A stretch of DNA of 64,000 nt from Octopus vulgaris (taxonomy: Eukaryota): NCBI GenBank assembly GCA_951406725.2, contig OX597819.1, positions 84,816,001 through 84,880,000 of the forward strand, given 5' to 3'. Made by a program: the position numbers and the translations under genes. Positions 1 to 64,000 of this stretch are shown here, piece by piece (the stretch's first letter is position 1; the number at the start of each line of letters is the position of its first letter). The notes under the pieces are model-generated. The model was not told where the DNA came from. It did no database searches and worked only from the letters and a program-made list of their open reading frames with translations.

Positions 1-903
1 GAAGTTTGTAATATTGAGAGGAAGAACGTTTATGGTTATGAGTGAATTAAAAGTGTATTTTCAATTTCAGGATACAGTATTTTCAGTTGAGAGACTTATT
101 TTAGGAAGCAGTTTGAAAACTTTGCTGAACTTGTCAAGAATATTATGTTGACTGAAGGACTTCAAAGAAGAATGTTTTTATTTTTTTATTGTGTGGTCAT
201 TTTCAAAATTAGAGAATGTGAGCTTTAACAAGAGAGAAATGGGGTATTTAAGTTAAGCTTAATAGAAATATCTATTGAAAGCAGTCTCAGTGATAATATT
301 CAACTTGTTAGCATTCTAGATTAGATATCTGTTCGATAAAAAAAAGTATATAGCATTATATAAGAAACAAAAAAAAAAAAGAAAGATACCCCCAAAAGCC
401 TCGCAATGAAATTATCTGCTAGATTGATTTTCTCAGCTTGAAAACTGAAATTTTAAGAATAAGACAAGGTAGATCTAATTGTAAATGACAAGTTATCATC
501 AGAATGATTGATCATTACCATTGCTTTGATATTTGTTTTCATATTTTCTCTCTGTTGGTGTGGATTAACTGGATCTGCTTTGTTACATCAAATCTCTAAA
601 AAATGTTCATATATTGATTTGGTAGCATTTTATGTATTGTAGCAACAACAAATAAAAATATAACACTCAGTGTGAAGGGATGTATGAATGACAAAAAAAA
701 AAAAAAATTTTAATCTCAAATGTTTAGCGTCTATTTAAAAAATATTTTAGAAACTTATAATGAATGATCTCGTTTGGAATTGACTAGATATTAACTGTGA
801 CTCTTCTCATTTAAACTGAGAATTATTGCATTTTGATTGCATTATTATTGCTCTTTTTTTTTTTAACATTTATATGATATTGTGTTTATTATATTTATTA
901 CAG

Positions 904-1139
904 ATCGTTCAAGTATTTTCAACAGTCGAAATAAGTATAAACAAAAATCTGTAGTTAACACAAAAAAGTTAAACAAGTTTTCTGGTGGAGCTATAACGAA
1001 TGGATTTGGTCGTGCAGTAGCTAATTCATCTAAGCAAAACCACTTAAGCACTAACATTAAGTGCAATGATACTAGTTCAAGTAAATCAAATGCGCATATA
1101 GCACTGTTGGTTGGTAATTTTCCAATTGGAACTACAAAG
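904..1139 (+). CDS. Gene A exon: low-complexity linker plus RRM RNP2 (…HIALLVGNFPIGTTK)
   Basis: ttacag|atcg acceptor, aag|gtacgt donor; homologous to gene B exon 56711-56985 (ICLFVGNFPYGTSE) with the same phase-0 intron. Confidence 0.85.
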
Positions 1140-4100
1140 GTACGTTACAGCTCAATAATGGTATTGCTTTCATTGTCCTCAGCTTTATTATCATTTTGTT
1201 AATGGATTAAATAAGGTTTAACTGTTCATAAACCCCGAACTTTTAGTATTTGTTTTAGTCTTAGAAAACTTCATATTTTCCATTGGCTGCTATCATTCAC
1301 AAGTACTTGTCATTGTTTGCTTCACTGCTATTCATTTTCATTGTGGGTTTCGACTATTAAAGTCTTTAATCATTAACCCTTTAGCATTCATATTACCCTG
1401 TCAGATGAAATGCTTATTTATTCTCATTTAAAAAAAAAAAATCCTGTTTTATCTTGTAGCTTTGCGATTTCAAAGATGGGATTGTTTATTTTTAGAATGA
1501 CATTGCAGTGGAGATGTGAAAGTCTGGATCTGGCCGGTTTGGACTTAAAATAGGTAGAATATTTAGGCCAGATACAGTCAGTTTAAATGCTAAAGCATTA
1601 ATGTAGTTTGCTGAGGTTTTAATCTAGTTTACCACTTCAGTGTATTGTAACAAAATTCTTACTTACTGGATAGTCAATCATAAATTAACAGTACAAGGAT
1701 TGTACACTGACATTTATCTTGTAAATAATATAGTTTTTCTTTTTTAGTACTGCAAATACCTTACAAACAAGCATTCTGGGCTATGTTATAACTTGTTTTG
1801 AGTAAATAAAATTTTAAAGTGGATATTTCCCTTTCATTATGCCTTTCATCTTTCCAACCAGTAATTCATTTTTGCATTCATCTGTCTCTGTGTATGCATT
1901 TATCGATTCATCATTTTGTATAATTATACCATTTTATTTTTCATTAATGCTACAATGCTCTGGAAGCTGACAGAAAGTTAACTGAAAATAAGATGTCCCA
2001 TGTGTTATTTGATACAAAAGGATGAGAACCTAATATCTAGTTTAAATCAATGAAAGGCTAAGAGAATGGATTCATAATACAAGTGTGACATAACTAAAAA
2101 TAATAGATGGTTTTTTCAAAAAGAATACATAAAATACATTTTAAAAAAATGTAATTTTAAAAGAAAAATAGTATCAAAACTTATTCTTACTTACATAAAT
2201 GCAGATACTAACACTGCTCATTTTATATATATATATGTATATATTTATGTGTGTATATTGAATTTTTTTTTCGTGTCAGTATTTATACATGGTGTTATTT
2301 TTCAAATATTTTCAGGGGGAGTTGAATGCATTATTTTGGGACTATAATGTTTCACAAATTGAAATGGTAAACAATTCAAACTCTAAAAGGAGGTTAGTAC
2401 AATAATTTCATTTTTATTTTTATATTTTTAGTGTCATTATATTTATGGGTTTGAAATCTGTTATGCAGTTGGGGTTTTTTAACACGAATTGATTTGCTTT
2501 GAATTCAGGCATTATATACATCAAAATACAGCGTTGTTTATAACAGTGGTTCCCAAAGTAGGTGATACTGACCCCCTGGAGATGGTTGAAAGATCTGTTT
2601 GTGGTGGTATGTGTGTGCTAAGAATGTGGCCTAGGTGCCAACAGGGCAGCAGTCTGAAAAAGTTTGGGAACCACTGGTTTATAACAAACTGTAGATTGCA
2701 GTTCAATCTAATAAACAGCATACAACTGTATTAATAACTAAATAACAGTTAATAATACAACAATAAATACTCTAATATTAGGATTTTTTTTTTAGCATTG
2801 GGAAATATAAACATACACAGATATATATCGCCGTCCAACCCATGCTAGCATGGAGAACGGACGTTAAACGATAATGATAATGATGATGATGATGATGATG
2901 CAATCCTACTCAAGTTTAGGCAACAGTGTTTAGTTATGGAACAACTTGTTTTGGGGTTATGGTGTGCAGTTTATAGTATCTACAGGTAATTGGGATAGCG
3001 ACTGCCTGAAATGAACCTGAGTTCTCTCAGCAGGCTGTGGCCTTGGTGAACTCTTCTCAATAAGGTTATTTTAAAGACTATTATGTATTGTTGGCAAATA
3101 GATTTTTTTGTTGTTGTTTTGCTTTTCTTAATTACTTTAATTCTGTAGATTGATCATGCAGTCAAAAACTGTCATTTGAGTCCTTGATGACCTAAACATT
3201 CTAAACACTTTTGTCAAGAACAAGCTGAGATAGTTAGTCTATATGTATAAAGATGACAAACATTAATATTGTAAAGTTGACATTAATGAGTGAAAAGAAC
3301 CACATAGTTTATTTTGAATGAGTGTTTCTAAATAAGAGAGTAGCAGCACAAATTGTTCTGCTGGTCCTTCAGCATGGCAACAGGCTAGTAGTTGGAACCT
3401 GTAAGAAGGTTAAAAAAGGAGGAACAGTTAAGAATATGAATTGTTTGGTTTCTGCTTTTATCCTACCTCTAATTCAGTGATTCCTAACCTGTTCTGTGTC
3501 TTACACCCCAAGGAAATGATTAATTTATTTTCACATCCCTAACAAAAATATTGCAGTATTGCACTCAAAGATCAGAAACTTCAATTTTCTAATAAATGTT
3601 TTTTTTTTTTAATGAACCTCATACAATTCTGTAGAATAGTGAAGTTCTTGATATGCTTACTGTATTTGCTAGCATATAAGACAAAGTCTTGCATCATAAG
3701 ATGTATCCCTACCTGAATGTAATATGGCTGCATTGGACAAGTAACAATTTTTTGTTACTTTTACGAATATATAAAAAAAAGATTAATATATATGCTGGGA
3801 TATACAATCATAGTATCAAATTTTGGCATGAGGCCAGCAATGTTAAGGAGGGTGCTAATTGATTAAATCAACCCCAGTGCTCAACTGATACTTACTTCAT
3901 TGATTCCGAAAGAATGAAAGACAAGGTCGATCTTGACAGAATTTGAACTGAGAATGTAAAGGTGGGTGAAATGCCACTAAGCATTTTGTCCTGCATGCTT
4001 AATGATTCTGCCAGTTCTCCACCTTATGAGATATACAATAACATAGCAAAGTTATCTTTAAATGTAAGTGATTTTAATAAGGTAAATATTTACCCTCTTT

Positions 4101-5726
4101 GCTGCACACTTAAGGATATGAACATTCCAGGTTGGGAACAACTCTAATTATTATGCATAATCTCTCTATATATAAAACTGAGAATGTGTGTCTGTCTGCC
4201 TGTCTGTCTGTGTGTTTCCCTAAAACTTGAGAACTACACAACCAATTTCATTCAAATTTTACACATGTCTTACTTAGGGTCCATGTAGTTTCATGGGCAA
4301 AAAAAAATGTTCAACTTCTTGCCTAGGGCGAGCCCATAGCAATATCATATCTTCTCTACTATTTCAGTATTACATGTTAAAAGTGAAACAAAAACATTTC
4401 TCTATTTTATGTCAGATACTTTCACTTTAACAATAAAAATAATAATAACAACTGAATTATATGTAGTAAGTAATAATTAAAATCAAACTAAAGTATAATA
4501 TAATCGTAACATAACAAAAGTAAAAATAGCAATTGGTATAAAATTGCTTCAAGGATTTGAACTTGAATAAGTGGTTTCACATGAATGGGAATAAATTAAA
4601 AATAAAATTAGTGTGCAGAAATGGAATAGTCCTACAATTCCAGTCTGTTATATATTTTCAGTATTGTTATCACTAGCAATATCAAGATATAACTTTGTAT
4701 TTTGTATTTTATGTGTAGATGTACATGTAATATGTACACATATATACATACACTAGCACTATGACCCGGCAAAGACAGGTCATAATGCTAGTAATATATA
4801 TTTTGTATGTCTTAATTGAAATTTGTTTGTTTTATATTTTCAGCACTCAGGCTTTTCTTTATTTTTCTAACTTACAAGATCCTTATATGGCTATTGAAAA
4901 ATATGACAAGGCACAATATCTTAATCACAATTTATTTGTGGCCTTTGTTGATCCAGCTTATGTAACCAATAAAGAAGCAAAGCTAACTGGATCTAAACTG
5001 AAGAAGAAAACTCCTAAAACTAGAGGTAAGTTTGTTGTTTTTAAAATTTGTATTCTCTTTGTGTTTCATCTAACATCATATATGCATTTAAAATCTAAGT
5101 ATATTCACACACACTCACACACTCACACTCACACATGAGTGCGCAAACACACACATACCCACCTCTCTCATACATATACACGTATGTATATGTATGTGTT
5201 TGTATCTACACACAAACATATATATGTATGTATGCATATATGTGCATGCATACAGGTACACACACACACATACACTCAGGGTATATGTATGTCTACATGG
5301 TTAAGAAGTTTGTTTTACTTTGCAACCATGTGTTTCTAGTTTGGATTCTGCTGTGTAGCTCCTTGGACAAGTGTCAACTTCAATTGACTAACCATTCTGT
5401 GTATGAAATATAGTACCATATATGCTGGTGTATAAGATGTGATTTTTTTTTGCATACACATGAAAAAAAATTGGCATGCCTCTAATGCAACCATATTATG
5501 GATGGGATACTGAGTGTATGAATGTGTGATGAAACAATAATTTTGTTTTTTGCCACAAGAAAAGTAGGGGCTTGTCTCATTGAAGAGTGTGTCTTATAAA
5601 CTGGCAAATGTGGTAGACAAATTATATGGAAGTTTACTGAATGTGTGTATGTGTTTGTTTCTACAACAATTAATGTATAACATAGTTCATCTAAAAGAGA
5701 AATTCATTAAACAGTTCTTATGTGTA

Positions 5727-5758
<32 letters not shown>

Positions 5759-8700
5759 TACACACTCTACCATACATGCAAATGGAATGAGATGGTTGGT
5801 TACAGTTGTTTAGACACTGATGATTTGCTGACTGGACATTCAGCATATTTCGGTGACATTGCATTTCGGTGCTAGACCCTCTCTCCAATCCCCAACCCCC
5901 TTATGCAAACACATACATGCAGGCAGGCAGAAATATACACATGCAGATAGATATATAAATTGATAGATAGATAAAGAGAGAGAGATTACACATATATACA
6001 AATATTATAACTAGATACTCACCTATGTGCATGCACGTGCAGAAATATACACATACACGAAGGTAGGGGGAATGGGTGTAACATTAAAACGTCTCATGTA
6101 AAATGAAGTCAGTATTGAATTGGTGATACCAAATAGATGGTGCCAAAATATCTTATACTGACATGCATACCGCCTCACCACCACCACTACTACAATTTGT
6201 TTTGGTAAAAATGTTTTGATTTCAACTTTTAAATTAATTATATTTTAGTGAGATTGTGGTAAGATAAATTGTATTGCTAGATGAATTGTGATTTACTAAA
6301 GTTGTGTCATTCACAAATTCACCTAGATTTGTTTCAAAATTAAAACTTAAAAAAAAAAAAATTACAGAAAACTATTGCTTATCTTTTTTTGTTAATCATA
6401 CTTGTGAATTGCAAAAGTATAAATAATACATTTTTTTCAAGGCTGTCAGGCATTTATATGGATTTGCTATTTACTAATGCTTTAAATTATATTTTTAACA
6501 CTCTATGGCATGCTTAGATACCCGTAACTCCTTAGCATTCAGCTTATTCTGAAATGTAATGCTTATTTATTCACATTGTTTTGTATTTATCATGCATTAT
6601 TTTGTAGCTTTGAGATTTTGATGATGTGATTGTTTATCTTAGAATAATATTGTAGAGTAGATGTGAGAGATTAGATCTGGCTAGTTTGTAAAAAAAAAAA
6701 AGGAATATATTTGGCCCAGATATGGCCAGGCCAGTTTAAATGCTAGAAGATTAAGGCACATGGTGGACTGTTTGAGAACCACTTGGCTAGGTACTTGAAA
6801 GCTGCATAACAATATGATTTCTCAGATAAAATTATTTGTCTAAAATCTCAGTCAGTTAGTTTTGATCATGTCTCTCCTCTCTCCATGCCACCTGTGTTTA
6901 TCCAAGGGAAAGGCTGCTAACTTGGGCTGATACAGCTTGGTACATCTTGGCCCAGCTGTGACATCTTAAGCATTGCTATCAGAACAAAAGTACTGGGGTT
7001 GATTTGTTCTACTAATTGCTTGAAAGTAGTGTCCCTGTGTGGCTGCTGTCCAATAACTGAAACAAGTAAAAGAAAAAGATCAAAGAGACACCAAAAGGCA
7101 TCTTGTCCACCTCTCTGACAATCCTGCCTGTCTACTACTGTTGATTGGTACTGTTTTTGCATGACCTCAAAAAGAGGTAAAGCAAAATTAAGAGTGTAGA
7201 AGATCAGAATAAATTCCATAAGGCATTCTATTCAACATCAATAGTTCTTCTGCCAATGTGCTGCCTTAAAATTATGTGCCTGATATCTTGAAACTGTTCA
7301 GGTTAGTGAGACACAGACACAGCAATAAGAACAGCTTGAATGTATCAGTCTTAATTGTTTGCCTGTCACTTAGCTAATGATAAAGAAAAGTAAACATTAT
7401 ATAGTATGTAGCAGTGTCCTCTGTGCAAACAGAACTACATCATAGATAACAAGCCTATAAACCATGTACTAGTAATGTTTACTTTGCTTGCATGTCAAAT
7501 AGTTCAATATTTCTCACAGTGTAATAATAGATCTAGTTTTTGTTGCTTTCCACTAACTTTTTTTCTTGCTCTAATGTAGACCACTACTAATATTTTTGAT
7601 TATAATTAAGCATTGACTTGTATTTGCAACAACTGATTTTTAAAAATTAGCTTGAAATTAATTAGCTTTAATTAACTTTTTATTTGTGTATTTTCTTCAC
7701 TCTCTTATTCCTCTTCCTTTTCACTTCCAAAAATACAGATCTTTTGCTTCTCTTAACTTAACAGTAGCACCCCAACATATTAGTCAAAGTGTTGTGTTGT
7801 ACTCACTCATATCTGTATTTTGTCATCTGATTTGTACTATTATACTAAACAGCATATATAGTCCACCACAACAACTACATAGAAAGTCTTATACTTATGT
7901 AAAGAAATTAATAGTTGTATGGTGCAGATTTGGCTGCAAGTTTAAGAAGTTCACTTTGCAACCATATGGTTTTGGATCCAATCATGATGCACTGCACCTG
8001 GGACAAGTATCTTCTACCATAAATTTGGATTAGCCCATGGAGTGAAATTTTGAAGACAGAAACTTGTGTGTGTGTGTGTAGAGCATGTCTTTCACAAATG
8101 TACATCTACAAAAAATGTAAACATTAGCTAGAATATTTATAAACTGGTGTTTTTGAACAAAACCTCTTGTGATTTTTGTTCTTCATGGGTTGCATGAATG
8201 CTTGTCATTCTCACCCATCATAAAAGAGCTTGGTTTGTTGGAAACATAATCCCAGTTGCTGTTCTTCACAAAAATGTGTTATAAAATAAAATCAGAAACA
8301 TATGAGGCTACTATTATGATAAAAAAGTAAATAATTATGACCAACATGGATTGATTTTACTGTTCATCTTATTTTTGTGATTTTATTTTGAACACTCTGT
8401 GATTGCTATATTCTCAAATGTGGCTTTGTGGATAAAATTACCCTCTCAGAAAGAATTGTGAGTTCAGTTGTGGCTGAAGTTGAATCGGAAATATGAATCA
8501 AAATATAGTGCAGATGACAAAATAGTTATATTAGGTGTGCATGAAAATTAAAGATTAATGTAGCAGACTCTTCCTGAAAAATTAGTTTCTCCCTCTCATA
8601 GAACATGGTTTTACATGAGCCTTTGAAGGACACCCCACCCAAAACCTTAGTATCTCCTTCTTCTCAAGATATACCAACATAACTCTTTTTATTCATAAAT

Positions 8701-11700
8701 CCTAACCAATTTGTACCAACATTGACCATTACTAACCTATCTGTTCTAGTGACTAGCCTATTGCAGTTCTAGACTTTTACTAACAACCTGAACAGCTGTT
8801 TCCTCTTATGTTGCTCCATCATGGCATATATTGATGGAACACCTCTTTCTCTCTCCTTCTGCAATTGAGCTTCATCGACGTATATTCTCTCTGCAGACAC
8901 GCATATCCTCCATGAACAGAACATTTGAAAATCTCCTGCAGAAGAAAGTTGACAACCTACATTCATTCAACTACACCGAAACTCAGAGAAAAATGACAGC
9001 GCTGCATCCTCAATACTTGTGAACAACACAGCTAAGACCATCACACTTATTTCAAATGCTATGTTAGGCTTTCAATCTCTGATAACTTTTTGTGGTGACT
9101 ACACATATAACCACATAATGAAGATTGCATCACTGTTCACCCTATACAAGGTGCGGGTTCACTCCACACTGAAGTACTGCTCGCACATCTGAGATACTGC
9201 AGTTACTACACACATGCACATTCAAGACTGCATCAAAATTTCGCCGTCCACTTGACAGGCAAATCTTCAGTCATCAACAGTCTTCAACCACTTTTCCATT
9301 GTTGAAATGTCTTCCCTCTCTCTCTTCTACTCTAAGAAAAGAAACACAAAGCAATGGTCTCTGGCTTTCCTGAACTTAACTGAGTATATAACACTTCCAT
9401 GTACATCCATGTATTTCACTTGTCTCTCCTCCTATCATCCATACAGTGAAGCACCCCCCACTAGATCTAACTTTGCTCAATCTTTCTTCTTCAGAATTGC
9501 ATGTCTCTGAAATTCCTTCCCTGGCTATGTTTTCATCCCAACCATTGATTTCAAGAGGTCAAAAATGAACATAAGCCATGTTAACCTCTCCTAGCTGTCT
9601 CTACATACCCAGCGAAATAATAAATAAATAAATAAATAAATATATTTAGAAAGTCTAAGTTTTCTACTTGTTTTTCATTTGTATGTCTTCAATAAATTTA
9701 GACACTAAAACTTCAAACTTAGTACTGGCACCTAGACATGGTGTATCATGTAAATTTAATAAACAATCAATATAGTTTTGTTGTTCTATCTATATCTTAA
9801 TTTTTTGTGTACTATGTATTGTATAATAAAATATTACATTAAGTTTGCATTGTTTGTGTACTTCATCACCTACTTGCTTGCTAGTTAACTATGTATGTGG
9901 AGGAAATGAATGTTTCATTTGTTAATTTTTTTGTTTCTATTTACTTTTATATTTGATTTTATGTAATGTGTTTTAAAATGGTTTTTTTACTGATAACCTT
10001 TTTTAAAAATGGTTTTATACACACACATACTCTTTCATTCAGAAAGCAGTATATAAGAGAATGTCAGTAAAAATCTAGTTTATTTAGACGGTAAGGTGCA
10101 TATATTTAATTAATCCTTTTACTGTTGAAATCAGATACATCCACTCAAAATTTTATTGTCTTTAGTTGAGGGAAAGCAATTTTATATATTAATCTATTGT
10201 TGAGGAATGTCATGTTTTTGAAACTATTTTCTGTTGAAATATGTCAAATTTATTATAGTAAATTGACTTGTAAAAAAAATTCCAATTCTACTTTTTGGTA
10301 AACATTTAACATCATTACTGGAATAACCATGAAATTTAATTTTGGAGTTAAAGGGTTAAGACAACACTTCATATACAATCATGTGCATGATAACTTCTCT
10401 TTGCTGATGCACTTTTCAACACTTACACTGGTAATTCAGTGTTCTTAGCCAAGGTCAATATTTAGGTTTAAGCAAGTTTATATTGCAATTACAAGAGCAG
10501 AAGATCATCATAATGTGAATCTTTTGGCAAAAAGACATGTTTTAGCTCAAAAGTAAGGGAGGAAAAACATTCACAAATTGTTCTAAATGTTGTAATATTG
10601 AAATAAACTCTCCCCAGAGTTTTTTTTCTCTGTTTCATTTTTACCTAACTCAAGGCTAAACACCTATTTGTATTGTGATACTAGCAGATGGTCAGCCAAT
10701 CATATTTTTTAATCTGTTCGGCATACATCTTTCACCTAATTGAATGCTCCTGCTCATCTACCATTACTGGAAGAGGACTACTTTGCTTAATCAGTTTTCT
10801 CTGTCTGACAAACTGGTTTGGCATTGGAGGGAAATGTTATAAGTAACAATTAACTAGGTCAGCCCAAATTATTTATTTACATTTCTTTCAGCTTACAAAT
10901 GCTGGAAAAAGTGTTCTTAATTTAGTTGTTTATTCATTCATTCACAGTCGAAGCTTCCTTCATCAAACTAGTAGCAAAGGGAAGGCTTAAAAGATATATT
11001 CTCTTATGCATTTCAGCCCAAAGGCTGTGGCCATGCTGGGGTACCACGAATGTAATCACCTCAATGGCCAGTCTTATGTGATTGACTTTTGGTAAAAAGA
11101 AGGAGTTTGACATTGCTGCCTTCTTTTGAGCTTCTTACTGTGATGTAGGTTCATTTAGGACCTTGGACAGCAGGAAGTTAACTTGTTTCTTGAAAACACC
11201 CACCCCTACTCCATGAAAATCCCTCAGATGCTTTGGCAAGGCATTGAATAGCTAAGGATCCTTGAATCCCAAGCTGTTGCAATATGTGTTCCTCTCTCTA
11301 GATGGGATAGCTGGGACCTTTGAAACATTGCAATAACATCCCATTTTTTGGATGCTGGTATAGCTCTTGATACCAAAGTTTGGTGCCAACCCCTTCAAGA
11401 TGTTTTATGTCTCTCCCATCTTCACTCCAGGGGGTAAAGTTGTAGCTCTTTCAGTCTTTCCCAGTAGTTCAGCTGTTCTCTATATATACATGGCAAATAA
11501 GAAAATGGAGAGGATCCAAAAATGACATACATCAGCCATACTAGAATGTCTACCAGCTGCTGTATGTTGTTTTTGTATCCTCTCCATTTTCTTATTTGCC
11601 GTATAAATTAAGGGTAAACCACTTTTACCCCCGCCCATATATAACATTCAATTGCGAGATTGCTACATAATAACTAGTACTTGGGTACGAATAATTGGGT

Positions 11701-11780
11701 ACACTACCAGCAGTATATTGAATAAGTACTATCGCTTAGTTGGTTTATATCCCAACCTCTAACTCACATAAAAAATATAT

Positions 11781-11814
<34 letters not shown>

Positions 11815-14800
11815 AATTAGAAAAAAACCTACCCTTTATCAATTCAAAATGAACAATTAAATTACACCATCTAGAAAATTACATGTAATAGAAATATTAA
11901 AATAACAATAAAATGTCAATGATTAAGTAAATTGCAAAAAAATAATAATAAAAATGTATAAAATCCTTTATAATAATTAAAGGATAACATATCCAATATC
12001 GAACGTAAAAAATACTATCAAGAAACTATAAATAAATAATAATATTACAACAGCAATAATAATAATAACAACAATAATAATAATATTTCAAAAACACAAC
12101 GAAATAGAGAAAAGATAAAATGTCAAACTTAGCTTTGTGAAGTGAAAGAGTAACTGATTTTTAAAGTAAAATAGTTAAAGCGTTTATAAGATTTATCGCG
12201 TGGAGACTTAGTGCAAAGAAATAGAATAAATACTCAGTGAAAAATAAGAAAAAACGAAAAAACATTAAAGTCTCATGAACTAAAGAAATGTGAGAAAAAA
12301 AACACAACTTATGGAGAAACTAATATGAAGACACACAACTAAAACTAACAGACACCTATTAATATATCAATAACAAAATTAACCACAGCTAAACATTAAT
12401 CCCAAAATAATACAAAATCCAAACGAAAAGGAGAAAAGAACGTTGCTAAGTTAGTTGAGAAGATATCGCTAGATTATAAACGTAAATAATATATATATAT
12501 ATAAATGTCAAAGAGTAAAGACCCCTTTGGTCATGAATGACCATGGGATTGTATTTAGTAAGTTACCTCTCTCCATGCCATCAATGTTATTCAAGGGAAA
12601 GGCAAAGGCCGATACTGCTTGGCACCGGTGACATTGCAACTCATTTCAGTAGCTGAGTGAACTGGAGCAATGTCAAATAAAGTGACTTGCTCAAGAACAC
12701 AACACAGTTGCGGCTGGGAATCGAACTCACTACCTTATGATTGTGAGTCTGACACTGTAATTACTGAGCCATGCACTTTCACTTTCAGACACACACACGT
12801 ACATATATATCCATTTAGTGTTGAATGTTGGCAAAAAAACATGAAATTAATAATATATTTTATTTTGCTTGAGTCAGTCTCTTACTTTTATTGTAACTTA
12901 TCTGAAGACCTTGTGTACTCACATGCAAATTGATATTTATATATATATTAGTAATAAAGATGAAATGAATGAGTGTTTTGGATACTATTTAATGTTTCCA
13001 TATCAAAGTTTTATGAACACCATGATCCATCATATAATTTGGCATGTGACAATATGCAAGATTATATAACATTATATAAGATTATTTTTTCATAAAATGC
13101 TACCTCATTAGGCAATACACCATTAGATGTTTTTGTAGCATAACAGTTTTATTGTGGGTATTAGAAATTAATTTCTTTGACTGACTAGTAGTTTCATCTG
13201 GAGAGGAATCCACCTTGAACTGTGACCTCTTGAGGTGAAATTAATTGTTAGCGGCAAGCATCAAACATATGCATCTTTTATAGAAAGTGTCTGAAACATG
13301 TTTGTTAAATAAATAAAGCAAAAATTATATCCTTCAAAGAAATAAAATTCCACAGGGAAATTGAATCACGTAGGCAAACCTGCTACCAAGATGCACCAAG
13401 TTTGCATTCTCTTAATTATAATTATAATTGTCTATTTGCTTTACAAAACATTTTTACCACAACAACATAGATACTTGCTTCCTGAAATTTGTCAATGGTT
13501 ATCATTTTTCAGAGTTAGGTTTCTTCTACTTATGTGTAACAAAGCAAAGTATCCCATTTTGATTTAATGTTATGTGTTTAAAGGTAAATTAATGACAAAG
13601 ATTTTGACCCTTTTGCTCCAGAAATCAGATATATCCACTCAAAATCTTATTACCCTTAGCTATGGAAAGCAGTTTTGTTTTATGTACCAATCTATCTTTT
13701 GTTGAGTTATGTCATGTTTGAAAATATTTTTTGTTGAGAAGTGTTAAATCTATTCAGGCAACATAACTTGCAGAAAATACCAATTCTATTTTTTGGTAGC
13801 TATTTACCATAATTTGTGGAAATTTAATTTTGCAGTAGAAGGGTTAAAATAATACCATTGTTATTTTTCTCATATTTGGTGTTTGCAAAGTTACAATTTT
13901 TAATATTTATTATTTTAAATTCTCAGTCTTTATTTATAAATACGCTCTTACACATGCATGTACATACACATATGTGCACGGCACGCTTGTGCATACGCAT
14001 ATACACTTGCACACACTCACACACACATAACAACACTTATTTTCATTTCAGATTTTGATAAAAAGGTTTCTTCAGTGGATGGAATGAGTTCTATAAATGA
14101 AAGACTAAGGCAGTGTAGTATTCAGTCCAGTGATTTAATTGAAGAATCTCATAGTTCAAATCATGTTCATCCTGACAGAAGATCAAATTATGTAAATAGA
14201 ACAAATGATAGGCATATGTCGATGCAGGATTCTCACAGATTTTTGAATGGTAAAAAGAAACGAAGAAATGGTCAATATAACAACAGCAGCAAGCTAGCTG
14301 ATATCAAATCAAAACATTCCGAGGAAGGGTCTAGCAGCATGAAAAATGAACATCGTAAGAAATTCGATGAAGAAGGTAATTTGTTTTTTTGAATTTTTAG
14401 TACTTTGAAATATGAAGTGCAATTCATTGAGCTGGTATTGAACCAAGACCATTGACCACTGGGTTTCCAGGTTTGTATTCTGTCAGTTATTTTATACTGT
14501 GTGAGCTTCTTAACTGTATAGCCATGCTTATACTTATATATAATTTGATTTAATTTCAAATTTTGGCACTAGGCCAGCAAGGTCAGGGCGGGGTAAGTTG
14601 ATTAAATTGATTCCAGTGTTTAACTGGTACTTATTTTATTGACCCTGAAAAGACGAAAGGCAAAGTCTGCCTTGGTGGAATTTGAACTCAGAGTGTAAGG
14701 ACAGACAGAATGCTGTTAAGCATTTTGCTTGGTGTGCTAATGATTTTGCCAGCTTGCTGCTTTGTACATATATACATATTGAGGAATAAGACAAAGTCAG

Positions 14801-17800
14801 CTTGAAAGATTATATTCATATTATTAACACCTTTGGTCATTTAAACATTCAGTTTAACTTTTCAGCTAATGTACTTAAAGCATTTCTTGTAAACTAGCAT
14901 TGACTCCTTAACCCTTTCGTTACTATATTTCTGGCCAAAATACACCCCTTATGTGTTTCAATTAATTTCTAACATAATCATAAATTTAGTCTGGTTTCAT
15001 TAAACAACTATAACTTTTTTACTTATCAATATATAATGTGATTTTTGGAAGATAATTTAATGAAATGTTCTCAACCAATTCTATACTATAATTTTTGTCA
15101 CAAAGTGACTCTAATTGCAGGTAGATACAGGTAAATTCAACAAAATATAAAATTATTAAAATTTTGTTCAAACATCGCTATAGAAAATGGGTTATTAGCT
15201 AATATTCAATTGGGTATACAACAAAATTTTACGATAGAATTTGTTATTCTGGGTAACTTTCTGATACCCATAATAATATTTATGGCAAAATAGTCTTAAT
15301 TTCATTTAAGGTTGTGGGAAACCACTAACTATCCTTTCTTTTGCTTTGTTTACATTTAGCGTAACGGTTCGTTTCCGCTGTAATGAGTTCAAATAGACTC
15401 ATCGGAAAAAGGAAAAAGAAATAGTCTATCACTTTACTCTCCTGGGAAAGTCTGTGGCTTGGTCCAGTTTCTTCAGAAAAATCACCGAAAGAAACAGTTT
15501 TTAAATTTTCACTCCATTCAGGTGCCAATTCATTTTCTTTATCGCTGTCGGAGCTCTCAGATTCACTGTTTTCACTTTCGGAAAATGAAACATCAGATTC
15601 ATTATCAAATACCACGTGCTTTTTTTTTTCAGTCATTTATGAAGGTCTTCAGTAGAAAATCCTTCGAATTCTGAGTCGCTGCTTGATATAATGAAATTCA
15701 TATCCATTTTTTGTCAGAATTACAAATTTTGAAAACACAATAGGAACAAATTTCGGAAAAAATCTCCCAAAATTCACTGAATTAAAATTACACTTCGATC
15801 GTTGTACAAAACTGTAGATAAACTGTTTACGAAGTTTAATCAGGTGTTTTTACGAATGTACTAAAGAGATTTGCTCTGATATTCTCATTTAAATATGAAT
15901 AGGTAAATACGGGTGGCTTTGGGTGGTTTGGTAACGAAAGGGTTAAAAATACATTTTCAAGTACAATAACAATATGGCAATCAATATATCAAAGAATACA
16001 ATGATTTCTAAGAAAATGCTATCCTACTTTTCTTATTTCAAAGCATGATTCAAATATAGAATTAAATTTTAATCCCAAATACTATCAGTATTTCAATTCT
16101 ATGAAGCAATTTTGAATAATAGCAATGACCAATGTCTTGTGAATGAATTTGGTTGATGGAAACTATGTGAAGTGCATCACACACACACTCACAGTTGTAG
16201 GCATTGGTGTGTCCTAACCATGTGGTATTGCGTTCAATCCCATTGCACAGTCCTTAAGCAAGTGTCTTATTACGATCCCAAGCTGACCAAAACCTTTTGA
16301 ATAGATTTGATGGCAGCTGAAAGAAGACCGTCATATACATGCAAGCATGGCTGTATGGTAAGAAGCTTGCTTCCCAACCACATGGTTCCAGATTTAGTTC
16401 CACTGTGTGGAACCTTGGTCAAGTAGCTTCTGCTATAGTGTCAGGCTGACCAAAGCCTTGTGAGTAGATTTGGTAGGCAGAAACTGAAAGCAGCCATATG
16501 TGTGTGTGTATGTGTGTTTATGTCTGTGTTTGTTCCCTCATCGCTGCCTGACAAAAGATGTTGGTTGATTTATGTCCTTGTGACTTAGTTCAGCAAAAAA
16601 GACCAAGTCTTGGGGTCAATTAGTTTGACTAAAACCCTTCAGGGCAATGCTTCAGCATGGCCACAGTCAAATTACTGAAATGTATAAAAGAATGAAAGAA
16701 TATTATGCATCTTCCACTCCTGTCCCTGTTATACTTGCAACACCTAGCATAAAGCTACCTCCTTCAACACTACACTCCTTTAACCAAAGGGTTTTGTTTT
16801 GCAAGTTACTTGGCAATCTCGGTAGTGCCGGTGACAGGAAAAAGCACCAAGTACACTCTGTAAAGAGGTTGGTGTTAGGAAGGACATCCAACCTTGAAAA
16901 ATCTGCTTTAACAAATTCCATCAGACCCATTCAAGCTTAGGAAAGTGTGTGTTAAATGATGATGATGATGATGATATATACATGTGTATGTGTATGTCTG
17001 TGTGAATGTTTGCAAGCAGTGAATTTTGCTGCCATTTACCTGTCAACAAAATAACTAATGGATTTGTGCTTTTGAAGATGTGTAGAATAAGAGGTCTTTA
17101 CATGAAAAACAGGTATGGGTTAACGATAGGAAAAGCATCCAGCTGTAAAACAATGTTTCAATAACAATGACTTAACCTACATTAACATGGAAAAAAAACT
17201 GGTCATCATCATCATCATCATCATCTAATCTCCACATTTACATGCTTGCATGAATTTAGACAAAATTTGTTGAAGCTGATTTTCTATAGACTGATACCCT
17301 TCCTGCCACCCACCCTCACCTTGTTTCCAAGCAAGGTGATATTTACCCCAATTTTTTTTATTACCAGACATATTTTGCATGAAAGACTGGAAATAAACAA
17401 CCCCGCTTGTATGATGGTGATGCTCATTTACATCCATCATGTGATATCAGAACACACACATATGCATACATGCAACACACACACACACACACACACTGTT
17501 ATATACACACGTGTATATTTTAATATTTCGCATAAGCATGATGATGATGATTAATAGGAATATCTCCAAGTATCTTTTGTGTGCAGACCTCGTGGTTAGC
17601 TGTTGCACTCACGATCACGAGATCGTGGTTTCATTTCCTTTAGGTCCTCCCCAGCAAGAAACCCATAATGCTCCAGTCCTTTTCTTTCATACTATTCTCT
17701 CTACTCCTCATTCTCCCAACATCAGGTCTCCCTCTTCACCTGTTTATTCATAGTCTTGCAAGCTGCATGGTGATCACACTAGTGCTGATGACATGAAAAA

Positions 17801-20800
17801 AGCACTCAGTGCATACTTAGTCAAAGTGGTTTGCGTTAAGAAGGGCATCCAGTCACAGAGACCATACCAAAGCAGATACTGGAGCATGATGCCGTTTTGG
17901 GGCCCATTAGAACCTGTTAAACTGTCCAGCACTTGCCAGCATGGAACACAGCTGTTAGATGATGATGAGGCAGATGATAATGTGTATAGATTATTTATGA
18001 TTTGGGAAAATAGACCAAAGAAAAGGACCTGAGACACGAGAACAATAGGCCTCAGATTAGAGTGTACAGGATCAAGTTGCAATAAAACCTCTATAATAGA
18101 TCTGTCCTATCTATGCTTTTACAGAAAAGAAGAAAGTACTAACATATCCTAGCATTTCTTCATTGAAAATATATTGTATGAGTATGTTTCTATTTAATAA
18201 TAAACCATTGAAAGTACCAACTCTATCACCACCTCTGCTATTTGTAATTGTTTTGTTTGATATGATTTAGGCAAGAGTATGTTTCCCAACCATATGGTTT
18301 TTAGTTCAGTTCCAGTGCATAGCACTTTGAGCAAGTGTCTTCTGAAGTCTTGGGCTGACCAAAGCTTTGTGAGTGAATTTGGAAGACGGAAATTGAAAGA
18401 AGCCTATCATATGTGTGTCCCCGTGTCCGTGTCCTTATCTTGATATCACATGATGGTTGTAAATGAGTGTCACCATCAGATGAACAGTGCCCTTCGTTTT
18501 GAATCTTCTGTATAAACATATCTGGCCATGGGAAAATATTACCTTATTTGGAAACAAGAGTTGATAACAGGAAGGGGATTTGGCCATAGAAAATTTGCCT
18601 CAACAGATTCTTCTGACTTATGAGAGCTTGAAACAGTGGATGTTAAAACAATGTTGATGTATGTGTATGTTTGTGTCCCCTTGCCTTGACATTGCTCAAT
18701 CATTAAGTGGTGTTATTCATTTCTAATTTTTGGTGAAAAGATGTCTGGCCACGAGGAAATGTTACCTTGCTTGGAAATGGGTGAGGGTTGGTGACAGGAA
18801 GGGTATCAGGCCATAGGAAATCACTCTCAATGAGCTTTGTCTGAACCCCTCATAGAATGGTGGATGTTAAAAAGATAGTGATGATGAGGATGATGTTGCA
18901 TGTAATTAGCTAGCTCCACATGATGATGGGCTACTTAAATATCAATAAAAATGTGATTTCTATTTCCATTTTCCTTATTTAAGTTGGTATGGTTATTCCT
19001 TGTCATATGTAAAACTGAAACTCATGCTTTTGGACTATTAGGTGTCAAAGGAAATATGTTTATGGTGTTTATGAGTGTTAACATACCTATGTGCTCACAC
19101 ACACACACACACAAACACATGTTTATATAACTTTATATTTTAGAGTCCCTTGGAATTTTCAAAGTTACACGAGGAATTGATGTTGTCTGTCAATGATTGG
19201 CCAGAGTATAATCCACCAATTGATAAATGTGTCGCTTTATATTGGGATGATTGGAGCCAGTAAGTAAGACTTAATTATGACTCATTAATATTTTAATCTA
19301 TTTTCTAGTTTCAAAGAATTTTCCAGAACATTGGTTTTTAATAACAATGGTTATATCATGAACTTATTTAGCAAAATGGAAGTCAGTTTTTTGTGGGGTT
19401 TTTGTGGATATTGTTCTTAGCAATATTGAAGTAGTCAAGATATTTTATGAGGTATCCTCCCATATATGGGAAATTTCTTCCTCACACCAAAATCTTCAAA
19501 TATGTGGGTTAGTAAATCTTTGCTTATTTAGTATATTAATTTTTGATTAGCTAAACAAGAGGGGAAGAATAGTTCCTATAAGCTTTCTAGACCTTCCAAC
19601 ACTGGTGAAATTAATATGACTGGTGTTCAATTTGAGCATATGTATAAGTCAACATTTGCAGGGAAAAATATGAATGAGGATTCCATAGGGCTGCTTTTCT
19701 GAAGAGGAAGGAGTGAGAAATGTGTTTATATCATATTTAAGAAATTACAATGGAAACTTCACTGCAATTACTTGAATTGCACTTTTATTATTCAGAACAC
19801 AAAAAGTTGGTTGTAACTTTAGAGTGTCTGGATTAAATGTCTTCCTTTATTCAGTTTTTTGCTTTTAGATTCTAAATCAAAATTTCACTAAGATTCTACT
19901 GGATTCAATCAAATCACTATTCAAAATATACTAAGTTGGTTGTTTTATTTCAGCTAAACTACTTCTATATGAAAGAAGTCTGGTTCCATAGGCAAAAAAA
20001 ACTTTACTAGTTCAACTCTTTGCATTCAGATTACTCTGTTAAATATAATGCTTATTTATTCACACTGTTTGGAATTAATGAGGCATTATCTCAAAGCGTT
20101 GAGATTTCAATGATGCGATTGTTTATTTTTATACTGACATTGGAGGGTAAGTCTGGTTCTTACTTTATTAGTCTCTTTTGCTGAACCACTAAACTAACAC
20201 TGGTTATCAATTGGTGTGGTGGAGTGACAAACACAAGCAGTTGAACTACACATATATATATATAGCTCTGTCTGGCCCCGTGTCGGTGGCACGTAAAAGC
20301 ACCATCCGTTCGTGTCCGTTGCCAGCATCGCCTGGCCCCGTGCCGGTGACACGTAAAAGCACCATCCGTTCGTCAGCTCTGTCTGGCACCTGTGCAGGTG
20401 GCACGTAAAAAAACACCCACTACACTCGCGGAGTGGTTGGCGTTAGGAAGGGCATCCAGCCGTAGAAACACTGCCAGATCTGACTGGGCCTGACGAAGCC
20501 TTCCAGCTTCACAGACCCCAGTTGACCCGTCCAACCCATGCTAGCATGGAAAACGGACGCTAAACGATGATGATGATGATGATATATATATATAGTTATG
20601 GATGGTCTATGGAGTTACCCAGGGTTTCACATCCATAAAGCACTTAGCTTTACATCTCATCAGACCCTAATGGCCTATGGCCTATACTCTTTCTTCAAAG
20701 AGGTTTTGGCTATTGGCCATTAGGGTTGGATGGGGCATTAGGGTCTGATGAAAGCTAAGCACTTTATGGACATGAAACTCTGCGTAACTGCATAGACCAG

Positions 20801-23800
20801 CCATAACTATCTGTATCTAAATACTCTACTGCTCTATAACTTAGGGTGTGCTTCTCTTTCAGATTTATGATTTACTGACTATATATATATACATATATCT
20901 AGGGCAGGAAAAATTCCTGAGATCCATGGGCGAGTTCTCTCCAGCGGTCTTTGTCCCTCATCATTGCTGCCATGTCCTGTATCTCCCAGAGACTAGTGTT
21001 TGTCCTTAGGGCATCAACATATTTCATCCTCAGTCTCCCTCTTCTAAAAATATAAATATTCAGCAGTATCAACACAAACAGTGTTTAGGCATAAGCAAAC
21101 TTTAGGTTAGTTAAAATATGTTTGTGTTTTAGAAGTTGAAATATGTCACAGACGCATATATAAATTATATATGATGGGCTTCTGTAATTTCCCTCTACCG
21201 GATTCACTCACAAGGTATTGGTCAGTCCTGGGTTTATAGTAGAAGACACTTGCCCATGGTGCTGCACAGTGGGACTGAACCTAAAACCATATAGTTGCAA
21301 AGTGAGTGTCTTAACCACACAACCATGCTTGCACTTATGTTTGACAAACATTAGGTTTGTCATGGCTAAAAAACATTTCATAAGTGTATTTAATGAAGGT
21401 TGATATAAATCAGTGGTTCCCAAAGTGAGTGGTACTGTTCCCCCTAGGAGTGGTGGAAAGAGCTAGGAGGGGCATTAGAGAAAAGTCGGGTGATAATGGG
21501 ATGGCCAAATGAGGGCGATGGATGTAAAAACAACAAAATAATGGATTAATTAGGTTAAGTTTTATTTGTCAAATACAGTTGTTTTGAATTTGTTGCAAAA
21601 ATTGGTCTATGTTTGTGATGCTGAATAGAGGGGGGGGGGGGGCTAGGAATGTGGCCTGGGTGATGAGGGGGCAGCAGCCCTAAAAAGTTTGGGAACCACT
21701 GATCTAAAGCTAAACAACATTAATGACCTCCAAACATTGACTTTCTGTTGTATTTTATCTTCTTTCTGTTAATATAACAAAATTTGGTCATCAAAAGCTC
21801 AATACCTACTGCATTCATCTCCTTGAGAATATTTATCCCTTTAAAAATATATCATCTCAATTTAGAATTGGAGAATTAAATCTTAAATTTACTTAATTTG
21901 TTTACATTTTAAACAGTATAGTCTTTTTTAAAAAATTAGCTTACAGTTACTTCCTCCATCTAAAATATTCTTTTGCTATTTTCTAACTAGATGAATGTAA
22001 ATTAACATCTGCTATGGTTAACCAGTTATTGACAATAAAAATTGTTGAGGAAACATCTCAAGCAAATGTGAGTAATTCTTTCTCTCTCCCTTTCTCTTAT
22101 TCTCTATAAAATCTGATTGCTAGATCAGGAAAGGAGCAATAAATAAGCAATACTTCATTTTCACACTACATAAATTCTTTCCTTTTTTTGTGATTCAGTC
22201 AACACTAAGGATAGATTTATGTATGGGCCATGGCACAGGGGTCCCACTAAGGGCTGGGGGGTTTAGCTCAGAGAAACCTAAAGCTTCATCATCATCATCA
22301 TCATTTAATATGTTTTCCATGCTGGCATGATTGGGTGGCTTGACAGGAGCTGGTAAAGCTAGGTGTTGCATCAGGTTCCATAGTCTGTTTTGGCATGGTT
22401 TCTACAGCTGGACACCCTTCCTAATGCCTACCCTTTTACAGAATGTACTAGGTGCTTAAAAAAATAAATTTACAGCACTCAAATCAGTAATGTGTAATCT
22501 GTTTTTACTTGTTTAAATTTTAAAAATCAAATAGAGTTCTTTTAAAATTTGCGAGCCCTCTTTTGATTTATTGGGACCATTTTAAAATTAAAAGGCCATT
22601 AAATTTAAGAGTCTCTTTGAATCTAGTGAGGCCCTTTTAGTTTTGGGAGCTTTTTCAAATTGTTTGGGGCCTCTAGATTTAGTGGGGCTCTCTTTATTTT
22701 ATTGTTTTGAATTCACAAAATTATAGTGATCCTGAAATGGTCCAGGGGCTCCACTAGGTCTAAATCTGGCTCTGGTCAACAAACATGGCTAGCATTGTTA
22801 TTTTGTTGAGTAGTCTTGGATCTAGAATACACAGAAAATTACAAACATTACACTAATTAGTGAATGAATCTAACTTGAGAAGGAGCTGTTAACAAAGTGC
22901 TATTGATAATGGGTCAAGGGGTTGATAGCTTATGTCCTATCAGTAGTATAGGCTTCGCTGTATGGTTAAGAAGTTTTACTTGGCTGTTAGAAGGTTTCAA
23001 GTTTGATCTCACAGCATGGAACTTTCAGTCAATGGAAACCTTCATCATCATCATCATCAACATCATCATTTAACATCTGTTTTCCATGCTGGCATGGGTT
23101 GGATGGTTTGACCAGAGCTGGCAAGTCAGAGAGCTGCAGTAGGTTCCAGTCTGAGTTAGCTTGGCTTCTATGGCTGGATGCCCTTCCTAATGTCAATCAC
23201 TTTACAGTGTGTGCTGGGTGCTTTTAACATGACATTGCATGAGTGCTTTTATGTGGTTGAAATTTGGTTGATGGAGACTATGTAGAAGCCTGATGAATTG
23301 AAGCTGTTCTTGACTGGTAGATCTAGTCTATTGTTCAATTTAACACTACCACGTGGACCATGAGTACCTTTAATAGAGTCCATCTTGTTGCAAGTGTTTT
23401 GACTAAGTCTTTAGTCTAAGGATAACATATAAGCCATAGTTTATTTTCTTCTCTTTCTACTATCAATTTTGGGGCCCTGTAAAAATGATCAGAAGCTCTG
23501 CCCTTCTTTCTCAGCTTAAACCATACCCCTCACAAAAAAATTATAAACAAACAAAACATCATGTCCATAATTAATCTTTTAAGTCTGTTACTTATTCCAT
23601 TGGTGTCTTTTGCTGAACTGTTAAGTCATGGATACATAAACAGACCAACACTGGATGTCAAGCAGTGGTGGGAGACGAACACAAAAACACACACACATGT
23701 ATGATGGGCTTCCTCATAGTTTCTACCAACCAAATTCAATCACAAAGCATTGGTTGGCCTGGGGTTATAGTGGAAGACATTTGCCCATGATGCTGTTAAG

Positions 23801-24200
23801 TGGGACTGAACCAGAAACCATGTAGTTGCAATGCAAGGTTCTTAACCATGCAGCCATGCCTGCATCTATGTTCACCTTTAGATAATGGTAGTATTACATT
23901 CTGACCTTCCCTACTGAATGTTGACAGCAATAATTCTAAAGGATTTGTGTTTGCAAATTGGGCCAAAATTTTAATATATTTTTATTTTCATAGAATAATG
24001 TAATGCTGTTAGAGAGATTTTTAACTCTTTGATACTCATCAGTTAACTTCTAGTCATGTCATTTTCAGGTACACTGGACTAGAAGTGCATTCACGTCACT
24101 TTCAGGTACAATTGATGAAAAGTACATTAAAGGTGGTGTTCTTCCAGTTAAGTTTGTTACCGTCAAATGTGGTGATGCACTTGACGAGGGAAAAAAGTAA
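904..24200 (+). CDS. Gene A (5'-incomplete): RRM protein, paralog of gene B, with degenerate eTudor core; putative Tudor-skipping mRNA 904-1139, 2316-2392, 4844-5025, 14052-14375, 21991-22067, 24069-24200
   Basis: All six exons have AG acceptors, the five internal ones have GT donors, and phases are compatible (1-0, 0-2, 2-1, 1-1, 1-0, 0-stop); joined ORF is open; RRM motifs LLVGNFP and QAFLYF; intron positions match gene B. Confidence 0.7.
1373..1601. mobile_element. ~230-bp TTAA MITE (ccctttagcatt…aatgctaaaggg family); other copies ~6525-6754, 20011-20150, 24420-25020, 26776-27501, 32585-32983, 35530-35735, 39643-39870
   Basis: TTAA-flanked short TIRs; repeated internal sequence. Confidence 0.8.
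2316..2392 (+). CDS. Gene A exon: RRM alpha1-beta2 (GELNALFWDYNVSQIEMVNNSNSKR)
   Basis: ttttcag|ggg, ag|gttagt; 77 nt, same length and phases as gene B exon 54944-55020. Confidence 0.85.
2544..2676. mobile_element. hAT-Charlie-type MITE
   Basis: TIR cagtggttcccaaa/tttgggaaccactg; perfect 8-bp TSD gtttataa. Confidence 0.9.
4161..4791 (+). mobile_element. Non-autonomous Helitron-like element
   Basis: 5' TC-tctatatataaa plus gtct microsatellite; 3' hairpin ending CTAG. Confidence 0.7.
4844..5025 (+). CDS. Gene A exon: RRM RNP1-alpha2-beta4 (STQAFLYFSNLQDPYMAIEKYDKAQYLNHNLFVAF…)
   Basis: ttttcag|cactcag, g|gtaagt; aligns to gene B STQSFIYFWNTFDLKRAIKKFDKSTYKGHVLLV. Confidence 0.88.
8770..9641 (+). 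mobile_element. Decayed CR1/Jockey-group LINE 3' fragment
   Basis: YK…STLKYCSHI-like RT C-terminal motif; (AAAT)n tail. Confidence 0.55.
10110..10359. mobile_element. TTAA MITE, second short family (also ~13603-13847)
   Basis: ttaatcctttt…aaagggttaa ends; both copies share gaaatcagata.atccactcaaaat. Confidence 0.65.
11090..11480 (-). mobile_element. CR1/L2-like LINE 3' fragment
   Basis: Minus strand …KILKGLAPNFG…NSLGFKDP*LFNALPKHLR… pattern. Confidence 0.6.
12511..12777 (-). mobile_element. SINE (tRNA-like head gtgcatggctcagt…gagttcgattc)
   Basis: Pol III box-like head on minus strand; related head at 63968-64000. Confidence 0.6.
14052..14375 (+). CDS. Gene A exon: Ser/Asn/basic disordered region with KKKRR
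   Basis: tttcag|at, gaag|gtaatt; 324 nt open, phase 1-1; unique non-repeat sequence. Confidence 0.75.
14908..15946 (-). mobile_element. Internally deleted piggyBac (PGBD4-like), copy 1
   Basis: TTAA on both sides; TIR ccctttcgttac/gtaacgaaaggg; transposase N-terminus …DYFFFLFPMSLFELITAETNRYAK. Confidence 0.9.
18984..19054 (+). pseudogene. Possible decayed remnant of the gene A eTudor N-terminal strand exon (…SCFWTIRCQRK)
   Basis: CFW plus 7 residues resembles gene B YCFWAHVVSEK; in-frame stops upstream, no GT donor; lies ~90 nt before the next Tudor exon. Confidence 0.4.
19144..19259 (+). pseudogene. Gene A Tudor exon 1 (SPLEFSKLHEELMLSVNDWPEYNPPIDKCVALYWDDWS-CA), open but without compatible partner exons
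   Basis: ttttag|agt, ca|gtaagt, phase 0-2 like gene B 42058-42176 (…RCVAMYHSKWF-CG); conserved Arg codon CG changed to CA. Confidence 0.75.
19348..19507 (+). pseudogene. Gene A Tudor exon 2, disabled (GYIMNLFSKMEV / VFVDI / KFLPHTKIFKYV in different frames)
   Basis: Homologous to gene B 38564-38715 (GYILKII…VFFVDVG…WRLSPMARAFKIP); acceptor reads ataacAA|t; tandem gttttttgtgg duplication; frameshifts and stops; donor g|gttagt intact. Confidence 0.75.
21411..21701. mobile_element. hAT-Charlie-type MITE (longer relative of 2544-2676)
   Basis: Same TIRs; imperfect 8-bp TSD atataaat/atctaaag. Confidence 0.85.
21991..22067 (+). CDS. Gene A exon (DECKLTSAMVNQLLTIKIVEETSQAN), eTudor C-terminal segment
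   Basis: ctaactag|at, aat|gtgagt, phase 1-0 like gene B 38349-38428. Confidence 0.7.
24069..24200 (+). CDS. Gene A probable last coding exon (VHWTRSAFTSLSGTIDEKYIKGGVLPVKFVTVKCGDALDEGKK*)
   Basis: attttcag|gta phase 0, open to TAA; AATAAA at ~24263; alternative acceptor at 24105. Confidence 0.55.
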   Translation, partial: VHWTRSAFTSLSGTIDEKYIKGGVLPVKFVTVKCGDALDEGKK

Positions 24201-27200
24201 CATTTAGTTCTCATCCTATTATTTAACTTAAAACCCTAAAAAATAGTTGTGTATTATGCACAAATAAATGTAGTATCACTAACTCATTCTGATTGGCTAG
24301 TATCAAGTCAGAATTAGGCACCGTAGTGCACGATATAGTAAGGGGTGCGAGAAGACTAGAGAATTATTAATGGTATTTGGGAGAAAATAATTTAGCTGGG
24401 GAACAAACAGGTAATGTTGTAACCCTTTAGCATTTAAACTGACTATATCCAACCCAAATATTCCACCTGTCTTATATTTACACTAACCGTATCCTGTCTC
24501 TCACACCTACTCTACAATGTTATTCTAAAAATAAACAATCTCATCTTGAAGTTATGAGATATCATCACCATCATCATCATTTAATGTTCGTTTTCCATGT
24601 TGGTATGGATTGAATGGTTTGACAGTTGCTGACCAGCTGAAGGGCTGTTCAGGCTCCATGTCTGTTTTGGCATGGTTTCCACAACTGGAGCCCTTTCTAA
24701 TGCCAACCATTTTACAAGGTATACAGGATGCTCTTACGCAGCACTGGCATGGGTGCTTTTTATGTGGCACCAGCACCCACAAGATTAGGGATGCTCAGCT
24801 GGAGAGGGTTGCAAGGGACGAGTCTGTATGCAAAGGCAACCACACTTTTACTTAACTTGATGTGTCTTTTAAAGCACAACAAACTGTCAGGAGTCTCGGT
24901 TCCATCATCCCCTCTGTGAGTACCAACATTTATAGATCCTTTCTCACCACTTCATCCCACCAAAACAGTGTCAATGAATAAGCATTGCATTTGACTGAGT
25001 AATCTGAGTCCTAAAAGACTGAAGTAGATTGAATTGTAAATCTTTAAACTTTAACTATCTGTATTTAGTATAAATAGTATAGACAGACTATTAAGTAACC
25101 AGAGTGTCTAATTTCTGTATATACCTGCTGGAGTAACATACCTCATTTTTTCTAAAGTGATGATAATTAAACATCATGTTGTTTGTGCCAAATGGCAGGC
25201 AAATTAATTATCTGTGGCATATTTTTTCCTGATATTTTATTAATCAGTTTTAAATTAAATTATGCATTAATTTTTTTCAATTTTTGAACCCAAGTGGTAA
25301 ATTAAAAATATAGACAATGTTTCAAAGTATTGTATATTGAAAAAAATTCATTTTCATTAAAAAATTTAATGTAAATATTTAAATAATTTTAAATTTGAAG
25401 ATGTGTTTTTTTCTTTTTCATGAAGTAATTTTCTTCTTTCTTTTTTTTTTCAGTATTTTATTCCAAAAGTGAAATTGGTTACTTAAAAATACTTGAAGAA
25501 TAGAAGAATTTTCTGAATAATTTGTCACTTGGGAGATAATCTGCTTTTAACGTCTACATCTCTGCTAAAAAAGAAAAAAAAAAAATCCCCATTTTTTAAT
25601 ATTTAGATTATTTTGTATTTCCACCACTTTTTCTAAGTTTTAAAAATATATTTAAAATTCACTTGTTTTAGCAAGCAATCATTACTATTTTTTTGTTTTG
25701 TATTTAATGGGACCTCTCTATGATTGCAGCAACGAACATTGAGCTGAAATCATTTACATTAAATGGATAAGTTAGAATTTACTGCCAAGCTGATATGTAT
25801 GAGAATGAATGAGAGGCTTCTGTTTGTGTGTATATATGTATGTATGAATAGGAAATTTTGTTTATGATAATAAAATTAAAAAAAAAATGATAAAAGTCAA
25901 TTGATATATTTGATTAGGAGTCTAAAAAAAAAAAGACAGGATGGAAATTTCAGTGTTATCTTGAAGTTTTATTGCAATGGTTTGTGTTATATTTATTAAG
26001 TGTGAAGAGTAATGGAAAAATGTTTTTATTATTGATAGAACAGCTGTCAGTCATAAAAATAATTGTATTTCATTATCAGATTGGGATAGATTCAGAATTT
26101 CCAGAAAAACATAAATCTAATAGGTAAAACTTAGGTTTCTAGGGCCGTTGAAGGACCACAGTGTGCCTCCAATGTGGTATTTCACTCAGACAATGTATAT
26201 AATCAACATTAATTTTTTTCTGTTTTTTAAAATATCCACCCCACTCTTTTTCCATAAGTAAAGAAAAAAAAAATTAACAGTATTGTCTTATGTTGAAAAT
26301 GTTCATAGAAAATATTCAAATAAAAATGATTTTTCATTCTGACAATCCAAATGTTATAAAAGAATGTATATTTATCTACAAGGGATGTGTTTGTGTGTAT
26401 GTATGTGTGCATATGCGTCTGCATTTGCTCGACTGATAAACGGTGAAGTGCCTGATGATTTACAGTGTTTTATGGTTCTAATTTTTTAGCTTTCAAATGG
26501 ATTTTTGTGAAGCAAAAGCTTACTATTCTACCGTATCAAATTGTGTAGAATACACTTCTTTATGTCCTGGTTATACCCACAAAATATCTATAATAAAGTA
26601 AATGTTAACTAACTTTGTAGACATTTTGTGGGAATATATTTTATCGCCACATATTTGGCTAATAATTTTTCTTAAATATGCATTTGTATATAATGTAGCT
26701 TGCTATGACACTAATGTGGGTGTGTATGCTGTAGTCTTGTTGCCTTTCTCAGGTAGTTAAGAAATCTAAGATATTCAACCCTTTAGCATTTAAACTGGCC
26801 ATATCCTGCCCAAATATTCTACCTGCTTTATGTCCAAACTAACCAGATCTGGCCTCTCACACCTACCCCTACATTGTCATTCTAAAAAATAAGCAATCAC
26901 AAAGCTATGAGATAAACTATGATTAATTGAAATCAATCATCATTTAACGTCTGTTGTCCATGCTGGCATGGGTTGGATGGTTTGACTGGTGGCTGGTAAG
27001 GTGGAAGGTTGCACCAGACTCCAGTCTCATTTGGCATGCTTTTCTATGGCTGGATGCCCTTCCAAATGTAGAAAAGCAAGCCAAATCGGACTGGAGACTG
27101 GTGCAACCTTCCAGCTAATTAGCCCTGGTCAAACCGTCCAACCCATGCCAGCATGGACAACAGCTGTCCAAGAATTTGGACCTGGAGGTCTCCATTTCCA

Positions 27201-30087
27201 GTGACTTCAAGGGCCACCTCCCAGTGATGTCAGGCGTCAACAACAACAAGATGACCAAAGTTTTTTTTTTCCTAAGGTCTGGGGTCTCCCTCCCCTAAGC
27301 CCTAGACCATCACCCTTACCCATCTTGTTGCTTAACAACAACAACAGCATGGACAACAGACATTAAATGATGATGTTTTCAATTAATCATGGCTTATCTC
27401 ATAGTTTTGAGATTTTGATTATGTGATTGCTTATTTGATTGAAAACAATATGAATAAATAAAGTATTACATTTGACGGAGTAATCTGAATGCTAAAGGGT
27501 GAGAGAGGGGTAGGAAGAAATGTGGGTTGTGATATTCATGCCTTTTCTGAAACTGTTAGACATCTGAATGAGATGAAGATGGCTTTGACTAGGAATCAAA
27601 ATTAACCATTGCTGACTTGAAGTCATTTATCACTACATGACAATCCTCACAACTTCATTAGACAACTGGGTGAAATATTTCAGTCAACTTCAGACATTGT
27701 TAATTAGTACATTTCATGTCTCCCATTAATTTAATTCAAATTATGTATTATGCTTAACTCCAGTTGTATTTATTAAACTTCAGTAACATTGTTCTTATGA
27801 TATTCTTAGAAATTTGACAAGGACCTTATATTCTTATCATTTGTTCATTTGACAACAATTTTCCCATGCTAACATGGTTTTGGATGTGGAGTTATTTTAG
27901 GCAAAATTTTACAGCCAGATGGTCTTCCTATTACCAAATCTTATCTATTTTTGAGTAAGGGATTTTTTTTATTCCAGAGGTTTTTGAAAGTGCAGAGCAA
28001 CCAGTCATAATGTCAACAGGTATTGTCAGCATCAACACTACTTCACTCAACTGGTGACATGCATGGAATATCATACACACTTCTCATATATATATATATA
28101 CATACACACACACAATAGACTTCCTGCAGTCCCATCCATCACATTTCCTCACAAGGCATTGATTGGCTGAAAGCTATAGCAAAAAAAAAAACAAAAAAAA
28201 AGCACTCATTCGGTTGGACCAGACCAGGAACCATGTGGTTGTGAACTGAACTTCATCTTACAGCCATGCTTGACTGAATATTTTTTTCAATGTCAAAAAC
28301 AAATCAAGGTGCCATTTGATTTTCCACCATTTATTAATTTATCGCAATTCAGTACCTTACAATGCAGTGATGTAATTCAAGGACTTTAAAATGCATTTTA
28401 TGAACCCTTAAGAACATTTGAAGGATGTATTCACGTAAATGTATGCTAAATGTTGATATGGCTCTTGTGAGAGAAAGGATATCAATTTGTTAATGCAGCT
28501 AACTTCGTCAATATCAGATTTTAGTAGTTGTATATTGTATAATTATGGGGTTCCTGATTCAGTTGCACCGCATAACCTTTCAGTCAGTTGTCTTCTAACT
28601 AAAACTCTGATTGTCCCATGTATTGTGAATGAAAGCATGTTGAATGGACTCTAGGAATCATTTGAAGTACAGTGTCCTACTGTACTTGACTGAAAAGGAA
28701 AAAGAATGTTTCATTGAGTACTTTTTGTTAACTGCCTAGTTATTTCAAAAGCATTAGGAAGGCCATGTGCCAAAATTTTAAAGCTCTTGAAAATGTTCCA
28801 TTATATTCTGTTTTATTTCTTTCTAGGATATATAAATAAAATATTCAGATGAATAAATAATTTAGATCATACAAAAATGAACCATTGCAATGATAGTTAC
28901 AGCTAGATTCCACATGTAGCTAAGACTACATAACATGTTGACTTCTATAAGACAAGAAAATACTTCTGCTTTGTGTATTATATCCACTTCCTGGGACTCT
29001 ACTCATCTAAATCCATTCCCACCTTGCCATCATCCCTCAGTGTCACTGGTCTGCTTCAATCACTTAAACATTACTTCTGAGGTCTCAAAAAGAAAGGTAA
29101 AAAACAAACAAGTACAGGAAAATGGAGATGCTTTGAAGGGTAGAGAGCAATTTCCTGTAGCCTTGTCTTTGTCCACTATAGAAAAGGAGTGTATCAACAC
29201 AGCATGGCCCACATATTGATAACATTCCCTCCATTTAGTTTTGTTTCAAATATAGGCATAGGAGTGGCTGTGTGGTAAGTAGCTTGCTTACCAACCACAT
29301 GGTTCCGGGTGGCACCTTGGGCAGGTGTCTTCTATTATAGCTTCGGGCCAACCAAAGCCTTGTGAGTGGATTTGGTAGATGGAAACTGAAAGAAGCCCAT
29401 TGTATATATGTATATATATATATATATATATACAAAATTTAGAGGACTGACCACTAAAAAAAATGGACAGCCTTTTTTAGTGGTCAGTCCTCTAAATTTT
29501 GTATGTAAAAATTTTTAACCTTCGGATTTTTTAAAATATGCTAGGCCACTGGTTTTAATTGATTAATATCAATTTCTACCCTTATTAAATTATATATATA
29601 TATATGATAACCGATGCTGGTGTGTTTACGTCCCCGTAACTTAGCGGTTCAGCAAAAGAGACCGATAGAATAAGTACTAGGCTTACAAAGAATAAGTCCT
29701 GGGGTCGAGTAAAGGCGGTGCTCCAGCATGGCCACAGTCAAATGACTGAAACAAGTGAAAGAGTATACCTTTCTAATCCTTATTTTGTACTTCTGAGACC
29801 TTCTCATTTCTCTATTACCTTATCATTCTGCAGCGCCCCTGTACTTGTATCCGTCATTATTTCTCAGTGATCTAATAACAAATGGTATCTTTATACCATC
29901 AGATTAATTTCTCTATCTCTCTTCTTAGTTAAAACTGCACCATTAAATACTCCAAACTGCATGTAATGTAAGTGAAACAAAATATTTCTGATTATACTGA
30001 AAGTAGCTTGTGACCTTGCTAAAAGCTACTGCTGGCAGAAAAGAGTATTTGATACAATTGAAAACTTGGATATATAAAAGACGGATC

Positions 30088-30357
30088 TTAGTAAACAAAA
30101 TTATCTTTTGATTTGGTACAATGCCAATGTAATTCTATTGACTTTAGAAGGATGAAAGTAATATTTGGTGGTTGTAATCTATTGCTAACATTAATACCAT
30201 TATATGGTCCTTGAGGCCCTTCAGCAGAATCTACTTTGTTATAGTAATTCATAACAGGTCTCTGGTTGATAACCCATGAATCATAGTTTCTTTCCTCTAG
30301 TCTTGGAGGTATTAAAAAATCCCAGAAGTCATAGATGTTGCTCTTTTTCCATTTAGT
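30088..30357 (-). CDS. Alternative candidate terminal exon of gene B (TKWKKSNIYDFWDFLIPP…DNFVY*, 89 aa)
   Basis: gcttcag|act phase 0, 270-nt open unique sequence; no domain recognised. Confidence 0.35.
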   Translation of the reverse strand, partial: TKWKKSNIYDFWDFLIPPRLEERNYDSWVINQRPVMNYYNKVDSAEGPQGPYNGINVSNRLQPPNITFILLKSIELHWHCTKSKDNFVY

Positions 30358-30364
30358 CTGAAGC

Positions 30365-31350
30365 AATAATAATAACGGTCTCTAATTTAGTCACAACCCA
30401 GTAATTTTAAGGAGAGGTGGTTGGTTTATACCACTGACACACCACCCCTAGGATGTGACTAGTACTTTATTTCATCTGAAAGGACAAAATGCAAAATCAA
30501 CCCCAATGGGATTTGAAAGCAGAATATAAAGAGTTGGAAGAAATTCTGCAAAGCATTTTTTCCTGATGCACTAACGATCATGCTAGCACCTTACCCTAAA
30601 TAATAATTCTGATTTTGGAACAGGGTTAGCAATTTTAGGGAGAGGGGTTAGTTGATCACATTGGCCCCAATACTCAACTAGCACTTACTTTATTGACCTT
30701 GAAAGGATGAGAAAATGCTGCTAAGTATTTTGTTCAACTTGCTGCCTTAATAATAGTTCCAAATTTTGGCACAAGGTCAGCAATTTTACAGGTTGGGAGT
30801 TAGTTAATTACAATCAATCCTGATACACAACTGGTACTTATTTCATCAACCCTGAAATGATGAAAGGCAAAGTCACCCTTGGCAAGATTTGAACTCAGAA
30901 TGTAAAGAACTGGAAGAAATGCTACTAAGCATTTCATCTGATGCGCTAACGATTCTGCCAGCTTACTGCCTTAATAATAATAATAATAATCCTTTCTCCT
31001 AAAAGTACAAGGCTTGAAAATTAGTGGGATGGGACTAGTCAGTTACATTGACCCCTGTGTTTCACTGGTACTTAATTTATCAACCCTGAAAGGATGAAAG
31101 GCAAAGTTGACCTTGCTGGAATTTTAACTGAGAATGTAGCAGCGGGCAAAATACTGCTGAGCATGTTGTCCAGCATTGCTACCAGCTCACTACTTTAATA
31201 ATAATGATAATAATCCTTTCTACTAAAGGCACAAGGCTTGAAATTTGTGGGGAGGGGGCTCGTCAATTACATTGACCCCAGTGTTTCACTGGTACTTAAT
31301 TTATCAACTCTGAAAGAGTGAAAGGCAAAGTCGACATCAGATTTGAACTA
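30365..31350 (-). repeat. Head-to-tail array of ~5 second-family SINE copies
   Basis: Repeated gcacaagg…ggtactta…gaaaggcaaagt…tttgaactcagaa units separated by (aat)n. Confidence 0.75.
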
Positions 31351-32732
31351 GATATAATGTAGCATTCAGTATACAATCTTCCTGTTATTATCAACTCTAG
31401 TTATTTTTTCTAACAATGAAAAAGAAAAATCTGTTTATTGTAGAAATTAACACACTGGATTACCACAGGGACTAGCTGAATGAAATGAGCTTGAGTTTGT
31501 TAAACCTAACTCTTCAGCAGTTATCACTGAAATGAAAATAGGGGTAAAATAGCAGATTTCTTAAATTTTCAAGTAAATGAAGAAAGCAATCAAATAAAGA
31601 AGTTGATAAAATGGATTTGATAAAGAAAATTTTTACATTTCCCTTGAAATGCAGTTGAAGGAATTTTATTTTTCAAGTAAATGAATAAACTTTAAAAACT
31701 TAAATAAAAAGCACAAAATCTCTTGTATAAGATTTGAATATTCCAATATTTTTGTTTTAGAAAAATATGGAATGGACTGCATTACCATCCTGGTACTTAA
31801 TTTGTGTAGTCAAGGATCATCTATTGTTTTTTTTTTTCCCCTTGAAATAAAGGAAAATTCTCATTTTGTTTTCCTTGCAAACTATGTAAATTTGAGCAAT
31901 AGTCTAAATTTATGTTACTAAGCCTAAACAAAATGCATTGTTCATCATTAACCCCTGGACTTTAACGTCTCAAGTCCTAAGACTCATAGGGTTGGTTACC
32001 TGATTTCCTTGGCATGTAAGTAACTGAGGTCACAACATTCCCTGAGAATGAGACACCAGTCTGTCACAGTAAACAAAATTAAGAAAGCTAATTGATTTAT
32101 CAGAATAATTATTATATAAATATAATAAGAGCAAAACAATACAATTTTCAAGAAAAAAATGGTTTTGGTTGTGATCAAAACTGCTGTATTACATATAAGC
32201 TGCACTGAAGCTATAATTTCAATTTTCATTTTTTATTTACTTATTTATGAGTGATGTAAAGAACTTATAATTTTAACAACCAGTTCACAACACATCCTGG
32301 GTATTTCTTGATTGGTTTTGTTTTATATATATATATACTTGGTTAATATGAGTATGGCAGCTCTAGTCATACATTTATTGGTTAGTAAAATAAAAAAATA
32401 AAAATAGAATTCTTCCTGCAAATTCAAATGTTATTTAATTTTGTGTAGAAATATATTTGATAAGTCAATCACATGCTTCCTTGAGAGACAAATACATCAA
32501 CACTATTGCTTTGGCTTTTGATAAGTTATCAATTTTCAGTAGGTTTTGTGAATTATCTTTGCACCAAAATAATAACTTTATCTCTTTAACATTCAAACTG
32601 GCCATATCTGGCACAAGTATTCATACCTTCCTACAATGTCTTTCTAAAAATAAACGATCACATCATTGTAATCTTGAAGCTTTGAGATAATTCTTGGTTA
32701 TTTTGAAGCAATGTGAATAAATAAGCATTATA

Positions 32733-32949
32733 TGAGGGAGTGCGGAAAAGTCCCTGGCTTTGGGTAAAAGAAAATACAGGAGGATCAGTTAATTTTGATT
32801 TTATTCAACATAATCTCCTCTCAGATTCACACACTTACTGCAGTGGTTCTTCAGTTTTTCTAAGCCCTGTAAAAGAATTCAGAAGTTTGGCCTCCAATCA
32901 GGCCTTTTGCAATAACCCTTAAAGCCAGGAACTTTGCAGTGCCCCCTCA
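32733..32949. mobile_element. Tc1/mariner-type MITE nested in a TTAA MITE
   Basis: TA flanks; ~30-bp TIRs tgagggagtgcggaaaagtccctggcttt/aaagccaggaactttgcagtgccccctca. Confidence 0.75.
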
Positions 32950-33401
32950 TACTTGACAGACCAACCTTCATGCAAAAGAGTTAAAATTTATTATGTATGA
33001 TATAAATATATATATATATAAAAAACAAAACAGAAAAGAAGTGCTGTAATCTCTTCTCAATGCATTACTGGCATTTACTTTGTTGATCTCAGTGTGATGA
33101 AAAGCTAAGTCATTCACAACAGAAGTTTGAATACAATGCAGTCATACTTCATCAAACATAGTAAAAACATTTTCAAGGGGAGATATCCTTTTGCTTTTTG
33201 TCATTGCTATTTGCACAATGGATTTACTGATCACAGTTAAAATAACATTATTAAATCAACATAATTGTCATCTGAACTACAATGATGGACTTGGTGCCTT
33301 ATATGGAAGCTTTTCCCTGCTTCTTAGCACTGACTGATCCAGGCTCAACTGCTGTTTGCATGGAACCCTTCCATATTTCGGTCTTCGAAGGTTTCAGTAA
33401 A

Positions 33402-33449
<48 letters not shown>

Positions 33450-33483
33450 TATTTAAGCAAATATAGAGTCAGCTCATCTGGGA

Positions 33484-33516
33484 TCAATCTTTCATTTTCA
33501 CTAGTGTGATATAACC
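33484..33516 (-). CDS. Gene B candidate terminal coding exon (GYITLVKMKD*)
   Basis: Strong poly-T-cag acceptor; phase 0; supplies a final beta-strand-like peptide. Confidence 0.5.
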   Translation of the reverse strand, partial: GYITLVKMKD

Positions 33517-36500
33517 CTGAAAAAAAAAAAATCAATTTATGGTGAATAGCTATTTAGCCCCTTATTTTAAGGAAGGAAGAAATAGAATATATGGTTTTCA
33601 TGCCTTTTACAAAAGCTTGGATGTGGACTTTATACATAATATATTGAAAAAAAGCATTGGTGTATTTTAACCTTTTCGTTACTATATTTCTGACCAAATT
33701 ACACCCCTTATGTGTTTCAATTAATTTCTAACGTAATCATAAATTTAGTCTGGTTTCATTAAACAACTATAACTTTTTTATTTATCGATATATTAATCTG
33801 ATTTTTGGAAGATAATTTAATGAAATGTTCTCAACCAATTCTATACTATAATTTTTGTCACAAAGTGACTCTAATTGCAGGTAGATACAGGTAAATTCAA
33901 CAAAATATAAAATTAAAATTTTGTTCAAACATCGCTATAGAAAATGGGTTATTAGCTAATATTCAGTTGGGTATACAACAAAATTTTACGATAGAATTTG
34001 TTATTCTGGGTAACTTTCTGAACCCATAATATTTATGGCAAAATAGTCTTAATTTCATTTAAGGTTATGGGAAACCACTTTCTTTCATTTTGTTTACATT
34101 TAGCGTAACGGTTCGTTTTCGCCGTAATGATTTCAAATAGGCTCATTCGAAAAAGTAAAAAGAAATAGTCTAAGGCTTTACTCTCCTGGGAAAGTCTGTG
34201 GCTTGGTCCAGTTTCTTCAGAAAAATCACTGAAAGAAACAGTTTTTAAATTTTCACTCCATTCAGGTGCCAATTCGTTTTCTTTATCGCTGTCGGAGATC
34301 TTGGATTCACTGTTTTCACTTTCGGAAAATGAAACATCAGATTCATTATCAAATACCATGTGCTTTTTTTTTTTCAGTCATAGAGTTAGATTTATGAAGG
34401 TCTTCAGTAGAAAATCCTTCGAATTCTGACTCGCTGCTTGATATAATGAAATTCGTATCCATTTTTTGTCAGAATTACAAATTTTGAAAACACAATAGGA
34501 ACAAATTTCGGAAAAAAATCTCCCAAAATTCACGGAATTAAAATTACACTTCGATTATTGTACAAAACTGTAGTTGAACTGTTTACGAAGTATAATACGT
34601 GTTTTCACGAATGTACTAAAGAGATTTGCTCTGATATTCTCATTTAAATATGAATAGGTAAATTCGGGCGGCTCTGGGCGGTTTGGTCACATTAACAAAA
34701 ATTTTTTTCGGGCGGCTTTGGGCGGTTTGGTAACAAAAGGGTTAATAAGAATCTTTCTATGGTGCAGCAGAGCTGAAAACCCAACAGTACAGCCTGTTAA
34801 CTAGCTAAACCATTAACCTTTTATTTGTTTCAGTCATTGTACAGTGGTTTAGTCAAACAAATTGACTTCAGTACTTATAGTAAATCTTGTACTTATTCTA
34901 TCAGTCTCTTTTTGCCAAACTGCTAAGTTATGGGGACATGCACAAACCAACACCAATTATCAAGCAGTAATGGGGGACAAATATACACGATAGTTTTCCA
35001 CACAGTTTTCATCAACCAAATTCATTTACAAAGCATTGGTTGTCCCAGAGCTATAGTAGAAGAAATGTGACCAAGATTCCGCACTATGGGACTGAACCTG
35101 AAACCATACTGTTGCAAACTGAGCTTCTTAACTACACAACCATGCCTGCACCTATGCTGAGGTTTTCCAAATCTCAGATGGACTTTTATTTACATGCTGA
35201 TATAAAATTACATTTAAGACCATGCTCAACTCAATATTTGAGTGTTGTACACTTATTTTTAACAAACTTGTTGTAGCCTTTAAAAAAAAAAGGGCAAAGT
35301 AGCTAGTTGTATATATATGTACAGAGTGCAGGGATGCACCGATAACCAGCTGGTGGAAGATCTGTCTGGGGTTAAACTAGAAGTAACATGGAACTGTTAC
35401 TTTGATGTGGCGATTAATTTTACTTGAAAAAAAAAAAAAAATTATTAACGATTCTCAAATATTTGCATTGTTGTGTAATTAGCTGAGTAGTGGTATGATT
35501 GATCTTATAAATGTTTCTGTGTATATTTGTTTAACCCTGTAGCACTTAAACCAGCCATATCTTCAGCCCAAATATTCTGTTTTATTTCAAACTGAACAAA
35601 TGCAGCCTCTCACACCCACCCTACAATGCCATCCTAAAAAACAAATGTTAAAGCTATGAGATAATGCATGGTTAATTCAAAACTGAATAAATAAGCATTA
35701 CATTTTATAGAATAATCTGAATGCTAGGGAGTTAAAACCAGGCGAACCCTGACTGAATAAACTTATGATCAAAAGCCTTCTAGCCATGACAATCCTGTGC
35801 ATTTTGTGTTTCCTTGGATTGACACTGTGTAATAGTTGTAAAATGATTGTCATTCATTTCCATTATTCTTTGAGAACATGTCTATCCATAAGGAAATGTT
35901 ACCCTGCTTGGAAATGGGTGAGTGTTGGCAACAGGAAGGACAACTAGCTGTAGAGAATCTGCCTTAATAAACTGTCTGATTCATGCAAACATGAAAAAGT
36001 GGACATTAAAATGACGTTGATGATAATTTCTTTATTTCAAATTACCTGCTATCGTTAAAATGAAAACCATTTGTAATTCTTAAATAAAAAAAATATGCAT
36101 GCTCTTCATATGACTAAACTACAACTAGAACTCTGATAGAAAGCTAATTTTACTATAGACATATAGCTGCATATCTAGGGTGCTGAACCTGTGTATTACT
36201 CCTGAAGATACTCTAAACCAGCAGTTCTCAACCTGGGTCCATATGGCCCCTGAGGATCCATATAAGATTTTGGGGGTCCAAATAACAAAACAGTAAATTG
36301 AGGATCCACAATAGTATTTTAAGGGCCCCTGAAAAAAATTTTGCTTTTGATGTATGTATTGGTATATATTGCAAGAAACAGTTAGGTTTCTTTCTCTAAC
36401 ATTTTATATAGATCAACCTACACAAGTTAATGTGTGAAAAACAAAATAGGAATTTTAAAAATTTCTATAAAACTAGTTTTTAAAAATTGAATAGCTATGT

Positions 36501-39500
36501 GGGTCCACCAGAATAAAATAGTAATCAAAGGGTTCCATAGATAAAAAATGGTTGGGAACCCCTACTCTAAACCATTCAATAACTACTGTCAGTCTAACAC
36601 ATGAACATCTCTATTTATCATTACAACCACATGATGTCAAAACTAAGAAACACAAACATAAGATAAATGTATATATATATACATACACACACACACCAGT
36701 ACTCCAGAAGACCTGTTCTTCACAGCAGAAATATTAAAGCCACATTCTCTGGTGAAGAGGATAGGCCTTCAAGAGTCCTGTGCCAGTACCATGTAGAAAA
36801 CACCTGTGCTGGTGCCATGTAGAAGTGCTGATGCTGGTGCCACACTAAAAGCACCCAGCACATACTGTAAAGTGGTTGGCGTTAGGAAAAGCATCCAGTT
36901 ATAGAAATGAAGCCAAACCAGACTGGAACCTGGTGCAGCTTTCTGGCTTGCCAGCTCTGGTCAAACTGTCCAACCTATGCCAGCATGGAAAATGGATATT
37001 AAAGAGTGAGGCTGTGTGGTAAGTAGCTTGCTTACCAACCACATGGTTCCGGGTTCACTCTTACTGTGTGGCACTTTGGGCGAGTGTCTTCTGCTATAGC
37101 CTTGGGCCAACTAAAGCCTTGTGAGTAAATAAGCCCGTCATATATATGTATATATAGATGTATGTGTGTGTGTATGTCTGTGTTTGTCCCCCCCCCCCCA
37201 ACATCACTTGACAACCGATGCTGGTGTGTTTACGTCTCTGTAACTTAGCAGTTCGGCAAAAGAGACCGATAGAATAAGTACTAGGATTACAAAGAATAAG
37301 TCCTGGAGTCGATTCGTTTGACTAAAGGCGGTGCTCCAGCATGGCCACAGTCAAATGACTGAAACAAGTAAAAGAGTAAAAGAGAGTATACACACATGAT
37401 GAGCTTATTTCTGTTCACCAAATGCACTCTCTGAAAACACTTGCCTTTGGTGCCACACAGCCATGCCTGAACAAATATTTATGTTCCTTAGCTGGATTCA
37501 CTTAGAGATAATTCAATATTTACTAAGAAGGTAGATAACATTCATTTCAGTTCTCTAATGAATAACTATAAAATAAACAACCTTTTAAAGATCTTGAGTA
37601 AAAGTATGATAGTAAAATTGAATCTTGTTCTATATAATAAGCTCTTTACATTCTGGAGAAATAAAAATTGAACTTAGAATTTGTTAATGTAAAAAACTGT
37701 AGAACATTTATCCAGCATTTAATTTAAAAAAAATTAATTTTCCTAATATTTCATTTCAAAATTGGAAAAATATTTTGGAGCTTATGTATCATATTTTTTT
37801 ATCAACCCTGAGAACAAAAGTGGCATTAACTCCATTTCACTTGATGTAATGATGCCTATTTTCTTTAATATATACTAAAGCATAAGCAAATCATTTCTCA
37901 TGCTTTATTATGCTACAGTAGCTGTGATACCTGTGCCGGTGGCACATAAAAAGAACCATCCGAACGTGGCCGTTGCCAGCGCCGCCTCGACTGGCTTCTG
38001 TGCCGGTGGCACATAAAAAGCACCATCCGAACATGGCCGATGCCAGCGCCGCCTTGGCTGGCTTCCGTACTGGTGGCACGTTAAAAGCACCAACCGATCA
38101 TGGCCGATGCCGGACTCCCCTGGCACCTGTGCAGGTGGCACGTAAAAAGCACCCACTACACTCGCGGAGTGGTTGGCGTTAGGAAGGGCATCCAGCTGTA
38201 GAAACTCTGCCAGATCAGACTGGAGCCTGGTGCAGCCCCTGGCTTCCCAGACCCCGGTCGAACCGTCCAACCCGTGCTAGCGCGGAAAATGGACGTTAAA
38301 TGATGATGATGATGATGATGATGAAAAGTCATATGGTCAAATACTCACTGAACTTGCTGTTTCTAGTTTAAGAATAACCAATGATATTTTTTCTTGTAAA
38401 ACATTTCCAGGAAGTTCTTTGAAACTTTCTGAAACAAGACAAAACAGAATCTAAATATTTCTTATGATATAATGGACAGCCTTGAAACAAAACTTTTCAT
38501 GGGATGAATTGAAAATAAAAACAGTCTTTCTCATAATTATTCTTTTTATTATAATAAACTTACTTGGTATTTTGAAGGCTCTAGCCATTGGAGAAAGCCT
38601 CCAAATAATGTCAGATGATAATCTGATAAACTGAAAATTAATTTCAGCAATGTTACCAACATCAACGAAAAAAACTTCTGCACATTCACTAGAAATGATT
38701 TTCAAAATATAGCCTCTGGAATGTAAAAGAAAAAAAATTAATCAAAAGTTCAAAAATTTATCAAAAATGTAAAAATAGTTTCACCATTCCATAGCAAAAC
38801 CATTGTACTAGACTTTGACAATCTTCATATCTTGGCATTTAGAGATATGATAGTTTGACCAAAAGAACCGATTATTGCAAGCAAAATTAAATATCAACAA
38901 AAATGTATTTGGCTAAATTAGATATAATAGCAACGGGTGGCACGTAAAAAGCACCATCCGAACGTGGCCGTAGCCAGCGCTGCCTGACTGGCCTCCGTGC
39001 CTGTGGCACGTAAAAAGCACCATCCGATCGTGGCCGTTTGCCAGCCTCATCTGGCAACTGTGCCGGTGGCACATAAAAAGCACCTACTACACTCACGGAG
39101 TGGTTGGCATTAGGAAGGGCATCCAGCTGTAGAAACACTGCCAGATCAGACTGGGCCTGGTGCAGCCTTCTGGCTTCCCAGACCCCAGTTGAACCGTCCA
39201 ACCCATGCTAGCATGGAAGGCGGACATTAAACGATGATGATGATGATATATATAGATATAGATATATATATATACACACACACATGCATACATAAGGGAA
39301 GCATAAGAGAGAGAGAGGGGGAGTGAGAGAACAAAGTAATGACAGTGACAGAATATTGACACTACATCTTTTGTTTGACTTAGTGAAATTAAGCATTCTC
39401 CTTTCATGAGAAACTGTTCATTAATAAATGTATTTTAATATGGCTGTAAGAAAATAATCATTCAACTACTTTCTGAAATGACTGAATAGAGGAAACTTAA

Positions 39501-42500
39501 ATGATCAATGCCCATGAGTTGTCTCGGTTACAAGTGTACAGGGTGAAAGATTGAGCTAAAATTCATAATTTTCTTTCCATTTTGCAACAAACTTACTCTT
39601 ATGATGAAACTTTTATATTTTTGAAAGTGGTAACTTGATGTCTTAACACTTTAGTGTTCAGATTACTCTGTTAAATGTAATAATTTTTCACTCAAATTGT
39701 TTTGAATTAATCATGCATTATCTTATAGCTTTGAGGTTTCAATGATGTGATTGTTTGTTTTTAGAATATCAATGTAGGTTAGGTGTGAGAGGCTAGATAT
39801 TGCCCGTTTGAATGTAAAACATGTAGAATATCTGGGCCGGATATGGCCGGTTTAAACACTAAAGGGTTAAACAACTGTTTTGAGAAATATATATGTGTAT
39901 GTCTGTCTATGTACATACATACAGAGGGAGATATATTTCTTTATTGCCCACAAAGGGCTAAACATAGAAGGGACAAACAAGGAATAAGGGATTAAGTCGA
40001 TAACATCGACCCCAGTGCAAAACTGGTACTTTATTTATCGACCCCGAGAGGATGAAAGGCAAAGTTGACCTCCGCGGAATTTGAACTCAGAACGTAACGA
40101 CAGACGAAATACTGCTAAGCATTTCGCCCGGCGCGCTAACGTGTCTGCCAGCTCGCCGCCTGGAGATAGCAAGAGAGAAAGGGAAGTTGCAAACCAAACT
40201 GGAAGTTATGTTATAGACAAATTTCACAAAAATTATAATAATGATTACATCTGTTAGGAAACTGGGGATTTGGGATCAGCAATACAGTCTAGCCAATGTA
40301 TTAAATACTGAGATTATTGTCACATACAAGATCTTCACAGATGAAGCAATAACTGGAGAGTTTAATTTGTTTATTATTTACAATTTAAGTTGAGCTACAT
40401 TTCTCATCATCATCATCATCGTTTAACGTCCGTTCTCCATGCTAGCATGGGTTGGACGGTTCGACCGGGGATCTGGGAAGCCAGAAGGCTGCACCAGGCT
40501 CCAGTCTTATCTGGCAATGTTTCTACAGCTGGATGCCCTTCCTAACGCCAACCACTCCGTGAGTGTAGTGGGTGCTTTTTACGTGCCACCTGCACAGGTG
40601 CCAGGCCAGGCTGGCAACGGCCACGGTTGGATTGGTGTATTTTGTGTGCCACCGGCACGGAAGCCAGTCGAGGCGGCGCTGGCATCGGCCACGAGTCGGA
40701 TAGTGCTTTTTACGTAGTGAGATAGTGCTTTTTACGTAAAGACGTTATAAGCACCAGATTGAGACAGAAAGGAGCCACGTTTAACTGTCAGGACTTGAAC
40801 TAGTCTTTTGCTTACCTGGCAACCACTTAAAAAAAATTACACTTTAGAATACCTACCACACAAATTGGGTGCCATAAATTGATTTTCTATCATAAGAAAA
40901 TCAATTAGTTAACTACAGAGAGGCACCTTGCTATGTAGAACATTAGTATCATAATCTATCTTGCTAGTGCTAAGTAACTGACCAACTATCTTGAGGGGAT
41001 AAAGTAGTTACTCTTTTACTTGTTTCAGTCATTTGACTGTGGCCATGCTGGAGCACCGCCTTTAGTCGAGCAAATTGACTCCAGGACTTATTCTTTGTAA
41101 GCCTAGTACTTATTCTATCGGTCTCTTTTGCTGAACCACTAAGTTACGGGGACGTACATATACCATCATCAGTTGTCAAGTGATGGTGGGGGTACAAACA
41201 TAGACACACACACATATATACGATGGGCTTCTTTCAGTTTCCGCCTACCAAATCCACTCACAAGGCTTTGGTCGGCTATAGTAGAAGACACTTGCCCAAG
41301 GTGCTACACAGTGGGACTGAACCCGGAACCATGTGGTTGGTTAGCAAGTTACTTACCACACAGCCACTCCTACGCCTAAGAATAAAAAAAAAAAGAAAGA
41401 AACAGATTTATAGTACTTAATATAAGAAGTACAATTAGTATGTGTTCTGTAGTATAGTCAGTAATGTGGTTGGATGGAAAACAACAGATATGCACTTAGA
41501 CACCTGCTCTGAGCCTGGTGCACTTTTCAGTCTCAAATTAATACTTTGTTGTCATCCTCAATTCCATGCTGGTATGGGATATAAAATTTGTCACAATTTC
41601 AGTCAGTTCTTATTCAGATTTACTACCCTCTTACATAGGTTGAGAATCTGACTTCCACAAACATTCCATTTTTGGCATTGTTTCTGTGGTTTTTGTCAGG
41701 AACTACTTTAAGCAGTGTGTAATAATGTCTAATAACATTTGAAAATATTCAACCACTTATAAGGTGGTGAGATGGTAGAATTGTAAGTACACAGAGCAAA
41801 ATGCTTAGTGGCATTTTGTCCGTCTGCATGTTCTGAGTTCCAATTCTGCTGAGGTTGACTTTGCCTTTCATCCTTTTGAGGTCAATAAAATAAGTATCAG
41901 TTGAACACAGGGTTCCATGTAATTGACTTAACTCCTTATCTGAACTTGTTGGTCTTTGCCAAAATTTGAAACCAATATTTAACCACTTATCAAAACCTTT
42001 ATTATTTAATCTCTATTTCAATTTGGTAGATTATATAAAAATAAAATTTAAATTTACCGAAACCATTTACTATGATACATAGCAACACATCTTCCAGCAG
42101 ATTTTGTCTTCTTCCAGCTAAAAGCTGTTTCTTGTAAACATTTGTGAATGGACATGAATTCTTTACATCTTCCATTCTGAAAATACCAATGTTTCATCAA
42201 TTTAAGGCCTAAGAGATTACCAACTGTATGAAAAAAAATGGACACAAAAGACAGATTCTTAGAAAACATAATTATGTGATAATGTAAGTGTATTGTAGCT
42301 AGGATAGAAAAAATAAACAATACTTAAGTAGATTGTCAATGCCAACATGTAAAAGTTACCGCTTGGGTGATAAACATATATTACAAACTTGATGTGGAGT
42401 ACTTGAAAAAATTGCAAATTTATATATTTTAAGTGAAAATATTTTTTAAAATGTAATTCATAGAAAAAAAAAAAAGGTTAAATTTAGTTTTTTTCCATCT

Positions 42501-44628
42501 TAGTATTACATTCCAGATTAAATTTTCATTGGAATTCTACTTTAACCCCTTAATGGATCAATTATTTTGACATGGCGTTTCATTTCAGAGCATATTTTTT
42601 TATTTCCTTTTTTAATTATATACACTGTGTTAATTACAAAAAAAAGTTTATCTTGTTTCCTTTATTTTTTATTATAGAGATTAAAATGCACTTTTACTCA
42701 TTTGGATTTAAACAATTTAACTCGGACAATGAAAAAATACATATAACTTAACTATCTTCGATTTTTTTATAAGATGTATTGCTTTTAAATCAAAGAAAAA
42801 TTTTTTTTAAATGAGATAGATAGTTTATTTAGAATGATAATTTTTAAAACAAGGAGTTACACACAAAGTTATCTTGCAGACATTACACATGTACCTGTTT
42901 TCTCTTCGAATCGGTCAAGCAATTGATTCCGTGCCATGCACATGCATCTATCTGATTATCTTCTTTGTCATCTTCTGAAAAATTGTCGGAGTCTGAACTA
43001 CACGTGTCTAATTCATCCCCAGAGCTTTCCAGATTGTGAAATTAAAAATCGCTTTCGTGATCACTGAGTATATCTAAATCTTCATCCATTTTGAGAAAAA
43101 AAATGCGTAAATAATTCTCTTATTTGTATAAATAATAGAGAATCAAAACGAAATGGTTCTAAAATGACATCAAAGTCCTTCTGAATCTGAGTATGCACTG
43201 AAGTAAAAGTTCAAAACTCAGAAGCATAAATTCTTTGAAATGGCACCAGAATATGTGCTGCCAAGTGTACAACAACGTGAGTAAATTCGTGGTTGCTCAA
43301 AAATGAAACGACACAAAACAAATAAACTCATTTGAGTGCTAAAATTAAAAGTTAATTTTGACCGAGTATACTCGTCTGGTTCTAAAAAGATACATTTGCG
43401 ATGCATGAGTAAACTTGGAATAATCCATTAAGGGATTAAGCATGCCATATAACCTCTCATACCTTTTTCCATATTTTGGAATTTTCAGAAAATTTTAATG
43501 AATTTGTATTCTACACATGGGAATACAAATGACTATGAAAAAAACAGAATTTTTTTTATTCTATGAAATTAAGTGACGAGGAGGGTATGAGGTGGTTGTG
43601 AGATGTGCTAAAAAACAACAGCTAAATAGTTCCTTAAGTCACGCACCAAAAATCATTTTTTGGTTTTTGTATAATTGTATGAAGTGGTTGATGATTTCAT
43701 CTTCCTTGGCTCCAAAATAAATCGAGATGGTGACTGCACTCCAGAAATAAGACGGCGGATAGTACTAGGCAGAGATGCAATGGTCAGCATGAGCAGGGTC
43801 TGGAAGAGTAGAGACATCAGACTCGCTACCAAATGCAGATTGGTGAATGCAGTTGTCTTCCCAATAGCAACATATGGATACAAGACCTGGACACTAAAGA
43901 AAGCTGACCAGAAGAGAATTAATGCATTCGAGCTTTGGTGTTGGAGAAGACTTTTACGGATTCCATGGACAGCGAGGCTCACCAATGGAGAAGTTCTTAA
44001 GCAGATCAGGCCGAAAATGTCGCTAGAAGCTAGGATCACCAAGTATAGATTGGCATATTTCGGTCATATTATGTGGAGAAAATCCCTGGAGAAGGACATC
44101 ATGCTCGGAATGGTCAGTGGCAAGAGAGGAAGAGGCTGACCAAGAACCTGCTGGCTTGACACCATCAAGAGGGATACCGGAATGGACATAGCCAATCTGA
44201 AAGAAGCGGCCCAGGATAGAACTGTCTGGAGGACACTGATCCAATGAGTGACCGAGAGTCGACTTCAACTGAGCGGATAGATAGATAGTATGAATTTCTA
44301 TGTGTAGAACACAAATTCACAAAAATTTTCTGAAAATTCCAAAAAATAGAAAAGGTATAAGGAGTTATATGGTGTGTGTAAAGCAGAATTCCACCAAATT
44401 TTAAAATCTAATAAATTTCAGATCATACAAATATTCCATGTGATTAAAATATATGTAGGTGCAGACATGGCTGAGTGGTTAAGAACCTTGCTTTGCAACC
44501 ACATGGTTTCAGGTTCAGTCTCATTGTGCAATACATTAGAAGTGTTCTCTCCTATAGGCCTGGGCTGACCAATGCTTCGGGAATGAATTTGGTAGATGGA
44601 AACTGTGTGGAAGCCCATCATGTGTGCA

Positions 44629-44669
<41 letters not shown>

Positions 44670-47600
44670 AGAGTTTATGAAAAAAACAACAAAAGACAAA
44701 GACAGGTGGTGTACAAAACAAACAGATGTATTAGTATAACGCTCAGGAAAAGAAAAAGTCTTTTACGTTTCGAGCCTACGCTCTTCTACAGAAAGGGACA
44801 CAGAAAACAAGGAGAGAAAAAAGATATATATATATATATATCTTAGTGTATGCATGTGTGCAAGTAGTATAAAAATGTATGCTTTTTTCTTTCTAAAATG
44901 ACACAGTAACTCTTAAAACAGAGTACCAGTTCTTAAAGATTCAAAAATAAATATTAAATAATGAAAACCAGTTAAATTGTCTTTTCACAATGTATTTGCA
45001 TTAAGCATGATATACAGATGGCTATTTTAATCTAATACCACTTCTGTTGCCCACAGTGGAATTTTATTTAGTTGCATGGATAATTGCAACACCAGTGATT
45101 TTGTTGCAATTATCCATGCAACAAAATCACTGTGTCAGTGGCAATAGATTTTGTCTTAGCATACTGTTAGTAGTGGATAAATGCTACTGACAAAGTGCAA
45201 AGAAACAGAAATGCGAATCTAGTATTGTCACCATTGTTGTTGGATGATTTTTCACTGTTATTAATATATTTTCTGTGTTTTTAAATGCAATTTGTCATAA
45301 TAGATATCTCCAGATGAATACTGCAGTTAACTTGCCTTTTGCAATGTATTTGCATTAAATATAATTAAGTATGATACACAGATAGCTGTATGTATGTGTG
45401 TGTGTGTGATTATGTTTGTACTCTCAACTCCCAACACCTGACAACTGATGTTGGATTTTTTCTCTCCATAACTTAGTGGTTTGCCAAAAGAGACCAATAC
45501 AATAAGTGCCAATCTTAAAAAAATAAATAAGTGTCGCAGTCAGTTGGCTCAACTAAATCCTTCAAGGTGGTGCCATAGCATGGCTGCAATCCAATGATTG
45601 AAACATGTAAAATATATATCCATGGGGAACTCAAATCACAGAATGTACTATTTTACTGGTTTTTAATCTTTGAACTGTACCCATGCTGCAGTAACATCTA
45701 TAAGAAATTTAGCTGAATATAAATTGCATGAATGGCAACCACAAGGTATTTTTGTTTGATGTACTTATTTACCAGCAATCCCTTTCTTATATATATGGCT
45801 TAGTGGTTAGGGTGTTGCACTCATGATCGAGCGATTGTGATTTCAAATCCTAGACATTGTGTTCTTGGGCAAACGCTTCATTTTGAGTTACTCTGCAATT
45901 TCTTCTATATCTGCACAAACATCTGATCACTATAAAATGAATCATTTGTGCAGGTTGGTTTGCAAAGGCTGAATGTTCATACATCATTTTTGATGGGTGA
46001 GTCCATTGTATGTGTGTGTATGTGTCACTTTCTCTCTCTACAGACACCCCAATGGACCCAGAGAAGATGAGGCCCTTCAGCTCTTTAGCTGCTCATCTAA
46101 GACAAGGTAACTCCAGGCAAATCCTGCATCCTGAGAAGTACTGGGCTTGTGGTATATATTGCACCAGACTAATAAAAAGTTTGAAGAAAGAGAGAGCAGG
46201 AATGGCTCTGCAAGAAATATGCCCAGTATTCATTGTGCAAGTTGATCAGTAAACAAAGACACCAGCTCCAACACCACCACACTTACTTTATGAATCTAGT
46301 GACAATAGGGGAAGAGGCAACAGGAAGACAGGTAGAAGATGTCTTCAGCTTTGACTCTATACACAGGTAGCCATAAGGTTGTCATGTTTCTGTATCTTGC
46401 TGAATCCTCATTTGTTGAAGTAGTAGGAGAGTCCATAATGCATGTATTATGTGTGTACGTGTGTGTGTATTGTTTCAGCATGTCTTCACACTCGTACCAT
46501 TTGAATGAAAATGGCAACACTTATTTAATTCTCTTGTGAACACAAACCTTGCAGCTTGGCAGTTACAATAGTTTCGACATGTGAAATGCAGTGGAGTCAA
46601 AATAATTTGCTTGAAAAGTAAGGGTTAGCAACAGGAAGAAATATATTTAAATTTATTTACCTTTTCACTAACTACATGAGCCCAAAAACAATACCTGTTC
46701 ACAACTCTTGTGATACATACTACAATTTCATTTGTCAGTAGTTCAGATTCTAGAGAAAATTCTCTATAAATATGGATCAGACGAGCGGTTTCTTTGTGGA
46801 AACTTATGATAGGATCCTGATCACTTGCTGTAGTGTTTTCTGGAAAAGATATAACCCAAAAGTGAAATTAACCCGTTTGTTATTATATTTCTGTTGACAT
46901 ACTTGGCCTCTGTTTCAATTAATTTCCAAAACAACGAAAAATTTAGTAAAGTAACTTTGTCACTATTGAGCTAGTATTTGAAACATAAATGTGAAATCTT
47001 GATGGAAGCTTTAAATTTAGATCACTTTAACCCTTTCGTTACCAAACCGCCCGAAAAAAATTTTGGTTAATGTGACCAAACCGCCCAAAGCTACCTATTC
47101 ATATTTAAATGAGAATATCAGAGCAAATCTCTTTAGTACATTCGTGAAAATACGTATTATACTTCGTAAAGAGTTCAACTACAGTTTTGTACAAAAATCG
47201 AAGTGTAATTTTAATTCCGTGAATTTTGGGAGATTTTTTTCCGAAATTTGTTCCTATTGTGTTTTCAAAATTTGTAATTCTGACAAAAAATGGATATGAA
47301 TTTCATTATATCAAGCAGCGAGTCAGAATTCGAAGGATTTTCTACTGAAGACCTTCATAAATCTAACTCTATGACTGAAAAAAAAAAAGCATGTGGTATT
47401 TGATAATGAATCTGATGTTTCATTTTCCGAAAGTGAAAACAGTGAATCCGAGAGTTCCGACAGCAATAAAGAAAATGAATTGGCACCTGAATGGAGTGAA
47501 AATTTAAAAACTGTTTCTTTCGGTGATTTTTCTGAAGAAACTGGACCAAGCCACAGACTTTCCCAGAAGAGTAAAGCCTTAGACTATTTCTTTTTACTTT

Positions 47601-49384
47601 TTCGAATGAGCCTATTTGAAATCATTACGGCGGAAACGAACTGTTACGCTAAATGTAAACAAAGCGAAAGAAAGGATAGTTAGTGGTTTCCCATAACCTT
47701 AAATGAAATTAAGACTATTTTGCCATAAATATTATTATGGGTATCAGAAAGTTACCCAGAATAACAAATTCTATCGTAAAATTTTGTTGTATACCCAATT
47801 TTCTATAGCGATGTTTGAACAAAATTTTAATAATTTTATATTTTGTTGAATTTACCTGTATCTACCTGCAATTAGAGTCACTTTGTGACAAAAATTATAG
47901 TATAGAATTGGTTGAGAACATTTCATTAAATTATCTTCCAAAAATCACATTAATATATTGATAAATAAAAAAGTTATAGATGTTTAATGAAACCAGACTA
48001 AATTTATGATTATGTTAGAAATTAATTGAAACACATAAGGGGTGTATTTTGGTCAGAAATATAGTAACGTAAGGGTTAAAACAGGCTGTTTGTACTATAG
48101 AATTATGGGCGATCTCTGGTGGTTTGGTATTAAAAGGGTCAAACTGCAAATACTAAGTTTATTTGATATAATTTGTAATAACTAATATGCTAATGTGAAG
48201 GGAAGCTTATTAGCAGAAATAATGTAATGCTGGAATAAATTGATTTCTCTTATTTGTTTTCTCTGTCTTTATTCAGAGTTCAATTCCTGTTTGAGATAAT
48301 TTTACATTCCATGTCACAGGGATGAACCAATAATACGTAAGGTTTGATTCAACTGTTTCTCTCTTGCAAATGTTTGTCTAGTACACAGTCAAAAGAAATC
48401 ATTATTAAGTAATGAGTTAGCAGAATTATTAGAACATCAGAATAGTTGCAGTGTGGTATTTGATCTGAATCCTTACGTTCTGTGTTCAAATCCTGCTGAT
48501 GTCAACTTTGACTTTTATCTCTCTCAATAAAATAAAGTACCAGTCAAATACCAAGGTTGATGATATTGACTAGCTCCCTCCCTTCAAAACTGCTGGCTTT
48601 GTGCCTAAATCAGAAACACTTAACCCCTTGCTTGTCTTGTGTATAACATGTGATACACTGGTCATATTTCTCTAGTGTCCAATCTCCTTATGATACACAC
48701 TCCCACTTTTGTTCAATCACTTATTGTTCATCCCTGTGACATGGAATGTAAAGTTATCTCAAACAGGAATTGAGACTTATGAAAGGAAAGCTTTATATAA
48801 CTCAATGTATGAAACAAGGGCTAACTAAAAGTTTGAAAGCAAAATTTAACAACCATTTTCTATGCTGGCGTGGGTTGGATGGTTTGACAGGAGCTGGCTA
48901 GGTAGAAGACTACACCAGGCTTCGCTGTCCATTTTGGCACAGTTTTTACAGTGGGATGCCCTTCCAAACACCAGCCACTTTACAATGTGGAGTGGATGCT
49001 TTTTATGTATCAACAGCACTGGTGGGGTTACCAAGTAATTCGCAAGACAAAGATCCTTTAAGAAGTGGGGCATTAGAGGAAGTGGCCTTGTGCCGGGTGA
49101 AGAGAGGTTAGTGTGACAGGGACAGAAACAGGTGTCTTACTGTAGAATTCTAAAAATCAATGAATTCTTTTGAAATCCTGTGTTTAGCAAGTACTAAAAA
49201 AAAAAAAAAATTTTTAATTTACAGGAGTGGCTGTGTGGTAAGTAGCTTGGTTACCAACCACATGGTTCCAGGTTCATTCCCACTGCATGACATCTTGGGC
49301 AAGTGTCTTCTACTATAGCCTCAGGCTGACCAAAGCCTTGTGAGTGGATTTTGTAGATGGAAACTGAAGGAAGCCCATCGTATA

Positions 49385-49427
<43 letters not shown>

Positions 49428-52400
49428 TCATCATCATCATCATTTAACGTCCGCTTTCCATGCTAGCATGGGTTGGACGGTTCAACTGGGGTCTGGGGAG
49501 CCCGAAGGCTGCACCAGGCCAGTCAGATCTGGCAGTGTTTCTACAGCTGGATACCCTTCCTAACGCCAACCACTCCGAGAGTGTAGTGGGTGATTTTATG
49601 TGCCACCGACACAGGTGCCAGACGAGGCTGGCGAACGGCCACGCTCGGATGGTGTTTTTTTATGTGCCACCGACACAGGTGCCAGACGAGGCTGGCAGAC
49701 GGCCACGCTCGGATGGTGTTTTTATGTGCCACCGACACAGGTGCCAGATGAGGCTGGCGAACGGCCACAATCGGATGGTGTTTGTTACGTGCCCACGGCA
49801 CGGAGACCAGTCGATGCGGTACTGGCTACGGCCACGTTCGGATGGTTTTCTTATGTGCCACTGGCACTGGTACCACAAAGATACAAATTCCATTGATGTT
49901 CATCTATTTTGATTTGTTTTGATTTTCACTTGCCTCAACAGGTCTTCACAAGTGTCACAAGAAGGAAGGTATGCACAGGTGGACTGACTACGTCCCAGGT
50001 AGGGGCCACGGGTTATGGCCTGACTAGTCTTGCCGGGTCTTCGGATGGTGTTTTTATGTGCCACCGACACAGGTGCCAGATGAGGCTGGCGAACGGCCAT
50101 GATCAGATGGTGTTTGTTACGTGCCCACAGCACGGAGGCCAGTCGATGCGGTACTGGCTACGGCCACGTTCGGATGGTTTTCTTGTGTGCCACCGGCACT
50201 GGTACCACAAAGATACAAATTCCATTGATGTTCATCTATTTTGATTTGTTTTGATTTTCACTTGCCTCAACAGGTCTTCACAAGTGTCACAAGAAGGAAG
50301 GTATGCACAGGTGGACTGACTACGTCCCAGGTAGGGGCCACGGGTTATGGCCTGACTAGTCTTGCCAGGTCTTCGGATGGTGTTTTTATGTGCCACCGAC
50401 ACAGGTGCCAGATGAGGCTGGCGAACGGCCATGATCGGATGGTGTTTGTTACGTGCCCACAGCACGGAGGCCAGTCGATGCGGTACTGGCTACGGCCACG
50501 TTCGGATGGTTTTCTTGTGTGCCACTGGCACTGGTACCACAAAGATACAAATTCCATTGATGTTCATCTATTTTATATATATATATATATGTATGTATGT
50601 GTGTGTGTATGTTTGTGTGTCTGTGTTTGTCCCCCCAACATTGCTTGACAACCGATGGTGGTGTGTTTATGTCCCTGTAACTCAGTGGTTCAGCAAAAGA
50701 GACTGATAGAATAAGTACTAGGCTTACAAATAATAAGTCCTGGGGTTGATTAGCTCGACTAAAAGGCGGTGTCCAGCATGGCCGCAGTCAAATGACTGAA
50801 ACAAGTAAAAGAGTATATTCAGCAGTTTTGATAAGCATATTCAACTGTTTTGATACCAACCCACCTGGGATTGCTCTTGGTCCTATGATATAAAACTTCT
50901 CGTTTTAAAATGATCAAAATTTCATCAAACACCAGCTTAATAATGGCAACGTTATTTAATTAAATTCATTGTTATTCTCAAAATTAATTGAAGCAAAGGC
51001 AGCGTATTTCAACAAAAAAAACAAAAACAAAACAAACAAAAAAAGGGGTTAAATGCAAAATTAAATAAACCAGAAAATTTGAACAAGGAAGTATTTATAT
51101 TTCTTTTTTTTTTTAAAGCTGAAGGCTGCAGTAAAGTCTAAAGAAAGAGTAGTTACAATTATCTATACTTATTGATTGAAGACTGATGACTTGAGGAGGA
51201 AACAAAATAATCTGGTTGATGAAAAAACTAGCCAAGATTATCATAGGAAATTATCCAAAATTTCAGCTACAATAAATTATGTACTGTTTTCTAATTTTAG
51301 ACATTTAGCAATATGTTAGATCACATTATATTGATGAAATCCTTTCTTTGCTTGATCATAAATCTGTTCACATATTTTTAGTTTAAGGTAGCAAGCAGGC
51401 AAAATTGTTAGCATGTCCGACAAAATATTCAGCAGCATTTCTTCTGATTCATTACATTCTGAGTTCAAATTCCCACTGCCCTTAAAATTGCTGGTATTGC
51501 GCCACAATTGCTAATTTTTTACACTTTTACTTGTTTCAGTCATTTGACTGTGGCCATGCTGGAGTACCACCTTTAGTTGAGCAAATTGAACCCAGGACTT
51601 ATTCTTTGTAAGCCTAGTACTTATTCTATTGGTCTCTTTTGCCGAACCGCTAAGTTACGGGGACGTAAACACACCACCATCGGTTGTCAAGCGATGTTGG
51701 GGGGACAAACACAGACACAAAAACATACACACATATATATATATCGTTCGCCAGCCTCGTCTGGCACCTGTGTCGGTGGCACATAAGAAAACACCATCCG
51801 AGTGTGGCCGTCTGCCAGCCTCGTCTGGCACCTGTGTCGGTGGCACATAAAAAAACACCATCCGAGCGTGGCCGTCTGCCAGCCTGGTCTGGCACCTGTG
51901 TCGGTGGCACATAAAATCACCCACTACACTCTCAGAGTGGTTGGTGTTAGGAAGGGCATCCAGCTGTAGAAACACTGCCAGATCTGACTGGCCTGGTGCA
52001 GCCTTCGGGCTTGCCAGACCCCAGTTGAACCGTCCAACCCATGCTAGCATGGAAAGCGGACGTTAAACGATGATGATGATGATGATGATACATATATACG
52101 ACGGGCTTCTTTCAGTTTCTGTCTACCAAATCCACTCACAAGGCTTTGGTCGGCCCGAAGGCTATAGTAGAAAAAGAAAATTAAGATTATAAATTTTTCA
52201 TGCAAATTTTTTACTGAAATTTGATTCAATTTATAAAAATTTTCTAGTTGAAAAATTTTTTTAATTCTTAGTTTTGCTTGCTATAATTTAGTAATACAAT
52301 AAATGTTATTACCTTGAACTTCCTCGACAGATCCTGAACTATTTGAAAAGTTATCGTTAGTGAGTATTGCTTCAACATAAGGCGACGAAACAAGCAAAAC

Positions 52401-55400
52401 ATGACCTTTATATGTTGACTTGTCAAATTTCTTTATAGCTCTCTTCAAGTCAAAAGTGTTCCAAAAATATATAAAACTTTGAGTGCTTAAAAATAAAAAT
52501 AAAAACATTATACTTATACATACATACAGAAAATCAAATGAATAAATGAACTGAGGTATTTCAGATTGCAAGACATTGATGTCATAGGAGAGAAATGTGT
52601 CCACATGGATGATGGTGCACTTGTTTTTAATGAGTCTGCAAAGAAAGAAGCTTGGAGATGCCATTATGAAAGACTGCTGAACATGGAGAATGAATGGGAG
52701 GAGAGTCTGCCAAATGTTGACCCAACTGAGGGACAAGCTATTTGAATTGACAGTACCCTGGTAGATAGAGCAATTAAGGATATGAAGACGGGGAAAGCCC
52801 TCGGTCCATCAGGAATCACAACTGAGATACTTAAAATATCTGGCAGAGTGGGTTATGGTCTAGTCATCCATATTGTAAATCAGGTGGTACATGAAGTAGT
52901 CATACCCAATGACTGGTGTAGCAGCATCATAGTCAACTGCAACAAAGGTAAAGGTGATGCCTTAGATAGAAATAATTACAGAGGTATCAAATTGCTGGAT
53001 CAGGTGGTGAAAGTTGTGGAGAGAGTCATAGTCCAACTAATCTGAGAGAGAATTAGTCTAGATGAGATGCAGCTTGGCTTTGCACTAGGGAGAAGCATCA
53101 CTGATGCTATATTTCTGGTAAATCAACTGCAGGAGAAATACTTAGTCTTAAGATAAACCTCTGTAATTGGCTTTTGTTGACTTTGAGAAAGCTTTTGACA
53201 GAGTCCCTTGGAACTAGGGATAGACAAGTGGTTGGTGAGAGCTGTACAAGCCTTGTACAGGGACACTACCAGTATGGTGAGGGTGGGCAATGAGTACAGC
53301 AAAGAATTCAGAGTACAAGTAGGGGTTCACTAAGGATTGGTGTTCAGCCCCCTCTTGTTCACCATATTCCTCCAGGCAATAACAGAGGAATTCAAGACAG
53401 ACTACCTCTAAGTGCTTCTCTATGCTGATGACCTTGCTCTTAAAGCTGAATCACTACCTGAACTAGAGAAATTCCAGGTATGGAAACAAGGTCTAGAATC
53501 AAAGGGCTTTAGATTTAACTTGGCAAAAACGAAAGTCATAGTAAGTAGGAAGGCAAACAAATCACAAATCCCCTCAGGTAGATGGCTCTGCTCAATCTGT
53601 AGAAAAGGTGTAGGTAGAAACTCCATAAGATGCATCCAGTATAAGCTTTGGACACACAAAAGGTGCAGCAACATCAAAGGAAGGTTAACAGAGAAACTAA
53701 CTTTTGTATGTGAAGTTGCACTGGCATAATAAATGATTAACATTTGCGGAAAACAGACTATCAACTGCCAGGAGGGAAAGCTAGAGGTAGTAGATAGCTT
53801 CCAGTATCTAGGCCACCAGGTTAGTAGTGGAGGTGGTTGTTCCGAGAGTGTAGCTGTGAGAATAAGATTAGGCTGGGCAAAGTTCAGACATCTCCTACCC
53901 CTGCTGGCAACAAAGGGCCTCTATCTCAGAGTGAAAGGCAGATTGTAATGGAAAGCTTTGTTGTACCACAGATTGGCATTATTTCAAGCCAGCTGGCTTT
54001 TTTTGTGCAAACTGCATGTGCATTTTTCTCGCATACGCGTAGTATCGATCACAACAGCTGATGTACTTGCATGTACAAATGCACGTTCCCATGGCTTTAT
54101 CGATGGCATTCTCACCTGGAATCGATTTTTGTGATTTTTTCAAGACTTATACACGCCCTGATACCATCGGTATCTACATATCAAATTTGAGCGCAATCAG
54201 ATGGAGGATGCCCGAGATCCAAGAAGACACACACATATATATATATAAACAAGAAAATATATATAATACAGACAGGAAAACAGAATTCAAAACATGATCA
54301 TACACATATTTTTCTTTAACTGGCAGACATTACAATGTGATGCATGAGGACAGAGTTTTGCACATTAACAATTATAAAACTGGTTTCAAATTAGTGGGAC
54401 TTGCCAAATATATATATATAACCATATCTTAGTCAGTCAGTGGAAGGACTTCACTACCTCATATGTTCTTAAAATTTAAATCCACATCTTTGTCTGTATA
54501 TCTACCTTCTCTATAATGTTGCCACTTGATTTGAAAATTTTTGTATTAATGGAAAACCTCTATAATTGGCATCTTAAATCTGTTGTAATACTTACAACAT
54601 TTAATAAAATGATGTAGTATATAACGATCGTATCAAATTACTGGAGTCATTCTTGTTGCTTATTTTGATTATATATATATAAACCTTGTGAGTGGATTTG
54701 GTAGATGAAAACTGAAAGAAGCTTGTTGTGTACATATGTATGTGTGTACCAGTGTTGGTATATTTACATCCCCATAACTTAGCACTTCAGCAAGACTGAT
54801 AGAACAAATACCAGACTTAACAAAAAATAAGTACTGGGGAGCGATTCATTCGACTAAAAATTCTTCAAGGTGATGCCCCAGCATGGACACAGTCTAATGA
54901 CCGAAACAAGTAAAAGACAAAAAAAATGGAAGATATATCTTACCTATATTTCTTGTTATCACTATTCTTAACAAGTGCAAACAGAGGGTTGACTGGGTGA
55001 AAAAGTTCCATCAAGTCATTCTGCAAAGTTCATACATTAATACGCATGTAGCAATAGTCACAAAATACACAATACTAAATGAAAGAGAATGTGGGCTTGA
55101 TGACCAGATTATCATGTTTTGATCTTAGTGGGTCATTTCAGCTTTGTGTAATCAAGGTCACATGTTCTCTATTTAGTATTTATTATTCGGTAATGACATG
55201 TTCAATAATAGGTGCGGGAGTGGCTGTGTGGTAAGTAGCTTGCTTACCAACCACATGGTTCCAGGTTCAGTCCCACTATAGTAGAAGTGTCTTGGTTTGA
55301 CCAAAGCCTTGTGAGTGGATTTGGTAGACAGAAACTGAAAGAAGCCCATCATATATATATGTGTGTGTGTGTTTGCCCTCCCAACATTGCTTGACAACCG

Positions 55401-58400
55401 ATATTGGTGTGTTTACATCTCTGTAACTTAGCAGTTCGGCAAAAGAGATCAATAGAATAAGTACTAGGCTTTCAAAGAATAAGTCCATGCTCCAGCATGG
55501 CCGCAGTCAAATGACTGAAATAAGTAAACGAGTAAAGCTTACAACAATAATTACATATCTGATACAGTAAATAAATTAATATTCTGCAAAAATATTTTTT
55601 GCTTGTTTCAGTCATTAGGCTATGGCCATGCTGGGGCACCACCTTCAAGAGATTTTAGTCAAATGAATTGACTGCAGTACTTTCTTTTTTTTAAAGCCTG
55701 TTAGTTATTCCATCAGGCTCATGCCGAACTGTTAAGTTACGGAGATGCCAACTCACCAACATCGGTTGTCAAGAAGTGGTGGAGAACAAACATAAAGACA
55801 CACACACACATATATATTATACACAACAGGCTTCTTTCAGTTTCCATCTACCAAATCCACTCACAAAATTTACACAGCCATGCCTAGGTTTGTGATAGTT
55901 TGTATAAATATTTAATTCTATGAAACTCATTGGTGTAATCATGGTGTGAGATTAACATCTGTGCTTTCAACTAATGGCTTTGTTTAGTTGCTTGACATAG
56001 CACCTTGAGCAACTGTTTCCTACTATAGCCTCAAATTAATAAAAAATATTTATGAATTTGTTTTACAAGATTCCTCATGTGAACTTATATGTTGAAACAT
56101 TGTTATACAACAGGATTGTTATTTCCTTTTTTCCTTGCCAAAGAAACACATGCACCATATATTCGTTCTTCACTCGTTTACTATTGTTCTTATTTTATCT
56201 TATGTCCATTGTCTGGAAATCTTTCATTACATATCTGTGATCTCTTCAGTGATTTTTCCATCCACATTTTTTTCCTCCTGTTCTGCTTAGTCCGTTCTGT
56301 TTTTCGATCAGAATGAATTTAACAGAAAGACACAATGGACTAAACAAAACAGGAGGATACACATGGATGGAAGAGTTGCTGAAGAGGTCACAGATGTGTG
56401 ACGAAAGATTTCCAGACAATGGACATAAGATAAAATAAGAACAGTGATAAATGAGTGAAGACAAATATACAGTGCATGTGTTTACTTGGCATGAAAAAAA
56501 TATGACCAGTCACTCTGCACTTTTGAAAACCTTTGGAATAAAACAACCCTGACTTATAAAACAGTTAAGGGCATCAGGCAGTAAACTGCTAGCACATATA
56601 AGGCCCCTAGCCAGCCCAAGATGGCATGGGGAAAATGGATGCTAAACAAATGAATGAATAAATATAAAATGTATCTCTTAATATTTTAGTAACCTAAAAT
56701 AAAACTTTACCTCACTGGTACCATATGGAAAGTTACCAACAAATAAACAAATTCCATTCTCGAAGGAGACAGTTTCATAATCATTCCTTAGAACTTTTCC
56801 AAGAGCAGAGGTATTCAATTCAGAATTAGTTTCATTTTCTTGCAGATTGAAACCAATATCTTCAAGTGGTGGCATGACTGCAGGTTTAGGTTCAAGTTGC
56901 TTGGAATTATGTATGTGAGATGTAGCTGATTTCTTTTCAGATTTCTTTGATTTAGTTTTCTGTGAAACCATTTTTTGGGGAGATTCTAGAAATAAAGTTC
57001 ACAGGTAAGATTCAACAAACGTAATTCAAGAAAATATGCATTACCACTTCTAATTATACAAATATAGTTATACTTAGTTATGGTTGGGAGTCTGTATGTA
57101 AGAAAATGATGTGCTGTTTTTCATCCAATGCTCTGAATGTATGTATAATTAAAAATCCATTGTGTTATTAATTCATAATACCATAATAATAATAATAATA
57201 ATAATCCTTTCTACTAAAGGCACAAGGCCTGAAATTTTGGGAGAGGGGCTAGTTGATTACATCAACTCCGGTGTTTCACTGGTACTTAATCTATCAACTG
57301 CAAAAAGATGAAAGGCAAAGGTGACCTTAGTGGAATTTGAACTCAGAACATAGCGGCAGATGAAATACTGTTAAGCATTTCGCCTGGCATGCTGATTCTG
57401 CCAGCTTGCTGCCTTAATAATGATGATGATAATAATAGTAATGCTGGCATTGCCGCCACCACCACCACCACTTAACGCCTGTTTTCCATGCTGACATGGG
57501 TTAGACAGTCTGACTAGATCTGCTATGCTGGAGAGCTGCACCAGACTCCAGTCTCTATTTTGGATTGGTTTCCATAGGTTCACCTCCATAAAAACAGGTC
57601 AGCAGGTGAGCATAATTTATGCTTGTTCATTCAACCAAATTCTAAATGTGCACCATGAGGTAGATAGAATTTACTGCTGCAAGGGACAGGATATTGTTTT
57701 ATTAGAGTAAAGTGTTCAGATCAAGTCTTCCAATATGTAGAAACGACTTGAAAGTTCACATTTAGTGAAGAGTTTTCAATCTAAATCAGCAGTGGCATGA
57801 TTAGATCTGAAATGTTTTTGATACCTGGAGAGTAAAAGCTTATTCAAAGTTACTCATTACATATGAGCATCCTCTGTGACACTGATAGCTTGATTGGAGG
57901 ATATCATATTGATAAAACTTAACTGTTTTATAAACATTGAGAAATGGTAAAAGAAATTGGAAATTTCTCAAGATATCATATGGTTCTGTACTTCAGAAAA
58001 AAGACAGTATATGAAGGCTGAGTTGAAAATATATATAATATATATTCAATACTTGAACTAAGAAGAAAGTTTTAATTGTAAGAATGAATGCATGAACAAA
58101 GTAAATATATAGAGATGTCAGAGAGTAATAATCAAGGTAATACTTGAAAAAGAATGTCAAAGAATAACAGTGACAGAATGGCAGCAAGAAAAAAATGGAT
58201 AAAGGTGATAGGAAATAGAGATTTTATTTTATCTAAGAATTGGCTGAAACTAGTAAAAGGCAAATAAAAAAAAAGAACTTAGAGAAATCAGTAAAAAAGA
58301 TTGTAATTGATGATGAAAACAATGATGAGGAATGTTATTAAGGAAGCAGAAGGTTTGGTAGTTAAATGGTTAAAAAAAATATAATTTTAGTTCATCATCA

Positions 58401-61400
58401 TCATCATGATCGTTTAACGTCCGCTTTCCATGATAGCATGAGTTGGACGATTTGACTGAGGACTGGCGAACCAGATGGCTGAACCAGGCTCCAATCTGAT
58501 CTGGCAGAGTTTCTACAGCTGGATGCCCTTCCTAACACCAACCACTCCAAGAGTGTAGTGGGTGCTTTTACATGCCACCGGCACGAGGGCCAGTCAGGCG
58601 GTACTGGCTCTTACAATTTGAAAAGTAACAAAAAAAAAAAATAAAGATTGGTGAATTTATAAAAAAAAAACCCTAGATATATAAGGCAGAATTTGGTGTC
58701 TTTCAGCTCAATACTATAATTCTGAATATAAAAATAACTATTGCATTTGACCTTTTCTTCCTTTATATCAAACCCATTTCTCAATGTTTGTAAAACAAAA
58801 GATAGAAGAAACAAACAATTTCAGTGAATTGATCTGTTGTTTCTACACTAACATTATATCCTTCCTTAATAAAGAAGTCTAAGAGAGCGGGTTTGGTGAC
58901 ACTAACACTTCAGGACTTTAGAAACGACATCACTTTGTTCTCTGACAAAATTACAGATGATCAGGCCCTTCTGTCTAGAGCAGTGGTTCTCAACCATTTT
59001 GCACCTATGAACCCCTTTGACTCCTATTTTCCCTGGATGGACCTTCCTAGTTATATAATGTTAAAAAGAGCATTCCATCATATTTTTATATCATTAGGAA
59101 TTGTATAAAAATAATTATTAAAATATTTTGTGTCTTGTAGAATTATAACCAATTTATTTTCCAGACAAAGATGAAATGTAATTTATTGAAATATGGAAAT
59201 ATATGTAAATTTATGCAAGAATGTTAAATATTATACATCTCTATATATATAAACGGCAAAATGTCTGTGTGTGTGTCCTTTATACAAATCCACAATTTTT
59301 CAGTTAGAGAGCTCACACTTTCTATGGTCATTCAAAACTGTCCAAGGGTGGTCGTGCACATCTTTACATTTCCCCAGTCACCCTGCAAAGCCATTAAAAA
59401 ATCAATAGAAGTGACTTTTTTGTGAATTTTCTATCCAAAACCCAATCAAAATGCCCGAAACTAGACATGCCAATTGAATGCCAGCTAGCTGTATGTGATT
59501 GGTCAGAGATTTGGACAGAACTCGCATGTATGTGCGCACGCACACAGCTGTATATGCATGCACTAGCACTATGACCCGGCGTTGCCGGGTCATAGTGCTA
59601 ATTATACATAAATGTTAATTAAATGTTTGTGCTTAAACTCACATCACTTAAAATAGTTAATTCAGTGAAAAGGAATATATGTTACAAAAGAAAAACAAAC
59701 AAAAAGAGAAAGAAAAAAAACATCAATGCAGCACCAAGTGCCTCAATTGGTCATACACTACAAGGTTCAATGGAACTTACTGAAGCTAACCAATTTATTG
59801 CAGATAAATTTTAACAACAATATCTTATATGAAGCCTGGTTGAAAATCACTGGTCTAGGGCATAAAGTGAATGCAATGAAGCTGCTCTATACCAGAACAG
59901 GAAGAAGATGGAATACACAATCTACAATATAGCCATCAGCTACTCAAGTGAGTTTCCAACTTTGAGTATCTTGGATCGTCCATAAAGAACTCAGAAAGGG
60001 ACATTAAAATGTGAGCTGGCCTTGCCTGGAAAGTGATCAATGATATAACAAATACCTGAACCTCAAATCTCTCCAGAAGTGAATCTTCAAAGCAACAAAT
60101 GAGACACTCCTCCCTTATGGGTTTGAAACTTGGCCTTCATTATTAGCTAGATGTAGAAAGTGATAGATAAGCAAGTATATGACGTCCTTTCCTAGTTGAC
60201 CAACAAGATAATAAGATGCAAGAAGCTTGCTGGGTAATGTCAGCAACAACCTGAGTTGTCTGGCCAACCAAGTTATAATCTAGAAACTGACCCATGGGAG
60301 CATGAACCCTGGGTGTCCTTTCAAAACCATTTTGAGACCTAGATGAACTTAAGACACTCATGATGGAATGTGATATGGAGTGAACATGCCTGTCTTAACT
60401 GCAAGTTGTAATAAATAAACAATGATGATGAGGAAGAGGACTGCCTTTAATAAATTCTCTCTTATTGTCCTCCTTATTTTAAGGAAAATTAGAAACAACT
60501 AAGAATGCCATTATCAATAGTTACTTTACAAGTACATTTGTGCATGTGTGCTATTTCCAAAAATGAAATAGATATATTCATTAGCAAGAATCTTGGTAGA
60601 TTAAAGTTAAACATTCTCAAAATGTTTTCCCCCAAAATATGCAGCATAAATGTTGAAAATTTAAGAAATATTTTAAAAAGTCTGGTTCTCGATTCCTATA
60701 TTTCAACCAAAATGATATGTTCTTGTGTTGGAAGACGAAGTGATTGACTTGCTAAATATACAGCTAAGCAATTCAAGCAGGAATCTTTTGTTACTCATTT
60801 ATTCTGAGGTGAAGAGCCTTGTTCAAAAACATTGGTCCTCACATCTCACACCAAGTAAACATTAACTCTTTTATTTATACCCACACCACATTTGATTGAT
60901 ATTGGTGCAGAACATTACTATCTTAATAATTCTAGTGACTATTTTCATTCATAAATTGTCCACAGATAAAAACAGATTTGGTTGAAACAAAGCTATGGTG
61001 CATATTGTTTCATGATCCTGGTTCATGGGATGGCTTAAGCTCAGCAGTGCAATAATGGGATGATTTTAATCATACAGTGATCTTGCTTCGTGCAATGGTA
61101 AACTGAACCTTTTACAGTATTAAATTACAGATAGACAAGCCAACAGTGGTATCACTTGATCTACTGAATTTAGCAACTAAATCTCTTTCAAATCCCATAT
61201 AATTATCTTATAAAGACAGACTGGTTATAGCTTGATAACCTATGAGCATAGGTCTGCTTAATTAAAAACAAATTGGGGCAAAACAACAATTACAGATAAG
61301 AGGATGGGATTAAATGATAAGAATAAAAACGTTGTGAACTGATGGAGAAAATGTATGCAACAGACAGACATCATCATTATTTAATGTCCGTTTTCCATGC

Positions 61401-62724
61401 TGGCATGGATTGGACAGTTTGACAGGAGCTGGCCAGCTGTTCAGACATCAGTTGTCTATTTTGGTAAGGTTTCTATGGCTAGATGCCCTTCTTAATGCCA
61501 ACCACTTTACAGAGTGTGCTGGGTGTCTTTTACATGCAACTAGCATGAGTATGTTTATGCAGCACCAGTACAAGTGCATTTTATGTGGTACCAGTATGAG
61601 CACATATTATGTGGCACCGGCACCTGCAAAGGACATGCCTGTATGTATGGATGACTACAAATTTACACAAATACTAAATACTAAAGTGATAGTGGGGGAG
61701 AATCATGATGAATATTTAGCAACAAAAATCTTGTAGAAGTGTGACCTGTTACAATAGAGAAAAATATTAATAATCAGTTTTAAAAAAGAATATTTACCCT
61801 CCATTATAGAATCATTACTTTTACTTTGCTGTTTGTATGACTTAATGATCAGTCTTCTTGACTTGAACAGCTTACCATATGACCTAAATATTTTGTCAAT
61901 ATCACTCTTGCATCCAACTTTAGCAAAAGCAAAACTGAAAGTATGAAACAAAGAACATTATGAACATCGTCAATAATAAAGAGTAGAAAATTTTTTTTAT
62001 CTCAATAAATAGAAGTGGTCATTTGATAAACAAGATTATAAAAACACATGCACTCCATCTCTCAAGCACTAGATCTTCTGAGTGTCTTATGTTACTGCAG
62101 CAACCTTTGTACTTCCAAATGTGCTAATTACACTGTGTAACATGATTTTTGTCCTTGAGTAGCAACTGTCATTTCCTATTTGCTTACCCTTTGAAAGTAT
62201 GATAAATGACTAATATTTCCTTCAAACCCTGCTTTTGTTACATTTATTCAAACTCCAAAGAATCCTTCTCGACACATGGCTATGATGCTCCCCCACTACT
62301 CCTGCTTATGCTCAGATATGCGTACATTGTCAACCACTCATGCTCAAGTGGTTAAGGTCAAGTAACTGACAAGCAAATCTGTGGTATTGAGCAGAATATT
62401 TGCTATAACGATATTTCTGCTTCAGCAATTCTGTGCTGAATCTATCTGAAGTGTAATGGAAAATAGGTCAGTTTCAAAATATTGATATCCAGCTCACAAA
62501 ATCAAATTAAAGGAAATAGTAGTCATTTCCTTTGATTTCTTTATAGGAAATAACACTCACTAACCAAAGACAAAAAAAAAAAATTTAATTTTGTTAGTGT
62601 TATGCCACTCCTATTGAAATTTACTTCTCTTTATATGCTCCACTGCATTGGAATGCCATTGCAAGCAATGGGTTGTTCTTATTTCTAAATCTGTTAACAG
62701 AGGAGACGCAAATGTCAGAAACCT
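33484..62724 (-). CDS. Gene B: RRM(-RRM)-extended Tudor protein, TDRD10/Vreteno-like architecture; exons 62625-62724?, 61798-61934, 56711-56985, 54944-55020, 52313-52485, 46661-46839, 42058-42176, 38564-38715, 38349-38428, 33484-33516?
   Basis: Eight internal exons join in frame with GT-AG and matching phases; RRM (LFVGNFP…SFIYF) and eTudor (VCITRVVNRYCFWAH…CVAMY…WFRGYI…VFFVDVGN…IWRLSPMA) motifs; first and last exons uncertain. Confidence 0.8.
33667..34745 (-). mobile_element. Internally deleted piggyBac, copy 2
   Basis: TTAA flanks, same TIRs, near-identical to copies 1 and 3; ORF 34033-34359 ends WFPITLNEIK. Confidence 0.9.
36219..36564. mobile_element. hAT MITE
   Basis: cagcagttctcaacc…ggttgggaaccccta; TSD ctctaaac. 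Confidence 0.8.
37925..38323 (+). mobile_element. Third retroposon family with internal ~57-65-bp tandem units and (GAT)n tail; other copies ~20265-20583, 38935-39247, 40405-40715(-), 49425-49870(-), 51746-52090, 58393-58608(-)
   Basis: Shared core gtggttggcgttaggaagggcatccagctgtagaaac…ccgtccaacccatgctagcatggaa plus (gat)n. Confidence 0.8.
38349..38428 (-). CDS. Gene B exon (KSFKELPGNVLQEKISLVILKLETASS)
   Basis: gtttcag|aa, tca|gtgagt; phase 1-0. Confidence 0.8.
38564..38715 (-). CDS. Gene B exon: Tudor core (GYILKIISSECAEVFFVDVGNIAEINFQFIRLSSDIIWRLSPMARAFKIP)
   Basis: ttccag|a, a|gtaagt; phase 2-1; FVDxGN Tudor signature. Confidence 0.9.
39935..40160 (-). mobile_element. Second SINE family (ggcggcgagctggcaga…gagttcaaattccgc…); other copies ~3815-4027, 14553-14762, 41760-41975(+), 57183-57420
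   Basis: B-box gttcaaatt; multiple similar copies. Confidence 0.8.
42058..42176 (-). CDS. Gene B exon: eTudor helix plus Tudor beta1-2 (…AGRCVAMYHSKWFR)
   Basis: ttttcag|aat, cg|gtaaat; phase 0-2. Confidence 0.88.
42542..43439 (-). mobile_element. Second family of deleted piggyBac (acidic N-terminus joined to C-terminal Cys-rich domain)
   Basis: TTAA flanks; TIR ccccttaatggat/atccattaaggga; minus strand MDEDLDILSDHESD… and IRRENRYMCNVCKITLCVTPCFKNYHSK*. Confidence 0.85.
43684..44287 (+). mobile_element. 5'-truncated RTE (BovB-like) LINE 3' end
   Basis: …FIFLGSKINRDGDCTPEIRRRI…YGYKTWTLKK…FELWCWRRLLRIPWTA; (ATAG)n tail; TSD gtatgaa; two stops near the end. Confidence 0.9.
46661..46839 (-). 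CDS. Gene B exon: eTudor N-terminal strands (…EIVVCITRVVNRYCFWAHVVSEK)
   Basis: ttttccag|aa, aag|gtaaat; phase 1-0; V-x-I-T-x-V-x(3-4)-FW motif of extended Tudors. Confidence 0.85.
46868..48142. mobile_element. Short piggyBac-type TTAA MITE split by copy 3
   Basis: ttaacccgtttgtta…gatcactTTAA[insert]aacagg…aaaagggtcaa; another copy at ~50840-51052. Confidence 0.7.
47027..48079 (+). mobile_element. Internally deleted piggyBac, copy 3 (opposite orientation), nested in a short TTAA MITE
   Basis: TTAA flanks, TIRs, ORF 47393-47683. Confidence 0.9.
49709..50573. repeat. 332-bp tandem repeat, ~2.6 copies
   Basis: Units start at 49709, 50041, 50373; near-identical ORFs offset by 332. Confidence 0.9.
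52313..52485 (-). CDS. Gene B exon: RNP1-alpha2-beta4 (STQSFIYFWNTFDLKRAIKKFDKSTYKGHVLLVS…)
   Basis: tttttaag|c, aag|gtaata; phase 2-1. Confidence 0.88.
52553..53946 (+). mobile_element. Degenerate RTE-clade LINE reverse transcriptase fragment
   Basis: GKALGPSG…NYRGIKLLD…AFVDFEKAFDRVP…LLYADDL…FQYLG motifs with stops and frameshifts. Confidence 0.9.
53947..54240. mobile_element. Helentron/HINE-like fragment
   Basis: ctacatatcaaatttgagcgcaatc followed by an (ac)n microsatellite; abrupt junction with the LINE. Confidence 0.4.
54944..55020 (-). CDS. Gene B exon (NDLMELFHPVNPLFALVKNSDNKKY)
   Basis: tttgcag|aat, ag|gtaaga; 77 nt. Confidence 0.85.
56127..56500. repeat. Long imperfect inverted repeat (~175-bp arms, short loop)
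   Basis: Same peptide CSYFILCPLSGNLS.HICDLFS on both strands in the ORF track. Confidence 0.9.
56711..56985 (-). CDS. Gene B exon: linker plus RNP2 (…GICLFVGNFPYGTSE)
   Basis: tttctag|aa, gag|gtaaag. Confidence 0.85.
58981..59852. mobile_element. hAT MITE containing a Helitron, inserted in a LINE fragment
   Basis: cagtggttctcaacc…ggttgaaaatcactg; TSD gtctagag/gtctaggg. Confidence 0.8.
59238..59601 (+). mobile_element. Non-autonomous Helitron-like element
   Basis: 5' TC-tctatatatataaa; 3' hairpin tagcactatgacccggc-gtt-gccgggtcatagtgcta. Confidence 0.7.
61798..61934 (-). CDS. Gene B exon: RNP1-like FAFAKV…DIDKIFRSYGKLFKSRRLIIKS (N-terminal RRM second half)
   Basis: ctttcag|t, gagg|gtaaat; phase-1 end fits exon 56985. 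Confidence 0.65.
62625..62724 (-). CDS. Gene B candidate upstream exon (…ICVSSVNRFRNKNNPLLAMAFQCSGAYKE), first half of a divergent RRM
   Basis: Donor aa|gtaaat phase 2 fits the next exon; acceptor ambiguous (62724 or 62690); a separate ATG ORF at 62802 is in another frame. Confidence 0.35.
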
Positions 62725-63032
62725 CTGAGTAAATAGATCATCGAAGGGAGTAGCAACTGTTAATAAAAACTGATAGTGGATTGAGGAAGACTCTTTAGAC
62801 ATACTCTACTGCCGGTAACACAATAAAATGCATAGAAACAACAAAAATCAGTAGCTTCATCTACAGCCATATGCATTGAAGAATGACAAGTGGTGTGATG
62901 CTTTTGTTCAACTCATAGCAACATGGGGGGAAAAATGGATGCAAGATGAAGATGACCCTCTTAGTAATTCCCCCAGTTTTGCAAATGTTTCTTTCCCAGT
63001 CAAATGGATTGGGGGGGGGGGGAACCAACACT

Positions 63033-63435
63033 AGGCGTAGGAGTAGCTGTGTGGTAAGTAACTTGCTTACAAACCACATTGTTCCGGGTTCAGTCCCACT
63101 GCATGGCACCTTGGGCAAGTGTCTTCTACTATAGCCTTGGGCCGACCAAAGCCCTGAGAGTGGATTTGGTAGACGGAAACTGAATGAAGCCTGTCGTATA
63201 TATGTCTATGTATATATTTATGTGTGTGTATATGTTTGTGTGTCTGTGTTTGTCCCCCAACATCGCTTGACAACTGATGCTGGTGTGTTTACGTCCCAGT
63301 AACTTAGCAGTTTGGCAAAAGAGACCGATAGAAGTATTAGGCTTACAAAGAATAAGTCCTGGGGTCGATTTGCTCGACTAAAGGTGGTGCTCCAGCATGG
63401 CCACAGTCAAATGACTGAAACAAGTAAAAGAGTAA
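63033..63435 (+). mobile_element. Full-length tRNA-derived octopus-type SINE (ggcgtaggagtagctgtgtggtaagt…gactgaaacaagtaaaagag); other copies ~16345-16700, 29255-29765, 37005-37387, 41010-41375(-), 49222-50815, 51522-52149(-), 55209-55536
   Basis: A/B-box-like head, central TA/TG microsatellite, conserved tail; many copies. Confidence 0.85.
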
Positions 63436-64000
63436 ACTAAATCGGACCTTCAACTTTTAATATTATTACTGAAGAATAATGATATTTATTTGTAATTTTT
63501 TACATTCTAAGTTCAAATCCTGTTGTGCTTGGCTTTGCTTTCATCTTTCTAGGCTTGATAAAATAAGTACCAGTATATTAAGTGGGGTGGGGGAGGGATA
63601 GTAGAGGAAAGTCAATCATATTGACTTCCCTCTTGAAACATGTATGACTTTATGCTTACATCAAAGACCATTATTAGTAAAGAATAACGAAAGTCATTTA
63701 CCATTTATGGCTTTTTTTCAAAATGGTTAAGTTCAAAATATTTATTCCAATGAAAAATGTTTTTAGTTCTTCCTAAAAAAAAAAAGAAAAGAAAAAAACA
63801 AAAAAAAAAGACATGTAATGCAATGAATAGAATAGAGCTGAGATATGAAACAAATGAATGGATAGGTTACTGTACACTAGCAACTCATAGATGTGTGAGG
63901 ATCAAATCTACTATAGGTATTTTATTCTTTTACATGATTAGGTGCCATGTATTTTAGGTATAGAGTGAAGGCGCATGGCTCAGTGGTTAGAGCGTTGGGA

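What the first reader, a model, noticed from the sequence alone, without database searches (positions are those of the whole stretch)
904..62724. Convergent pair of diverged RRM + extended-Tudor paralogs (TDRD10/Vreteno-like)
Seen: two tail-to-tail genes share intron positions and phases. These include the intron right after GNFPxGTxx, identical 77-nt second RRM exons, and Tudor exons of phase 0-2, 2-1 and 1-0, yet protein identity is low. Established: RRM+eTudor architecture occurs in TDRD10 and Drosophila Vreteno (a piRNA-pathway factor), and eTudors bind methylarginines of PIWI proteins. Inference: an old local inverted duplication of a fast-evolving germline/piRNA-type adaptor, possibly a cephalopod-specific expansion that is easily missed because the exons are small.
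Basis: partly seen in the sequence, partly recalled or inferred. Interest (0 to 1): 0.72.

Follow-up and report, generated by a model that had tools for sequence, protein, structure and literature searches.

The report
Octopus TDRD10 twin that lost Tudor
Two tail-to-tail octopus genes are old copies of the poorly understood RNA-binding gene TDRD10; one still encodes a Tudor domain, while the other encodes only RNA-binding domains and carries its Tudor exons as broken relics, likely a split of one germ-granule adaptor into two jobs.

Summary
The pair is real and the shared RRM intron pattern is exact. But only gene B (minus strand) encodes RRM-RRM-eTudor (Pfam, AlphaFold and Foldseek), and its methylarginine cage is eroded. 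Gene A (plus strand) encodes two RRMs and no Tudor. Its annotated proteins in three Octopus species jump into the first surviving Tudor exon in another frame and stop at 19194. The Tudor exons are true relics: 28.6 bits against at most 8.5 in 300 random chains. They carry stops, a frameshift and a lost acceptor, and an independent run has the same frameshifted stretch. Gene A is not fast-evolving: it is 98.4% identical between O. vulgaris and O. bimaculoides, against 85% for B. The family is TDRD10-like, not Vreteno, and not cephalopod-specific. Bivalve, limpet and hemichordate members are LOTUS-RRM-eTudor proteins, the mollusc ones mostly with intact cages, although TDRD10 has been called a chordate innovation. 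Germline or piRNA function is inferred, not shown. New variant of a known kind; interest 0.45.

The parts
904..1139 (+). Gene A exon (phase 1-0): linker and first strand of RRM2, ending at GNFPxGTxx. Upstream exons with RRM1 and the MPxLE motif lie before the window
2316..2392 (+). Gene A 77-nt RRM2 exon (phase 0-2)
4844..5025 (+). Gene A exon (phase 2-1): end of RRM2 and a lysine-rich tail
8897..8928 (+). Gene A alternative last exon (326/328-aa isoform X3, ends just after RRM2)
   Evidence: splicing to it reproduces the end of P0013
14052..14375 (+). Gene A low-complexity, basic linker exon (phase 1-1); no counterpart in gene B
   Evidence: contigs of runs X6 and X19 lie on 14050-14373 only, with flanks that do not continue into the introns (table 8)
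18985..19057 (+). Probable relic of the first Tudor exon (only a CFW motif remains; stops or frameshift upstream; no open phase 1-0 exon). Weakly supported
   Evidence: adds only 1-3 bits to the relic score; not found by the exon profile
19144..19259 (+). Relic Tudor exon (ancestral phase 0-2), now entered in phase 1; it encodes the last 17 residues of gene A in another frame, with stop TGA at 19194-19196
19348..19503 (+). Relic Tudor core exon (ancestral phase 2-1): CAA instead of an AG acceptor, a one-base frame break, TAG at 19418-19420
   Evidence: same sequence in an X17 contig over 19130-20051 with no gaps
21991..22067 (+). Relic Tudor exon (phase 1-0), open, with good AG/GT ends; lies after gene A's stop codon
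63702..63772 (-). Gene B RRM1 exon (phase 0-2); further 5' exons lie beyond the window
61798..61934 (-). Gene B RRM1 exon (phase 2-1)
56711..56985 (-). Gene B exon (phase 1-0): linker with MPPLE motif and first strand of RRM2, ending at GNFPxGTxx
54944..55020 (-). Gene B 77-nt RRM2 exon (phase 0-2)
52313..52485 (-). Gene B exon (phase 2-1): end of RRM2
46661..46839 (-). Gene B first eTudor exon (phase 1-0)
42058..42176 (-). Gene B eTudor exon (phase 0-2), with cage residues Y396 and F401
38564..38715 (-). Gene B eTudor core exon (phase 2-1); D-V-G-N instead of D-Y-G-N
   Evidence: Pfam TUDOR E 2e-4 on this exon alone
38349..38428 (-). Gene B eTudor exon (phase 1-0)
33484..33516 (-). Gene B last coding exon with stop

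Best explanation
Gene B encodes an RRM-RRM-extended-Tudor protein and gene A an RRM-RRM protein whose Tudor exons are broken relics; the two are likely the halves of an old local duplication of the octopus TDRD10-family gene that then split its roles. Steps. (1, shown) Relatives in bivalves, a limpet and a hemichordate are LOTUS-RRM(s)-[MPxLE repeats in the molluscs]-RRM-eTudor proteins, and the mollusc Tudor cages are mostly intact. (2, inferred from what LOTUS and eTudor domains do in TDRD5/7 and TDRD1) That ancestor was a germ-granule adaptor joining RNA or a DEAD-box helicase to methylated partners. (3, shown for the annotated proteins) Both octopus copies lack LOTUS and the first ancestral RRM. 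(4, inferred) The gene was duplicated tail-to-tail before Octopus and Argonauta split. (5, shown) Copy B kept the eTudor fold but lost one to three of four cage aromatics, so it likely docks partners without reading methylarginine (inferred). (6, inferred order) In copy A the first Tudor exon (phase 1-0) died. Skipping it joins a phase-1 donor to a phase-0 exon, which shifts the frame and ends the protein 17 residues later (join and stop shown). The downstream Tudor exons, freed from coding, decayed. (7, shown) The shortened protein is almost invariant across three Octopus species, so it is likely a working RNA-binding protein with a Tudor-independent role and not a pseudogene.
For: Exact spliced matches to annotated proteins. 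None of the 13 members of gene A's cluster reaches into a Tudor: 7 end with the shifted-frame 17 residues, 4 at the short X3 end, 2 otherwise; Pfam finds RRMs and no Tudor in P0003 and P0012. P0018, from an unnamed 1515-nt contig, runs across the RRM2, linker and shifted-frame joins. Relic score 28.6 bits against a maximum of 8.5 in 300 null chains. An X17 contig over 19130-20051 has 4 other letters, all at or after 19506, and no gaps; X6 contigs over 18882-19062 and 19403-19600 are identical to the window. Gene B model pLDDT 91.6; best Foldseek hits are Drosophila Tudor, Krimper and TDRD1 eTudors, E 2e-11 to 1e-9. RRM tree: A, B and two unnamed proteins form a clade (95/98), with Argonauta inside clade B (99/97). 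Named vertebrate TDRD10s (pig, lungfish, Ascaphus, Xenopus) are among the hits of gene B. A vertebrate-TDRD10 RRM profile ranks invertebrate family members in the top 8 of 121 RRM domains. Conservation O. vulgaris versus O. bimaculoides: A 434/441; B RRM1 61/72 and Tudor 142/159.
Against: No expression by tissue and no binding data were obtained, so the germ-granule role is only inferred. TDRD10 orthology is not clean: a multi-Tudor protein (P0026) ranks first on the vertebrate-TDRD10 Tudor profile and gene B ranks 49th of 855; two or three multi-Tudor domains fall inside the family side of the Tudor tree, which has SH-aLRT support only. The tree does not resolve whether A and B are sisters (AU p 0.26). 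No gene A orthologue with an intact Tudor was found, so the loss is undated beyond being older than the O. vulgaris / O. bimaculoides split. Two relic exons (116 and 77 nt) are still open in the Tudor frame. The read-laying run was swamped by repeats and did not list the splice joints.
Confidence: 0.72

Rival explanations
1. Both genes encode RRM+eTudor proteins, and gene A's breaks are assembly errors or are repaired by alternative splicing or A-to-I editing.
For: The relics keep order, phase and length; two of them are open; an in-frame alternative acceptor exists at 19327. Homopolymer runs at the frame break are typical error sites. Heavy A-to-I editing in octopus is recalled, not tested.
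Against: The same gap-free sequence is in an independent run with another organism label (X17) and partly in X6. The shifted-frame end is annotated in three species. No open first Tudor exon was found. Editing cannot mend a frameshift. Even read through, the relic has W-S-H for W-Y-R and no D-Y-G-N.
Confidence: 0.05
2. Gene A is a slowly dying or dosage-sharing duplicate with the same RNA targets as gene B (no new role); its RRMs are kept only as back-up.
For: Tudor loss is typical of decay. Gene A's stop lies 63 nt before the donor at 19259, which would expose the mRNA to nonsense-mediated decay if that donor is used (inference from the recalled 50-55 nt rule).
Against: 98.4% identity over 441 residues including linkers, higher than gene B. 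A long branch to gene A before this stasis (1.07 changes per column) points to divergence followed by constraint.
Confidence: 0.13
3. The octopus and other invertebrate genes are not TDRD10 orthologues but a separate LOTUS-RRM-Tudor family (for example an offshoot of TDRD5/7), and the RRM+Tudor layout arose twice.
For: LOTUS plus Tudor is the hallmark of TDRD5/7 (PMC9200344). TDRD10 was scored as a chordate innovation (PMC5381599). Tudor-tree support is modest and no labelled TDRD5/7 or TDRD1 domain was in my tree.
Against: Both the RRM and the Tudor point to vertebrate TDRD10. The same [ML]PxLE motif follows an RRM in 4 of 5 vertebrate TDRD10s checked, against 7 occurrences in 247,853 residues of 124 background hits. 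Frog TDRD10s have three Pfam RRMs. One clade is not rejected (AU p 0.81).
Confidence: 0.15

Closest known systems
Vertebrate TDRD10 (pig NP_001233127.2, Xenopus XP_012810199.1, Ascaphus XP_075464047.1, lungfish XP_043935312.1)
   Same: RRM(s), an [ML]PxLE motif, and one C-terminal eTudor with a non-canonical cage. Function listed as unknown in PMC12147562 (table passage).
   Different: Octopus has two copies tail-to-tail, one without Tudor. The cage is eroded at different positions (vertebrate W-N-R and D-[FY]-G-[RHL]; octopus W-F-R and D-V-G-N). Identity is only about 16-24% over the Tudor region.
Uncharacterised invertebrate LOTUS-RRM-eTudor proteins (Sinanodonta KAL3865760.1, Patella XP_050400355.1, Pecten XP_033729670.1, Mactra KAL4227975.1, Ptychodera XP_070542865.1)
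   Same: Closest relatives outside the octopod and unnamed-assembly hits (four of the five within the top 25); same last RRM with GNFxxG and MPxLE repeats in the four molluscs, same eTudor.
   Different: They carry an N-terminal LOTUS domain, the molluscs an extra RRM, and they keep D-Y-G in the cage; both octopus proteins lack LOTUS.
Drosophila Vreteno / Aedes Veneno
   Same: RRM plus eTudor; the Vreteno paper describes eTudors without an intact cage binding partners through other surfaces (PMC12526068).
   Different: They have one RRM, a MYND finger and two eTudors, and Vreteno is described as closest to TDRD1. Gene B has two RRMs, no MYND and one eTudor.
TDRD5/Tejas, TDRD7/Tapas, C. elegans LOTR-1
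   Same: LOTUS plus eTudor, as in the invertebrate relatives; LOTR-1 also has V at the last cage position (PMC9200344).
   Different: No RRMs in their described layouts (PMC5458760); the octopus genes have no LOTUS.

Membership tests
TDRD10 family (gene B) | RRM(s) N-terminal to a single extended Tudor domain (PMC12147562 table) | tested here: met
   Pfam RRM_1 x2 (E 4e-15) and TUDOR x1 (E 2e-8); eTudor fold
TDRD10 family (gene B) | Tudor domain groups with vertebrate TDRD10 apart from multi-Tudor proteins | tested here: inconclusive
   Family side split from 42 of 45 and 42 of 44 outgroup domains at SH-aLRT 95-97, with intruders; AU p 0.81; outgroup domains unnamed
TDRD10 family (gene B) | Reciprocal similarity of RRM and Tudor to named vertebrate TDRD10 | tested here: met
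   Forward: named TDRD10s among the 150 best hits. Reverse, within the session's proteins only: gene B RRM1 4th of 121, Tudor 49th of 855. The set is biased towards gene B look-alikes
TDRD10 family (gene B) | Shared synteny or intron positions with vertebrate TDRD10 | not testable with these tools
   no animal genomes are held
TDRD10 family (gene A protein) | Encoded extended Tudor domain | tested here: not met
   no TUDOR hit in P0003 or P0012; stop at 19194. It is a paralogue by descent, not an RRM+Tudor protein
Vreteno/Veneno | MYND zinc finger between RRM and Tudors | tested here: not met
   no zf-MYND in P0004; the same library finds it in P0150 and P0165
Vreteno/Veneno | Two eTudor domains | tested here: not met
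   one TUDOR stretch
Canonical methylarginine-reading eTudor | Four aromatic cage residues (mouse TDRD1 TD3 F767, Y774, F791, Y794) plus R775 and D793 (PMC9200344) | tested here: not met
   By alignment gene B has Y, F, F, V (O. vulgaris, O. sinensis), C, F, L, V (O. bimaculoides), Y, F, L, I (Argonauta); R and D kept. 6 of 7 mollusc-type relatives read at all four positions keep four aromatics
TDRD5/TDRD7 (LOTUS+Tudor) | N-terminal LOTUS domain | tested here: not met
   no OST-HTH in P0001-P0004 or P0012; the 5' exons outside the window were judged from annotated proteins only
piRNA-pathway factor | Germline expression, nuage localisation, PIWI or Vasa binding, piRNA loss on depletion | not testable with these tools
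   no tissue-labelled RNA holder was listed

The most novel reading that the evidence does not exclude
TDRD10 is not a chordate orphan but an ancient bilaterian LOTUS-RRM-eTudor germ-granule scaffold, a third such family beside TDRD5 and TDRD7. Vertebrates and octopods each stripped it of LOTUS and eroded its cage. Octopus then split it into a fast-changing Tudor-bearing copy and a near-invariant Tudor-less RNA-binding protein with a new role outside the piRNA pathway, whose fossil Tudor exons may now act as a regulatory 3' UTR.
Probability: 0.3. Interest if true: 0.7.

Novelty: new variant of a known kind. Interest (0 to 1): 0.45.

Why it matters
Human TDRD10 is listed as function unknown (PMC12147562) and was scored as chordate-only (PMC5381599). 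The relatives found here give it a likely ancestor with LOTUS and an intact methylarginine cage. That makes a Vasa/PIWI link directly testable in a bivalve or limpet protein. The octopus pair is also a clean case of domain loss through the death of one frame-keeping exon, with the relic exons still readable and the shortened protein strongly conserved. Duplication followed by domain loss is itself ordinary, both genes are already in NCBI annotations, and no function is shown, which caps the score.

Tried and rejected
No whole genome is held for this window, so synteny and a third octopus copy could not be checked directly; none turned up among the 150 listed representatives (of 252 with E up to 0.001).

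Pfam on 15 single exon segments found TUDOR in 1 and RRM in 0; they are too short.

The third word-based homologue search (alignment A2) returned only 2 known proteins and gave no gene A orthologue outside Octopus; this is weak evidence of absence.

Sequencing-run search: 20 of 24 listed runs (9 studies) hold half or more of the words of exon 14052-14375, but no RNA holder is listed, so nothing is drawn on expression.

Laying 4 runs on 14000-25600 was swamped by repeats, and the splice joints were not among the rows shown. Two hints from it are not used as evidence: little or no cover of 19418-19804 in three runs, and cover at 24238/24243 but not at 24094-24140 in X3 and X6.

A last Tudor exon for gene A near 24069-24210 was considered, but the exon profile did not find it. 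The segment at 62724-62625 was dropped as a gene B exon. P0063 was first put in the family and was in the Tudor profiles, but its Tudor pairs with a multi-Tudor protein; it was left out together with P0162 and the relic. The careful Tudor tree did not finish, so quick trees are reported.

PDB sequence search gave only generic RRMs. Earlier findings of this scan: none.

Literature: 8 searches showed no paper on these octopus genes or on a LOTUS-bearing TDRD10. The supplement of PMC12147562 was too large to read, and the supplement of PMC5381599 held as text has no TDRD10 entry (figures not seen). Either may already record this architecture.
Full report
What the window holds. The DNA is AT-rich and full of short repeats. 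Exon searches hit named Octopus proteins at up to 100% identity. Gene B (minus strand) corresponds to O. vulgaris CAI9724516.1 ('domain-containing 10-like', 489 aa), O. sinensis LOC118763904 and O. bimaculoides LOC106871557. Gene A (plus strand) corresponds to LOC115212823 / LOC106871559 (441-443 aa). Splicing ten window exons reproduces gene B residues 59-489, and five exons reproduce gene A residues 153-441. The genes converge, with about 14 kb between A's stop (19196) and B's stop (33484).

The shared gene structure is real. Both genes have a phase-0 intron right after GNFPxGTxx, a 77-nt phase 0-2 exon and a phase 2-1 exon. RRM1 is 22/72 and RRM2 33/74 identical. Each protein has two Pfam RRMs and one MPxLE motif between them.

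Gene B has a true extended Tudor with an eroded cage. Pfam gives TUDOR at E 2e-8. The AlphaFold model of the last 175 residues has pLDDT 91.6, and Foldseek's best matches are eTudors of Drosophila Tudor, Krimper, TDRD1 and SND1. Using the TDRD1 cage positions quoted in PMC9200344 (passage), alignment gives Y-F-F-V in O. vulgaris and O. sinensis, C-F-L-V in O. bimaculoides and Y-F-L-I in Argonauta. Of 7 mollusc-type relatives read at all four positions, 6 keep four aromatics. PMC12526068 (section 26) states that such domains are unlikely to bind methylarginine and use other surfaces.

Gene A has lost its Tudor. No member of its 13-protein cluster extends into a Tudor. The main isoform joins exon 14052-14375 (phase 1) to 19144, an exon whose Tudor frame is phase 0, and stops at 19194-19196. 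The same 17-residue end is annotated in three species and appears in P0018 from an unnamed contig. For the exon that should bridge the phases (gene B 46839-46661), no open AG..GT phase 1-0 counterpart was found in the stretch before 19144 that I scanned; only a CFW motif remains near 19030. The next relic has CAA for the acceptor, a one-base frame break and TAG at 19418. These are real relics: read with X at the break, three of them score 28.6 bits on a profile without octopod sequences, against median -1.8 and maximum 8.5 for 300 matched random chains. Singly, only one relic beats all 40 shuffles at protein level and a different one stands out at DNA level. Assembly error is unlikely: a contig of run X17 spans 19130-20051 with no gaps and its 4 differences lie at or after 19506, and X6 contigs match 18882-19062 and 19403-19600 exactly. 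The splice joints themselves were not displayed in that call.

Gene A is conserved, not fast. O. vulgaris versus O. bimaculoides: gene A differs at 7 of 441 residues (0 of 74 in RRM1); gene B differs at 11 of 72 in RRM1 and 17 of 159 in the Tudor. No genome-wide baseline or dN/dS was available, so 'purifying selection' is an inference.

The family. A search of 1.84 billion representatives with gene B gave 252 hits at E up to 0.001, of which 150 were listed. The best are Argonauta GAB1607306.1, two unnamed proteins (P0020, several RRMs plus an intact Tudor; P0021, three RRMs and no Tudor) and then molluscan proteins interleaved with long multi-Tudor proteins. Of 13 invertebrate RRM+Tudor members scanned (P0063 not counted), 5 carry an N-terminal LOTUS: Sinanodonta, Patella, Pecten, Mactra and Ptychodera. 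P0088 also has LOTUS and RRM. Named vertebrate TDRD10s are in the same hit list. They share RRM(s), an [ML]PxLE motif (4 of 5 checked; background 7 in 247,853 residues) and one Tudor. A profile of vertebrate TDRD10 RRMs ranks family members in the first 8 of 121 RRM domains. The Tudor profile puts all 17 labelled domains (P0063 among them) within the first 68 of 855, but ranks a multi-Tudor protein first. Quick Tudor trees separate the family plus vertebrate TDRD10 from 42 outgroup domains at SH-aLRT 95-97, with two or three intruders; one clade is not rejected (AU p 0.81). TDRD10 orthology is thus likely but not proven. It conflicts with PMC5381599 (passage), which calls tdrd10 a chordate innovation. 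Vreteno is excluded by the lack of MYND and of a second Tudor.

Age of the duplication. In the RRM tree, A, B, P0020 and P0021 form one clade (95/98), Argonauta sits within B (99/97), and the order of A, B and the two unnamed proteins is open (AU p 0.26 for A+B). The duplication is therefore likely older than the Octopus-Argonauta split; whether it is older still cannot be told. Both octopus copies lack the first ancestral RRM, which P0020 and P0021 appear to keep; this mildly favours an octopod event (inference).

How it most likely works. The ancestor combined LOTUS (a Vasa-binding, Vasa-stimulating module when extended; PMC5458760 passages), RRMs and a caged eTudor, which is the make-up of a germ-granule adaptor (inference; whether these LOTUS domains are of the extended kind was not tested). 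Gene B likely remains an RNA- or helicase-binding adaptor whose eTudor docks partners without methyl reading. Vreteno's RRM binds a helicase core in PMC12526068 (passages), which offers a model, not evidence. Gene A likely acts as a two-RRM RNA-binding protein with a basic, low-complexity tail, uncoupled from Tudor partners. I put 0.85 on the anatomy and history and about 0.4 on a germline or piRNA role for gene B.

Papers seen: passages and section 5 of PMC12147562 (supplement unreadable); passages of PMC5381599 and a term search of its one text supplement; passages and section 26 of PMC12526068; passages of PMC5458760, PMC9200344, PMC2848206, PMC5485951 and PMC6411831; search listings only for the rest. 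Eight searches showed no description of these genes or of a LOTUS-bearing TDRD10. The library lacks most subscription papers, and unseen supplements may hold it. The nonsense-mediated-decay distance rule, the extent of octopus RNA editing and the piggyBac end signature are recalled, not from calls.

Verdict. A real paralogue pair, misread in one half: TDRD10-like gene B with a non-canonical eTudor, and a conserved Tudor-less gene A with fossil Tudor exons. New variant of a known kind, interest 0.45; the most interesting lead is the LOTUS-bearing ancestry of TDRD10.

Noticed in passing
window 14908-15946, 33665-34745, 47027-48081: Three copies of a ~1.05-kb element, 92-93% alike, with TTAA-CC(C/T)T...AGGG-TTAA ends and a decayed reading frame; looks like a non-autonomous piggyBac-type element (label recalled).
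   Followed up: partly
window 53647-53519 (minus), in gene B's intron: The O. bimaculoides gene B models (P0002, P0005) use a stretch matching this intronic, retroelement-like sequence in place of part of the RRM2 exon, and a 223-aa form stops after the 77-nt exon (P0006). This may be an annotation slip or a real disruption of RRM2 in that species.
   Followed up: no
window 19194-19259: Gene A's stop lies 63 nt before a strong donor; if the downstream relics are spliced as 3' UTR exons, the mRNA would be a candidate for nonsense-mediated decay.
   Followed up: partly
window 8897-8928: Alternative last exon of gene A (isoform X3), annotated in all three Octopus species; it ends the protein right after RRM2.
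   Followed up: yes
proteins P0021, P0068, P0075 (unnamed assemblies): Other Tudor-less RRM-MPxLE-RRM proteins of the same family, so Tudor loss may have happened more than once, or these are partial transcripts.
   Followed up: partly
proteins P0027, P0029, P0041, P0159: The MPxLE motif is repeated 4-6 times before the last RRM in several relatives and kept once in both octopus genes; a conserved short linear motif of unknown partner.
   Followed up: partly
window 49709-50574: Tandem duplication with a period of about 332 bp, 98% alike, inside a gene B intron.
   Followed up: no
window 62625-62724 (minus): AG..GT-bounded 100-nt segment, open in two frames, not used by the annotated gene B; a possible minor or false exon.
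   Followed up: partly

What the first reader, a model, noticed from the sequence alone, without database searches (positions are those of the whole stretch)
14052..22067. Domain-selective decay: gene A lost its Tudor core but can splice in frame around it
Seen: all recognisable lesions fall in the three Tudor-core exons. The remnant at ~18984-19054 has stops, the conserved Arg codon CG became CA at 19258-19259, and exon 19348-19507 has an AG->AA acceptor, an ~11-bp tandem duplication and frameshifts. The RRM exons and the two downstream exons remain open with canonical sites. Exon 14052-14375 ends in phase 1 and exon 21991 starts in phase 1, so skipping gives …FDEE|DECKLT… in frame to the stop at 24200. 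Inference: a living Tudor-less RRM paralog (neofunctionalised, or a decoy/competitor of gene B) rather than an ordinary pseudogene.
Basis: partly seen in the sequence, partly recalled or inferred. Interest (0 to 1): 0.8.

Follow-up and report, generated by a model that had tools for sequence, protein, structure and literature searches.

The report
Octopus gene turned Tudor into UTR
An octopus gene copy lost its Tudor protein-binding domain but lives on as a highly conserved RNA-binding gene, and three of the old domain exons are still spliced into its message, now mostly as untranslated tail.

Summary
Gene A (Octopus LOC115212823/LOC106871559, RRM-RRM) is a living, Tudor-less neighbour of gene B (RRM-RRM-extended Tudor, TDRD10-like). 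It differs at 7 of 441 residues between O. vulgaris and O. bimaculoides, gene B at 58 of 436. The lesions are real: an independent DNA run shares them. Contigs join 14375>19144 (3 of 3 RNA-like runs), then 19259>21991 and 22067>25454 (2 of 3). No 14375>21991 or >24069 joint is among the 15 listed (567 not shown; rare forms drop out), and 0 of 13 database isoforms carry that tail. So the old Tudor exon at 19144 is read out of frame and stops at 19194-96 after 17 residues; the rest, exon 21991 and the true last exon (25454, not 24069) are 3'UTR. The stop lies 63 and 140 nt before two retained junctions, an NMD-like layout shared, at protein level, by species about 34 My apart. The 19348 remnant is supported; the 18984 remnant is not above chance. 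A clear case of a known process, terminal domain loss in a paralog, with an odd spliced 3'UTR.

The parts
904..1139 (+). gene A coding exon (linker and start of RRM2); the first 151 residues lie upstream of the window
   Evidence: 100% to P0001 152-230
2316..2392 (+). gene A RRM2 exon, 77 nt like gene B's 55020-54944
4844..5025 (+). gene A RRM2 end exon, donor in phase 1
8897..8928 (+). coding part of an alternative last exon giving the short 326/328-aa isoform
   Evidence: P0010 317-326 match; 4 of 13 cluster proteins, three species; outside the stretch laid with reads
14052..14375 (+). gene A exon for a 108-aa low-confidence, probably disordered region; no counterpart in gene B, partial counterpart in P0020
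   Evidence: 3 of 108 differences to O. bimaculoides
18984..19054 (+). possible remnant of the first Tudor exon; unconfirmed, not seen spliced
   Evidence: not above chance; bridged by the 14375>19144 joint
19144..19259 (+). old Tudor exon 6, still spliced; read in a new frame for 17 residues, stop at 19194-19196, rest 3'UTR; old frame open but structural Arg lost
   Evidence: joints; P0001 425-441; Tudor homology in old frame 0 of 25, 0 of 30, 0 of 30, 0 of 40 shuffles as high
19348..19507 (+). decayed Tudor exon 7, skipped: AA acceptor, 11-bp duplication, frameshifts
   Evidence: same in DNA-size run X17 and bridged by 19259>21991
21991..22067 (+). old exon 8, spliced as a 3'UTR exon; old frame still open
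   Evidence: joints in 2 of 3 RNA-like runs; profile match 0 of 40 shuffles as high
   Evidence: adds nothing to the profile score
25454..26580 (+). true last exon (3'UTR); first 33 nt are the old last coding exon; end not fixed, AATAAA at 25869, 26319, 26592
33484..63772 (-). gene B, convergent paralog, RRM-RRM-extended Tudor; Tudor exons 46839-46661, 42176-42058, 38715-38564, 38428-38349, 33516-33484
   Evidence: P0016 maps at 100% exon by exon; Pfam; fold match to extended Tudor structures

Best explanation
Genes A and B come from an old duplication of an RRM-RRM-extended-Tudor (TDRD10-like) gene. In the A line the first Tudor exon (179 nt in B, phase 1 to 0) stopped being included, so the phase-1 donor at 14375 now joins the phase-0 acceptor at 19144 (junction shown; order of events inferred). 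The frame shifts and translation ends after 17 new residues, removing the whole domain in one step (shown). Freed from protein constraint, exon 7 decayed and dropped out, while exons 6, 8 and 9 kept their splice sites and became a spliced 3'UTR (splicing shown; cause inferred). The product is a 441-aa protein with two RRMs and long unstructured regions, plus a 326-aa form from an alternative last exon. It most likely binds RNA and acts without Tudor-type docking on partners such as methylated PIWI tails (inferred from domain content). Strong conservation says it has its own job, not a leftover one.
For: Joints 14375>19144 in 3 of 3 RNA-like runs and 0 of 1 DNA-size run; 19259>21991 and 22067>25454 in 2 of 3; one X3 contig carries all three. 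The spliced model reproduces the end of P0001. 7 of 13 cluster proteins (three named species and one Logan record) end this way, 4 use the short form, 0 the skip tail; no other cluster was found among 2965 candidates. Pfam: RRM only in A, RRM plus Tudor in B. A differs at 7 of 441 residues, B at 58 of 436, Fisher p 4e-12; exon 14052 alone 3 of 108, p 2e-4 at B's rate; the species split about 34 mya (PMC10700109, passage). Loss, not gain: relatives in bivalves, a limpet, a chiton and an annelid have Tudor (9 of 10), and A groups with the Tudor-bearing P0020 in all three trees (83/80, 80/74, 90/85).
Against: All runs are contigs whose RNA status is a guess by the tool; rare forms drop out and 567 joints were not shown. 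X19 has no cover on exon 21991. The old frame of exons 6, 8 and 9 (73 codons) is still open with its stop in place; simulated chance 0.41, 0.23, 0.064, 0.020, 0.007 at 3, 5, 10, 15, 20% divergence. The 17-residue tail being unchanged is not significant alone (p 0.088). No dN/dS and no protein-level detection. Tree support is unstarred, and an A+B clade is not rejected (p-AU 0.077). The remnant of the first Tudor exon could not be shown.
Confidence: 0.8

Rival explanations
1. The long form is mainly a regulated, decay-prone transcript: its stop sits upstream of two retained junctions, and the cell tunes gene A by choosing between it and the short form, whose stop is in its last exon, perhaps through A's own RRMs.
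For: Stop 63 nt before the next junction and 140 nt before the last, beyond the 50-55 nt rule quoted in PMC12277549 (passages); 3'UTR introns are a known NMD feature (PMC9661723, passage). Both isoforms exist in three species. Splice sites of the UTR exons stay canonical.
Against: The long form is readily assembled in 3 of 3 runs laid (runs were picked for holding exon 14052). Its own coding exon is conserved as protein. Junction-dependent NMD is unproven in molluscs (PMC12277549 says it 'may be active'), and is recalled, not looked up, as weak in flies and worms.
Confidence: 0.13
2. The reader's in-frame skip 14375>21991 (ending at 25486 rather than 24200) exists as a minor or tissue-limited isoform and keeps exons 8 and 9 open.
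For: Phases fit; exons 8 plus 9 in the old frame still match the family profile (15.6 bits, 0 of 200 shuffles); contigs cannot show absence.
Against: Not among 15 listed joints; X3 and X8 contigs run from exon 6 into exon 8 without a break; 0 of 13 proteins. Exons 8 and 9 give only two strands of the fold in the gene-B model (E466-473, E482-487), unlikely to fold alone. It does not explain why exon 6 is also open.
Confidence: 0.1
3. Gene A is a decoy or competitor of gene B, binding the same RNAs without recruiting Tudor partners.
For: Same RRM layout, neighbouring genes, one lacks the docking domain.
Against: Only 59 of 162 RRM columns identical; A is no closer to B than to P0020 (63 of 163). 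A is far more conserved than its supposed target. B's own cage is altered (DVGN where most relatives have DYGN).
Confidence: 0.06
4. Gene A is an ordinary transcribed pseudogene, or the lesions are assembly errors.
For: A stop upstream of several junctions and decayed exons are typical of pseudogenes.
Against: 98.4% protein identity over about 34 My; lesions shared by independent runs; same frameshifted end in three species' annotations.
Confidence: 0.02

Closest known systems
TDRD10 (RRM plus single extended Tudor; function listed as unknown in PMC12147562, table passage)
   Same: Gene B aligns with lungfish TDRD10 across RRM and Tudor in order (23% over 317 columns, pairwise E 6e-12); a source names P0016 '...domain-containing 10-like'.
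   Different: Gene B has two RRMs; many mollusc relatives add a LOTUS domain (4 of 10; 5 of 9); PMC5381599 (passage) calls tdrd10 a chordate innovation, so orthology is open. Gene A has no Tudor.
Extended Tudor domains of piRNA factors (Drosophila Tudor, TDRD1, SND1, Papi, Krimper)
   Same: The gene-B model matches them by fold (best E 5e-10, TM 0.72 on target); the structural Arg and Asp are present.
   Different: One cage position is non-aromatic in B; A keeps only untranslated traces. No link to PIWI was tested.
Terminal domain loss in a duplicate by exon loss and frameshift (general process, recalled, not looked up)
   Same: One copy loses a C-terminal domain and gains a short new tail from an out-of-frame exon.
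   Different: Here three ex-coding exons stay spliced as a 3'UTR with two introns, their old frame still open, and the truncated copy is the more conserved one.
Normal mRNAs with 3'UTR introns that are NMD targets (PMC9661723, passage)
   Same: Stop more than 55 nt upstream of exon junctions (63 and 140 nt).
   Different: Decay not shown; the rule is not established for molluscs.

Membership tests
TDRD10-like (gene B) | RRM plus one extended Tudor domain | tested here: met
   Pfam RRM_1 and TUDOR above cut-off; fold search
TDRD10-like (gene A product) | Tudor domain in the protein | tested here: not met
   No TUDOR hit in P0001 or P0010; model has only two RRM-like folds, mean pLDDT 39. A is a derived paralog, not a member by domain content.
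TDRD10 proper | orthology to chordate TDRD10 in a Tudor-family tree | not tested
   Only a pairwise match; P0176 was not put in the trees
Extended Tudor domain | structural Arg and Asp (PMC7255803, passage) | tested here: met
   Gene B R402 and D420 invariant in 12 of 12; in gene A's old frame the Arg codon is changed
Extended Tudor domain | four-residue aromatic cage for dimethyl-arginine | tested here: inconclusive
   By eye on the alignment, B has Val where most relatives have Tyr; cage positions were recalled, not mapped on a structure; binding not testable
Mollusc LOTUS-RRM-Tudor proteins | N-terminal LOTUS domain | tested here: not met
   No OST-HTH hit in P0001, P0016, P0017 or P0019, P0020, P0021
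Pseudogene | neutral decay of the coding sequence | tested here: not met
   7 of 441 differences against 58 of 436 in the neighbour; dN/dS itself could not be computed
NMD target by 3'UTR intron | stop more than 50-55 nt upstream of a junction | tested here: met
   63 and 140 nt
NMD target by 3'UTR intron | actual UPF1-dependent decay | not testable with these tools
   needs perturbation data

The most novel reading that the evidence does not exclude
The dead Tudor exons were kept because they became a regulatory device: the two 3'UTR introns put the long isoform under junction-dependent decay or localisation control, and gene A switches between this form and a short, junction-free form. A lost protein domain would then have been recycled as an RNA-level switch and held for over 30 My. 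Tudor-less P0021 grouping weakly with B while Tudor-bearing P0020 groups with A hints that another lineage may have made the opposite loss.
Probability: 0.13. Interest if true: 0.65.

Novelty: new member of a known kind. Interest (0 to 1): 0.35.

Why it matters
It shows step by step how a duplicate sheds a domain: one exon lost, the next read in a new frame, later exons left as spliced UTR. It gives a natural, long-kept transcript with which to ask whether cephalopods apply the exon-junction rule of nonsense-mediated decay. It also points to an almost invariant, uncharacterised two-RRM protein in octopus. It does not reveal a new kind of system.

Tried and rejected
No whole genome was held, so no genome-wide paralog search and no dN/dS. 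The run search listed no holder on record as RNA; 4 of 24 listed runs were laid, chosen from 4 studies. X19 has no cover in bin 21658-22088 and its contig stops at 19256: not used as evidence. Low depth in bin 23813-24243 was not used; the 22067>25454 joint was. In favour of 24069-24200 and still rejected: strong acceptor score (12.0), and 3 of the 4 X17 substitutions in it fall on third codon positions (hand count, chance about 0.11). Pfam on 11 single-exon translations found Tudor only in gene B's exon 7. tblastn of gene B found none of gene A's Tudor remnants. Exons 8 and 9 alone were mostly not above chance: exon 8 best hits lay elsewhere; exon 9 had no profile hit and 89 of 100 DNA shuffles scored as high. 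At DNA level gene B's exon 8 matched best at 19307-19383 (0 of 100), not at 21991; taken as an A+T-rich chance hit, unexplained. Tegillarca, O. bimaculoides B and P0021 rows were left out of the motif profiles (aberrant or redundant there); residues 245-275 of P0016 were dropped from the gene-B count because the P0017 model is aberrant there (12 of 30 more differences). Trees used LG+G4 without the mixture model; the P0020+P0021 clade is not rejected either (p-AU 0.067). ESM Atlas gave no usable hit for P0001 296-441. No orthologue of gene A from another named cephalopod was found (20 of the 150 listed hits looked up by name). Earlier-findings look-ups returned nothing. Literature searches found no paper on this locus: TDRD10+octopus 0, octopus+Tudor+LOTUS+piRNA 0, six gene or protein ids 0, cephalopod Tudor/RRM 3 unrelated listings; the library lacks most subscription papers. 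Supplements of PMC12147562 and PMC5381599 were not opened and may bear on TDRD10 membership.
Full report
Setting. The window is octopus DNA. Its exons match two named O. vulgaris proteins exon by exon: P0001 (441 aa, gene A, plus strand) and P0016 (489 aa, gene B, minus strand, convergent). Gene A is LOC115212823 in O. sinensis and LOC106871559 in O. bimaculoides; gene B is LOC118763904 and LOC106871557. Pfam finds two RRMs in both and a Tudor domain in B only. A model of B (mean pLDDT 65, about 85-90 over most of the Tudor part) matches extended Tudor structures. Shared intron positions and exon sizes (77/77, 182/173, 116/119, 77/80, 33/33 nt) show that the two are paralogs.

Observation check. 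They are not assembly errors: a DNA-size run from another organism code, X17, covers 19130-20051 with 4 substitutions and no gap, none at the lesions, and X8 covers 18710-19168 unchanged. The 19348-19507 stretch is a real remnant of Tudor exon 7 by most tests. Exon 19144-19259 matches the Tudor family in its old frame in 4 of 4 protein-level tests. The 18984-19054 stretch was never above chance, so it is only a candidate.

What is spliced. I laid 4 of 24 listed runs on 13900-26800. All are contigs, and the tool marks RNA status as a guess; three bridge GT-AG introns that the fourth, DNA-size run does not. The joint 14375>19144 is in 3 of 3, and 19259>21991 and 22067>25454 are in 2 of 3; one X3 contig carries all three. 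Databases agree: of 13 proteins in gene A's cluster, 7 end with the 17 residues from exon 19144 in the shifted frame, 4 end in an alternative exon at 8897, 1 reads into the intron after 5025, 1 is a fragment, and 0 have the skip tail. A search with the whole protein found no second cluster.

Consequence. The phase-1 donor at 14375 meets a phase-0 acceptor, so exon 19144 is read out of frame and stops at 19194-19196. The rest of that exon, exon 21991-22067 and the last exon from 25454 are 3'UTR. The exon at 25454, not 24069, is the counterpart of gene B's last exon: 10 codons and a stop in both, and with exon 21991 it aligns to the family's C-terminus (15.6 bits, 0 of 200 shuffles; with 24069 only 8.4 bits, all from exon 21991). 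The stop lies 63 nt before one junction and 140 nt before the last.

Is it alive? Yes. Gene A differs at 7 of 441 residues between O. vulgaris and O. bimaculoides, gene B at 58 of 436 (p 4e-12), over about 34 My (PMC10700109, passage). The exon found only in the long form is conserved too (3 of 108). The tail is unchanged in three species, which alone is not significant (p 0.088). Its model shows two RRM-like folds and low confidence elsewhere (shallow alignment). dN/dS could not be computed because no second genome was available.

History. A profile search of 1.84 billion representatives gave an Argonauta B orthologue, two unnamed Logan proteins (P0020 with Tudor, P0021 without) and LOTUS-RRM-Tudor proteins of bivalves and gastropods, down to lungfish TDRD10. 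A groups with P0020 in trees of the RRMs, of the old-frame Tudor pieces and of both; the old-frame pieces are 27 of 72 identical to P0020 and 15 of 71 to B. Support is moderate and an A+B clade is not rejected. Either way the ancestor had Tudor and A lost it before the three Octopus species split.

Mechanism, shown and inferred. Shown: the junctions, the frameshift, the stop, the shared lesions, the conservation. Inferred: that loss of the first Tudor exon came first, that exon 7 decayed afterwards, that the protein binds RNA, and that it works without Tudor-type partner docking. One oddity remains: 73 old-frame codons in the three retained exons have no stop or indel (simulated chance 0.41 to 0.007 over 3 to 20% divergence), although the invariant Arg is gone. 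Ordinary UTR constraint, the new frame over the first 17 codons, or a loss not much older than the species split can account for it; a rare skip isoform could explain two of the three exons.

Comparison and verdict. Terminal domain loss in a duplicate is a known process (recalled). mRNAs with 3'UTR introns are a known NMD class (PMC9661723, passage), but the rule is unproven in molluscs (PMC12277549, passages). For TDRD10 I saw one table passage (PMC12147562) and two passages (PMC5381599); for extended Tudor features, passages of PMC7255803. Four searches found nothing on this locus. The Tudor-less protein is already in RefSeq as uncharacterised; its origin by Tudor loss and its UTR of ex-coding exons appear undescribed in the library searched. 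Interest 0.35.

Noticed in passing
window 8897-8928 and about 8850-9250 (+): The short isoform's last exon, identical in three species, lies beside a stretch that looks like a decayed LINE end (motif recalled; no Pfam hit), so it may be transposon-derived.
   Followed up: partly
window about 13770-14051: The main X3 contig runs about 280 nt into the intron before exon 14052 instead of joining an upstream exon (record 16): retained intron, internal start or assembly effect.
   Followed up: no
window 14908-15935, 33667-34690, 47072-48079: A 1-kb element in three copies, 92-93% identical, with a weak DDE_Tnp_1_7 hit (E 0.14); one copy in gene A and two in gene B introns; high copy in the DNA-size run.
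   Followed up: partly
gene B exon 38715-38564 (-): Gene B has DVGN, and the Argonauta protein DIG, where most relatives have DYGN or DYGH: its methyl-arginine cage may be degenerate too.
   Followed up: partly
proteins P0020, P0021, P0100, P0161: Tudor-less family members recur: P0021 (unnamed, groups weakly with B, 86/84), and Elysia and Pinctada models with LOTUS and RRM only; they may be short isoforms or incomplete models.
   Followed up: partly
window 23808-24538: X17 differs here at 15 letters with 12 gap letters in 719, against 2-4 differences in its other long pieces.
   Followed up: no
window 49400-50650 and 43653-44139, 52746-53920: Tandemly repeated SINE-like arrays and reverse-transcriptase-like fragments in gene B introns (labels recalled, no Pfam hit above cut-off).
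   Followed up: no
protein P0017 (O. bimaculoides gene B): Its RRM2 is interrupted by a stretch resembling a LINE antisense reading near window 53560-53640, probably a gene-model error or gap.
   Followed up: no
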